Below are positions 1 to 64,000 of a DNA stretch of 64,000 bases, piece by piece (positions within the stretch are counted from its first letter, which is position 1; every line of letters begins with the position of its first letter). The notes below the pieces were generated by a model. That model saw only the letters and a program-made list of their open reading frames with translations. It was not told the DNA's origin and searched no databases. The DNA is from Mobula birostris (lineage: Eukaryota): the NCBI RefSeq assembly GCF_030028105.1, contig NC_092374.1:186094638-186158637 (forward strand). Direction: 5' to 3'. Position numbers and translations under genes: made by a program.

Positions 1-142
1 TGACATAATAGAGTTCATTGGGTGACTGTGATGGTAACAGAGGGGATATTGGAGTGACGGGGGGAGAGCATCAGGGTATAAAAGTGATTTGGGAGGTGGG
101 GGGAGAGGCGTGAGAGGGTGGTTTGCGAAGATGATTACATCT

Positions 143-770
143 GATTAGATTATGAGGACACTCAGTCCTCATTTATTGTCATTTAGAATTGCATGCATTA
201 AGAAATGATGCAATGTTCCTCCAGAGTGATATCACAAAAAAAGCAGGACAAACGAAAGACTAACACTAACAAGACCACATAATTATAACATATAGTTACA
301 ACAGTTCAAAGCAATACCGTAATTTGATAATGAGCAGACAATACGTACGGTAAATAAAAGTCTCAAAGTTCCGATTGACTCCCGATAGTCCCGATAGCAG
401 GCGGCAAAAGGGAGAGACTCTCCCTGCCATAAACCTCCAGGCACCGACAACTGCCGATGCATTGGAAGCACCCGACCACAGCCGACTCTGAGTCCGTGCG
501 AAAACTTCGAGCCTACAATCTGCCCTCCAACGCCGAGCACCACCTCTGCCGAGTGCTTCAACCCCACCCTGGCCACCGAGCAAGAAGCAAAGCCGAGGAC
601 TCAGGGCTTTCCCCTCCGGAGATTCTGGATCATACAGTAGCAGTGGCAGCGAAGAAGGCATTTCAGAAGTTTCTCCAGATGTTCCTCCATGCTCTCACGT
701 CTGTCTCCATCAAATCAGGATTGTGCACGGCACCCTACTTGACAGATAACAGATATCATTTCACCGGAGT
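143..770 (-). mobile_element. Non-LTR retroelement 3' end (Rex1/L2-type tail), non-coding
   Basis: Begins attagattatgaggacactcagtcctc...tttattgtc; the same tail recurs at about 49163-49210. Family assignment is inferred. Confidence 0.4.
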
Positions 771-1254
771 GGCCGCTGTGCGCTGCATCACACTGCCATC
801 TTCTCTTCCCTGATATCAGGACACCTGGCTAATGTCTGTGGAAATACGGCTCAGATCACTTTGCAACTTCCATAAACTACCCATAATAGTTGGTAATTGG
901 TTTATCATTGTCACATACATTGAGATGGAGTGAGAATCTTCCAGTTCTGCATTCTAGATGAACAGATTACTCTACACAGAAGTACTGATAGGAAAAGAGG
1001 CAATAAATGAATGCAGAACATATTGGTACAGGAAGTACAGTGCAGATGGACAAACAAGGTGCAGAGGCAACAACGAAGTAGACCGTGAGATTGTGTTTGC
1101 CTTAATCATTCAAGTGCTCTGTTCACAAGTCTGAATACAGCAGGTTAAAATCTATACGTAATACCAGAGGTGTGCATACCCGAGTGTTTCTGTCTTCTGC
1201 TGGAAGAGAGTTTGGAGATGAGAGAAAGGCCAGATTGGGAATGGTGTGTGATTA

Positions 1255-1905
1255 TAAGACCAAAAGACACGGTAGCAGAATTAGGCCATTCAGCCCATTG
1301 AGCCTGCTCTGCCATTGCATCATGAGTGATTTATTTTCCCTCTCTACACCATTCTCTTGTCTTGAGGGCCGTAGTAATGGAAAAAAAATCAACCTGTTGT
1401 TAAGTATACCAAATGGCCGCCACAGCCACCTGTGGCATTAAATTTCACACATTCACCACCAAAACCACTAAAGAAATTCCTCCTCATACCCGTTCTAAAG
1501 AGACATCCTTTCACTCTGAGGTTGTGCCCTCGGGTCTGAGTCTCTCCCCTATTAGGAACATTAGGTTAGAGTTCAAGTTTATTGTCGTCTGACTGTACAT
1601 AGATACAAAAACGAAACAATGCTCCTGTAGTCAATGGTGCACCCACAAAACATACAACACACAGCACATCAATCAAAATATTACCATAAATAAGTTAATA
1701 AATTAGAAATCAAAATCATGCAGCACAGGTAAAGAGTAAACAGTAGAATATACAGTAAACCACACACTGACCCTGGTGATGAGACCTCAGTGGTGTCAGG
1801 GTATTCATTAGTTTCACAGTCTGAGGGAAGAAGGTGTTCCCCAGTCTGGCATCCTAGAACTGATGCTTCTGTACCTCCTTCCAGATGATAGTGGGTCAAA
1901 GAGAT
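1255..1905 (-). mobile_element. Degraded CR1 3' end followed by an L2/Rex1-type 3' end
   Basis: gaattaggccattcagccc CR1 tail motif in antisense, then gttcaagtttattgtc... and ctgagggaagaag...cctcctt...gatgatagtgggtc. Confidence 0.5.
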
Positions 1906-1906
1906 T

Positions 1907-2032
1907 TTCTTCATGTACACCTCGCTCTGTTCTTCTGCCTGCTCTGGATTCTTCATGGACACCCCGCTCTGGTCTTCTGCCTGCTCTGGATTCTTCATGG
2001 ACACCCCGCTCTGGTCTTCTGCCTGCTCTGGA
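1907..2032 (+). repeat. Tandem repeat, 3 x 42 bp, at the 5' junction of the Penelope-like element
   Basis: Unit ttcttcatggacaccccgctctggtcttctgcctgctctgga at 1907, 1949 and 1991. Units 2 and 3 are identical; unit 1 differs at 3 positions. Confidence 0.95.
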
Positions 2033-4398
2033 TCTCTTTATCGCTAACTGCCGACGGGACATCAACCGTCTCGACTTTACCGCACCTTGTCCCCATTCCA
2101 ACCTCACTCCTTTGGAACGCTCTGCTCTCCACTCCCTCCGCACTAATCCTAACCTTATTATTAAACCCGCCGATGAGGGGGGTGCTGTTGTAGTCTGACG
2201 TACTAACCTCTACCTTGCCGAGGCACAGCGACAACTCGCGGATACCTCCTCTTATTTACCTCTCGATCGTGACCCCACTAAGGAGCACCAGGCCATTGTC
2301 TCCCACACCATCACCGACTTTATCCGCTCAGGGGATCTCCCATCCACTGCTACCAACCTTATAGTTCCCACACCCCGCACTTCCCGTTTCTACCTCCTAC
2401 CCAAGATCCACAAACCTGCCTGTCCTGGCAGACCTATTGTCTCAGCTTGCTCCTGCCCCACCGAACTCATTTCTGCATACCTCGACACTGTTTTATCACC
2501 CCTTGTTCAATCCCTTCCGACCTATGTTCGTGACACTTCTCACGCTCTTAAACTTTTCGATGATTTTAAGTTCCCTGGCCCCCACCGCTTTATTTTCACC
2601 ATGGATGTCCAGTCCTTATATACTTCCATCCCCCATCAGGAAGGTCTCAAAGCTCTACGCTTCTTTTTGGATTCCAGACCTAATCAGTTCCCCTCTACCA
2701 CCACTCTGCTCCATCTAGTGGAATTAGTCCTTACTCTTAATAATTTCTCCTTTGGCTCCTCCCACTTCCTCCAAACTAAAGGTATAGCTATGGGCACCCG
2801 TATGGGTCCTAGCTATGCCTGCCTTTTTGTTGGCTTTGTGGAACAATCTATGTTCCGAACCTATTCTGGTATCTGTCCCCCACTTTTCCTTCGCTACATC
2901 GACGACTGCATTGGTGCTGCTTCCTGCACGCATGCAGAACTCGTTGACTTTATTAACTTTGCCTCCAACTTTCACCCTGCCCTCAAGTTTACCTGGTCCA
3001 TTTCCGACACCTCCCTCCCCTTTCTAGATCTTTCTGTCTCTGTCTCTGGCGACAGCTTATCCACTGATGTCTACTATAAGCCTACTGACTCTCACAGCTA
3101 TCTGGACTATTCCTCTTCTCACCCTGTCTCTTGAAAAAACGCCATCCCCTTCTCGCCATTCCTCCGTCTCCGCCGCATCTGCTCTCAGGATGAGGCTTTT
3201 CATTCTAGGACGAGGGAGATGTCTTCCTTTTTTAAAGAAAGGGGCTTCCCTTCCTCCACTATTAACTCTGCTCTTAAACGCATCTCCCCCATTTCACGTA
3301 CATCTGCTCTCACTCCATCCTCCCGCCACCCCACTAGGAATAGGGTTCCCCTGGTCCTCACCTACCACCCCACCAGCCTCCGGGTCCAACATATTATTCT
3401 CCGTAACTTCTGCCACCTCCAACGGGATCCCACCACTAAGCACATCTTTCCCTCCCCCCCTCTCTCTGCATTCCGCAGGGATCGCTCCCTACACAACTCC
3501 CTTGTCCATTCGTCCCCCCCATCCCTCCCCATTGATCTCCCTCCTGGCACTTATCCGTGTAAGCAGAACAAGTGCTACACATGCCCTTACACTTCCTCCC
3601 TTACCACCATTCAGGGCCCCAAACAGTCCTTCCAGGTGAGGCAACACTTCACCTGTGAGTCGACTGGGGTGATATACTGCGTCCGGTGATCCCGATGTGG
3701 TCTTTTATATATTGGCGAGACCCGACGCCGATTGGGAGACCGCTTTGCTGAACATCTACGCTCTGTCCGCAAGAGAAAGCAGGATCTCCCAGTGGCCACA
3801 CATTTTAATTCCACATCCCATTCCCATTCTGACATGTCTATCCACGGCCTCCTCTACTGTAAAGATGAAGCCACACTCAGGTTGGAGGAACAACACCTTA
3901 TATTCTGTCTGGGTAGCCTCCAACCTGATGGCATGAACATCGACTTCTCTAACTTCCGCTAGGCCCCACCTCCCCCTCGTACCCCATCTGTTACTTATTT
4001 TTATGCACACATTCTTTCTCTCACTCTCCTTTTTCTCCCTCTGTCCCTCTGAATATACCTCTTGCCCATCCTCTGGGTCCCGCCCCCCCCCCCCATCTTT
4101 CTTCCCGGACCTCCTGTCCCATGATCCTCTCGTATCCCCTTTTGCCTATCACCTGTCCAGCTCTTGGCTATATCCCTCCCCCTCCTGTCTTCTCCTATCA
4201 TTTTGGATCTCCCCCTCCCCCTCCAACTTTCAAATCCCTTACTCACTCTTCCTTCAGTTAGTCCTGACGAAGGGTCTCGGCCTGAAATGTCGACTGCACC
4301 TCTTCCTACAGATGCTGCTTGGCCTGCTGCGTTCACCAGCAACTTTGATGTGTGTTGCTTGAATTTCCAGCATCTGCAGAATTCCTGTTGTTTGCATT
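1907..4398 (+). mobile_element. Penelope-like element (Neptune-type), 5'-truncated: RT + Cys linker + GIY-YIG endonuclease + 3' tail with hammerhead motif
   Basis: One frame carries RT motifs MDVQSLYTSIP, QTKGIAMGTRMGPSYA and YIDD, the linker CKQNKCYTC, and GVIYCVR*SRCGLLYIGET (GIY-YIG). It has three in-frame TGA codons (2196, 3132, 3687). Confidence 0.92.
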
Positions 4399-4399
4399 C

Positions 4400-4545
4400 A
4401 CAGAGATTGTGGGATGGGTGGGGATTCTCCACTATACTTCTTTGTCTGAAACACTTCCGATAACTGTCACAGGTGGTGAGGGAGACCCTTGTTGTTCTCT
4501 TGGCCATCCGTGTTAGCTGCCCTCGGTGGAGCGTTGCTGTCTGAT
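4400..4545 (-). mobile_element. Rex1/L2-type RT C-terminal remnant
   Basis: Minus frame AKRTTRVSLTT...RQRSIVENPHPSHNL resembles the A.RIIG..LPS...SII.DP.HP.H.LF tail of these LINEs. Confidence 0.5.
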
Positions 4546-5712
4546 GCTTTGCAGCCTTTGTACGACAGAACAATGCAGCCAGACAGGAACTCTCAACGCA
4601 AGTCTCAAATACTGTCACAGGTTTGTTAAAACAGGGTGTGATCAGGTATGCAACATCTGGGTTTGCAGTCCTGCCTGGCCAGGGAAGAAACCGGACGGCA
4701 GCCGGAGGAAGATGGTGGTTATCGCCAGTTAAGAAACACGCCCCTCCATTAACTGCAGCTGCCTCGGACATGTCACAGGAGACAAGAAATAGTATGCGGT
4801 CATAGATCAGGGCAATGCACTCTTTTCCATTCCCCTGTCACCAGTCACAGGACCAACATGGGGAGGTAGACAGTACACTTCAACCAAATTGCCTCAGCTG
4901 TATATGCATCACTCTGTCCTAGGGTTCTGGTCCCGTATCCTGGCTGGTGCAGCAGAATAATACAGACCCTTTGCAAAACAACTACCAGCCTGCTATTGGG
5001 TGTTGGTGGAGACGAAGGCCTTAACCGAAAGGAGGAAGCAAAGTCACTCTGACACCCGACCTCCCTATTCTGACATGGGTGCTCTCGGAGAGCCCCACCA
5101 CCAGGGTGGGGAGGGCTCAGCAAGCCTCTAGGGTGAAAGGGAAGTGATACATTGCAGGACAGGCAAATAATGGCTGGGAAGGAGTCAGCAAATTACAGGA
5201 AAGTGTAGCCCACGTACCTGTGGATAGGAACTGTGCTGAAACTGCGGACCTCCTCCACAGGGCGACTCCATCTCCTGTTGCTTGGGGTGTACCGTATGGA
5301 CAGTTGTCCGAAACAGACAAACGTCACCCCGGTTTACGGACGGCTCCAGTCGCCGGAGAGCCGGTGTCCAGGGTGGGGAGCTGTCTCGCTGAACCCAGTC
5401 ACAGGTGCGGTTCTGCAGCAGCAGGGGAAGGCGGTTCCAGCCAGCCGGCTGGACTGGTGGCTGTCACCTTCCCGGTGCAGCATGAACCGAGTCGGCTGCA
5501 CAAATACAGACTCACGGGCAGTGCGAATGGAATGGCTGTGGGGGTGACAGGGAGGTAGCAATGAAGCTGACAGAAACAGGGATAGTCCCTGCGGGGGCAG
5601 GCAGTAACTCTCTGTGAATAGATCTGAGAATTGCCACATAACATGGCTAGTCATTTGGGACTGCATAGCAATCAAATGGGCGAAATATTGAGGTATACGA
5701 CTACCTGTAGAC

Positions 5713-6975
5713 ATGACTAAAGAAGTCCATGGGAGGTCAAGTCTAACCATTCATAGAGAGTTTATCGAGGAAGTTACCAGGAAAGTTGATGAAGGCAAGG
5801 CAGTGGATGTTGTGTACATGGCTTTAGCAAGGTACTTGACGAGGTCTCACATAGGAAGTTGGTCAAGAAGGTTAAGTCGCTCGGCATTCAAGATGAGCAG
5901 CAAATTGGATTGGACGTTAGGTTTGCAGAGGACACCAGAAATCAGTAGGTGGTTGCCTCTCTGACTGGAGGCCTGTAACTAGTGGAGTGCGCGCAGGGAT
6001 CGATGCTGGGTCTGTTGTTGTTTGTCATTTATATCAGCTATTCGGATAAAAATGTGGTTAACTGGATCAGCAAATTTGCGGATTACACCAAGACTGGGGA
6101 TGCTGTGCACAGCGAGGAAGGTGATAATGGCTTTTAGTGGGATCTGGAGCAGCTGGAAAAATGGGCTGAAAAATGGCAGATGAAATTTAATGCAGACAAG
6201 TGCGAAATTTTGCACTTCGATAGGACCAACCGGGGTAGGTCTTACACAGCGAACGGTAGGACACTGAGGAGTGTGGAACACTCCGTGAATTCAGGTCAAT
6301 AATTCAGTGAAAGTGGTGTCACAGGTAGATAATGTCATAAAGAAAACTTTTGGCACACTGCTCATAAATCATAGTATTGAGTGCAGGAGATGGGATGTTA
6401 TGTTGAAGTTGTACAAGACATTGGGGAGGCCTCATTTGGAGTAAAGTGTGCAGTTTTGGTCACTTGCCTACAGACAACATGTAAGTAAGGTTGAAGGAGC
6501 ACAGAGAAAATTTACAAAGATGTTGTCAGGTCTGGAAGACCTGAGTTATAAGAAAAGATTGAATAACTCAGGACTTTATTCCTTGGAATGTAGATGATTG
6601 AGAGTAGATCTGATAGAGGCAAACAAAATTATGAGGGGTATAGTTAGGGTAAATACAAGCAGGCATTTTCCACTGAGTTCGGGTGGGACTACAATCAGAG
6701 ATTAAAGGTGAAATGTGAAAAGTTTAAGGGGAACATGAGGGGAAACTTCTTCACTTAGAGGATCATGAGAGTGTGGAACGAGTAGCCAGCACAACTGGCC
6801 CATGCAAGCTCGATTTCAATGTTTAAGGGAAGGTTGGATAGGTATATGGATGGTAGGGGTATTGAGGGCTCTGGTCCTGGTGCAGGTCAATGGGAATAGA
6901 CAATTAAAATGGTTTGGCACAGAGTAGATGGGCTGAAAGGTCTGCTTCTGTGCTGTACTCTTCTATGACTCTGTG
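5713..6975 (+). mobile_element. CR1 LINE, decayed RT and 3' end
   Basis: EFIEEVTRKVDEGKAVDVVYM, KFADYTK, and LYSL..R.LR.DLIE motifs, with many stops and frameshifts. Confidence 0.85.
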
Positions 6976-6982
6976 ACTCCAA

Positions 6983-8095
6983 GTTGTTACTGCACGTGAT
7001 ACTTGTCAGTGGGTTAAAAGGAGAGCACCCTCTGAGAAGCCAACTGTCCATGTTAAAAGGGTGGGGTGGGGGGTGGGGGAGGCTGGTCCAGCTCAAGTAC
7101 GGCAGACTGATTACATTGGACCTCTGCCACAGCAGCAATGCTATGAATTCTGCTTGCCACCCATTCAGGTCTATCGTCAATGGAAATTCCTTGTCCAAAA
7201 GTTGACAAAGATCACGCACAGAAGTTAGTCAGTTATTAATGGGACCCTCACGTGATAGAATCAGTTAATGCGTCTCATTTCTTGGAAGAAGCTGTGAAAG
7301 ACTGGGCTGCCAAGAACGGCATTCATTGGTGTATCAAGTACCCTGTTACCCCCAAGTATCAGGGCTGGTCAAAACAACGAGTGATCTTTTAAAACAACAG
7401 ATTTGTTTATTGTCACCATCACACCTAACCTTGTACAATCTAAACAACAGACCATTACCCCAAGGATTGCCAATGACTAGGATGATCCAGAATCAGAGGA
7501 AGAAATGGGTACTGAAGAAAGGGCTCCCACTGTGGGAGGGAAAGTGTGAGTGCACCTTCCAAATTCTGTGATTTGCAAGAGGGAGATTGTAGAAAATGGA
7601 GATGGTAACACATACTGCGTATCAATCAGTACAATGGCAAGACTGATGTGTGTAAACAGGGAGAAAATAACCAAACGAGAATGATTTAAATTTCTGTAAG
7701 ATTGATAATAACAAGCACTTTGTTTTCTTCCAGGTGAAATAACAGCACTGGAATTAGTCCTGTCACAGCATGGACTTTACCCTGAAGAGGGATTATTGTC
7801 TGGACATACGGGAGACTATTTACAGAAGAAGAAGACAGCTCTCGATAAAAGACTTACACATTGGTGAACTATAAGCACAGTGAATTGTGATCCAGTTTGC
7901 ATTAGTCAAAATAAAGTATAGATCTGAGGAATAACTAGGGGATGTAAAATAATCATAATATTACTTGCACTCATGGTGTAGTTTATTTTAGCTGTTGCTT
8001 ATTTAGAATTCATATTATTATCCAACTTCTTAAATAATTACTTTATTCTATTTCTAGTTAACCTGTATTTACCATAAAGTTTGTATAATTTTTGC
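6983..8095 (+). mobile_element. Endogenous retrovirus relic, ERV-L/class III-like integrase + putative PPT and partial 3' LTR
   Basis: PAQVRQTDYIGPLP (DYIGPLP at 7109-7129), IESVNASHF...VKDWAAKNGIHW, then after a frameshift VYQVPCYPQVSGLV...LLKQQI and LNNRP. Purine run ending 7942 followed by TG at 7943. Confidence 0.7.
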
Positions 8096-9761
8096 AGGCA
8101 AGAGTGAGGTGTTGCACTTTGGTAGGACCTTCCCGGTAGGTCTTACACAGTGAACGGTTAAGGTACAGAGGAGTGGGATCTGGGAATACAGGTTCATAAC
8201 TCATTGAAAGTGGCATCACAGGTAGATAGGGTCATAAAGAAATCTTTTGGCACAATGGCCTTCATAAACCAAAGTACTGAATACAGGCCTAATTTTGACA
8301 ATTGTATGCAGATTGGTCACCTGCTGCATTCAAGAACACTTGGGGGCAAGTTCAGCAGGAAATTACAGTGGAGTAAAGGGAACTACAGAGCATGGGAGAG
8401 GAGTTGGCAGGAATTCATTGGAATACAACACTGGCAGGGATGATGGCAAAGCAGCAATGGCTTGAATTTCTGTAAGCAACTCATAAGCCATAGGATATAT
8501 ACATCCCAAAGAGGAAGAAGTATTCTAAAGGCAAGATGACACAAACCATGGCTAACAAGAGAAATCAAAGCCAACATAAAAGCAAAAGAGAGGGCATATA
8601 ATAGAGCAAAAATTAGTGGGAAGTTAGGGGATTGGGAAGCTATTAAAAACCATCAGAACGTAACTAAAATGTTATTAAGAAGGTAGAGATGATCACAAAA
8701 GTAAGCTGGCCAATAATATTAAAGAGGATATTACATATTTCTTCAGATACATAAAGTGTAAAAACGAGGTGAGAGTGGATATCGGTCTGCTGGAAAATGA
8801 TGCTGGAGTGGTAGAAATAGGGGGCAAGGAAATGGTGGACGAACGTGAATAACTACTTTACATCAGTCTTCACTGTGGAAGACACTAGCAGTATGGTGGA
8901 AGTTCCAGTTGTCAGGGTCACAAAATGTGAAATGTGTGAAGTTACCATTTATTGAGAGTAGGTTCTTGCAAAACTGGAAGGTCTGAAAGTAGGTAATTCA
9001 TCTGGACCAGATGGTGTACACCCCAGGGTTTTGAAAGAGAGGGCTGAAGAGTTTGTGAAGGCATTTGTAATATTCTTTCAAAAATTACTAGATTCTGGAA
9101 TGGTTCCAGAGGAATGGAAGATTGCAAACGTCACTCCACCCCTCAAAAAGGAAGAGAGGCAGAAGAAAGGAAACAATAGGCCAATTAATTTGACCTAAGT
9201 GGTTGGGAATATGTTGGAGACAATTATTAAGGATGAGGTCTTGGGGTACTTGGTAGCTCATGATAAAATAGACTGTAGTGAGCATGGTTTCCACAAGAGA
9301 AAATCTTGCCTGACAGATCTGTTGGAATTCTTGAAAAAATAACAAGCAGGGTAGACAAAGGAGCATTAGTTGATGTTGTGTAGTTGGATTTTCAAAAGGC
9401 CTTTGACAAGGTGCCACACATGAGGCTGCTTAACAAGCTATGGTCCCATGGTATCACAGGAAATATTCTAGCATGGATAAAGCAGTGGCTGATTGGCAGG
9501 CAGCAAAGAGTGGTAGGCTGATGGTGGATAGCGGTATTCCACAGGGATCTGCGATGGGACTAATTGTTTTATGTTACATGTCAACAATTTGGATGCTGAA
9601 ATTGATGGCTTTGTTGCAAAGTCTGCAAACAATATGAAGATAGGTGAAGGGGCAGGTAGTTTTGAGGAAGTAGAGAGGCCACGGAAGGACTTAGACTGAT
9701 TAGGAGAATGGGCAAAGAAGCGGCAGATGGAATACCGTGTCAGGAAGTGAATGGTCATGCA
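8096..9761 (+). mobile_element. CR1 LINE ORF2 fragments
   Basis: PWLTREIKANIK, VTPPLKKEER.KKGN, GKSCLT, DVV.LDFQKAFDKVPH and GIPQGS motifs, all degraded. Confidence 0.85.
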
Positions 9762-10501
9762 GCTCGAAGGTTGCTATGGTGACCAAAGGCAGATTGTTGA
9801 TGTTACTTTCAAGGACTTGTTGCCTGCTTGCACTGCTTTACAGACAAAGGAGGGAGGGACTATTTGAATGACAGGTGATGCTCAGCCTGGTGAGATAAAT
9901 GGGAGGTCAGATGATACAGACCTCAGACACATGATCTGGACACTGAGTGAGCGTTGTTGTGCCCGCAGAGAAAGTGGGTTTTGGAGGATCGATCAGGCGG
10001 ATCGATCCAAATTGCTATTCCAACGGTGAAGAAGGGTTTGACTGGTGGGGAGTTGTCCATGTGTCCACCCTTGCCAGGGTGATAGCTCCACCACAGAAGA
10101 CCAGTCCCTCGGTTAAAGTCACAGTCGGTGACTTGTAAAGGATTTTGGAGGACGACGAGAAGATCGACGCCATCAGCTCACCTGAAGACTCAAGTCTCTC
10201 TCTCTCTCTCTCTCTCTCTCCATCACTACCCAACAAAATACCATGAACTGAACTGAACTTTACTCAACATCGTAAGACTGTATCTTTTCACCCCTAGACT
10301 TAAAGAAGCTTGGTTTTTTCATACATATATATTCCACACTTACTTTTATATATAATCATTGCTAACCTGTTTGATTTCTCTACATTCATATTACTGTATT
10401 GCGTAGTTACTAATAAATATTATTAGTTGTTAGCAATAAGAGACTCCAGAGTGTTTTCCATCTCTGCTGGTTTCTTAACCCTCGTCACGGGGTACATGAC
10501 A
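9762..10501 (-). mobile_element. Partial LTR of the same family as 47220-48148
   Basis: The minus strand starts tgtcatgtaccccgtgacg and matches the 47.2-48.0 kb LTR over about 700 bp. Confidence 0.8.
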
Positions 10502-10525
10502 GGCTAAGGTCTTGAAGCTTGTTGA

Positions 10526-11185
10526 TTAGTTTTCAGGGGATGATAGTATTAAACTCCAATGTATAATCAGTAAAGAGCATCCTGATGTCTGTCTTTGCTG
10601 TCCAGATGTTCCAGGGTTGAGTGAAGAGCCAATGATATGGAGCAGCTGCCCCTGACTCCTTCCCTCCAGAAGGTTCTTTAAGCAATTCATGATATCCTTG
10701 ACCCTGGCACCAGGGAGGCAACATCTGTCTATTCCTTTGTCAATGTTTCCCTCTTGTCGAAAGATTGGAGCGACTGAACTTGTATACACTGGAATTTAGA
10801 AGGATGAGAGGGGATCTGATTGAAACATATAAGATTATTAAGGGATTGGACACGCTAGAGGTGGGAAGCATGTTCCCAATGTTGGAGGAGTCCAGAACCA
10901 GAGGCCACAGTTTAAGAATAAAGGGTAGACCATTTAGAACCGAGTTGAGGAAAAACTTTTTCACACAGAGCTTTGCGGATTTGTGGAATGCTCTGCCTCA
11001 GAAGGCAGTGGAGGAGGCCAATTCTCTGGATTCTTTTAAGAAAGAGTTAGATAGAGCTCTTAAAGATAGCGGAGTCAAGGCATATGGGGAAAAGGCAGGA
11101 ACTGGATACTAATTGTGAACGATCACAGTGAATGGCGGTGCTGGCTCGAAGGGCTGAATGGCCTACTCCTGCCCCTATTGTCTAC
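10526..11185. mobile_element. CR1 fragments: ORF1 esterase piece (minus) and ORF2 3' end (plus)
   Basis: CCLPGARVKDI on minus; LYTLEFRRMRGDLIETYKII...RTRGHSLRIKGRPF and the ggcctactcctg tail on plus. Confidence 0.8.
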
Positions 11186-11289
11186 TTACACTATAAATTT
11201 ACTTTGAACTTTATGTTGAGAAGGGAGGGTGATGAGTATGAGACAGGATCCTAACAACAGCAATGTCCAATTCCTCCCACTGCCGGCTC

Positions 11290-11995
11290 CGGTGAGAGGA
11301 GCTTGGGAAATGTTGTAGGGTGGGGGTGGGTGGATTCCTGGGGCACTGGGACCGATTCTGGGAAAAATAGAACCCACACATCCCGGATGGATTGCACCTC
11401 ATTACCTGGACGTCTTCACACGGACGTAGGAGAGGACATACCCTCCGTCCGCCAGAAGAAGCAGGAATGCCTATTGGCATCTATTTTAATTCCACTTTGC
11501 ATTCCCATTCCGATATGTCAAGCCATGGCTTCCTCTACTGTACGATGAGGCCACACTCAGGTGGAGGAACAACATCTTATATTCCGTCTGGGTAGCCTCC
11601 AACCTGATGGCATGAACATCAATTTCTTGAACTTCTAGTAATGTCCCCCACCTTCCTCACCATTCCCCATCCCCCTTACCCTCTCTCACCTTATCTCCTT
11701 GCCTGCCCATCTCTGGTGCTCTTTCCCCCCCCCCCCCTTTTCTTTCATCCATGGCCTTCTGTCTTCTATCTGATTCCCCCTTCTCTTTCACTCATCAACC
11801 TCCCAGCTCCTTACTTCAACTCCCCCCCCCGTTTCATCTGTCATTTTGTTTCTCTCTCCCCTCCCCCACCTTTCAAATCTACTCCTCTTTTTCTTTCTCT
11901 CCAGTCCTGCCAAAGGGTTTCGCACGAAATGTCGGCTGTACTTTTTTCCACAGGTGCTGCCTGGCCTGCGGACTTCCTCCGGCATTCTGTGTGTG
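11290..11995 (+). mobile_element. Penelope-like element 3' fragment with degenerate hammerhead
   Basis: FNSTLHSHSDMS.HG...GSLQPDGMNI is homologous to 3800-3960; the motif at 11902-11938 is degenerate. Confidence 0.8.
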
Positions 11996-12199
11996 TCGCG
12001 GGGATTTCACTTCGCTCGGTAGAGAATAGGACGAACTGAGCGTAAATTCGGAATGGGGGAGGGGTCAATCAGGGAGGGAATTTGCTTCACAAATGCAGAC
12101 CGATGCAACTATCAGGAGCTGCTGGAAAATGATCAGCCGGATGAAAGTAGTACTCTGGTTTGCGTGGGATACCAGTACAGAACAGTTTTAGTCAATAAA

Positions 12200-12547
12200 G
12201 TATGACTGATACTGTTCTGTTGGAGGGTGGAAGTGAACACAGCCGGCAGAGAGACCGCCGCCAAAAAGGGCGCCAAACTATCTTCACTGACGTCACAGCC
12301 CTGCCCCCCCCCACCCAGGGCCGCATACCAAGGGAGTGCTTTCATGAGCGTTTAAAAGTATTATCAGTTAGATGAGTTTGGTTGCTTGTCAGCGGGGTTC
12401 CAGTTTTGTATCTGTTTATTTTGGTTAACAGCTGGTTTCTGGCCCCGCGGTGTGAGAAGAGTTCGAGGTCCCCGGGCTTTGAAGGGTCCCTGACTTCGCT
12501 TTAGGTTTGGGGCAGCAGCGGTCCCGGAGTTTAATCGGCTGCCGGAG
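12200..12547 (+). promoter_or_regulatory. CpG-rich candidate promoter / 5' UTR of the Ig-5TM gene
   Basis: Unique CpG-rich island upstream of ATG 12548: GGAAGTGAA (ETS/IRF-like) 12229-12237, GGCGCCAAA (E2F-like) 12269-12277, perfect CRE TGACGTCA 12288-12295, C-rich box about 12304-12316. Confidence 0.55.
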
Positions 12548-12605
12548 ATGTGGACGATCGCTTGCCTTTTGCTGCTGTCCCTGCATGGAGTGTGCAATAA
12601 CGAAG
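12548..12605 (+). CDS. Ig-5TM receptor exon 1: signal peptide MWTIACLLLLSLHGVCNNE
   Basis: ATG in gagATGt, hydrophobic core IACLLLLSL, consensus donor AAG|GTAAGG in phase 1, which joins exon 2 in frame. Confidence 0.8.
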
Positions 12606-12650
12606 GTAAGGAGCCTCCATGTCGGCTTTGCAGCCGCATGGTCACGTTGA

Positions 12651-13770
12651 ATTTTGTTTTACGGCGGTTGGCATCCAGCTTAATGGTGCATTACCGCCAC
12701 CCTCTGCTCCAGAATGTGCACTAGACATACATTCTAAATCCCTTCACCCAATCACACACACACACCTACACTTCACCCTCCCATCTTTGACCATCCTAGT
12801 ATCCTATTCCTGTTTATTCGTCATATTCTATAAAAAACCCCTGTACCCCTTAAAAACGCTAAAAATACCCGGACTTGTGCTCTCTCACCCATGCCCAGCA
12901 ACCCTTTTAATGTGAATTCCTGCATCCCCAACTCCCTTAATTTATTTCTCATCATCTCTCTCTGTATCCCATACTTCCTGCAACACAAAACTACATATTC
13001 TACTGACTCCTCTTCCTGACATTCCTCACACAATCCTGTCTGGTGTTTCCCTATCATTTTCAATGTTTAGTTTAATGCACAATGCCCCAGCCTTAACCTA
13101 GTCCACACAATTTCCTCTCTTCTGTTTCCATTACCTACCCTAGTAACTGCAACACTCTTTTGTATTTGATATAAATGCCTCCCTTTCCCCTCCTTGTCCC
13201 ATCTTTCTTGCCACATTCGGTTGACTTTTTCCCAGATTACACACTTAACCTCTGCTTTACTGATACTAATGTGCATTTCCACATTTTCTTTCTTTAACGC
13301 CCTCTTTGCCAACTCATCCACCCTCTCATTCCCCTTCACCCCTACATGTGCTGGAACCCATAGAAATTTTACCTGACCTCCCTGATTTGCAATTCTTGTA
13401 ACTAACTGAAGGACTTCATAAAGTACATCTTGCCAACTGTTTATGTGAAAAGACCTTAAACTTGCTAGAACTGAGGATGAATCTGAACATATCAATGCTT
13501 TGACTTGTCTGGCTTTCTGCACCCATTGCAACGCAACCAACACCGCCAGCATCTCCACTGTAAACACTCCTAACTTATTAGATGTTCTTCTGCTGATTCC
13601 AATTTCTTTTGCTGGTATGACCACCCCAAACCCTGTCCCTCCTGTTGCAGGTTCCTTCGCACCATCCGTATAAATGTGAGTATAATCACTATACTTTTCC
13701 ATCACATGACAGTTAAATGCATTTACCAAATCTGTTTTATATCTTTCTTTCCTTTTTACCTCTAACAAAT
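12651..13770 (-). mobile_element. I-clade (Nimb-like) LINE 3' portion: RNase H + C-terminal CxxC/ExVEH region + 3' UTR
   Basis: IYTDGAK, EMLAV, ICSDSSSVL, WVPAHVGVKGNERVDELAK, TRLRLGHCALN and CEECQEEESVEY, ending in a ggtggcggtaatgcacc...ccgccgtaaaacaaaa tail. Confidence 0.88.
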
Positions 13771-13982
13771 GCCAGTCGGCGGCATGACTTTTAAAACTGC
13801 CTCACGTTTTCCGCATGGGATTTCAGCTGGGGGTGTTCATCCCCGACAAATAAAGCGTGCTCGGGGGTGACCCAACTTGGATTCGAACTCGCTCCGAACG
13901 ATGCCATTGCGTCACCAGCTGGTTGTCCTCATCGAGTTGATCGTTCCCTGGGAGGACTGCAGTCGAAAAGGAAAAATAGGCT

Positions 13983-14565
13983 GTGATTAATTCATTTATT
14001 GAAACTGAAAATCCTGACATTTTAATCGGGACTGAATCTTGGCTTGACCCTTCGATTAAATCTGCTGAGATATTCCCTCCTCATCTCCAAAGTTTTAGAA
14101 AGGACAGAAACTCTCAGGGAGGCGGTATGTTTATGGGTGTGAACAATACTATTCCTTGTTTTGAAAGAACTGACTAGGCAGCGACTTTGGTGTCAATCTA
14201 CACTTTAGGGACAAATGGTGCAGATCGGGAGTTTTTACCGTCCACCTGATGCTAATTCCGGGCCTCTGTTGGACAGTGAATCAAGCATTTCCAAAGTAAA
14301 CGCCTCGTCGCGCTCTCCGTTTATTATGCTGGCGGGTGATTTTAATGTCCCAGGTGTAGATTGTACTGACGGCACACAAAGTGAACCAAAAGGTGCCCTT
14401 CAGGAAGCCCTGGCTGATTTGATTCTGAAAAATCATCTGACTCAGAAAGTCACTTTTCCTACCAGAAGCGATGATACAGGTGGCACCGAAAACACCTTAG
14501 ATTTATTGCTGACTTCGCATCCAGATTTAATTTCAGAGGTTTCACCGATTCGTATTGAAGAGTGA
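13983..14565 (+). mobile_element. APE endonuclease fragment of a LINE distinct from the dominant CR1 in this window
   Basis: PDILIGTESWL, FRKDRNSQGGG, FYRPP, AGDFNVP and TLDLLLT motifs. Confidence 0.8.
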
Positions 14566-14655
14566 TTGCACAATCAATTGGTATTGAAGGGTGGACATTG
14601 CCAATTGGTATTGAAGAGTGGGCACAGCTGATTGGTATTGAAGGGTGGACATTCT
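14563..14655 (+). repeat. Short degenerate tandem repeat (attggtattgaagggtggacatt), continued at about 17078-17145 beyond a CR1 insertion
   Basis: The motif recurs directly on both sides of the 14656-17077 CR1. Confidence 0.55.
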
Positions 14656-17077
14656 CATAGAATTTTTTGAGGATGTAACTAGTAGAGTGGATAGGGGAGA
14701 ACCAGTGGATGTGGTATATTTGGATTTTCAAAAGGCTTTTGACAAGGTCCTGCACAGGAGATCAGTGTGCAAACTTAAAGCACACGGTATAGGGGTAAGG
14801 TATTGATGTGGATAGAGAATTGGTTGGCAGACAGGAAGCAAAGGGTGGGAATAAACAGGACCTTTTCAGAATGGCAGGCAGTGACTAGTGGGGTACCGCA
14901 AGGCTCAGTGCTGGGACCCCAGTTGTTTACAATATATATATTAATGACTTAGACAAGGGAATTAAATGCAACATCTCCAAGTTTGCGGATGACACGAAGC
15001 TGGGCGGCAGTGTTAGTTGTGAGGAGGATGCAGGGTGACTTGGATAGGTTAAGTGAGTGGGCAAATTCATGGCAGATGCAATTTAATGTGGATAAATGTG
15101 AGGTTATCCACTTTGGTGGCAAAAGCAGGAAAAAAGATTATTATCTGAATGGTGGCCAATTAGGAAAAGGGGAGGTGCAACAAGACCTGGGTGTCATTAA
15201 ACACCAGTCATTGAAAGTGGGCATGCAGGTACAGCTGGCAGTAAAAAAAGACGAATGGTATGCTGGCATTTATAGCAAGAGGATTCGAGTACAGGAGCAG
15301 GGAGGTACTACTGCAGTTGTACAAGGCCTTGGTGAGACCACCCCTGGAGTATTGTGTGCAGTTTTGGTCCCCTAATCCAGCGGACCCCAACCACCGGGCC
15401 ACGGATGCGAGGGAACGATGTGATTTGGCAATAGGAGTCAGCTGCACCTTTCCTCATTCCCTGTCACGCCCACTGTTGAGCTTGAACGCACGCGAGGTCA
15501 TTACCCGCGCGTCATCCATGTCAGCGCGGGAAGGAGATCAACGCCTCGAACTTGCAGATGACGGCGGGCTGGAAAGTATGTTTGACATAATATCTCTGCT
15601 GGCATTCTGGATCAAAGTCAAGGCTAAATATCCTGAGATAGCCACAAAAGCACTGAAAACGTTGCTTCCTTTTCCAACGTATCTCTGCAATGAATGAAAC
15701 GAAAACTAAACTGCGGAATAGACTGGACATAAGGAACCCCCTTCAAGTATCACCGTCTCCCATCACCCCTCGATAGGACCGTCTTGTTGCAGGAAAACAA
15801 GCCCAGGGCTCTCACTGATTCAGCGATATTTGTGTGTTGCAATGATTTTATATGTTCATACGGGGAAAATATGTGCTGCGTGTTTAATATCCAAAAGATA
15901 CTTAAAATGTTACAATGCAATTGACTTATATAACCATATAACAATTACAGCACGGAAACAGGCCATCTGTGCCCTTCTAGTCCGTGCCAAACGCTACTCT
16001 CACCTAGTCCCACCGACCCGCACTCAGCCCATAACCCTCCATTCCTTTTCTGTCCGTATACCTATCCAATTTTTTTTTAGATAATAATATCGAACTTGCC
16101 TCTACCACTTCTACTGGAAGTTCGTTCAACTTTTACTTCAAGCTCCCGTGTCCTCCCCTGATAATTGACTTATCACTATGTTCATGCGAGGAAAATATGC
16201 GCTGTGTGTTTAATATTAAATTCATTAGATAAACCCTTTTAGAAACAAAATTGAGTGTATTAGCTAATTATCATCTATATTGCGGTCGTGATTAACACCC
16301 CACCCCGAACAGAATCGCCAAAAACGATTTGTAGAAAAAAATCGTACACGCATGCGCACTGGTGCCCGTGCAAGGCTTCATAGTCAATGTAGTCTTCGGG
16401 GTAAACCCAGCGTATTTGACTGCTACTCTTGTCCATTGGCACCCTGCCCGTCCCCCCCCCCCCCCCCCCCCCCGGGTCGGCCGGTCCGCAAGAATATTGT
16501 CAATATGAAACCGGTCAACAGTGCAAAAAAGGTTGGGGACCCCTGCCCTAATCTGAGGAAAGACATTCTCGCCATAGAGGGAGTACAAAGAAGGTTCACC
16601 AGTTTGATTCCTGGGATGGCAGGACTTTCATATGATGAAAGACTGGATCGACTAGGCTTATACTCTCTGGAATTTAGAAGATTGAGGGGGGATCTTATTG
16701 AAACATATAAAATTCTGAAGGGATTGGACAGGCTAGATGCAGGAAGATTGTTCCCAATGTTGGGGAAGTCCAGAATGAGAGGTCACAGTTTGAGGATAAA
16801 GGGGAAGCCTTTTAGGATCGAGATAGGAAAAACTTCTTCACACAGAGAGTGGTTGAATCTGTGGAATTCTCTGTCACATTAAGCAGTTGAGGCCAGTTCA
16901 TTGGTTATATTTAAGAGGGAGTTAGATATGGCCCTTGTGGCTAAAGGGATCGGGGGTATGGAGGGAAGGCTGGTACAGGGTTCTGAGTTGGATGATCAGC
17001 CATGATCATACTGAATGGTGGTGCAGTCTCGAGGGGCCGAATGGCCGACTCCTGCATCTATTTTCTATGTTTCTATT
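14656..17077 (+). mobile_element. CR1 LINE RT and 3' end, interrupted by a hAT element
   Basis: DVVYLDFQKAFDKV, GVPQGSVLGP, FADDTK and [10 protein letters not shown]|NLRKDILAIEG, with the frame resuming after the hAT; ends in a tttctat tail. Confidence 0.92.
15378..16545 (+). mobile_element. Non-autonomous hAT (Buster/Charlie-type) with transposase C-terminal remnant; nested CR1 tail at about 15930-16140
   Basis: TIRs cagcggaccccaacc / ggttggggacccctg; 8-bp TSD ccctaatc at 15370-15377 and 16546-16553; [28 protein letters not shown]...LRNRLD dimerisation domain. Confidence 0.92.
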
Positions 17078-17204
17078 ACACAGCTGATTGGTGTTGAAAG
17101 GTGATTGCATAGCAGATTGGATAGAAGGGTGGACATTACCATTGTATAGAAGCACAGCTTTCAGGCTTAGCACTGAAGAATAAACAGCAAAGGCTCAATT
17201 GGGT

Positions 17205-18628
17205 TGTTTGGTATTGGGTCCGCGCAGACTCCATCTTCCTCTCACTCCACCATTTCTGAACACCCTAAACCACCCTTTTCCTCAGACATTACCACTCCAC
17301 TCCACTCTGCCATCAACTTCCACCCTGCCCTCAAATTTACCTGGTCCATTTCTGACACCTCCCTCCCCTTTCTCGATCTCTCTGTCTCTATCTCTGGAGG
17401 CAGCTTATCTGCTGAAGTCTATTACAAACCTATAGCTAGCTGGACTATACCTCATCCCACCCTGTTACTTGTAAAAATGCCAACTCTTCTCTCAATTCCT
17501 CCATCTCCTCCGCATCTGCTCTCAGGATGAGACTTTTCATTCCAGAATGAAAGAGATGTCCTCCTCCTTCAAAGAAAGGGGCTCCCTTCCCCCACCATCA
17601 ACAGTGCCCTCAACTGTATGTCTTCGATTTCACCCACGTCTACACTCATCCCAACCTCCTGCCACCCTACAAGGGATAGGGTTCCTCTTGTCCTCAGCTA
17701 CCACACCACCAGCCTTCGCATCCAGCACATAATTCTTGAAACTTCTGCCATCTCCAATGAGATCCCACCACCAAACATATCTTTCCTCTCCCCCCGCCCC
17801 ACCAATTTCTGCTTTCAGTAGGGGTTATTCCCTATGTGACTTCCTTGTACATTTATCCCTCCCCACTGATCTTCCTCCTGGCACTTATCCTTGTAAGCAG
17901 AACAAGTGCTACACCTGTCCCTACACCTCCTCCCTCACGACCATTCAGGGCCCCAAACAGTCCTTCCAGGTGAGGCGACACTTCACCTGTGAGTCTGTTG
18001 GGGTTATATACTGTGTCCAGTGCTCCCGATGTGGCTTCCTGTATATTGGTGAGACCCCACGTAGATTGGGAGACCGCTTCGCCGAGCATCTACGGTCCAT
18101 CTGCCAGAAAATGCGGGCTCTCCCAGTGGCCACCCATTTTAATTCCACTTCCCATCACATTCCAACATGTCTATCCATGGCTCACTCCACTGTCGTGATG
18201 AGGCCACACTGAGGTTGGAGGAACAACACCTTATATTCTGTCTGGGTAGCCTCCAGCCTGATGGTATGAACATTGACTTCTTGAACTTCTGGTAATGCCA
18301 CCCACTCCCTCCCCCCCTTCACCATTCCCCCTCCTCTTTTCCCTCTCTCACCTCATCTCCTTGCCTGCCCATTGCCTCCCTCTGGTGCTCCTCCACCCTT
18401 TACTTTCTTCCCTGGCCTTCTGTCCTCTTCTGTCAGACTCCCTCCTTCTCCACCCCTGTATGTCTTTCACCAATGAACTTCCCAGTTCTTTACCTCATCC
18501 CTCCCCCTTCAGGTTTCACCTATCACCTCGTGTTTCTCTCTCTTCTCTCCCCCACCCACCTTTTAAATCTACTCCTCAGCTTTTTTTCTCCAGTCCTGAC
18601 AAAGGGTCTCAGCCCGAAATGTGGCCTG
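17205..18628 (+). mobile_element. Penelope-like element 3' half (RT thumb, GIY-YIG, tail)
   Basis: NFHPALKFTWSIS, CKQNKCYTC, GVIYCVQCSRCGFLYIGET; hammerhead-like motif at 18591-18628. Confidence 0.88.
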
Positions 18629-19500
18629 TCTGATGACACAAAGGTTGGGGGTGTTGTGTGGAGAGTTGTCAGAAGTTACAGCGGGGCATCGATAGGATGC
18701 AGAGCTGGGCTGAGAAGTGGCAGATGGAGTTCAACCCAGATAAGTGTGAAGTGGTTCATTTTGGTAGGTCAAATTTGAAAGCAGAACACAGTATAAATGG
18801 TAAGGCTCTTGGCAGTGTGGAAGATCCGAGATATCTTGGGGTCTGTGCCCATAGGACACTCAAAGCAGGTTGACAGTGTTGTTAAGAAGGCATATAGTGT
18901 GTTAGCGTGGGTTTGAGTTCAAGAGCCATGAGGTAATGTTGCAGCCATATAAGACTTGGTGAGACCCCTCTTGGAGTACTGTGTTCAGTTCTGGTCACCT
19001 CACTACAGGAAGGATGTGGGTACTATAGAGAGAGTACAGAGGAAATTTACAAGGATGTTGCCTGGATTGGAGGGTGTACCTTATGGGAATAGGTTAAGTG
19101 GACTTAGCCTTTTCTCCTTGGAGCGATGTAGAATGAGAGGTGACCTGATAGAGGTGTATAAGATGATGAGAGGCATTGATTTGTGTGGATAGCCAGGGTT
19201 TTTTTTCCCCAGGGCTGAAATGGCTAACACAAGGGGGCATAGTTTTAAGGTGTTTGGAAGTAGGTACCGAGGGGATGCCAGGGGTATGTTTTTCACACAG
19301 AGGGTGGTGGGTGTGTGGAATGCACTGCCGGCGGTGGTGGAAGCGGATACAGTAGGGTCTTTTAAGAGCCTCTTAGATGGATACATGGAGCTTAGAAAAA
19401 TAGAGGGCTATGCGCTAGGGAAATTCTAGGCAGTTTCTAGAGTATGTTACATGGCCAGCACAACATTATGGGCCGAAGGGCCTGTAATATACTGTAGATT
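18629..19500 (+). mobile_element. CR1 LINE 3' fragment
   Basis: [29 protein letters not shown] and RMRGDLIEVYK motifs. Confidence 0.85.
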
Positions 19501-19799
19501 TCTATGTTCTGTGTTCCACTTTTTGCTGTAGATGCTGCCTGTTCTGCTGAGTTCCTGTAGCATTTTTTGTGTGTTGCTTGGATTTCGAACATCTGCAGAT
19601 TTTCTCTTGCTTTCCATTGTTGTGGGTCATGTTGGCAACCCAAAGTATGCCCATGCTTGGGCAAGATAGAAAACTTTTTAACTTACATTGTGGGCAACAT
19701 TTTAAATGACTTGAATTATAAATTGAAATAACATCTATAGGGGATTCCAAAATATGGTACATCATAGGGAAATTTCAAGGTGATTTTCATGATCACTAG

Positions 19800-21885
19800 C
19801 CCAGAATCCACAAGATAAACCCAACCATATTCGGGAAGCATAATCTTTGTTGTCCAGTGTAATCATTCGATCACAATGCTGCATGATGGTATCTCCAAAC
19901 AAGGCACAGTCCATCACAATGCATTTCAAATCATAGTCAGAGACTTCAACCTGGCTTTTTTGAAGATAACCCTGCCCAATTACCACCTCCATATAACCTG
20001 TAGCACCAGAGGTCCCAACACATCAAAGCACTGTTATACTCGGATAAGGAATGTTCCATGCCCAGACCACATCTCGGTAAATTCGATCGCTTGACTGTCA
20101 TTCTGCCTGCATTGAGTCAGAAGCTAAAGAGCAAAGCTCCAGAGATTAGGACAACAAAGCAGCGGTTGCAGGAGACAGAGCAGCGGCTAAGGGATTGCTT
20201 TGAGTCATTAGACTAGGTTGTGTTTGAGGACTTAAAGAAACATAGAAAACCTACAGCACAATACAGGCCATTCGACCCACAAAACTACCGAACATGTTCT
20301 TACCTTAGAAATTACCTAGGGTTACCCATCGCCCTCTATTTTTCTGAGCTGCATGTATCTGTCACTCATCCGGGCATCTGAATGAATACACCATGTAATG
20401 GACTTGAAACAGCTGTAGATGAGAGTGTCCTCACAAAATCATTCAGTTTTCCCCAAGCTGAAGCCCTGGATGAAGCATGAGATCCAAAATCTGCTGACGG
20501 CCAAGAAAATTGCAAGAGGTCCACATAGGATCTCCAGAAAGCCATCTCACTGGAGAACTGGCAGTTTTGGACTACACAGGAATCAACGAAGAATGCTCAA
20601 CAGGGCTTGAATACTGTCACCGCTTACAAAGTTTAATCAGGTGACATAGGCAAGAACAGGGCTTTGCTTCCAGATGAACTAGTCAGAGTGATCAGCAGCA
20701 GTCTCCCTTTCTCTTCACCATTTACACCTGGGACTTCAACTACTGTACAGAGTCTTGTCATCTTCAGAAGTTTTCTGATGACTCTGCCATAGTTGGATGC
20801 ATCAGGAAGGGAGATGAGGCTGAGTGCAGGGCTACGGTAGGAAACTTTGTCACATGGTGTGAGCAGAATTGTCTGCAACTTAATGTGAAAAAGTCTAAGG
20901 AGCTGGTGGTAGACCTGAGGAAAGCTAAGGTACCGGCGACCCCTGTTTCCATCCAGGGGGTCAGGGTGGACATGGTGGAGGATTACAAATACCTGGGGAT
21001 ACGAATTGACAATAAACTGGATGGGTCAAAGAACACTGAGGCTGTCTACAAGAAGGGTCAGAGCCGTCTCTATTTCCTGAGGAGACTGAGGTCCTTTAAC
21101 ATCTGCCGGACGATGCTGAGGATGTTCTACGAGTCTGTGGTGGCCAGTGCAATCATGTTTGCTGTTGAGTGCTGGGGCAGCAAGCTGAAGGTAGCAGACA
21201 CCAACAGAATCAACAAACTCATTCGTAAGGCCAGTGATGTTGTGGGGATGGAACTGGATTCTCTGACGGTGGTGTCTGAAAAGAGGATGCTGTCCAAGTT
21301 GCATGCCATCTTGGACAATGTCTCCCATCCACTACATAATGTACTGGTTGGGCACAGGAGTACATTCAGCCAGAGACTCATTCCACCGAGGTGTAACACA
21401 GAGCGCCATAGGAAGTCATTCCTGCCTGTGGCCATCAAACTTTACAACTCCTCCCTTGGAGGGTCAGACACCCTGAGCCAATAGGCTGGTCCTGGACTTA
21501 TTTCCGGGCATAATTTACATATTACTATTTAACTATTTATGGTGTTATTACTATTTATTATTTATGGAGCAACTGTAACGAAAACCAATTTCCCCTGGGA
21601 TCAATAAAGTATGACTATGACTATGTCCTTCTAAGCTCACTTTGACCATCAAAACATGGAGGAACCACCACAAACTCCTACAGTCCCTGATGATCCTGTG
21701 ATTCCAATCTCTTGGGGCTGATGTGCGAGCAGCCTTCGGGAGTGTGAACCCATGAAAAGCTTCTCGCCAAGTACTAAAGACCTGCACTGGAGTGTTTGCG
21801 GAGATCTTTAACCTCTGACTTTGTCAGTCTGAGGTACCCACCGGCTTCAGGCAGACGTCACCTATACCAGTAATTTGCACGTGGA
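19800..21885 (+). mobile_element. Older Rex1/Babar LINE containing a nested, better-preserved Rex1/Babar 3' end (about 20700-21626)
   Basis: HITCSTRGPNT and FPKLKPWM upstream. The nested copy has a 199-aa open C-terminus (KELVVD, YKYLG, SRLYFLRRLRSF, SHPLH) and tail gatcaataaagtatgactatgactatg. The older copy resumes at about 21633. Confidence 0.85.
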
Positions 21886-24395
21886 CTTTCAGAAGGCCTT
21901 TGACAGGAGGCTGCTAAACAAAATAAGAGCCTTGAGAATTACAGGAAAGATACTAACAGGCACAGAGCATTGACAGATTTGCAGGAGGCAAAGTGTGGGA
22001 ATAAAGGGATCCTTTTAAGACTGGCTGCTGGTGACTAGTGCTGTTCCAAAGGAGTCTGTGTTGAGACTACTTCTTTTTCGTTGTATGTTAACAATCTGGA
22101 TGATGACGTTGATGGCCTTGTGGCCGAGTTTGTGGGTGCTACAAAGATAGAACATAGAACTGTACATCACAGGAACAGGCCAGTGTTGGGCCGAAGGAGC
22201 TAAAATGTACCCAAACACTAATCTCTCCTACCGAGACCATGCCAATATCCCTCCATCCTCCTTGTATCCATGTGCCTATCCAATCATTCCTTAAAAACCT
22301 CCAATGTATTTGCCTCTACCACCATACCAGGCAGTGCATTCCAGGCATCCACCACACTCTGAGTGAAAAGACTTGCCCCTCACATCCCCCTTGAACCTTC
22401 AATGTCCGCCCTCTGGTATTAGATATTACAACCCTCGAAACAGATACTCCCTGTCCATTCTATCTAAGCCTCTCAAAATCTTTTAAACCTCAGTTTGATC
22501 TCCCCTCAGCCTCTGCGACCCAAGAGAAAACAACCCATGTTTGTCCAGCCTCTCATGATAGCACATGCCCTCTAATTGAGGCAGCATCCTAATAAACCTC
22601 TTTTGCACCCTCTCCAAAGCCTCAACATCCTTCCTTTCATTCCTTCAACATTCCCTCAACCACACCTGGAGTACTGTGTGCAGTTTTGGTCTCCAAATTT
22701 GAGGAAGGACATTCTTGCTATTGAGGGAGTGCAGCATAGGTTCACAAGGTTAATTCCCGGGATGGCGGGACTGTCATATGTCGAAAGATTGGAGCGGCTG
22801 GGCTTGTATACTCTGGAATTTAGAAAGCTGAGAGGGGATCTTATTGAAACATATAAGATTATTAAGGGATTGGACATGCTGCAGGCAGGAAGCATGTTCC
22901 CGCTGATGGGTGAGTCCAGAACCAGAGGCCACAGTTTAAGAATTAGGGGTAGGCCATTTAGAACGGAGTTGAGGAAAAACTTTTTCACCCAGAGAGTGGT
23001 GGATATATGGAATGCTCTGCCCCAGAAGGCTGTGGAGGCCAAGTCTCTGGATGCTCTCAAAAAAGAGATGGATAGAGCTCTTTAAAGATAGTGGAATCAA
23101 AGGTTATGGGGATAAGGCAGGAACTGGATACTGATAGTGGATGATCAGCCACGATCACAGAGAATGGTGGTGCTGGCTCGAAGGGCCAAATGGCCTACTC
23201 CTGCACCTATTGTCTATTGTTTAGTGGGGCGACCAGGATGCACTTGGAGTATTGCAACCGTTTTGGGCCCCATATTTCAGAAAGAGTCCAGATGAGGTTT
23301 GCAAGGATGGTTCCAGGAATGAAGAGGTTAACATCTGAGGGGCATTTGGCAGCTTTGGGTGTGTACTCACTGGAATTTAGAAGAATGCTAGGGTATCTAT
23401 TTGAAACACTGTTGGAAGGACTAGATAGGGTAGATGTGGAGTGGGTAGTTTAGAGGAAGTAGAGAGTCTACAGTAGAACTTAGATAGATTCAGAGAATGG
23501 TCAAAGAAATGGCAGATGAAATACAGTGTCAATAAGTGTATGGTCATGCACTTTGGTAGAAGTAGTAAAAGAATGGACTATTTTCTAGATGGAGAGAAAT
23601 TCAAAAATCCGAAGTGTAAAGTGATTTGGGAGTCCTCATGCAGGATTCCCTGATAGTTAATTTGCAGGTTGAATTGGTGGTGAGGAAGGTGAATATAGTG
23701 TTAGCATTCATCTCAGGAGGACAGGAATATAAAAGCAAGGATGTAATGCTGCGGATATATAAGGCACATGAGGCCTCACGGACTATTGTGTGCAGTTTTG
23801 GGCCCCTTATTAAAGAAAGGATTTGCTGACATAGGACAGGATTCAGAGGAGCTTCACAAGAATGATTTTGGCAATTAAATGCTTATCACCTGAGCAGCAA
23901 TTATATGCTCTGGGCCTGTTCTCACAGGAAATTAGAAGAATGTCGGGGTGTTCTCATTGAAACTTACTGAATGTTGAAAGAATGTTGAATGTTTTCAGTT
24001 CTGGTCACCTCATTATAGGAAGGATGTGGAACCTATGGGGGAGGGGTGCAGAGGAGATTTACCAGGATGTTGCCTGGATTGGAAAACAAGTCTTATGAGG
24101 TAAGGTTAGCAGAGCTGGGACTTTTCTCTTTGGAGCGTAGAAGGATGAGAGGGGACTTGATAGAGGTCTACAAGATTATGAGAGGCATGGATAGGGTGGA
24201 TAGCCAGTACCTGTTTCCCAGGGCATGAATAGCAAACACCAGAGGGCATATGTACAAAGTTAAGGGAGGGGAGTTTAGGGGAGACATCAGGGGTAACTTT
24301 TTTACACAGAGGGTTGTGGGTGCCTGGAATGACTTGCCAGGGATGGTGGTGGAGGCTAAAACATTAGGGGTATTTAAGAACCTCTTGGACAGAAT
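21886..24395. mobile_element. Cluster of short CR1 fragments in both orientations
   Basis: Repeated [17 protein letters not shown] and LFSLERRRMRGDLIE segments and CR1 3' tails. Confidence 0.8.
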
Positions 24396-27300
24396 AAAGT
24401 AATAGAGAGTACCCCTGTGGCTGTGGCTGTGCCCCTTGACAATAAGTACTCCTGTTTGATTACAGTTGGGGGGGACAGCATACCTGGGGGAAGCAACACT
24501 GGCCGTGCCTCTGGCACGGAGTCGAGCCCTGTAGGTAAGAAGGATAGGGAACGGCAGAGGAGGGCAATAGTAATAGGGGACTCAATAGTTAGGGAGTCAG
24601 ATAGACGATTCTGTGGATGAAGTCAGGAGACCCGGATGGTAGCTTGCCTCCCTGGTGCAAGGGTCTGTAATGTTTCTGATCACGTCCAAGAGATCTTGAA
24701 ATGGGAGGGAGAGGAGCCAGAGGTCATGGTACGTAAAGGTACCAATGACATAGGTTGGAAAAGGGAAGAGGTCCTGAAAGAAGAATATAGGAAGGGAGTT
24801 GAGAAAAAGGACGACAAAGGCAGTAATCTCGGGATTACTGCCTGTGCCACGCGACAGTGAGAGTGGGAATGGAATGAGGTGGAGGATAAATACATGACTG
24901 AGAGATTGGAGCAAGGGGCAGGGATTCGGGTTTTTGGATCATTGGGACCACTATTGGCGCAGGCATGACCTGTACAAAGGGGCGGGTTGCACTTGAATCA
25001 TAGGGGGACCAATATCCTGGCGGGGAGATTTGCGAGGGCTACTAAGGTGACTTTAAACTAGAATGGTTGGGGGAGGGAATCAAATTAAGGAGCCTAGGAG
25101 AGGGGAGGTTGATATAGGGGGAAAAAGAAGAAGAAGGTAACAAAGTTGTTTGCTTAATTAAGGATAAACAGAGAGTGGGAGGGGGAAGAGTTTCTTAAAT
25201 GCATCTATTTTAATGCTAGGAGCATTGTAAGAAAGGTGGATGAGCCTAGAGCATGGATTGATAGCTATTAGTGAAATGTTGTTGCAGGAGGGGTGTGATT
25301 GGCAACTAAATATTCCAGGATTTCGTTGCTTCAGATGTGATAGAATAGGATGGGCAAGAGGGGGAGGTGTTGCATTGCTTGTCAGAGATTATATAACAGC
25401 AGAGCTCTGGCAGGATAGATTAGTGGACTCGTCTAGGGAGGCTATTTGGGTGAAATTGAGAGGAATAGGAAAAGTGTTGTGACGCTTATAGGGGTGTATT
25501 ATAGACCACCTAATGGGGACCGAGAACTGGAGGAGCAAATTTGTAAGGAGATAGCAGATATTTGTAGTAAGCACAAGGTTGTGATTGTGGGAGATTTTAA
25601 TTTTCCACACGTAGACTGGGAAGCCCATTCTGTAAAAGGGCTGGATGGTTTGGAGTTTGTAAAATGTGTGCAGGATAGTTCTTTGAAGCAATACATAGAG
25701 GTACCAACTAGAGAAGGGGCAGTGTTGGATCTCCTGTTAGGGAATGAGTCAGGGCAGGTAATGGAGGTATTTGTTGGGGAGCACTTCGGGTCCAGTAATC
25801 ACAATACAATTAGTTTCAGGCTATGTCCACACTACGCCGGATAATTTTGAAAACGCTGGTTTTGAGTAAAAACGACGGGCATCCACACTAGGCATTTTTC
25901 AAAATATCGCCGTCCACATTAGACGGATATTTGGGCGAATCTCCTACTGGGCATGCGCAGGACACACACAGAAAACAAGTGAGGAGGAAACGGTAAACTT
26001 GGTGCACGTTTGTCCAGTTACAGAGTAGAAAAACTTAAAAGGACTTGCTCTTGGCTCTCGCGCAGGAGGACTTAAAACTAAAAAAAAACAAATACTGGAG
26101 CATATGGAGGCAACCGACAGGAAGTTCATGGACAGTATGACCCAGCTGACGAACATTGAAAAACTGACCAACACTGTTGCATTAATAAAGCACCTTGTTA
26201 AATGTATAAAACATTTGCATCAGCGTTATCTTGTATTTCTATACAATGTTATATTAGCCTGTTACACATCTATTGTCAGAGAAGTACTTGCATGAAGAGG
26301 TGAACCACCTTCGTACAAGCAAGGACAGAAAACAGGGCAGAATGAATATACTTATTTATTCAGTATGCTATGAGTCAAAGTATTTGGTGAGTACATTTCT
26401 AACCCTTCTGGCTTCAGTCTCGTTGCCGTCTGTTCTGAAATTGTTAGGTGGTTGCGTTCAAGAAAACAACGAAATGCCGCACTGTGGCTATCTGTTCCGG
26501 CATGTCATGACAGCGTTTTTAAATAATCAAAAAAGCTCACTTTACAATTTAACTCTCACGCCACTCACACCGACTGCGCGTTATAACAGTTTGCGCAGTA
26601 CCAAGCAGAAGCAGAAAAAAGCATTGTTGTTGAGGTGTTGTCATGACAGTGTTTTTAAATCTCTCCGGTTACCCCGTACACACTACAACGGATATTAGGT
26701 GTTTTCAGATTTATTCATTCTGGAGATCGTTTCTGAAAATTTCTGTTTTCGGGGGATGAAAACGCTGTTTCAGTGTGGACAGAAGGTCAAAACGAAGAGA
26801 AAAGGCTTAGTTTTCAAAATTATCCGGTGTATTGTGGACGTACCCTCTGTGTAATTATGGAGAAGGATAGGACTGGACCTAGGATTGAGATTTTTGATTG
26901 GAGAAAGGCTAACTTTGAGGAGATGCGAAAGGATTTAGAAGGAGTGGATTGGGAAAATTTGTTTTATGGGAAGGATGTAACGGAGAAATGGAGGTAGTTT
27001 AAAGGTGAAATTTTGAGGGTTCAGAATTTTTATGTTCCTGTTAGGTTGAAAGGAAAGGTTAAAAGTTTGAGAGAGCCATGGTTTTCAAGAAATATTAGAA
27101 ACTTCGTTCAGAAAAAGAGAGGGATCTTCAATAAATATGAGCAGCTTGGAGTTAATGAGATACTCGAGGAATATAAAGAATGTAAAAAGAATCTTAAAGA
27201 AATTAGGAAAGCTAAAAGAAGATACGAGGCTGCTACGAGGAATAGTCTACATGGATTTGTGCGTGGAAGGTCATGTTTGACAAATCTTAATGAGTTTTTT

Positions 27301-28530
27301 GATGAGGTTACTAAGAAAGTTGACGAGGGTAAAACGGTGGATGTTGTCTATATGGACTTCAGTAAGGCCTGTGACAAGGTTCCACACGGAAGGTTAGTTA
27401 GGAAGGTTCAATCGTTAGGTGTTAATATGGAAGTAGTAAGATGGATTCAGCAGTGGCTGGATGGGAGACGCCAGAGAGTAGTGGTGGATAACTGTGTCTC
27501 AGATTGGTGGACGGTGTGTAGTGGTGTGCCTCAGGGATCTGTACTGGGTCCAATGTTGTTTGTAATATATATTAATGATCTGGATGATGGGGTGGTAAAT
27601 TGGATTTGTAAGTATGCAGATGATACTAAGATAGGTGGAGTTGTGGATGATGTGGTAGGTTTTCAAAACTTGCAGAGAGATATCGGATAGTTAGAAGAGT
27701 GGGCTGAAAGGTGGCAGATGGAGTTTAATGCTGAAAAATGTGAGGTACTACATTTTGGTAGAACTAATCAAAATAGGACATACATGGTAAATGGTAGTGC
27801 ATTAAAGAATGCTTTAGAACAGAGGGATCTAGGAATAATGGTACATAGTTCCCTGAAGATGGAATCTCATGTGGATAGGGTGGTGAAGAAAGCTTTTGAT
27901 TTGCTGGCTTTTATTAATCAGAACATTGAGTATAGGAGTTGGGATGTAATGTTGAAATTGTATAAGGCATTGGTAAAGCCAAATCTGGAGTATTGTGTAC
28001 AGTTCTAGTCACCGAATTATAGGAAAGATGTCAATAAAATTGAGAGAGTACAGAGGAGGTTTACTAAAATGTTACCTGGGTTTCATCTCCTAAGTTACAG
28101 AGAAAGGTTGAACAAGTTAGGTCTTTATTCTTTGGAGAGTAGAAGGTTGAGGGGGGATTTGATAGAGGTGTTTAAAATTATGAGGGGGATTGATAGAGTT
28201 GACGTGGTTAGACTTTTTCCATTGAGAGTGGGGAAGATTCAAACAAGAAGACATGGGTTGAGAATTAGAGGACAAAAGTTTAGGGGTAACATGAGGGGGA
28301 ACTTCTTCACTCAGAGAGTGGTAGCTGTGTGGAACGAGCTTCCAGCAGAAGTGGTTGAGGCAGGTTCGATGTTGTCGTTTAAAGTTGAATTGGATATGGA
28401 CAGGAAAGGAATAGATGGTTTTGGGCTGAGTGCAGGTCGGTGGGACTAGGATAGGGTAAGAGTTCGGCATGGACGAGAAGGGCCTAGATGGCCTGTTTCC
28501 ATGCTGTAATTGTTATATGGTTATATGGAT
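24396..28530 (+). mobile_element. CR1 LINE (ORF1 esterase, APE, internally deleted RT, 3' end) interrupted by Harbinger
   Basis: IVIGDSIVR, CLPGARV, GVYYRPP, VGDFNFP, GRSCLTNL, GVPQGSVLGP and YADDTK; tail tggttatatgg. Confidence 0.9.
25818..26846. mobile_element. PIF/Harbinger internal-deletion derivative
   Basis: About 37-bp TIRs aggctatgtccacactacgccggataattttgaaaac vs agggtacgtccacaatacaccggataattttgaaaac (rc of the right end). Plus-strand MEATDRKFMDSMTQL and minus-strand EARRVRNVLTKYFDS* remnants. TSD is not clean. Confidence 0.75.
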
Positions 28531-29900
28531 GAAAGGGGTAGTGTGGGTTTAGTACGTTTCTTTTTTAAGGAATATATGGGTCAGCACAACATCGAGGGCT
28601 GAAGGGCCTGTACTGTGCTGTAGTATTCTAGTGTCTAGTGTCTAGATAGAGTGGGTGTGAAGAGAATGTTTCCTACAGTGGAGGAGTTTTGGACAAGAGA
28701 GTACTGCTTCAAACTAGAGGGACTCCATCTGAAAGCCCTCAACTCGAAGTGGAGTCATTGGGACTCCGTCTTTTTAGCAGGCTTTTTTATTTTTACGAAG
28801 TCGAGTTGCTAGCTTGACGCTCAACCCAGCACAGATGGAAAGCATGCAAGGGAGCCGGCTGGGTTCAAACTCAGGAGCCTTCTCTCCGAAGTCCAGCATT
28901 GATGCCACTACACCACCAGCCGGCCATTTGGAACAGAGCTGAGGAGGAATTTCTTTAGCCAGAGGGTGCTAAATCTGTGGAATTCATTGGCACAGATGGC
29001 CGAGGAGGCTAATTCATGGGATGTACTTAAGGCAGAGATTTATAGGTTCTCGATTAGTCAGGATGTGAAAGATTATGAGGAGAAGGCAGGAGAATGGGAT
29101 CAACCATGATGAAATGGCGGATCAGACGTGATGGGCCAAATGGCCTAATTCTGCTCCTGTGTCTTGTGGTCTAAGCTGAGGTTGATAGGTTGGCATGAAG
29201 AAGGGTCGTCAAATGTGTTTACATTTGGCAGAGGCAGACTGGGCAAAATGAATTATTAAGCTGTATTTTATTTCATCCTTGCATCCAAAGCTACAATCCA
29301 TTTGGTTTAAGTCTTGTGCACCCAAACTGCCTTCTCCTTTGCAATATTTTGACAGTTTAGCCTAGATTGAGTTAACATTGGAGAGTTAATTATGTGTAAA
29401 TTGGCTGCCAGAACCAGGTGCTAAACTGTGGTGAGTGGTCTTATATCTGCTAATGTAATAGGTGCTGATTTTAGGTCATACAACCATAAGACACTGGAGC
29501 AGAATTAGGCCACTTGGCCCATTGGGTCTGACCTGCCGTTTCATCACAGCTGATTTAAGATACCTCCCAACCCATCTTTCTGCTTTCGCTCCATAACCTT
29601 TGACACTCTTACTAATCAAGAACCCATCAACCTTCGCTTGAAATATACTCAATGACCTGGCCTCCAAAGCCATTTCATCGCAATGAATTCCACAGATTCT
29701 CCACTCTGGCTGAAGAAATCCCTCTTCATTTCTGAGGCTGTGACTCTCTGTGTCCACTCCATCTTTGCCTTTCAATATTGAATGTGTTTCAGTAAGGTTC
29801 TCTTCCTCCCCATGCTGCCCCCATGACCACCTTCTTCTAAACTCCAGCAAGTAGAGGCCCGGACCCAAGAAACGCTCCTCGTACACTGACCCTCTGTCAC
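28530..29900. mobile_element. Short CR1 3' fragments (plus to about 29200; minus 29476-29900)
   Basis: aggaatttctttagccagaggg and ggcctaattctgctcc tail motifs. Confidence 0.65.
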
Positions 29901-29969
29901 CCGGTTCCAGTGTTTCACCACTGTCTTCCCAGATTTAACAGTTAAATTTTCTTTTCTTGCCCTCATCAG

Positions 29970-30278
29970 TCAACAGAGAAGATGCCATTGCAATGCTTGG
30001 TTCATCAGTTTTACTGGATTCGGAAGTCGAAGTTAACCCGCAGAAGCAAGAGATCGTTTGGACATTCATCAGCAGCCACAACAGCCCTGTCACCATTTTA
30101 CATCACATCCCGAATTACAAGAAGTGGGTAGAGCCCAGTGAACAGTTCAAGTTGCGCCTGGGTTTTATTCTTTCCAATGGTTCTTTGATGATAAATGGAT
30201 TAAAAGTCAGGGACGAAGGAGATTACAGTTTGGATGTAGATGGCCGTGAACTGAAAATAATACATTTGTCCCTCTTCG
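29970..30278 (+). CDS. Ig-5TM receptor exon 2: Cys-less IgV domain (CD2/SLAM/CEACAM/HEPACAM N-domain type)
   Basis: Acceptor ttcttttcttgccctcatcag, donor G|GTGAGT, phase 1-1, 309 nt. Sequence LGSSVLL, EIVW, LSNGSLMINGLKVRDEGDYSL; B- and F-strand Cys are absent. Confidence 0.92.
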
Positions 30279-30328
30279 GTGAGTACATGAATAACTGATT
30301 CAAGATTCAAGTTTATTTAACACGTGTA

Positions 30329-30397
30329 CAGTACTGTGCAAAAGTCTTAGGCACATAAATGTATACAGTAGCCAGCGTGCCTAAGACTTTGTACAGT
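30329..30397. mobile_element. Tiny Tc1/mariner-type MITE
   Basis: TA then cagtactgtgcaaaagtcttaggcac ... gtgcctaagactttgtacagt inverted ends. Confidence 0.55.
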
Positions 30398-30735
30398 TTG
30401 ATCTATTATGTCTTTCCATTTGCCAAATACTATTAGCTCAGTAGTATTAATTGTTATTTGGGAACTGGAAAGACATAATATTCAGTACTTGAGCACCCTA
30501 GCTATGTATGTGTACTTCAGACTTTGGCACAATATTGTACATGTGGGTTTATCAACATTGGGACTGGCTCTTTCAGTCAGAGTCCTGGAGAAAGATGACA
30601 ACTGAAACAGGCCTTTCAGCCCACGAACATTTTTGTTAGCCCTGACATAGCCCTTGTTATTGCTGTTCCTCACTTTGCCCTGACACCTCATTAAATGGTC
30701 ATCCGTCCCATTCCCGGTACGGCTGAGGGCATATC

Positions 30736-31389
30736 CAGACATCCCACCCTGGAAAAACTCATTTCAGGGCGGTAGCACCATCAATTTGCGGGAGAATCCC
30801 TGAACTTCCGGGAGAGGTGGGATGTCTGCAATAGGGTAGCTCCTGAGCAGCTAGCCAGCTAGTTTAAATAACGTTAGCTATGCTAATGAACGAATGACAC
30901 CTGCTAAACTCACCTCAACAGGTCTTTTACAGTCTCAACCCACAATGGGCAATAGAAAAGTCACTGTTGCAAACAGTGCAGCGAGCAACATTGTCATTAT
31001 TTTGACCCCTATTAGGCAGGGGTACACTTTAGTGTTGTCTGGGGTGACGTACGTTTTATATTTTCTTTTTTTGGAACACTCTACCATGGTGCGCTCTCGC
31101 GCTCTCTCTCGTGGTCACGTGCTCTCTCACGCTCTCACTTGCTTTCTTGCTTTCTCTCGCGCTCTCGGTTGCTCTAGCGCTCTCTCTTGCTCTCGTGGTC
31201 GCGCGCTCTCACTTGCTTTCTCACTTTCTCTCGTGCTCTCTCTCTCTCTCGTGGTCGCTCTCTCTTGCTTTCTCTCGCTCGCTCTCAAAAAATTGATTTC
31301 CGTGTTATTGTACATAATTTGCGGGCATCAGGCAGCCACTAGTAATATGCAGGAGACTCCTCGAACTTCCGGGAGAGGTGGGATTTCTG
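30736..31389. mobile_element. hAT MITE with internal CT-rich low-complexity tract
   Basis: TIRs cagacatcccacc / ggtgggatttctg; perfect 8-bp TSD ggcatatc at 30728-30735 and 31390-31397. Confidence 0.88.
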
Positions 31390-31469
31390 GCATATCCCAG
31401 CTTGGAACGTGAGCTGCACAGATACGTGGCTGAAAGGCAAGTCCTCCCTTCCCCCCGCACTTGATGAAA

Positions 31470-31750
31470 GGTGGGAGCCGCAGCAGCCGTAGTAGTTTGA
31501 CGCTATGCCATCAGAGTTCAGAGTTCAATTCCGGCACTGTCTGTGAATGTTTGTACGTCCTTCCCATGAGCACGTGGGTTTCTTCACAGTGCTCTGGTTT
31601 CCTCCCACAGTCCAAAGGCGTACTGGTTAGTAGGTTAACTGGTGATTGTAAATTGTCCCACCGTTAGGCTTGGGTTAAACAGGTGGGTTGCTGGGCAGTG
31701 TGGCTCGTTGGGCTGGGAGGGTCGGTTCTGCACCGTATCCCGAAATAAAT
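31470..31750 (+). mobile_element. tRNA-derived V-SINE (HE1-like); further copies at about 32200-32345 (+), 38930-39215 (-), 45750-45958 (-)
   Basis: B-box-like gagttcaattcc and V-domain-like gtgggtttc...ggtttcctcccacagtccaaag. Confidence 0.7.
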
Positions 31751-32439
31751 GTCACACAGTGAGGTTTCATTGCAAGTCATCAGTTCATAATATGTGGCAT
31801 TGATTAACTGGACTCTGGAAACTCACCCTCGTTCCTCAAAAACACTTTATTTACTTGTGCACAAGGAGAACTGCATGACCCCTGTCACCGCACTGTTCTG
31901 AAGTCTGAACAGAGAAAATGCCACTGTCAGAACAAATTGAATTGCTTTACAGATATTGACCAGCTGGGACATGTTCAAGTTCCTGACTTGCAAAATTAAT
32001 TGTCATTCAGGATAGTTGCTGCCTGATCCTGGAATCCTTATCTGATCTCCCTGTGCCAAATAGCTCCAGTCCCCTGCTGTGCTATGTTCTCCAAAGGCCT
32101 TCCCTAGTGACCTATCTTGGCTGCACTGACTGCACACTATCTGCATTCTGTGCTTGCCAGGACATTATCGTGACCTTTGCCTTGCTGCCCCTTCCAGAGT
32201 AGCACAGTGCTTATTACATTCGCCTTACAGCGCCAGTGGTCACTGACTGCAGCTCAATTCCCGTCACCGTCCGTAGGCATTTTGTATGTTCTCCCTGTGA
32301 CCGTGCGTGTTTCCTCACACATTCCGAACTGTACGGATGGTGAAAAAGGATCTAGTGCTTTCCTGGCGTATGTGACGAATAAACTGATCTCAGACTCCCA
32401 GCTGGCTGTAGGTATCGATTTTAACCAATGTTTCAATGA

Positions 32440-32990
32440 CAAGGTCTGCCATCTTCATCGGGGATGATGTCTGGGCATGTCTAGTCCAGTGGTATTTATA
32501 CCCCTGTTGTCCCTCTCTCCTGAATGGTTAGTCCTCATCCAGTCAGGTTTCCACTGAAACCCATATCAAGGAGCACAGGCAATGTATCCGTTTGGGTTAC
32601 CTGGAGAAATTGGCAGTGGCAGAACATTGTGTTCACAATGGCCATAGGATTGAATTCGACGGCACAAAACTGTGCCACGCCAATGGCTTTTGGGACCACC
32701 TGGTGAAGGAAGCATTTGAAATAAAACTAGAGGAATAGAATTTTATTCAGGGCAAACGTCTTCCTTTAGGTAAGAACTGGAATTTGGTTGTAAGCAAGGT
32801 GGGACGGCAGAAACCTGATTGGATGAGGACTAACCATTCAGGAGAGGTGGAATACAGGGGTGTAAATACCACCGGACTAGACATGCCCAGGCATCGTTCC
32901 TGATGAAGATGACAGAGTTTGTCACCGAAACGTCAGTTAAAATCGATACCTACACCTGGCTTGAAGCCCAAGAGAGCTTATTCATGTACG
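32440..32990 (+). mobile_element. Penelope-like element (Poseidon-type) 3' remnant with intact hammerhead core
   Basis: FWDHLVKEAFEIKLEE*NF GIY-YIG C-terminus; ctgatga...gaaacgtc at 32900-32934. Confidence 0.65.
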
Positions 32991-33118
32991 GTTAGGGTTA
33001 GTGAGTTGTGTTCATGCTATGTTAGCGTGTCAGCACGTCTGGACTGCACAGTCACAAAACAACATATTTAACTACACGTTATTGAAGTACAAATAAAGCT
33101 AGTCTTTCTGCCCTTTAG

Positions 33119-33379
33119 ATAACCTGTTGGAAGCTACGATATTGACCAGCTCCTCCTTCCCTGCTTCTGCTATCTGGCTCATCTGCAACGTCAGTGGAGA
33201 TCCTCAAAAGTATCAATGGTGGAAAAATGGAGCGGAAATCCCCCGACTTCACCAACTTATCGATGGCAATCGGACTCTAATGATCATGGATGCCTCAAGA
33301 CATGACTGTGGAATTTATACCTGCGCGGCAACCAATCCAGTCAGCTTCATCCAGGCTAACCACACCCTATTCATTTCTG
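33119..33379 (+). CDS. Ig-5TM receptor exon 3: IgC2 domain
   Basis: Acceptor gtctttctgccctttag, donor G|GTGAGT, phase 1-1, 261 nt. Sequence WLICNVSG..YQWWKNG..NRTLMI..DCGIYTCAATNPVS; N-glycosylation sequons NVS, NRT, NHT. Confidence 0.93.
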
Positions 33380-33949
33380 GTGAGTTTCGTTTGTAAATCT
33401 TATTCTGAGAGTAAATTTGACATCCTCGTTTAGTGGCCTGCTTTGGAAATGAATCTGTCAGCACTGGGAGTGTTAAAGTTCATAGAAATTTTGCAATAGG
33501 CAAAGAGGCCATTGGGTCCATCTTGTCTGTACTAGCTCTGAGTACTCCACCTACTCCCTTTTCCTGCTCCACAATTAAATCTGTCTCGATTACAACTATT
33601 CTTGAGGCAAGATTCGACAACATACCCTGACAACATACCAGCTTGGATTCTTTTGCTAATCATCGTCCTTCTACTTCCTCCAGTTCTCAACCTCTCTGGT
33701 TTCAAATAACTCTATCAGATCTTCTCACGTCCTCCCCTATTCCACAGAGAATGGCTTCAGTCTCTTCAGTCCGCCCACACGGCTCTCAATCGAGGAACCT
33801 TGAATTGAGGCTGAGGAGGGGTATTGTCTCTATCTCTGTAACTCTGAGCCACCCTTCCTGCTTTCTAATTTTTTATTATTTGTCATCTATTCAGCCTCAT
33901 CTGCAAATAATACTTCTTCCTGAACAGACAAACACTTAACCTAAACATT

Positions 33950-35020
33950 TAAGGAAAGAGTGGGAATAAACGGGACCTTTTCAGAATGGCAGGCAGTGAC
34001 TAGTGGGGTACCGCAAGGCTCAGTGCTGGGACCCCAGTTGTTTACAATATATATTAATGACTTGGATGAGGGAATTAAATGCAGCATCTCCAAGTTTGCG
34101 GATGACACGAAGCTGGGCGGCAGTGTTAGCTGTGAGGAGGATGCTAAGAGAATGCAGGGTGACTTGGATAGGTTGGGTGAGTGGGCAAATTCATGGCAGA
34201 TGCAATTTAATGTGGATAAAGTGAGGTTATCCACTTTGGTGGCAAAAATAGGAAAACAGATTATTATCTGAATGGTGGCCAATTAGGAAAAGGGGAGGTG
34301 CAATGAGACCTGGGTGTCATTATACACCAGTCATTGAAAGTGGGCATGCAGGTACAGCAGGTGGTGAAAAAGGCAAATGGTTTGCTGGCATTCATAGCAA
34401 GAGGATTCGATTACAGGAGCAGGGAGGTACTACTGCAGTTGTACAAGGCCTTAGTGAGACCACACCTGGAGTATTGTGTGCAGTTTTGGTCCCCTAATCT
34501 GAGGAAAGACATCCTTGCCATAGAGGGAGTACAAAGAAGGTTCACCAGATTGATTCCTGGAATGGCAGGACTTTCATATGATGAAAGGCTGGATCGACTA
34601 GGCTTATACTCGTTGGAATTTAGAAGATTGAGGGGGGATCTTATTGAAACATATAAAATCCTAAAGGGATTGGACAGGCTAGATGCAGGAAGATTGTTCC
34701 CAATGTTGGGGAAGTCCAGAACGAGGGGTCACAGTTTGAGGATAAAGGGGAAGCCTTTTAGGACCGAGATTAGGAAAAACTTGTTCACACAGAGAGTGGT
34801 GAATCTGTGGAATTCTCTGCCACAGGAAACAGTTGAGGCCAGTTCATTGGCTATATTTAAGAGGGAGTTCGATATGGCCCTTGTGGTTAAAGGGATCAGG
34901 GGGTATGGGGGGAAGATTGGTACAGGGTTCTGAGTTGGATGATCAGCCATGATCATACTGAATGGCGGTGCAGGCTCAAAGGGACGAATGGCCTACTCCT
35001 GCACCTATTTTCTATGTTTC
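33950..35020 (+). mobile_element. CR1 LINE 3' portion (same subfamily as 14656, 51886 and 55372 copies)
   Basis: GVPQGSVLGPQLF, FADDTKLGG, and a 199-aa open C-terminal ORF at 34334-34933. Confidence 0.92.
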
Positions 35021-35049
35021 TATGTAACCTGTCATCAAATGGGGGGTGT

Positions 35050-38000
35050 AATAGAAACATAGAAAACCTACAGCACAATACAGGCCCTTCGGCCCACAAA
35101 TCTGTGCCAAACATGTCCTTACCTTAGAACTACCTAGGCTTACCCATAGCCCTCTATTTTTCTAGGCTCCATGTACCTATCCAGGAGTCTCTTAAAAGAC
35201 CCTATCGTTTCCGCCTCCACCACCGCTGCCGGCAGCCCATTCCACACACTCACCACTCTCTGCCGAAAAACCTTACCCCTGACATCTCCTCTGTACCTAC
35301 TTCCAAGCACCTTAAAAACTCTGTCCTCTCATGATATCCATTTCAGTCCTGGGGAAAAAGCCTCTGACTATCCACACAATCAATGCCTCTCATTATCTTG
35401 CACACCTCTATCAGGTCACCTCTCATCCTCCGTCACTCCAAGTAGAAAAGGCCGAGTTCACTCAACCTATTCTCAAAAGACATGCTCCCCAATCCAGGCA
35501 ACATCCTTGTAAATCTCCTCTGCACCCTTTCTATGGTTTCCACATCCGTCCTGTAGTGAGGCGACCAGAACTGAGCGCAGTACTCCAAGTGGGGTCTGAC
35601 CAGGGTCCTATATAGCTGTAACATTACCTCTCAGCTCCTAAACTCAATGCCATGATTGATGAAGGCCAATGCAGCGTATGCCTTCTTAACCGCAGAGTCA
35701 ACCTGCTTAGCAGGTTTGAATGTCCTGTGGACTCGGACCCCAAGATCTCTCTGATCCTCCACACTGCCAAGAGTCTTACCACTAATGCTATATTCTGCCA
35801 TCATATTTGACCTACCAAGATGTACCCACCTCACACTTATCTGGGTTGGACTCCATCTGCCACTTCTCAGCCCAGTTTTGCATCCTATCAATGTCCCGCT
35901 GTAACCTCTGACAGCCCTCCACACTATCCACAACACCCCCAACCTTTGCGTCATCAGCAAATTCACTAACCCATCCCTCCACTTCCTCATCTAGGTCATT
36001 TATAAAAATCACAGTGAGTAGGGGTCCCAGAACAGATCCCTGAGGCACACCACTGGTCACCGACCTCCATGCAGAATATGACCCATCTACAGCCACTCTT
36101 TGCCTTCTGTGGGCAGGCCAGTTCTGGATCCACAAAGCTATGTCCCCTTGGATCCCATGCCTCTTTACTTTCTCAATAAGCCTCGCATGGGGTACCTTAT
36201 CAAATGCCTTGCTGAAATTCACATACACTTCATCTACCACTCTACCATCATCAATATGTTTAGTCACATCCTCAAAAAATTCAGTCAGGCTTGTAAGGCA
36301 TGACCTGCCTTTGACAAAGTCATGCTGACTATTCCTAATCATATTATGCCTCTCCAAATGTTCATAAATCCTGCCTCTCAGGATTTTGTCCATCAATTTA
36401 CCAACCACTGAAGTAAGATTCACTGGTCTATAATTTCCTGGATATCTCTACTCCCTTTCTTGAATAAGGGAACAACATCCGCAACCCTCCAATCCTCCGG
36501 AACCTCTCCTGTCCTCATTGATGATGCAAAGATCATCGCCAGAGGCTCAGCGATCTCCTCCCTCGCTTCACACAGTAGCCTAGGGTACATCCCATCTGAT
36601 CCCGGTGATTTATCCAACCGGTTGCTTTCCAAAGGCTCCAGCACATCCTCTTCCTTAATATCTACATTTTTATTCCACTGCAAGTCAACCCTACAATGGC
36701 CAAGCTCCTTTTCAGTAGTGAATGCTGAAGCAAAGTATTCATTAAGTACTTCTGCTTTCTCCTCCGGTTCCATACACACTTTTCCACTGTCACACTTGAT
36801 TGGTCCTATTCTCTCACGTCTTATCCTCTTGCTCATCACATACTTGTAGAATGCGTTGGGGTTTTCCTTAATCCTGTCTGCCAAGGCCTTCTCATGGACC
36901 CTTCTGGCTCTCCTAATTTCATTCTTAAGCTCCTTCCTGCTAGCCTTATAATTTTCAAGATCTCTATCATTACCTTGTTTTTTGAATATTTCGTAAGCTC
37001 TTCTTTTCTCCTTGACTAGATTTATTACAGCCTTTGTACACCACGGTTCCTGTACCTTGCCATCCTTTCCCTGTCTCATTGGAACATACCTATGCAGAAC
37101 CCCATGCAAATATCCCCTGAACATTTGCCACATTTCTTCCGTACGTTTCCCTGAGAACATCTGTTGCCAATTTATGCTTCCAAGTTCCTGCCTGATAGCC
37201 TCATTTTTCCCCTTACTCTAATTAAACGTTTCCCTGACTTGTCTGTTCCCGTCCCTCTCCAATGCTATGGTAAAGGAGATAGAATTGTGATCACTATCTC
37301 CAAAATGCTCTCCCACTGAGAGACCCAACACCTGACCAGGTTCATTTCCCAATACCAGATCTAGTACAGCCTCTCCTCTTGTAGGCTTATCTACGTATTG
37401 TGTCAAGAAACCTTCCTGAGCACACCTAATAAACTCCACCCCATCTAAACCCCTCACTCTTGGAAGATGCCATTCAATATTTGGGAAATTAAAACCTCCC
37501 ACCACAACAACCCTGTTATTATTACACCTTTGCAGAATCTGTCTCCATATCTGCTCCTCACAAACTCTCCCCAGTAGGCTTAGCAAACCTCCCTGCCAGG
37601 ATATTGGTCCCCCTGGGATTCACGTGCAACCTGTCCTTTTTGTACAGGTCACACCTGCTCAAAAAGAGGTCCCAATGATCCAGAAATTTGAATCCCTGCC
37701 CCCTGCTCCAATCCCTCAGCCACGCATTTATCCTCCACCTGATTCTATTCCTGTACTCACTGTCACATGGCACAGGCAGTAATCCCGAGATTACTACCTT
37801 TGATGTCCTGCTTCTCAACTTCCTTCCTAACTCCCTATAGTCTGTTTTCAGAACCTCCTTCCTTTTCCTGCCTATTTCGTTGGTACTGATATGTACCACG
37901 ACCTCTGGCTCTTCTCTTACCCACTTCAGGATATTGTGGATGCGATCAGGAACATCCTAGACCCTGGCACCTGTTAGGCAAACTACCATCCGCGTTTCTT

Positions 38001-38700
38001 TCCTGCATCCACAGAATCGCCTGTCTGACCCCCTAAGTATGGAGTTCCCTATCAATACTGCCAGCCTCTTCCTTTCCCTACCCTTCTGAGCCACAGGGCA
38101 GACTCTGTGCCAGAGGCATGACCACTGTTGCTTCCCGCAGGTGGGCCATCTCCCCCAACAGTACTCAAACAGGAGTACTTATTGTTAAGGGAGACAGCCA
38201 CTGGGGTACTCTCTAGCATCCGCCTCTTGCCCTTCCCTCTCCTGACTGTTATCCACTTGTCTGTCTCCCGTGGCCCCGGTGTGACCACCTGCTTATATCT
38301 CCTCTCTGTCACATCCTCACTCTCCCTGACCAGATGAAGGTCATTGAGCTGCACGTCTAGTTCCCTAATGCAGTCCCAAAGGAGCTGTCGCTCGATGCAC
38401 TTGCGCAGGTATGGCTGTCCGGGAGGCTGGGAGTCTCCAGGACCTCCCACATCTGACACCGAGCACAGAAAACCAGCCTCACACACATACTTTCTGTCTG
38501 TATTCTACGCAGATAACCTACATCACCTTGACCCATTATCGCCGAAGCCCTGTTGAGCCAAAGCCTTCCTACTCTGTCGCCCGCTTCTCCGGCGCCCGCT
38601 GTATAAATCTATCTTCTTTTTAAACTCATCTCGCTGTTCTCACTGACGTCCACGCGCTTGCGCAGTCGTGCCCCGTTCAAAAGGCTGAAGACATTTTTTT
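35050..38700 (-). mobile_element. Long CR1 LINE (ORF1 zf/esterase and ORF2) with deletions and frameshifts
   Basis: Minus ORFs 38052, 37558, 37218, 36420, 35812 and 35433 carry VISGLLPVPC, GGFNFP, KSPGSDG, GRSCLT, GVPQGS and FADD. Confidence 0.92.
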
Positions 38701-39605
38701 TCTCCTGATTCAGTGGACAATGAGCTAAGAGTAGTGGTTAGAAATTGAAATAATGTATTGTCATCTACCATAATCCTTGTACCGTTCTATTTTGCTGATG
38801 AGTAACCACTTTCTGTGGATAGTCATAGTCATACTTTATTGATCCCAGGGGAAATTGGTTTTCATTACGGTTGCACCATGGTAGCCATGGTAACAGTTGG
38901 TAACGTTTTTTTTCCCTAAAAATAACCACACTAACCCATGATATGTGTTCCTTTTAATTTGTTATTTATTTATGAGATACAGTACGGAATATGCCCTTCG
39001 AGCCGTGCCACCCAGCAATCCCTCGATTTAGTTCTCGCCTCATCATGGGACAATTTGCAACGATCAATTGACCTCCCAGCCAGTATGCCTTTGGACTGTG
39101 GGAGGAAACCCTTGCAGTCAAGGGGAGAATGTACAAACTCCTTACTGGCTGCAGTGGGAATTGAACCTGGGACGCTGGTACTGTAAAGCGTTGTGCTAAC
39201 CACTACACTACGTGTGGTCCCATGGTAACGTAGCTCTTCTACGACTTGCATCTTAATCCCTGGTCAGGTGACCTGCTGAGGAGCCGGGGTTAGCAACGTG
39301 TCTTCTGGGCCTGGGGAAAGAATATCCGTCACGCCTCAAGTTTTGCATCTTCTGTCAGTTTGGAATGTTGCTCAGAGTTGTTCATTCTTGGCTGGAACAG
39401 CAAGTTGCTGTCTAGTAAGTGCTCCTGAGAGGGCATGTAGAGCATGTTGGTACAGGCGTGAAGTCACAGGCTGGTGAAACGGGTCAGGGGCTGGCGCTTT
39501 CCCATCCCTGCAGGAGATGAAGGGAACCGTAGGCTTGTTGCAATTCATAGCAAATCCCTTTGTTGTCTCTGTGTAACATTGTTCAAAGTTATTTTTTAAT
39601 TGCAG

Positions 39606-39707
39606 GTTTTCATCAAGAGGACGTTGCAATAATTGTTCTGTCGGTGATCTCTTCGGTGCTTTCTATTTTGCAGTGCTCGCAGTGCTTGCTGCTGAAGACA
39701 GACAGAG
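39606..39707 (+). CDS. Ig-5TM receptor exon 4: TM1 (GFHQEDVAIIVLSVISSVLSILQCSQCLLLKTDR)
   Basis: Acceptor ttattttttaattgcag, donor AGAG|GTATTT, 102 nt, phase 1-1, open frame. Confidence 0.75.
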
Positions 39708-41131
39708 GTATTTATCACTGTGTCCCAAATGAATGAAAGGAATCCTGGTTATTTTCTTGACTTAATTTTTGTTCTTTAAGAATTGTCTCAAATATGTGGC
39801 TGCCCTGATTAACCGATGGCCCAGTTAACTGGAATCCACTGCACGTACTGTAGAGCTCACCATATACTAAGTGGAGTTTCATTTTCTTGCAAGCTTTTAC
39901 AGGAATGTAAAGAAATACATTTGAATTTATGAAAACCTTTACATAAAGACTGACGAACAGCCAATGTGCAAAAGAAAACAAATTGTGCAAATAATTTAAA
40001 TAAATAATATTGAGAACATGAGTGGTAGAGTCCTTAAAAGTGAGTCTGTAGGTTGTGGGATCAGTTTAGAGTTGAGATGAGTGAGTGAGGGGGCTAAGCA
40101 CACAAACTGTGCTGATGGTAATTGTGGAGGAGATGTCTTTGCCAATCTGAACTGACTGGGATCTGCAAGTGAGGAAATCAAGGAGGGATTGATTACAATT
40201 GTTGACTTACACAGGGAGGTATTGGGGCATTCAAATTTCAGGGCTGGAATTTGAAGGGTCACACACAGCCCTCTCTCTCTCCTCCTCTCCCCCTCCCTAG
40301 TGCACAGCCCTCGCACACTCAGCTCCCTCCCTCCCTCTCTGATACACATAAGCTCTTCAAATCCCAGTTGAGCACCACTTCCTGGAGAGTAACGGAGGGT
40401 CCCGATAGATGCTGGACCAACCAGCAAAACCCCAATGAATTAAAAGCACCAGGGGAAGGAGAGGTGTCCCTCGGACCACATGCTGGAAGATCCCTCAAAA
40501 CTGGTTCATCAGTTGCCAGTGGGCTCCCTGGACAAACACCACTTGTTCACTGCTTAGTGTCTCTGCATTCAGGCATTTTGGCCTGCAGCCCCATTTGGGG
40601 TACAGATTCCACCCTGGACTAGAACACTGTCTAGTGCCCGAGAGCATCCAGGTACAGTGATGACCCAGTCCTTGGCCTCGCAGCAGAGTTCAGGGTGAAA
40701 CTGCAACTTCTGGGCTGCTGTAGGTTAATGCTACCCCAGCTCCCATAATCATTGGGATGATGCACACATGATTCACATTGTATTCTTTCCTCCTCCACTG
40801 GGCTCACACACAGGGAGACTGCATTCTATCTGTCTTTTCCGTATTCAGCCCATGGATAGTCAGATGGCATAGTAGGAGATGAGCTGTTTTCTGGTGCTTT
40901 TTGCTCCTCTCTGCTGTCTCCTCTTTGCTGCCAGTGTCCGTCAGCTCTGAGACTCCTCCAGTGCTCTGGTGGCTACTCCACCCCCGGGCTGGTATTTGAG
41001 TTGAGTGCCACCAGCAGCCTGACTGGTCCCGAGTCCCAGCTCCGTTACCGCGAGCTCGCTCTCTGATTCCTGTGTCCAACCATTTATGTAGGTCTCACAT
41101 TTGGACTGTTCTGGATTTTTCTTGATTGCAG

Positions 41132-41245
41132 CTGTGAGGCGGGTCAAATGCTTGAGGCAGTTCCTGGGTATCTGTACCTTCATGACCTACGTCACGACCG
41201 TCATGACCTGTGTCGCGACCCTCATCAAACTTATCCCCACGAAAG
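41132..41245 (+). CDS. Ig-5TM receptor exon 5: basic loop + TM2 (AVRRVKCLRQFLGICTFMTYVTTVMTCVATLIKLIPTK)
   Basis: Acceptor gatttttcttgattgcag, donor AAAG|GTACGT, 114 nt, phase 1-1. Confidence 0.8.
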
Positions 41246-41464
41246 GTACGTGTGTGATGTTCTGCATGTGGATTGTTCTGATCAGTGTGGGATTCAGCAC
41301 ACCCTCCACCTTCACATCCAGCACTCAAGGACAGGCAGGGTGGGTATCTGGACTCCAGAAGGCATGTGAAGGAACTGGTAAATTAAAGGCATAATTATAA
41401 AGCTGGGAAAACAGTTGTTGGTTCAGTGTGTAGGGGTAACCTGCAGGGGCTGAAGTTGGCAGGA

Positions 41465-42000
41465 TTTGGGTCATGGTGCTGTACAGGAATGTGTGGTGGG
41501 CCTTTTGGAGGAAGGAGGTGGAATCTTTCACGAGGTGATTTCCCAGGATGCTGCCTGGACTAGAGCTTGTCTCCTAGGACAGGTTGAGCGAGCTAGGACC
41601 TTCTCATCAGTGGAAAGGGGGATGAGAGGTGACTTGAGAGAATTATACAAGGTAAGAAGCGTAGATCGAGTAAATAGCCAGAGACTTCTTCCCCAGAGCT
41701 GAAACAAGGAGGCACAATTTTAAGATAGGTATAGAAGAGATGTTAGAGGCAGTTTTTGTTTTAATACACAGAGATTGGTGGGTGTGTGGAATACCCTGCC
41801 AGGGGTGGTGAAAGAGGTAGATACATTAGGGGCATATGATAACTCTTGGGCACTTGGAGGAGAGAGAAAATGCAAAGCTATGTAGGATGAGAGGAAAATG
41901 GAAAGTGACGAAGGAGGGATGGGTTCGATTGATCTTAGACTAGGTTAAGAGGTCGACACAACACCATGTGACAAGGGCTCTACTGTTCTGTGGAGTGCTA
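41465..42000 (+). mobile_element. Decayed CR1 3' end
   Basis: FSSVERGMRGDLRELYK remnant and CR1 tail. Confidence 0.65.
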
Positions 42001-42444
42001 TGCAACTGGTCCTTGGATTGACTGGGCTGATGATGTGAAATGCGACTTTACCAAGTTGGTCAAGTTTGATCGGAGAGGTGACATTGTGAACTAACTGGCA
42101 GAATGAATCACCAGAGATGAATAGATTATGCAAACAGGCAGAACTTCAACAAATGGATTTCATTGTAGTTACCGGTCAGTAAATATGTGTCATGTGCCCC
42201 AGATTTTGAAAAAGGACAGGACAAGAGTGGATACTAAAGAAGAAACTGTGGAGACTTGAGCTGCAGATACTGGAATCTGGAACCGCAAATAACCTGCTGC
42301 AGGATCTCAGTGCATCAGTCAGCATCTGTGGGAGGCGGAAGGACTCTGGACATTTCCTGGGTGAAACCCTACATCAGTAACTTGCACTCCAAAAACAGAT
42401 AGAAATGGGCTCTTTGAACTGAATCCTTACCATTTATTGAGCAT

Positions 42445-43110
42445 CCGCTTGCCTTCTATATATGGGCAAGACCCAACGCAGACTGGGAGACCGCTTTGCT
42501 GAACACTTACGCTCTGTCCGCCAGAGAAAGCAGGATCTCCCAGTGGCCACACATTTTAATTCCACATCCCATTCCCATTCTGACATGTCTATCCACGGCC
42601 TCCTCTACTGTAAAGATAAAGCCACACTCAGGTTGGAGGAACAACACCTTATATTCTGTCTGGGTAGCCTCCAACCCGATGGCATGAACATTGACTTCTC
42701 TAACTTCCGCTAATGCCCCACCTCCACCTCGTACCCCATCCGTTATTTATTTTTATACACACATTTTTTCTCTCACTCTCCTTTTTCTCCCTCTGTCCCT
42801 CTGACCATACCCCTTGCCCATCCTCTGGGTTCCCCCCCGCCTTGTCTTTCTCCCCGGGCCTCCTGTCCCATGATCCTCTCATATCCCCTTTGCCAATCAC
42901 CTGTCCAGCTCTTGGCTCCATCCCTCCCCCTCCTGTCTTCTCCTATCATTTCGGATCTCCCCCTCCCCCTCCCCCTCCCACTTTCAAATCTCTTACTAAC
43001 TCTACCTTCAGTTAGTCCTGACCAAGGGACTGGGCCTGAAACGTCGACTGTACCTCTTCCTAGAGATGCTGCCTGGCCTGCTGCATTACCAGCAACTTTG
43101 ATGTGTGTTG
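42445..43110 (+). mobile_element. Penelope-like element 3' end with hammerhead-like motif (43013-43050)
   Basis: YMGKTQRRLGDRFAEH...GSLQPDGMNIDFSNFR*, near-identical to 3732-3962. Confidence 0.9.
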
Positions 43111-44262
43111 GTTGGGGCATCTGGGACCAGGAGACCTGGGGCTAGGGTCAATTGCATAGTACTGTTCTGTTTGTTTTAATATTAGGAATCGCTTTTCCCC
43201 AGAGTGAAAAGAAGTAATATTCTGTCTGGAAATTCAATGGGGCACGAGGGGCATCAGTCACTTTTGCTTGGCCGGTGATGTCATTCCCTGTATGACAATT
43301 TCCGGTAGGGGAACTGCAAGTTAATTGGACCATGCTGTCCTGGGAGTTCCCGCACTGGGCGGTCCCAGGGCCATTCTCTTTCATCACTGCAGCTCCAAAC
43401 TCTAGGATGCCTTCCAGATGTTAGTCACTGAACTTCATCCACCAGGTCTTCAGAGTGTCCTGACTTTTCTTCACCCACACCTCTGCACACCTGCTTGAAT
43501 TGTTCACGTAAACATGTTTGCAACATTCAAGGTCAGGCGGCGTCTCTGTAGTGAGAGGTGGACAGTGAAATGCTGTCTACCCCCCCCCCACACTGTTTGC
43601 AACGACGTACCTCTTTGCACCAGTGGTGAACCCAGTGATGATTCTCCCATCATCTGAGTCGGTCTGGAGAGCCGGTGGTTCAGGTCTGTCACTGTCAGGT
43701 GGAGTGAGGTTAGAAATCTGTGTTTCCTTTTGCAGAGATGGGTGAAGGGCTGAGCTGAAGAAAGTGAACTGTGTGGAGGGGCGGAGACCAGGAGAGCCTT
43801 TCGAGTGTCTCACCCTGGTCTGGTCTACCCACAGCTGGTGAGAGGGCAGTTCAGGGGAACAAATGCTAAGGGGTGTAACAAAAAGGAATGAAGAGAAATA
43901 AAAGAAAGAATGGCACTTCTGAACAATCTATCAATTCTATAGATAAGATGAAGAAAATTCCTTAGTGATAATTTAGTCAATAGGCTACATAATTAAAACA
44001 ATTACATCACATGGGCAATGCTTGTTAAAAAGTACAAATTTTATAAAAAGTATTATTTTTAAAAAAGTGGTTTCCAACAAGAGGTTTCACCCTCAGGTGA
44101 AGCAGGTGAAAAGCAGATCCAGCATTGCCCCCTCTACAGGAACAGTATATAAAGCACAGTTCTGGGGAAGTTACAGAATGGAAATCCTGCGTCTCGTTGT
44201 TTAATTTCCTGTTTATTACTGAGTGAACCGCTGACCATTGCTGTGGGGTCTTTGCTCCCCAG

Positions 44263-44370
44263 GTTCGGACCCTGTCGTAGTAGCGGTTTATTGCACAGTG
44301 TCCCTTCAGCTTCTGACTTCGGGTCTGCTGCTCGTTGTCCACTGGCTAGACAGTCTCAAAGAGAGGGCAG
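44263..44370 (+). CDS. Ig-5TM receptor exon 6: TM3 (GSDPVVVAVYCTVSLQLLTSGLLLVVHWLDSLKERA)
   Basis: Acceptor gtctttgctccccag, donor GCAG|GTAAGA, 108 nt, phase 1-1. Confidence 0.82.
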
Positions 44371-44573
44371 GTAAGAGACTGGATCATTCAATGTACAACC
44401 TCTCAGTGAAGGAAAGGAATGGAGGGATATGGGCTGGATGCAGGTCGGTGGGACTAAGTGAGAGTAAGAGTTCGGCATGGACTAGAAGGGCCGAGGTGGC
44501 CTGTTTCCGTGCTGTAATTGTTATATGGTTATATGGTTAATGCACTGTAATTGTCACACTTTGTATTTGACAG

Positions 44574-44660
44574 CTATTTTGGAAAGGACCGTAGCTGGAC
44601 TTCATGTCATCGTGATCATCACTTCAGTCGTTTTTTTAGAATTATTAAGTCATCCAGACT
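44574..44660 (+). CDS. Ig-5TM receptor exon 7: TM4 (AILERTVAGLHVIVIITSVVFLELLSHPD)
   Basis: Acceptor cacactttgtatttgacag, donor ACT|GTGAGT, 87 nt, phase 1-1. Confidence 0.8.
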
Positions 44661-45399
44661 GTGAGTTTGCCTAGAGCTCTTCATCATTGTTTATGGCAAT
44701 GCATGGTTTTGATCATTTTCTATGTTACACACACACACACACAGTTGGTTTATTGATCACTGCAGAGTGGCTCTCTGCTGCTTCCTGCTCCCTCCCTTCT
44801 CCTTTCCCCAACCACATTGTCCCTCTCCCTGACCCCTTCCCACTCTCAGTCCACAATAGAGACCCATATCAGAATCAGGTTTTTCATCACTCACATATGG
44901 CATGAAATCTGTTTAACTTTTTGTTTCCAGCAGCAATACATAAACTTACTACTGTACTGTCTCAAAGTGTTAGGCACCCAAGCAAGACTGTACTTAGGAG
45001 ACAGAAGGGATGAACTTGGAAAAGTTAATAATTATGAAAGGCAGAGATGAGCTGGACAGTCTTTTCCCCAGGGTCGGGAAGTTGAAAACACGAGGGCATA
45101 GATTTAGGTTGAGAGGGGAAAGATCTGAAACAGACCTGAAGGACAGTTTCTTTTAAAACAGAGTGTGATCAGGGTATGGAACAATTTAACAGAGGAACAG
45201 GTTGAGACAGGTACAATACCAGAAGCTCTGGAAAGTGTTTAACACATGGACAGGTACATGGAGGGACGGGCCATGCACCATCCTGTCTTTGCCATTGCTC
45301 TGTGAGTTTGCTGTGGAAGGTGCATTGGATGTTTACTGTACTGTGGATGTGGGCACTTGGTGTCAGTTTACTCAGTTTCATCATGTTGCACATTTTCAG

Positions 45400-45498
45400 A
45401 TCAAGGCTGTGAAAGCAGCTTTATTGTCTGGATGGTATTCTTTGGAGCAGTGATCGTGGGTGCTGTGGTCTTTCTCTTCAACTTCGTGGTCCAACGCC
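45400..45498 (+). CDS. Ig-5TM receptor exon 8: extracellular Cys loop + TM5 (YQGCESSFIVWMVFFGAVIVGAVVFLFNFVVQR)
   Basis: Acceptor ttgcacattttcag, donor GCC|GTAAGT, 99 nt, phase 1-1, strongly hydrophobic. Confidence 0.85.
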
Positions 45499-46865
45499 GT
45501 AAGTAAATACCAAACCATTCAGCAGCTGCTGTATCGCTTCCCAGAGTAAAGACCTTCCCCCGATCTCACAGCCGCTTCAGCTCCTACGAGGGTTTCCCGG
45601 GCTCTGCTTGAGTTCCCTCACGGAGCTGCTGGCCGTGCAGGTGGGGTTTTGGACTCCTGCTGGGACGTAGAAGTGAACAACCTCCCAGCTGAACTCCAGT
45701 GATACCCCACTGGGCTCCGTGGAGACTGATGGAGAGGTCTGACAGAGCGCAGAATAGGCCCCTCGAGCCGTGCCGTCCAGCAAACCTCAATTTAATCCGA
45801 GCTTAATCACAGGACAGTTTGCAGTGGTACGTCTCTGGACTGTGGGAGGAAACCCACACGGCCATGGCGAGAGCGTACAAACTCCTTACAGGCAGTGGCG
45901 GGAATTGGACCCAGGTTGCTGGTACAGTAAAGCATTGTGCTGACCACTACATTACCGCAAAATCTGTAAAGGTTCGATTTCTTAGATGGAATCAAAGATG
46001 CAAATGAAGGCATCAACACTGAAGAAACAGCACCAGATATTTTGTTAAAATAGATTCCTACTGTTTGTCAAAATTTCATTTTATGTGTTTAGAAATTGAT
46101 TAATTTACACCTAAAAATTAATACATTGTGTGTTCATAATGCTGCTCTCTCTTGGACACTGATTCACCCAGCCCAGAGAATCTGGGGTACATACTGTGAC
46201 CTCACTGTAGCACAGGGGGGCTCACCGGATCCAGAACCCATGTCTTACAGAAATTGCCCCATTACTTAAGAAAGAATCTTTTTCAGGTTTGCAATAATGA
46301 AATGTTTACAGTAGTACAAGATACATTGTGTGTTCTGAGTTAATTATGGTTGTGTTAGAGTAAATGTTGGAAATTATCATTAAAATGAAAGGACAAGTTG
46401 TTAAGGTTTATGTTGAGAATTCAGGAGAATTGTTTTGAGAGGGAAAATAGGTCAGCCATGATGGAATAGTGGAGCAGACTCGATGGGCCAAATGGTCTAG
46501 TTCTGATGTGTAGGCAGGGCGATGTGATATGGGTAGCTACAGGAAAGAGATGTTCCTGCTTTACATAAAGATTAGTTTACAAACAGCTCTTGGGAACTGA
46601 GGTCTTGTGTAACACCGCGTCTATCTGTATACAGTTTCTCTTGAAGTTATAGAACTACCTTGTCTATTCACATTCCCCAGTTAACTTGTAGAGATTGCCT
46701 GTTATTGAAATATTCTCTGTGAGTTGGTACCTGGATTCCTCAGTCTGCCGCAGTCTCTGTAGGCATGTCCTTCTCCGCGTGTCACCCTTCCCCTTGGCGT
46801 GATGCTTCTGTTGATTGACTGGGATTCACCTACTTCCTGTAACAAATGCACTTTTGTCATTTTAG

Positions 46866-46996
46866 TATCCTGCAGAAAGGAAAATTCTGAAATGGACCCA
46901 CCAGATCCCACAGCTTCTGATGAACTTCTGATGTCTGATTTAAAAAGCATACAGCAATCTTCATTTTCAGACAACATTCCCAGTTCGAAGCCTTAA
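46866..46996 (+). CDS. Ig-5TM receptor probable last coding exon: cytoplasmic tail (LSCRKENSEMDPPDPTASDELLMSDLKSIQQSSFSDNIPSSKP*)
   Basis: Acceptor cttttgtcattttag, phase 1; gives QRLSCRK (basic residues) right after TM5. Choice of tail exon is less certain than the upstream exons. Confidence 0.6.
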
Positions 46997-47219
46997 CAGT
47001 CTGAACTCAGTCTTGATGACACCTTGGTTTCCCAGCCAAATGCTGAGTCACAGGAATGTTGCGTACTGGAGAACGAAGAGAAGAGCTGTACAGATGAAAA
47101 CGAAAGCCTGGATAGGAACAACATGGAGTCATAGAAAACTACAACATATTTCGTCCGTGCTGAACCATTTCAGTTGCCTAGTCCATCGACCTGCACCCCA
47201 AACATCCAAAGGTTCATAG

Positions 47220-48020
47220 TGTCATGAACCCCGTGACGGGAATAAAGAACCAGCAGAGATGGAAAACACTTTGGAGTCCAGTATTGCTATAAACTAATAA
47301 TATTTATTAGTAACTACGCAATACAGTAATATAAATGTAGATGAATCAAACCGGTTAGCAATGATTCAGTATATAAGTAAGTATATCAGTCAGTGTGGAA
47401 ATATATGCACGAAAAACTAAGCTTCTTTAAGGCTAGTCGTAAAAAGATACAATCTTACGATGTTGAGTAAGGTTCAGTTCAGTTCAGTTCGTGGTATTTA
47501 GTTGAGTAGTGATGGAGAGAGAGAGGGAGAGATTTGAGTCTTCAGGTGAGCTGATGCCGTCGATCTTCTCGTCGTCCTCCGAAATCCTTTACAAGTCACC
47601 GACTGTGACTTTAACTAGGGGGACCAGTTTTCTGTGGTGGAGCTATCACCCCAGCAAGGGTGGACACATAGACAACTCCCCACCAGTCAACCCTTTCTCC
47701 TCCACTGCAAGAGCGATTGGATCGATCCTCCAAAACCCACTTTCTCTGCGGGCACGACAATGCTCATTCAGTGTCCAGATCATGTGTCCTGAGGTCTGTA
47801 ATCATCTGACCTCCCATTTATCTCACCGTGCTGAGCATCAACTGTCATTCACAGAGTCCCACCTTCCTTTGTCTGTGAAGAAATGCAAGCAAGCAGAGCT
47901 GTCCTTAAACATCAATAATGTGCTGTCAGTCACCATAGCAACCTTGGAGCTGCTTGGTGCTATCTCCAAAGTAGAAGTTACCTCCAGTGCCCTAAAGTGA
48001 CAGTCCAACCGTTATCTTCA

Positions 48021-48067
<47 letters not shown>

Positions 48068-48148
48068 AAAACAAACCATCGGTGATATATAACTCTCTCT
48101 CTCTCTCTCTTCAAACATTTAATAGGGGCACTCCAGGATCCCCTCACA
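47220..48148 (+). mobile_element. Solo LTR (Gypsy-type), 929 bp
   Basis: TG...CA termini with 4-bp TSD atag (47216-47219 and 48149-48152); contains CT microsatellites at about 48025-48110. Confidence 0.85.
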
Positions 48149-48368
48149 ATAGGTTCATTTATTGTCAAAGCATACAACTGGAAATTGCTCTCGGGGTAGA
48201 ACCCGGTTGACAGTGACCGAGCAGCCTCATTAGCAATCTCGTTAGAGGTTTCTCAACCCAGAATGGCAGAGCTTGCACTGTGATGTCAGCCTGTTTCTCC
48301 TGAATCACCTCTTGCAACAAGAGCAAGGATAGAAATTGTATCATTCCAGTTGAAGGTGAAATCCATGT

Positions 48369-48580
48369 AACACACATCAAAGTTGCTGGTGAACGCAGCA
48401 GGCCAGGCAGGATCTATAGGAAGAGGTACAGTCAATGTTTCGGGCCGAGATGAATGGTCTTGGCCCGAAACATCGACTGTACCTCTTCCTATAGATCCTG
48501 CCTGGCCTGCTGCGTTCACCAGCAACTTTGATGTGTGTTGCTTGAATTTCCAGCATCTGCAGAATTCCTCGTGTTTGCAT
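48369..48580. mobile_element. Palindromic Penelope-like tail insertion
   Basis: 82-bp inverted arms 48369-48450 and 48458-48539 with 2 mismatches and a 7-nt spacer; 13-bp direct repeat gtgaaatccatgt at 48356-48368 and 48581-48593. Confidence 0.9.
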
Positions 48581-48759
48581 GTGAAATCCATGTGTTCATC
48601 TCAATTTATCTCAGAATTGAGAATATGTGCAGCAAAAAAAAACAAGCACAGGTTTAATGTGCTAGATTATATTTGAGCGTGATCATGTCACTTAGTAAGA
48701 AAATGTTTTTTTAAAGTCTTGTATAAAATTGTGCCTTAGGCTATATGTTTATTCACATT

Positions 48760-50690
48760 AGGAGTAGGTCATGGAGGCAGCAGTTAGGGCAGTCGAGTGC
48801 TCCGTTTGCAGGATGTGGGAAGTCAGGGCGAGCACAATCGTCCCTGATGACTACACCTGTAAAAGGTGCATCCAGCTGCAGCTCCTGACAAACCGAGCTG
48901 GGGGACTGGAGCTGGAGCTGGGTGAACTTCGGATCATTTGTGAGGCAGAAGCAGAAATAGACAAGAGTTACAGAGAGATAGTCACCTCTAAGAGTCAGGA
49001 GACAGGTAGCTGGGTGACTGTCAGGAGAGGGAAGGGCAATAGACAGAATGAGCAGAGCACCCCTGTGGCTGTTCCCACTAATAATAAGTACATTGTTTTG
49101 GATACTGTTGGTGGGGACAACCTACCAGGGACAAGTTGCAGTGGCTGCATCTCTGGCACCGAGATTAGATTAGATTATGAGGACACGCAGTCCTCTTTTA
49201 TTGTCTGGACCCTCAGCTCAGAAGGAAAGGAGGGTAAAGAGGAGAGCAGTAGTGATAGGGGATTCGATAGTTGGGGGGACAGATAAGAGATCCTTTGGAA
49301 GAGATAGAGAATCCCGGATGGTCTGTTGCCTCCCTGGTGCCAGAGTCCGCGATATCTCGGATCGAGTTCTCAGTATTCTCAAGAGGGAGGGTGAGCAGCC
49401 AGATGTCGTGGTCCGTGTAGGGACCAGTGACGTGTATAGGAAGAAGGAGGAGGTCCTGCAAAGAGAATTTAGGGAGTTAGGTGCAAATTTGAAGGACAGG
49501 ACCTCCAGGGTTGCAATCTCAGGATTGCTACCCGTGCCATGTGCTAGTGAGGCTAGAAATAGGAAGATAATGCAGCTAAATACGTGGCTAAGGAGTGGGT
49601 GCAGGAGGGAGGGCTTCATGTTTCTGGACGACTGGGCCTTGTTCCAAGGAAGGTGGGACCTATAGACAATAGGTGCAGGAGTAGGCCATTCAGCCCTTTG
49701 AGCCAGCACCACCATTCACTGTGATCATGGCTGATCATCCACTATCAGTATCCAGTTCCTGCCTTATCCCCATAACCTTTGATTCTGCTATCTTTAAGAA
49801 CTCTATGCATCTCTTTCTTGAAAGCATCCAGAGACTTGGCCTCCACAGCCTTCTGGGGCAGAGCATTCCATACATCCACCCCTCTTTGGGTGAAAAAGTT
49901 TTTCCTCAATTCCTGTTCCGAAGGGACGGGTTGCACCTGAACTGAAGGGGGACTAACATCCTTGTGGGAAGGTTTGCTAGTGCTGCTCCGGGGGGTTTAA
50001 ACTAGATTTACAGGGGGAGGGGAACCAGAGTGTTAGAGCAGATAGTGAGGTGGAGGAGGATAAAGGTCATGTGAGAACTGCAAGTATAGTGCATGAAGTA
50101 AAGCCAGATCTAGGATCTAAAGAGGCTTTGAGGAAAGAGAAACAGAATAAACGGTGTAAAGACAGTAAGGTAGAAGGGCTGAAGTGCGTGTACCTCAATG
50201 CAAGAAGCATCAGGAGCAAAGGTGATGAACTGAGAGCTTGGATACATACATGGAATTTTGATGTAGTGGCCATTACAGAGACTTGGCTGGCATCAGGGCA
50301 GGAATGGATTCTCAATATTCCTGGATTTCAGTGTTTTAAAATGGATAGAGAGGGCGGAAAAAGGGGAGGAGGGGTGGCATTACTGGTCAGGGATACTATT
50401 ACAGCTACAGAAAGGCTGGGTAATGTAGCAGGATCCTCTTTTGAGTCAGTATGGGTGGAAGTCAGGAACAGGAAGGGAGCAATTACTCTATTGGAAGTAT
50501 TCGATAGGCCCCCTGGTAGCAGCAGAGATACCGAGGAGCAGATTGGGAGGCAGATGTTGGAAAGGTGCAAAAATAACAGGGTTGTTATCATGGGTGACTT
50601 TAACTTCCCTAATGTTGATTGGCACCTAATTCGTTCCAATGGTTTAGACGGGGTAGAGTTTGTTAAGTGTGTCCAGGATGGATTCCTACG
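48760..50690 (+). mobile_element. CR1 LINE 5' half: ORF1 (zinc finger/leucine zipper + SGNH esterase) and APE; nested tails at about 49163-49210 and 49660-49912
   Basis: VECSVCRMWEV..YTCKRCIQLQLL, VIGDSIV, VCCLPGARVRD, YLNARSI, ITETWL and MGDFNFP. Confidence 0.9.
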
Positions 50691-50694
50691 GATT

Positions 50695-51885
50695 CCTGTC
50701 ACAGTATTGAATTGTTATCTCTTGTTTTAGCTTTACAACATTTTGAAGTGTATGTTGGTTCTACTCAGAAACCACTCACAGTTTATACTGATCACAATCC
50801 ATTAGTGGTTTTGAGTAAGACGAAAAACAAAAATAGAAGATTACTAAATTGGAGTTTAATGTTACAGGTGTACAATATTTTGATCACTCGTATTAAGGGT
50901 AAAGATAATGTGATCGCTGATTGTTTGTCTACATGTTAAATGTACAATGAAAATTTGTTTTTGTTTTGGGGTGATGTTTTCACATTTGTAACAGTCCTAC
51001 TGTACATTAGTTTGTAAAGGGCTGAAAGATAAGTTTGTATATATTGTGTATTTTGTAAATTTTATACCTTTGTATTTTTTTTGTATAAATTGTTAAAATT
51101 TTGTTCTTCAAGAGATCAAAAATTTATTTATTTATTTATTTATTTTGGAGAGAAGTGTTCCATGCTCAAGGAGATCTGGTTTTTTTGTGAGAATGATGTA
51201 ATGGTCTTTTGGAGGTCACCTGATGTGATTTTCCCGCTGATGTGAGGTCACATGATGACATGCACCATGACTAAAAAGGGTCGACTCAGATGACGCAGTA
51301 GGGTTTTTAGTTTGTAAATTTCCAGGTAGAACGTGCTGTATCCCCGTTTCCGTTGCATATTTATTTTTGTGACGCAGTTTCATTTTTAAAACGGAGTGGT
51401 GCGTTCTGTTGCAAGATACCATACTATTGGACTGGACATTTTTGCTAGATGTGTTGATTTACCCAATTCCAACAGTAGAAGGGAGAGTGAAGAATTTATC
51501 GGAGTACAGGATCGAGGGATCGAGACGAGTTGGCATCGTTTGGCAGTTTAACAAAGGATCGACCTTACTGAGTCTTCATTGGCGGAGTAGCAACCTGCAT
51601 TGAGGATAACTCTTGCCAAAAAGAGCAAGGAGTTCATGCAAAAGGTTTGCTCTCTCTAAAAGAATTTAAGGTCAGTTGTTTTAAACTGTTTACTTTCGGC
51701 ATCGTGAATCCTTCAGACAGAACCAGCAGGAAAGTTGCGTCTGTGAAGAAATCCTTCTCCAGAGAAGTCTCTCCCAATTGAATGTGTATATCTGTTGGTC
51801 TTTCGAAGTTATCGCTTTAAAAATTATATTTGACTGTATCGCTGTAAGAACTGTTTTTGCATTTAACGCTTTAAGAACCAGTAAA
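50695..51885 (+). mobile_element. Gypsy LTR retrotransposon 3' end: RNase H, 3' UTR, PPT and partial LTR
   Basis: LALQHFEVYV..LTVYTDHNPL..RLLNWSL..IKGKDNVIADCLS* (stop 50939); PPT ggagagaag 51147-51155 then TG at 51156. Confidence 0.8.
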
Positions 51886-54866
51886 GTAGTAAGGTGAAAA
51901 GTAAAAGTGGCAGGCAGGCAAATCCAGGGCAAAAATCAAAAAGGGCCACTTTTCAACATAATTTTATAAGGGCTAAGAGAGTTGTAAAAGCAAGCCTAAA
52001 GGCTTTGTGTGTCAATGCAAGGAGCATTCGTAACAAGGTGGATGAATTGAATGTGCAGATAGTTATTAATGATTATGATATAGTTCTGATCACAGAGACA
52101 TGGCTCCAGGGTGACCAAGGATGGGAGCTCAACGTTCAGGGATATTCAATATTCAGGAGGGATAGACATGAAAGAAAAGGAGGTGGGGTAGCGTTGCTGG
52201 TTAAAGATGAGATTAACGCAATAGAAAGGAAGGACATAAGCCGGGAAGATGTGGAATCGATATGGGTAGAGCTGCATAACACTAAGGGGCAGAAAACGCT
52301 GGTGGGAGTTGTGTACAGGTGATGTTGGGCATGGCATTAAACAGGAAATTAGAAATGTGTGCAATAAAGGAACAGCTGTTATAATGGGTGACTTCAATCT
52401 ACATATAGATTGGGTCAACCAAATTGGTAAGGGTGCTGAGGAAGAGGATTTCTCGGAATGTATGCGGGATGGTTTTCTGAACCAACATGTCGAGGAACCA
52501 ACTAGAGAGCAGGCCATTCTAGACTGGGTATTGAGCAATGGGGAAGGGTTAATTAGCAATCTTGTCATGCGGGGCCCCTTGGGTAAGAGTGACCATAATA
52601 TGGTGGAATTCTTCATTCAGATGGAGAGTGACATAGTTAATTCAGAAACAAAGGTTCTGAACTTAAAGAAGGGTAACTTTGAAGGTACGAGACGTGAATT
52701 AGCTAAGATAGACTGGCAAATGATACTTAAAGGGTTGACAGTGGATATGCAATGGGAAGCATTTAAAGTTCGCATGGATGAATTACAACAATTGTTCATC
52801 CCAGTTTGGCAAAAGAATAAACCAGGGAAGGTAGTGCACCCGTGGCTGACCAGGGAAATTAGGGATAGTATCAATTCAAAAGAAGAAACATACAAATTAG
52901 CCAGAAAAAGCGGCACACCTGAGGACCGGGAGAAATTCTGAGTCCAGCAGAGGAGGACAAAGGGCTTAATTAGGAAAGGGAAAAAAGATTATGAGAGAAA
53001 GCTGGCAGGGAACATAAAAACTGACTGTAAAAGCTTTTACAGATATGTGAAAAGAAAAAGATTGGTTAAGACAAATGTAGGACCCTTACAGTCAGAAACA
53101 GGTGAATTGATCATGGGGAACAAGGACATGGCAGACCAGTTGAATAACTACTTTGGTTCTGTCTTCACTAAGGAGGACATAAATAATCTTCTGGAAATAG
53201 TAGGGGACAGAGGGTCTAGTGAGATGGAGGAACTGAGGGAAATACATGTTAGTAGGGAAGTGGTGTTAGGTAAATTGAAGGGATTGAAGGCAGATAAATC
53301 CCCAGGGCTGGATGGTCTGCATCCCAGAGTGGTTAAGGAAGTAGCCCAAGAAATAGTGGATGCATTAGTGATAATTTTTCAAAACTCTTTAGATTCTGAT
53401 TAGTTCCTGAGGATTGGAGGGTGGCTAATGTAACCCCGCTTTTTAAAAAAGGAGTGAGAGAGAAAACGGGGAATTAGACTGGTTAGCCTGACATCGGTGG
53501 GGAAAATGCTAGAGTCAGTTATCAAAGATGTGATAACAGCGCATTTGGAAAGCAGTGAAATCATCGGACAAAGCATGGATTTGTGAAAGGAAAATCATGT
53601 CTGACGAATCTCATAGAATTTTTTGAGGATGCAGCTAGTAGAGTGGACAGGGGAAAACCAGTGGATGTGGTATATTTAGATTTTCAAAAGGCTTTTGACA
53701 AGGTCCCACACAGGAGATTAGTGTGCAAACTTAAAGCACACGGTATTGGGGGTATGGTATTGATGTGGATAGAGAATTGGTTGGGAGACAGGAAGCAAAG
53801 AATGGGAATAAGCGGGACCTTTTCAGAATGGCGGGCAGTGACCAGTGGGGTACCGCAAGACTCAGTGCTGGGACCCCAGTTGTTTACAATATCTATTAAT
53901 GACTTAGACGAGGGAATTAAATGCAGCATCTCCAAGTTTGCAGATGACACGAAGCTGGGCGGCAGTGTTAGCTGTGAGGAGGATGCTAAGAGGATGCAGG
54001 GTGACTTGGATAGGTTGGGTGAGTGGGCAAATTCATGGCAGATGCAATTTAATGTGGATAAATGTGAGGTTATCCACTTTGGTGGCAAGAACAGGAAAAC
54101 AGATTATTATCTAAATGGTGGCCGATTAGGAAAAGGGGAGGTGCAACGAGACCTGGGTGTCATTATACACCAGTCATTGAAAGTGAGCATGCAGGTACAG
54201 CAGGCGGTGAAAAAGGCGAATGGTATGCTGGCATTCATAGCAAGAGGTTTCGAGTACAGGAGCAGGGAGGTACTACTGCAGTTGTACAAGGCCTTGGTGA
54301 GACTACACCTGGAGTATTGTGTGCAGTTTTGGTCCCCTAATCTGAGGACAGACATTCTTGCCATAGAGGGAGTACAATGAAGGTTCACCAGGTTGATTCC
54401 TGGGATGGCAGGAATTTGATATGATGAAAGACTGGATCGACTAGGATTACAGTCTCTGGAATTTTGAAGATTGAGGGGGGATCTTATTGAAACGTATAAA
54501 ATTCTAAAGGGATTGGACAGGCTAGATGCGGGAAGATTGTTCCCGATGTTGGGGAAGTCCAGAACGAGGGGTCACAGTTTGAGGATAAAGGCGAAGCCTT
54601 TTAGGACCGAGATGAGGAAAAACTTCTTCACACAGAGAGTGGTGAATCTGTGGAATTCTCTGCCACAGGAAACAGTTGAGGCCAGTCCATTGGCTATATT
54701 TAAGAGGGAGTTAGATATGGCCCTTGTGGCTACGGGGATCAGGGGGTATGGAGGTAAGGCAGGTACAGGGTTCTGAGTTGGATGATCAGCCATGATCATA
54801 CTGAATGGTGGTGCAGGCTCGAAGGGCCGAATGGACTACTCCTGCACCTATTTTCTATGTTTCTAT
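51886..54866 (+). mobile_element. Young CR1 LINE, near-complete ORF2 with several disruptions
   Basis: ORFs 51894, 52309, 53047, 53583 and 54471 cover APE to RT C-terminus; tail ttttctatgtttctatg. Confidence 0.95.
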
Positions 54867-55371
54867 GTTTTACGCAGGGGTTCCTTGATACGTGAAAGTT
54901 ATTTTACGGGTTCCTCCAGGGCTAAAAGTTTGAGAAAGGCTGCTGTACATCATCAAGCTGATTTAAAAGTACATTGCTTAGAGGGAAATTACAGGCTACA
55001 GATTGCAGTGAAAGTAATTTTAAAGAGGTATATTTTGAGGTATTGTCTGCATATTGCTGAGAGGGTTTGCCACAGGGAACTCTGCACTTCCACCCAGTTC
55101 CAGGTTTTGGGGAAGTACCTCCTCAATTATTGTAGCGGTATATCGCAGGAGGGTGATATAAAGCAGTGGAATTCATTGCCACAGGCAGCTGTGGAGGTCA
55201 TGTTTTATGTATATTTATGGCAGAGGTTGATAGATTCTTGATTGATCAGGCAAGGAGGGATACAGGGAGACGGCAAGAGATTGGGGCTGAGAGGAAAATT
55301 GGATCAGCCATGATGAAATGGTGGAGAAGACTTGACGGGCCAGATAGCCTAATTCTGCTGCTATATCTTAT

Positions 55372-58300
55372 AGAAACATAGAAAATAGTGCAGGAGTAGG
55401 CCATTCGGCCCTTCGAGCCTGCATCGCCATTTATTATGATCATGGCTGATCATACAACTCAGAACCCTGTACCTGCCTTCCCTCCATACCCCCTGATCCC
55501 CGTAGCCACAAGGGCCATATCTAACTCCCTCTTAAATATAGCCAATGAACCGGCCTCAACTGTTTCCTGTGGCAGAGAATTCCACAGATTCACCACTCTC
55601 TGTGTCAAGAAGTTTTTCCTAATCTCAGTCCTAAAAGGCTACCCCTTTATCCTCAAACTGTGACCCCTCGTTCTGGACTTCCCCAACATTGGGAACAATC
55701 TTCCTGCATCTAGCCTGTCCAATCCCTTCAGGATTTTATACGTTTCAATCAGATCCCCCCTCAATCTTCTAAATTCCAATGAGTACAAGCCTAGTTCATC
55801 CAGTCTTTCTTCATATGAAAGTCCTGCCATCCCAGGAATCAATCTGGTGAACCTTCTTTGTACTCCCTCTATGGCAAGGATGTCTTTCTTCAGATTAGGG
55901 GACCAAAACTGCACACAATACTCCAGGTGTGGTCTCACCAAGGCCTTGTACAACTGCAGTAGTACCTCCCTGCTCCTGTACTCGAATCCTCTCACTATAA
56001 ATGCCAGCATACCATTCGCCTTTTTCACCGCCTGCTGTACCTGCATGCCCACTTTCAATGACTGGTGTATAATGACACCCAGGTCTCATTGCACCTCCCC
56101 TTTTCCTAATTGGCCACCATTCAGATAATAATCTGTTTTCCTATTTTTGCCACCAAAGTGGATAACTTCACATTTATCCACATTAAATTACATCTGCCAT
56201 GAATTTGCCCACTCACCCAACATATCCAAGTCACCCTGCATCCTCTTAGCATCCTCTTCACAGCTAACACTGCCGCCCAGCTTCGTGTCATCCGCAAACT
56301 TGGAGATGCTGCATTTAATTCCCTCATCCAAGTCATTAATATATATTGTAAACAACTGGGGTCCCAGCACTGAGCCTTGCGGTACCCCACTAGTCACTGC
56401 CTGCCATTCTGAAAAGGTCCCGTTTATTCCCACTCTTTGCTTCCTGTCTGCTAACCAATTCTCTATCCACATCAATACCTTACCCCAAATACCGTGTGCT
56501 TTAGGTTTGCACACTAATCTCCTGTGTAGGACCTTGTCAAAAGCCTTTTGAAAATCCAAATATACCACATCCACTGGTTCTCCCCTATCCACTCTACTAG
56601 TTACATCCTCAAAAAAATTCTATGAAATTCGTCAGACATGATTTTCCTTTCACAAATCCATGCTGACTTTGTCCGATGATTTCACCGCTTTCCAAATGTG
56701 CTGTTATCACATCTTTGATAACTGACTCCAGCAGTTTCCCCACCACCGACATTAGGCTAACCGGTCTATAATTCCCCGGTTTCTCTCTCTCTCCTTTTTT
56801 AAAAAGTGGGGTTACATTAGCCACCCTCCAATCCTCAAGAACTAGTTCAGAATCTAATGAGTTTTGAAAAATTATCAGTAATGCATCCACTATTTCTTGG
56901 GCTATTTCCTTAAGCACTCTGGGATGCAGACCATCTGGCCCTGGGGATTTATCTGCCTTTAATCCCTTCAATTTACCTAACACCACTTCCCTACTAACAT
57001 GTATTTCGCTCAGTTCCTCCATCTCACTGGACCCTCTGTCCCCTACTATTTCTGGAAGATTATTTATGTCCTCCTTAGTGAAGACAGAACCAAAGTAATT
57101 ATTCAATTGGTCTGCCATGTCCTTGCTCCCCATAATCAATTCACCTGTTTCTGTCTGCAGGGGACCTACATTTGTCTTTACCAGTCTTTTCCTTTTTACA
57201 TATCTATAAAAGCTTTTACAGTCAGTTTTTATGTTCCCTGCCAGTTTTCTCTCATAATCTTTTTTCCCCTTCCTAATTAAGCCCCTTGTCCTCCTCTGCT
57301 GAACTCTGAATTTCTCCCAGTCCTCAGATGAGCCACTTTTTCTGGCTAATTTGTATGCTTCTTCTTTGGAATTGATACTATCCCTAATTTCCCTGGTCAG
57401 CCATGGGTGCACTACCTTCCTTGATTTATTCTTTTGCCAAACTGGGATGAACAATTGTTGTAGTTCATCCATGCAATCTTTAAATGCTTGCCATTGCATA
57501 TCCACCGTCAATCCTTTAAGTGTCATTTGCCAGTCTATCTTAGCTAATTCACGACTCATACCTTCAAAGTTACCCCTCTTTAAGTTCAGAACCTTTGTTT
57601 CTGAATTAACTATGTCACTCTCCATCTTAATGAAGAATTCCACCATATTATGGTCACTTACCCAAGGGGCCTCTCACGACAAGATTGCTAATTAACCCTT
57701 CCTCATTGCTCAAAACCCAGTCCAGAATAGCCTGCTCTCTAGTTGGTTCCTCGACATGTTGGTTCAAAAAACCATCCCGCATACATTCCAAGAAATCCTC
57801 TTCCTCAGCACATTTACCAATTTGGTTCACCCAATCTACATGTAGATTGAGGTCACCCATTATAACTGCTGTTCCTTTATTGCACACATTTCTAATTTCC
57901 TGTTTAATACCATGTCCGACCACACTACTACTGTTAGGTGGCCTGTACACAACTCCCACCAGCGTTTTCTGCCCTTAGTGTTATGCAGCTCTACCCATAT
58001 CGATTCCACATCTTCCCGGCTTATGTCTTCCTTTCTATTGCGTTAATCTCTTCTTTAACCGGCAACGCCAACCCACCTCCTTTTCTTTCATGTCTATCCC
58101 TCCTGAATATTGAATATCCCTGAACGTTGAGCTCCCATCCTTGGTCACCCTGGAGCCATGTCTCTGTGATCCCAACTATATCATAATCATTAATAACTAT
58201 CTGCACTTTCAATTCATCCACCTTGTTACGAATGCTCCTTGCATTGACACACAAAGCCTTCAGGCGCTCTTTTACAACTCTCTTAGCCCTTATACAATTA

Positions 58301-58980
58301 TGTTGAAAAGTGGCCCTTTTTGATGCTTGCCCTGGATTTGTCGGCCTGCCACTTTTACTTTTCTCCTTACTACTTTTTGCTTCTACCCTCACTTTACACC
58401 CCTCTGTCTCTCTGCACTGGTTCCCATCCCCCTGTTGTGAACTAACCTCCTATCGCCTAGCCTCTTTAATTTGATTCCCTCCCCCCAACCATTCTAGTTT
58501 AAAGTCACCTCAGTAGCCCTAGGTAATCTCCCTGCCAGGATATTGGTCCCCCTAGGATTCAAGTGTAACCCATCCTTTTTTTCAGGTCATGCCTGCGTCA
58601 AAAGAGGTCCCAATGATCCAAAAACTTGAATCCCTGCCTCCTGCTCCAATCCTTCAGCCACACATTTATCCTCCACCTCATCGCATTCCTACTCTCGCTG
58701 TCGCGTGGCACAGGCAGTAATCCCGAGATTACTAACTTTGCGGTCCTTTTTCTCAACTCCCTTCCTAGCTCCCTATATTCTCCTTTCAGGACCTCTTCCC
58801 TTTTCCTACCTATGTCATTGGTACCTATATGTACCACGACCTCTGGCTCCTCACCCTCCCACTTCAGGATATCTTGAACACGATCAGAAATATCCCGGAC
58901 CCTGGCACCAGGGAGGCAAACTGCCATCCGGGTCTCTGGACTGCTTCCACAGAATCGCCTATTTGACCCCCTTACTATGT
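55372..58980 (-). mobile_element. Young CR1 LINE, end of ORF1 plus near-complete ORF2 with frameshifts
   Basis: Minus ORFs 58598, 58021, 57654, 56609 (345 aa), 56188 and 55639; highly similar to the 51886-54866 copy. Confidence 0.95.
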
Positions 58981-59149
58981 TCGAGTTAAGTCAAGTTCAT
59001 AGGATCCATCGGGTTTTCATGGCAAGGTACGTGAGTAGATTGCCAGGCCTTTCTTCCGCACAGATACCGCTGCTGCCCAGGATTGAACTCAGGACCGTCT
59101 GCCTTGAAGTCGAGTGCTGATGTCACTACACCCCCGGCTAGACTATTTT

Positions 59150-61870
59150 AATATTTAATATTTAAAATACTGTATTGTACTGTACTGAAGACTGAAGTGC
59201 AGTCACATAAAAAGACCTACCCATGGGCTCGGCTGAGGGCGAATCCGGTTGGTCCCCAGCACGACCTCTTCACCCTGTCCAGATAGTGCGATTTGCAGTC
59301 CTTGCCCGCACTGACTGAGAACTACCTCTAGTAGGAGCCGAATAGGTTGCTGTAATCAGAGAACTGGATGCGAGTTGCGCTGGATCTGGCAGAGCAATCG
59401 TGAGCGGACTGACCACAGGGCTGGGGGACATCAGAACTCAACCTGATGGACGTTGAGATGTTTCTTCCAACCCTCTCTTATTGTCCAAGGCCCGATTACA
59501 GAGAAGGGTGTTGAATCCCAACGAGAACAGTCTAGCTACCAGTCTCTGAGGGATGATCTCGTTAAGCGCCGAGCCGAAGTCGATGAACAACATCCTGGCA
59601 TCGCTTTCGAGGTGGGACAGGACGGACTGGGCTGCGGCAATGCCATCATCAGTGGAACGGTTTGAGTGGTAGGTGAACTGGGAAGGGCCCAATGTCGCTG
59701 AAAGGTGGGATTTCATACGATCCATTACCAGCTGCTCAAAGCACTTCATGATCTATCGTTGAGCGCAGGGTGGACTTGTAATCAGTAATGGTTTATAAAC
59801 CTTGCCCCATGCGCTGCCTGTCCCTGGTGTCACAACGGTGTCCATGGATTTTCTGTGCGTACTCACACTTTGGCCATCCTGATATCACGGGTCTTGCTGA
59901 CCTTACGTTGTCCAGTCTCCCGATCTAAAGGCAGCGCCCCGATCCCCAAGCAGTGCACGGACCTCCCTCTGCAGTCAGAGATGGTATCTGGTTTGCCCTG
60001 GCATTACCCGTTTGATCCCAGTAAAGTCCTTAATGCACTTTCCCGTGTAGCCAGTCACCGATCCCGCATATTCAATGCCGATGTGATGATCGTAGGTAGC
60101 CGTATTCCTGGATATGTTGCAGACCGTATTTTCGAAGCAACTGTGCAGCGCCTTCTGGCCAAGTCCTGATCTCCCTGCGAATGGATTTGACTCCTAACCA
60201 GTGCTCTGTATGCGGGGATTAGCAAAAGAGATTGTGGTTTGCGTATGCGAGGTGATGGTGGGATATGACCTTCACGAGCATTTGTGTAAACACGTCGAAT
60301 ATATTACAAACAGAAAATCTGCAGATGCTGGAAACCAAAGTAATAAGCACAAAATGCTGGAGGAACTTGGCAAGCCAGGCAGTATCAACGGAAAAGAGTA
60401 ACCAGTCAACTTTTCGGGCCTCGACCCTTCATAAAGACTGATATCTTCTCTCCCTGGTTGCGAAGCTGACATGTTTGTAGAACCATTGCAGGACTGTCAA
60501 CTTCTTACTCGGACTCCATCTTTTTTTTCCCTCCAGCCCCAATGAAACGTCGAATGTGCTCATTTCTATAGATGCTGCCTGGCCTTCTGAGTTATTCCGT
60601 CCAGCATTGTGTGTATTGCTTGGGTTTCCAGCGTTAGCAGATTTTCTCCTGTCTGTTTTGAAGTTGAAACGATTGAAGTCCCCAGCAACACCACAGGGTG
60701 ACTGGCCTCGAGGTTGCAGATTGCACCGCAAAGCTCCTGCAACGCTTCCCCAGCAGCAGCACTGGGGAGGAGGGGGGAGTAATAATCCCAATGGCTGGGA
60801 ACTCCCTTTGAAGTATAAAGGGCCTACATGCACTATTAAAGTAGAGCTACTAGGACTTGATGTTTCAATCCCTATGGTAAATCGGCACTCTCGATGTTGG
60901 CAGTGGGTTTGGAGTGGTGACAAGGAGGGAGGGTAGGTACATCATCGGGGTCATCAGGTGGGCACCCTCCTTCTTTGACGTTTTGTTGATAAGCCCACGA
61001 CGTCTCCAGAGGGCTCAGCAGTGCTACTTGGCGTCCCAGATACATCCCCCTCAGTTCCGTACCCTCCTGTCTTCATCTTGCAACCCAGTTGTTGTCTTTC
61101 CTTTTAATCCAAATCCAATTGTTGCTTTCTTCTGCTGCATTTGACAAGGACTTGATTGCTTGTTGGAGGAATAGACTGGTCGTAGATGTAGCAACGAATC
61201 CCCTGCATCCCACTTCTACAGGGAAAATCTTGGTCTTCCAGCCATTCTGGGCAGCTTCAGTTGCCAGTTCAGAGTAGTTGGTCTTTTTCCTCTCATAAGC
61301 TTCTTCGACACCAACTTCCCATGGTACTGTCAATTCCACAACATATGCCAGCTTGGCTGTTGTAGACCACAGGACCATGTCTGGCCGGAGTGTTGTAGAC
61401 TGATGAGCAGGTTCGCTATTACTACCGAGAGACGTTCACACACCATTTCTTCTTGAGGTAGACACATAGACCGCATCCACAGGCTTTACCGGAGTTCGCA
61501 GTATTTCTGTGCACTCGATAACAGGTTAGGCCTTCTAGCTGAATGGCCGAGTCTGGAATAGTGTCTTGCAGCCACGTTTGCAGCCGTCCCTCATCTCCCA
61601 CCGGTTCAGACGCAGGCACAGGTCAGCTCTGTCAGTTGGTGATCTGCCAGCGGCGCTCGGTGTCCATTTCCGTGTGTGTGCCTGGAAAAATCCCATAGAT
61701 CACGCAGCTGCTGAGGATGATCCGTGTGACACAGGCCCTTGCACCTTTCTCCACAACACTTTCGCAAACACAGAGGTGAGCAAAAGTCTAGTCCCCTCTG
61801 CGTCATCACACGGCCACAATTCTGAAATGTAGTATTTCGAAGTGTCGTCTTTGTGAAATGTGCTGTACCT
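59150..61870 (-). mobile_element. Fragmented Rex1/Babar LINE, interrupted by Penelope-like tails (about 60300-60650) and a HERO fragment
   Basis: MKCFEQLV..QFTYHSNRSTDD..RMLFIDF (RT) and LQDTIPDSAIQLEG..SGKACGCGLCVY (APE). Confidence 0.75.
61060..61400 (-). mobile_element. HERO-type (restriction-like endonuclease) non-LTR element 3' fragment
   Basis: TTLRPDMVLWS..VVELTVPWE...EAYERK..Y.EL...GW...FPVEVGCRGF. Confidence 0.85.
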
Positions 61871-62639
61871 GCCAAGGAAACTCATCTTTGAACCCACCTC
61901 TTGGAAAGTTTATGAGGTGTTGTCGATTTTACTGTTATTGGCCACACCCAGGTTCCGGAACATAGTCCCCAGCTCTGTCAGCACCTCTGCATCACCAGCA
62001 GGGGGTGTACGGCACCAACCTCATCAACGGCAAGCAGACATCCCCTGTAGAGAAACACACAAAATGGGTGGTTCTCTGATCTTGGCAATTTATTTGCAAA
62101 CGTTTCGTCACTATATGCGGATATATCATTAGTGCGCTGTTAACTTGTGGTGTGTCCTTCTTCTGACTTTTAATGGCAGTTGGCAATCCAATTTAAGGTT
62201 CATTACAGCCACCAACGGGACTGGATTGTGATGTGGAGATTTGGGAAATAAAACCCAACTAGTTCTTTATCAACTGAAAACTAAATGACCCCAAAATGCC
62301 CTATAGATTGTAAATAATGAAAGTCAATATTGTGAATTGAATTAAAAATCACTTCCATAACTTAATAAAGTTTTTAGATAAAAACAGTCAACCCCCAAAG
62401 CTAGAAACGCAGCCTGCACTTGCTTTCTTTCAACCTTGTTTGTAAAAGAATGTGTTCAATTGTTGTTTCATAATGGTGATAAAACCTACACACCCCTCTG
62501 AAGGGTCTTGGCCTGAAATAGCGACTGTACTCTTTTCCATAGATGCTGCCTGGCCTGCTGAGTTCCTCCAGCGTGTTGTGTGTGCTGCACCACAGAGTGC
62601 TGTTTCCAACAAGATAAAAGGAATAATTAAGTATTGTAT

Positions 62640-64000
62640 GCCTAAGTCAAGTCAATATAATTCCTTCCCTTGTCTTGCCCCCCTCTCCCATCAACCCAAT
62701 AGTTTTGTGTATTCTGTAAAGGTCTCTCCCCTTATGCCCATTATCCCACAAGTTTTGCCATAATCCCCTAATTCTTAGCCCCACCAACCCCTTAGCTTCG
62801 AATTTGCTAAGTGGAAGGTCTCTATCCGCAGATGAACTTTTAACAGCTTTTTTGGCCAAACAACAACCCCGTTCATTCTGCTCGACATCTCTATCTATGT
62901 GCAGGGACCCACAAGCAGCAGGCATCAACACCAATACCTTGCATATGAAACAAAGTGTGAAGAGCTTCCAGCAGTAAGTCTGACCTACTGCTAGAAGGAC
63001 CTGTTTTAAGACTAGTCAAAACTGAAAAAGAATCTGAACTAATTATAACTCACAAGGGCAGATTTCCCCCACCCACTGTAAGCCCATAATGACGACAACC
63101 AGCTCTACAGTATATACTGATAAATGGCCAGTAAAACATTTCTTTATTGTTACCTGTAATGCAGGCACAAAAACAGCCACACCAACATTCCCTGTTAAAT
63201 CAGTAAAAATGGTTAACATAAACAATAAATTTCCTTAACACTCAGGTATATCAAGACCTTTGGACTTCATTAAATAATGCAACATAAAATAAACTAAAGC
63301 CATTGGAAAAAAAACACAGCGGGGTTACCGGAAAAAAAAACTGCACTGGGACATATTGTGTAATCCAACAATCCCATTTTCCTAGTGTGATGAAAAACAT
63401 GCTTCTTGTGGTGTTCTCAACAGTCCTCAAACATTTTTAACAGGGTGATCATTCCTTTGCCCCCTCAAATTAATCCAGTATGTTAACAACAGCTTCAACC
63501 TCCTCAGCTGTAAGGATAATTGTCCCATTTCAACCAGTAAAGCTGCCTTTCCACACCACAACACAGTCTTAAAACCCATGCTTGTATCACATCCAAACAT
63601 TTTAAATTTGAAGATGAAGCTGATCCATAAGCCACACAGCCATAATCAAGTACAGATCTAATTAAACAAATATAAATGGTCAGAGATTTTCGTGCAGCAG
63701 CCCAAGAATACCCACAGACACCCAAGGATATTTAACGCCCCTTTACATTTGTCAATTATCTTACTGATACGGTGCTTCTTTGTTAGCTATATCCACCCAC
63801 ATGCTGAGAAATCAGCACTGACACTTCAAGAGTTTACCATATAATTTCAAGTTAAGTGCAGGTCTATTGATCCTCTTTGTAAAACACACAACTTGTGTTT
63901 TAGCTACTGAAAGCTTAAAGCCCCATCTATTTGCCCACTGTTCGACCTTATTAATCACTAATTTCATCCTATATACAGCTAAATTGAAATTACCACCTCT
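62640..64000 (-). mobile_element. Decayed I-clade (Nimb-like) LINE: RT C-terminus and RNase H, running off the window end
   Basis: LIRSVLDYGCVAYGSAS..LDVIQA..LRLCCG and LTIFTD..GVAV..LSVYTVELV. Confidence 0.75.

Follow-up and report, generated by a model that had tools for sequence, protein, structure and literature searches.

A nine-exon Mobula birostris gene predicted to encode an IgV-IgC2 five-pass surface protein of a shark and ray family

On the + strand of the window (the whole 64,000-nt stretch of Mobula birostris DNA under analysis), nine exons bounded by GT-AG sites lie between positions 12548 and 46996. Rebuilt from the sequence, they splice into a 1269-nt frame that encodes 422 aa and ends in TAA, reproducing the model put forward in an earlier note on this DNA; every internal exon is in phase 1, with AG acceptors and GT donors throughout. 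The product is identical at 422 of 422 residues to P0197, an independent gene model held by NCBI as 'uncharacterized protein [Mobula birostris]'. Because the product is identical to this existing RefSeq protein, the gene is annotated, and not 'hidden' as it had been called. Within the window, tblastn found neither paralogous exons nor an alternative first exon.

E1 (12548..12605) carries the ATG and a hydrophobic leader that forms the signal peptide (residues 1-19 plus base 1 of codon 20), ends at the donor AAG/gtaagg and matches the N-terminus of P0197 exactly. E2 (29970..30278; residues 20-122) encodes an IgV domain with no cysteine at all, matched by Pfam V-set at 3e-6 for the exon alone and at 4.9e-10 within the whole protein, and E3 (33119..33379; residues 123-209) encodes an IgC2 domain (Pfam Ig_3, 5e-11; I-set, 4e-10) with the pair Cys145/Cys191 and an extra Cys186. 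All four N-glycosylation sequons fall within this ectodomain. The closest solved relatives of the IgV exon were CD48/CD2, PVR and CEACAM1, the best PDB sequence matches of the IgC2 exon were CEA and CEACAM1, and the best structural matches were CD48, CD58, CD2 and NTB-A. Among Swiss-Prot models, the top Foldseek matches were HEPACAM/HEPACAM2 and the CTX/CAR group (CLMP, CXADR and IGSF11), with alignments that end at TM1 or shortly beyond it (reaching query residue ~255 or so). The cysteine-less IgV followed by IgC2, and its likeness to CD2 and CEACAM ectodomains, are thus as first read from the sequence. At the whole-protein level the 2B4 model (PF11465) gave a weak match (18.4 bits against a curated cut-off of 21), and none of the Pfam 2B4, SLAM and CD2 models scored above its curated cut-off. 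As a separate observation, the host genome is rich in CD2/SLAM-like receptors.

The next five exons each carry one hydrophobic peak. TM1 lies in E4 (39606..39707; residues 210-243, hydropathy peak 216-234), which includes Ser222, nearly invariant in the family alignment, and the start of a basic inside loop; the remainder of that loop and TM2 are in E5 (41132..41245; residues 244-281). E6 (44263..44370; residues 282-317) opens with the nearly invariant Gly282 and encodes TM3, while E7 (44574..44660; residues 318-346) encodes TM4 with His328 and the nearly invariant Ser335. E8 (45400..45498; residues 347-379) combines an outside loop, in which Cys350 of a GCE motif is conserved, with TM5. Finally, E9 (46866..46996; residues 380-422), read from its translation and covered by an RNA contig, encodes an acidic, Ser-rich cytoplasmic tail that ends at the TAA (46994-46996); no tyrosine occurs after residue 377, and the ITSM (TxYxxV/I) is absent from the tail. 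Both motifs quoted earlier, KTDRAVRRVKCLRQ after TM1 and QRLSCRK after TM5, were found in the rebuilt protein.

The five-pass, N-out/C-in topology proposed in the earlier note agrees with these five hydropathy peaks and with two further signals. Two AlphaFold2 models built on the 87%-identical M. hypostoma protein both contained five long helices (pLDDT about 78-79), and the K+R counts over 33 family members followed the positive-inside pattern, at 2.7, 3.2 and 3.0 for the inside loops versus 0.7 and 1.1 for the outside loops. Pfam gave no match above threshold to the module, only scattered weak ones (MARVEL at 0.003 in one member and 5TMR_LYT in two members). An origin of the five TM exons by internal duplication was rejected, as hhalign between the five exon profiles returned probabilities of at most 0.2%.

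Splicing was followed in RNA contigs of close relatives, which contain the exact joints 41245/44263 (in contigs X1, X2 and X5), 44370/44574, 44660/45400 and 45498/46866, running from E5 through E6, E7 and E8 to E9; contig X5 extends beyond the stop into the 3' UTR. In relatives, isoforms that keep one helix through exon skipping are predicted. Of the eight junctions predicted earlier, these four were seen, while the other four (E1/E2, E2/E3, E3/E4 and E4/E5) were not directly seen in the RNA contigs. The latter are supported by the identical RefSeq model, by one 1264-nt RNA contig that runs from E7 to E5 and then 953 nt farther upstream of E5, and by the architecture shared in 16 species. The evidence of transcription comes from close relatives rather than from this exact copy, because the contigs bear residues characteristic of paralogues or M. 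hypostoma; at most ~60% of the words of the gene's IgV exon occur in any RNA run. The RNA joints on both sides of E6, together with its occurrence in P0197 and in M. hypostoma RefSeq proteins, ruled out two lesser possibilities: that this TM3 exon is a chance ORF beside a LINE tail, and that the gene has eight exons and four helices.

A search with the five-helix module (~167 residues) recovered ~45 representatives, one per 50%-identity cluster, and an iterated HMM of the module collected 63 sequences. All named representatives were from sharks or rays (16 species), and each of at least 16 such species has several to many genes of the family. The NCBI entries are titled 'uncharacterized' or, automatically, HEPACAM-, CEACAM1-, PTK7-, VEGFR2-, contactin- or LRIG1-like, 'HEPACAM-like' being the commonest automatic name; the suspicion of a poorly characterised elasmobranch Ig-multipass family carrying such labels was therefore borne out. 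The family has expanded separately in sharks and in rays, and the window protein clusters with the ray members with support of 100/100. A gene of the shark Hemiscyllium has the identical exon plan, with one helix per phase-1 exon. No non-elasmobranch member was present among the best 142 IgV matches listed or among 61 full-length profile matches (8000 word-sharing candidates scored), and the family so far appears restricted to sharks and rays. A profile search of 98-308-aa candidates for stand-alone module proteins found none, its single match being a family fragment. A word search with the module of one Pristis member returned that gene alone and, as a single-sequence search, was uninformative. 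A full-text literature search found no published description of an IgV-IgC2-5TM family.

The extra cysteine of IgC2 and the cysteine of the TM4-TM5 loop tend to occur together: both were present in 26 sequences, both were lost in two (one shark and one ray), and the only mismatch was P0021, which has the loop cysteine but lacks the Ig cysteine. The extra Cys186 sits in the E-F turn, at the bottom of the Ig domain. Together with this geometry, the co-occurrence, although counted among related sequences, points to a disulfide between the Ig domain and the TM4-TM5 loop, in the style of CD47, whose Cys33-Cys263 bond ties the Ig domain to its final outside loop (PMC10902115).

We consider it rather probable that the locus is an intact manta gene, whose closest relatives are transcribed, and that it encodes a five-pass surface glycoprotein with a type-I start, a member of a shark and ray multigene family acting as follows. 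The signal peptide would be cleaved, leaving two Ig domains outside, five helices across the membrane and the acidic tail in the cytosol. The V domain, which has no usual disulfide, would provide the binding face and contact a CD2/SLAM-like partner on another cell; this partner may be a second copy of the protein itself or a different member of the family, with CD2-CD58, CD48-2B4 and SLAM-SLAM as precedents. IgV and IgC2 are the best-conserved part of the family (mean pairwise identity ~50% for the Ig domains versus 26% for the membrane module), and the high conservation of IgV would fit a fixed partner, whichever it is. Cys186 would be bonded to Cys350, and such a bond would clamp the ectodomain to the helix bundle much as Cys33-Cys263 does in CD47. 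Since the tail is without a tyrosine motif, output may pass through lateral contacts of the bundle (the conserved Ser222 and Ser335, and His328), or the protein may be mainly a displayed ligand.

The strongest competing account goes further and takes the module for a very diverged homologue of the multiple-membrane-spanning domain of CD47, with the elasmobranch genes having kept or gained a second Ig domain; we regard this as possible but doubtful. Several features speak for it: i) five helices follow the Ig domain in CD47 and in the family alike; ii) each helix has its own exon in the family, and in CD47 the constant exons preceding the tail exons code for the ectodomain and membrane domain (PMC10902115); iii) a conserved cysteine occupies the equivalent final outside loop and apparently pairs with an Ig cysteine, as in CD47; iv) the tails are short and vary by exon use in both; v) when the membrane part alone was submitted to a language-model feature search, the CD47/OPG166 cluster ranked first, with a score of 0.67. 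This score, however, is far below 0.9, under which the tool treats matches as leads, and the other searches speak against homology. The CD47 membrane-region family of Pfam (PF04549) was matched by none of 10 full-length members (E <=0.1), by none of 23 isolated modules (E <=1) and by neither the window protein nor its C-terminal half (E <=10). Run against the PDB with a limit of E <=10, the family profile picked up no CD47 chain. Nor did CD47 appear among the top matches from Foldseek (PDB and Swiss-Prot models), VIA-align (48,161 chains) or the Atlas shape search, although such tools perform poorly with helix bundles and the query model had a pLDDT of 78. Moreover, the family V domain has no cysteine, unlike that of CD47. 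The earlier term 'CD47-like' is apt for the architecture only, with five helices on five separate exons and a probable disulfide joining an Ig domain to the final outside loop; neither sequence nor fold homology to the CD47 membrane domain was detected. A common origin of CD47 and the family from a single ancestral Ig-plus-five-helix gene is likewise possible but doubtful. If true, dozens of copies in sharks and rays would preserve a two-domain, CD2-like version of CD47's plan, clamp disulfide included, and the shared ancestry would reveal the source of CD47's odd membrane domain.

The tail bears on a less likely account, in which this copy is decaying and a stop that removes 45 residues is a step on the way to a pseudogene. 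By tblastn, the M. hypostoma tail aligns across the stop at 86.5% identity: the TAA here is Gln there, and the following 45 codons (46997..47131, + strand) are open in the manta and coding in M. hypostoma. A recent stop has left the manta tail 45 residues shorter than its M. hypostoma counterpart, and no RNA run carries the exons of this copy word for word. On the other hand, none of the nine exons is interrupted, their splice sites fit the consensus, and the M. birostris paralogues P0210 and P0211 have the same SSKP terminus. Family members differ greatly in how long their tails are and in tail sequence (16.5% mean identity), and the shorter tail is therefore inside the family range. We judge decay to be improbable. 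Last, an artefactual fusion of a single-pass Ig receptor gene with an unrelated downstream four-helix gene, which would draw on the fact that E4 alone would give an ordinary Ig-TM receptor and on the E3/E4 and E4/E5 joints that escaped the RNA contigs, is scarcely credible and already close to refuted by the identical RefSeq model, the 1264-nt contig reaching upstream of E5, the IgV-IgC2-5TM order found across 16 species, the exon plan shared by a shark gene, the lack of a stand-alone module protein among the 98-308-aa candidates, and the co-occurrence of the Ig and loop cysteines.

To our knowledge, nearly every surface receptor of the Ig superfamily has a single-pass or GPI anchor, with CD47 as the textbook exception. 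An intact five-pass glycoprotein, the reading we prefer, would represent a second Ig-plus-five-helix design, and one that exists as a multigene family across sharks and rays, beyond a one-off. It would offer a natural test of what an Ig recognition molecule gains from a multi-pass anchor and a clamp disulfide, and may inform the origin of CD47. A proper definition of the family would also correct the misleading automatic names in databases.

Among known systems, HEPACAM/HEPACAM2 and the CTX/CAR group (CLMP, CXADR and IGSF11) share the IgV-IgC2 ectodomain, but are single-pass proteins with long tails. CEACAM1 and CEA resemble the family in a cysteine-free N domain followed by IgC2, and some members bear the NCBI name 'CEACAM1-like'; however, CEACAM proteins are single-pass with ITIM/ITSM or are GPI-anchored, whereas the family has a multi-pass anchor and no ITIM/ITSM, and the accessible portions of published CEACAM surveys covering cartilaginous fish mention no multi-pass members. 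As in the CD2/SLAM family (CD2, CD48, CD58, 2B4, NTB-A and SLAM), a V domain without an intersheet disulfide precedes a C2 domain with one (Cys145/Cys191). Unlike CD2/SLAM proteins, which have a single helix or a GPI anchor, the manta protein has five helices and a tyrosine-free tail with no ITSM, and its 2B4 and SLAM Pfam scores are below the curated cut-offs. The only well-known architectural parallel is CD47, the "don't-eat-me" protein, which has a single IgV with the canonical disulfide Cys41-Cys114. CD47 and its poxvirus copies (OPG166) likewise have an Ig ectodomain, five helices directly after it and a short cytoplasmic tail; CD47 also has a loop cysteine paired with an Ig cysteine, as appears to be the case here, and a membrane part spread over several small exons. 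The family differs from it in having two Ig domains rather than one, a V domain without cysteine and a proposed clamp that would start from the IgC2 E-F turn. It is also a large multigene family, whereas CD47 is one gene.

The gene was rebuilt from the raw sequence of the plus strand, where open frames and splice sites made eight of the nine exons clear and left the model 108 nt short of 1269 nt; the region from E5 to E7 was then scanned for AG...GT exons of phase 1, and a single hydrophobic 108-nt candidate emerged, E6 (44263-44370). The signal peptide lies on E1 (12548-12605), the IgV domain on E2 (29970-30278), the IgC2 domain on E3 (33119-33379), the predicted membrane helices TM1 to TM5 on E4 (39606-39707), E5 (41132-41245), E6, E7 (44574-44660) and E8 (45400-45498), and the tail with the stop on E9 (46866-46996), with consensus splice sites throughout and phase 1 for every internal exon. 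Spliced together, they make 1269 nt (422 codons plus TAA), the open frame proposed in the earlier note, and all 422 translated residues match exactly P0197, an NCBI "uncharacterized protein [Mobula birostris]". The window is thus DNA of the giant manta ray, and as RefSeq already includes this model, the gene is not hidden, contrary to what had been claimed.

The proposed order of domains was borne out by Pfam, residue counts and hydropathy. Pfam placed V-set on E2 and Ig_3/I-set on E3 (a 2B4 match was sub-threshold), and hydropathy gave five peaks, one each on E4 to E8. The V domain, nearest by sequence to solved CD48/CD2, PVR and CEACAM1, has no cysteine; the IgC2 domain, nearest to CEA and CEACAM1, has, besides the canonical Cys145/Cys191, an additional Cys186 within a D-x-G-x-Y-x-C motif. 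All four N-glycosylation sequons fall in the ectodomain, and the 45-residue tail lacks Tyr and contains eight acidic residues and 11 Ser/Thr. A structure model of the M. hypostoma protein (87% identical), made with a 36-sequence family alignment, showed two Ig domains together with five long helices (pLDDT 79).

RNA contigs from four public runs, aligned to 41100-47000, contained the joints 41245|44263, 44370|44574, 44660|45400 and 45498|46866. Of the eight junctions, therefore, the four from E5 to E9 were seen directly, while E1|E2 to E4|E5 were not. The joints on E6 show that the TM3 exon is spliced in, which had been doubted since a LINE tail adjoins it. One 1264-nt contig spans E7 to E5 and has another 953 nt upstream of them, a length that would accommodate E4-E1 (730 nt) and a 5' UTR. 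That two separate genes were mis-joined into one model is nearly excluded. The contigs diverged from the window by 2-7%, at variable residues they resemble the manta paralogue or the proteins of M. hypostoma, and at most about 60% of the IgV exon words were present in any run, so the RNA evidence stems from close relatives or paralogues and not certainly from this copy.

Introns and flanks are rich in retroelement ORFs (13070-13768 and 56612-57646, minus strand; 27013-27687 and 2601-3131, plus strand), among which Pfam recognized RNase H (5.6e-16) and reverse transcriptase (2.8e-18, 2e-4 and 1e-6), and the 17-kb first intron is mostly retroelement repeats. In each of the four runs, contig depth at 42479-43266 was 10^4-10^5 times exon depth, and numerous small joints lie inside this interval, which is a transcribed, highly repeated element of the E5-E6 intron and does not belong to the gene. 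An ORF with a GIY...YIGET...RL..R..EH-type stretch recurs on the plus strand (17736-18209, 3219-3689 and 42462-42710); we take it as a candidate resembling the GIY-YIG endonuclease of Penelope-like elements, and with E up to 0.001 Pfam gave no match on the copies at 17736-18209 and 42462-42710. A LINE 3' end fragment (44380-44470) stands immediately behind the E6 donor in the short intron between E6 and E7, and its frame ...GYGL.AGRWD recurs many times across the window.

The TAA stop (46994-46996) replaces a Gln of M. hypostoma, and the 45 codons behind it (up to 47131) are still open, with 86.5% identity to the tail in M. hypostoma. This copy may be decaying, but that is unlikely, since the manta paralogue has the same tail-shortening stop and tails differ widely in length and sequence across the family. 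P0210 and P0211, the proteins of that paralogue, likewise finish with SSKP, so the truncation is recent and shared within M. birostris.

A full HMMER search of 1.84 billion representatives with the IgV exon listed at least 142 matches, many of them 390-440 aa long, and a locally iterated HMM of the membrane part delimited a module of ~167 residues common to 63 fetched sequences (roughly 45 representatives when clustered at 50% identity). Among the matches listed, every named member was from a ray (Mobula birostris, M. hypostoma, Pristis, Hemitrygon and Hypanus) or a shark (Mustelus, Cetorhinus, Carcharodon, Hemiscyllium, Chiloscyllium, Stegostoma, Rhincodon, Scyliorhinus, Heterodontus and Heptranchias). 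The gene and its relatives are already in databases as predictions, named "uncharacterized protein" or automatically HEPACAM-, CEACAM1-, PTK7-, VEGFR2-, LRIG1-, contactin- or 2B4-like, as anticipated for an elasmobranch family. A maximum-likelihood tree of 33 members set sharks apart from rays (support 100/100), so the family expanded independently in each lineage, and grouped the window's gene with those of M. hypostoma, Hemitrygon and Hypanus. A Hemiscyllium gene, compared together with its DNA, follows the manta plan (leader, IgV, IgC2, five one-helix exons, tail exons), so the design is older than the shark-ray split. Mean pairwise identity was ~50% in the Ig domains, 26% in the module and 16.5% in the tail; judged by these values, the Ig domains are the conserved part, with module and tail drifting faster.

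Some predicted isoforms are each missing a single helix exon: TM3 in P0009 and TM2 in P0014 (both Pristis), and TM4 in P0210 and P0211. As all helix exons are phase 1, the frame is kept; topology downstream of the skipped helix would flip. Two other matches of the IgV search, P0024 and P0058, combine a closely related IgV with a single membrane helix and tails bearing ITSM/ITIM-like motifs (TPYAEL and VEYATV; TTYENI and SVYSEL), so one ectodomain type is carried on different membrane modules.

Across 33 members, Lys+Arg averaged 2.7, 3.2 and 3.0 in predicted cytosolic loops versus 0.7 and 1.1 in predicted outside loops, which fits the N-out, C-in five-span topology inferred earlier. The TM4-TM5 loop has a conserved G-C-[ED] motif. 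Its Cys and the extra IgC2 Cys were both present in 26 sequences of the 36-sequence alignment, both replaced in two (P0031, shark; P0033, ray) and in disagreement in one (P0021), a count over related and hence not independent sequences that leaves out those without one of the two regions. The D-x-G turn corresponds, in standard Ig topology, to the E-F turn and sits at the domain's C-terminal end. As the IgC2 domain is membrane-proximal with that end towards the membrane, a Cys186-Cys350 disulfide would be geometrically reasonable.

We propose that the protein serves in recognition at the cell surface, in the manner of CD2/SLAM/CEACAM molecules: it would bind via its conserved, disulfide-free V domain, and the putative disulfide would fix its ectodomain onto the five-helix bundle. 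As the tail lacks a tyrosine motif, output might pass through lateral contacts of the bundle, where Ser222 and Ser335 are nearly invariant and His328 occurs in rays; alternatively, the protein might be a displayed ligand. Binding partners from the wider family are plausible, as P0024 and P0058 are single-pass relatives of the same IgV type with ITSM/ITIM-like tails.

The "CD47-like" label of the earlier note holds for architecture, while sequence and shape searches gave no link. The Pfam CD47 membrane model matched none of 10 full-length members or 23 isolated modules, nor, with E as high as 10, the protein encoded in the window; among PDB sequences a family profile retrieved no CD47 chain, again with E as high as 10; Foldseek with a module-only AlphaFold2 model (pLDDT 78) found nothing better than E 0.2 in PDB and Swiss-Prot models; and CD47 was not among the results of the Atlas shape search. 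When the membrane part alone was searched by language-model features, a CD47/OPG166 cluster did rank first, at a score (0.67) far below the level the tool counts as more than a lead. Deep homology of the module with CD47 is possible, though less likely than not. Full-text literature searches gave no description of an Ig-plus-five-helix family in cartilaginous fish. For Ig-superfamily receptors with a multi-pass anchor, CD47 is the precedent; its Cys33-Cys263 bond, required for SIRP-alpha binding and signalling (PMC10902115), connects the IgV with the membrane domain and would be the equivalent of the putative Cys186-Cys350 bond in the manta protein.
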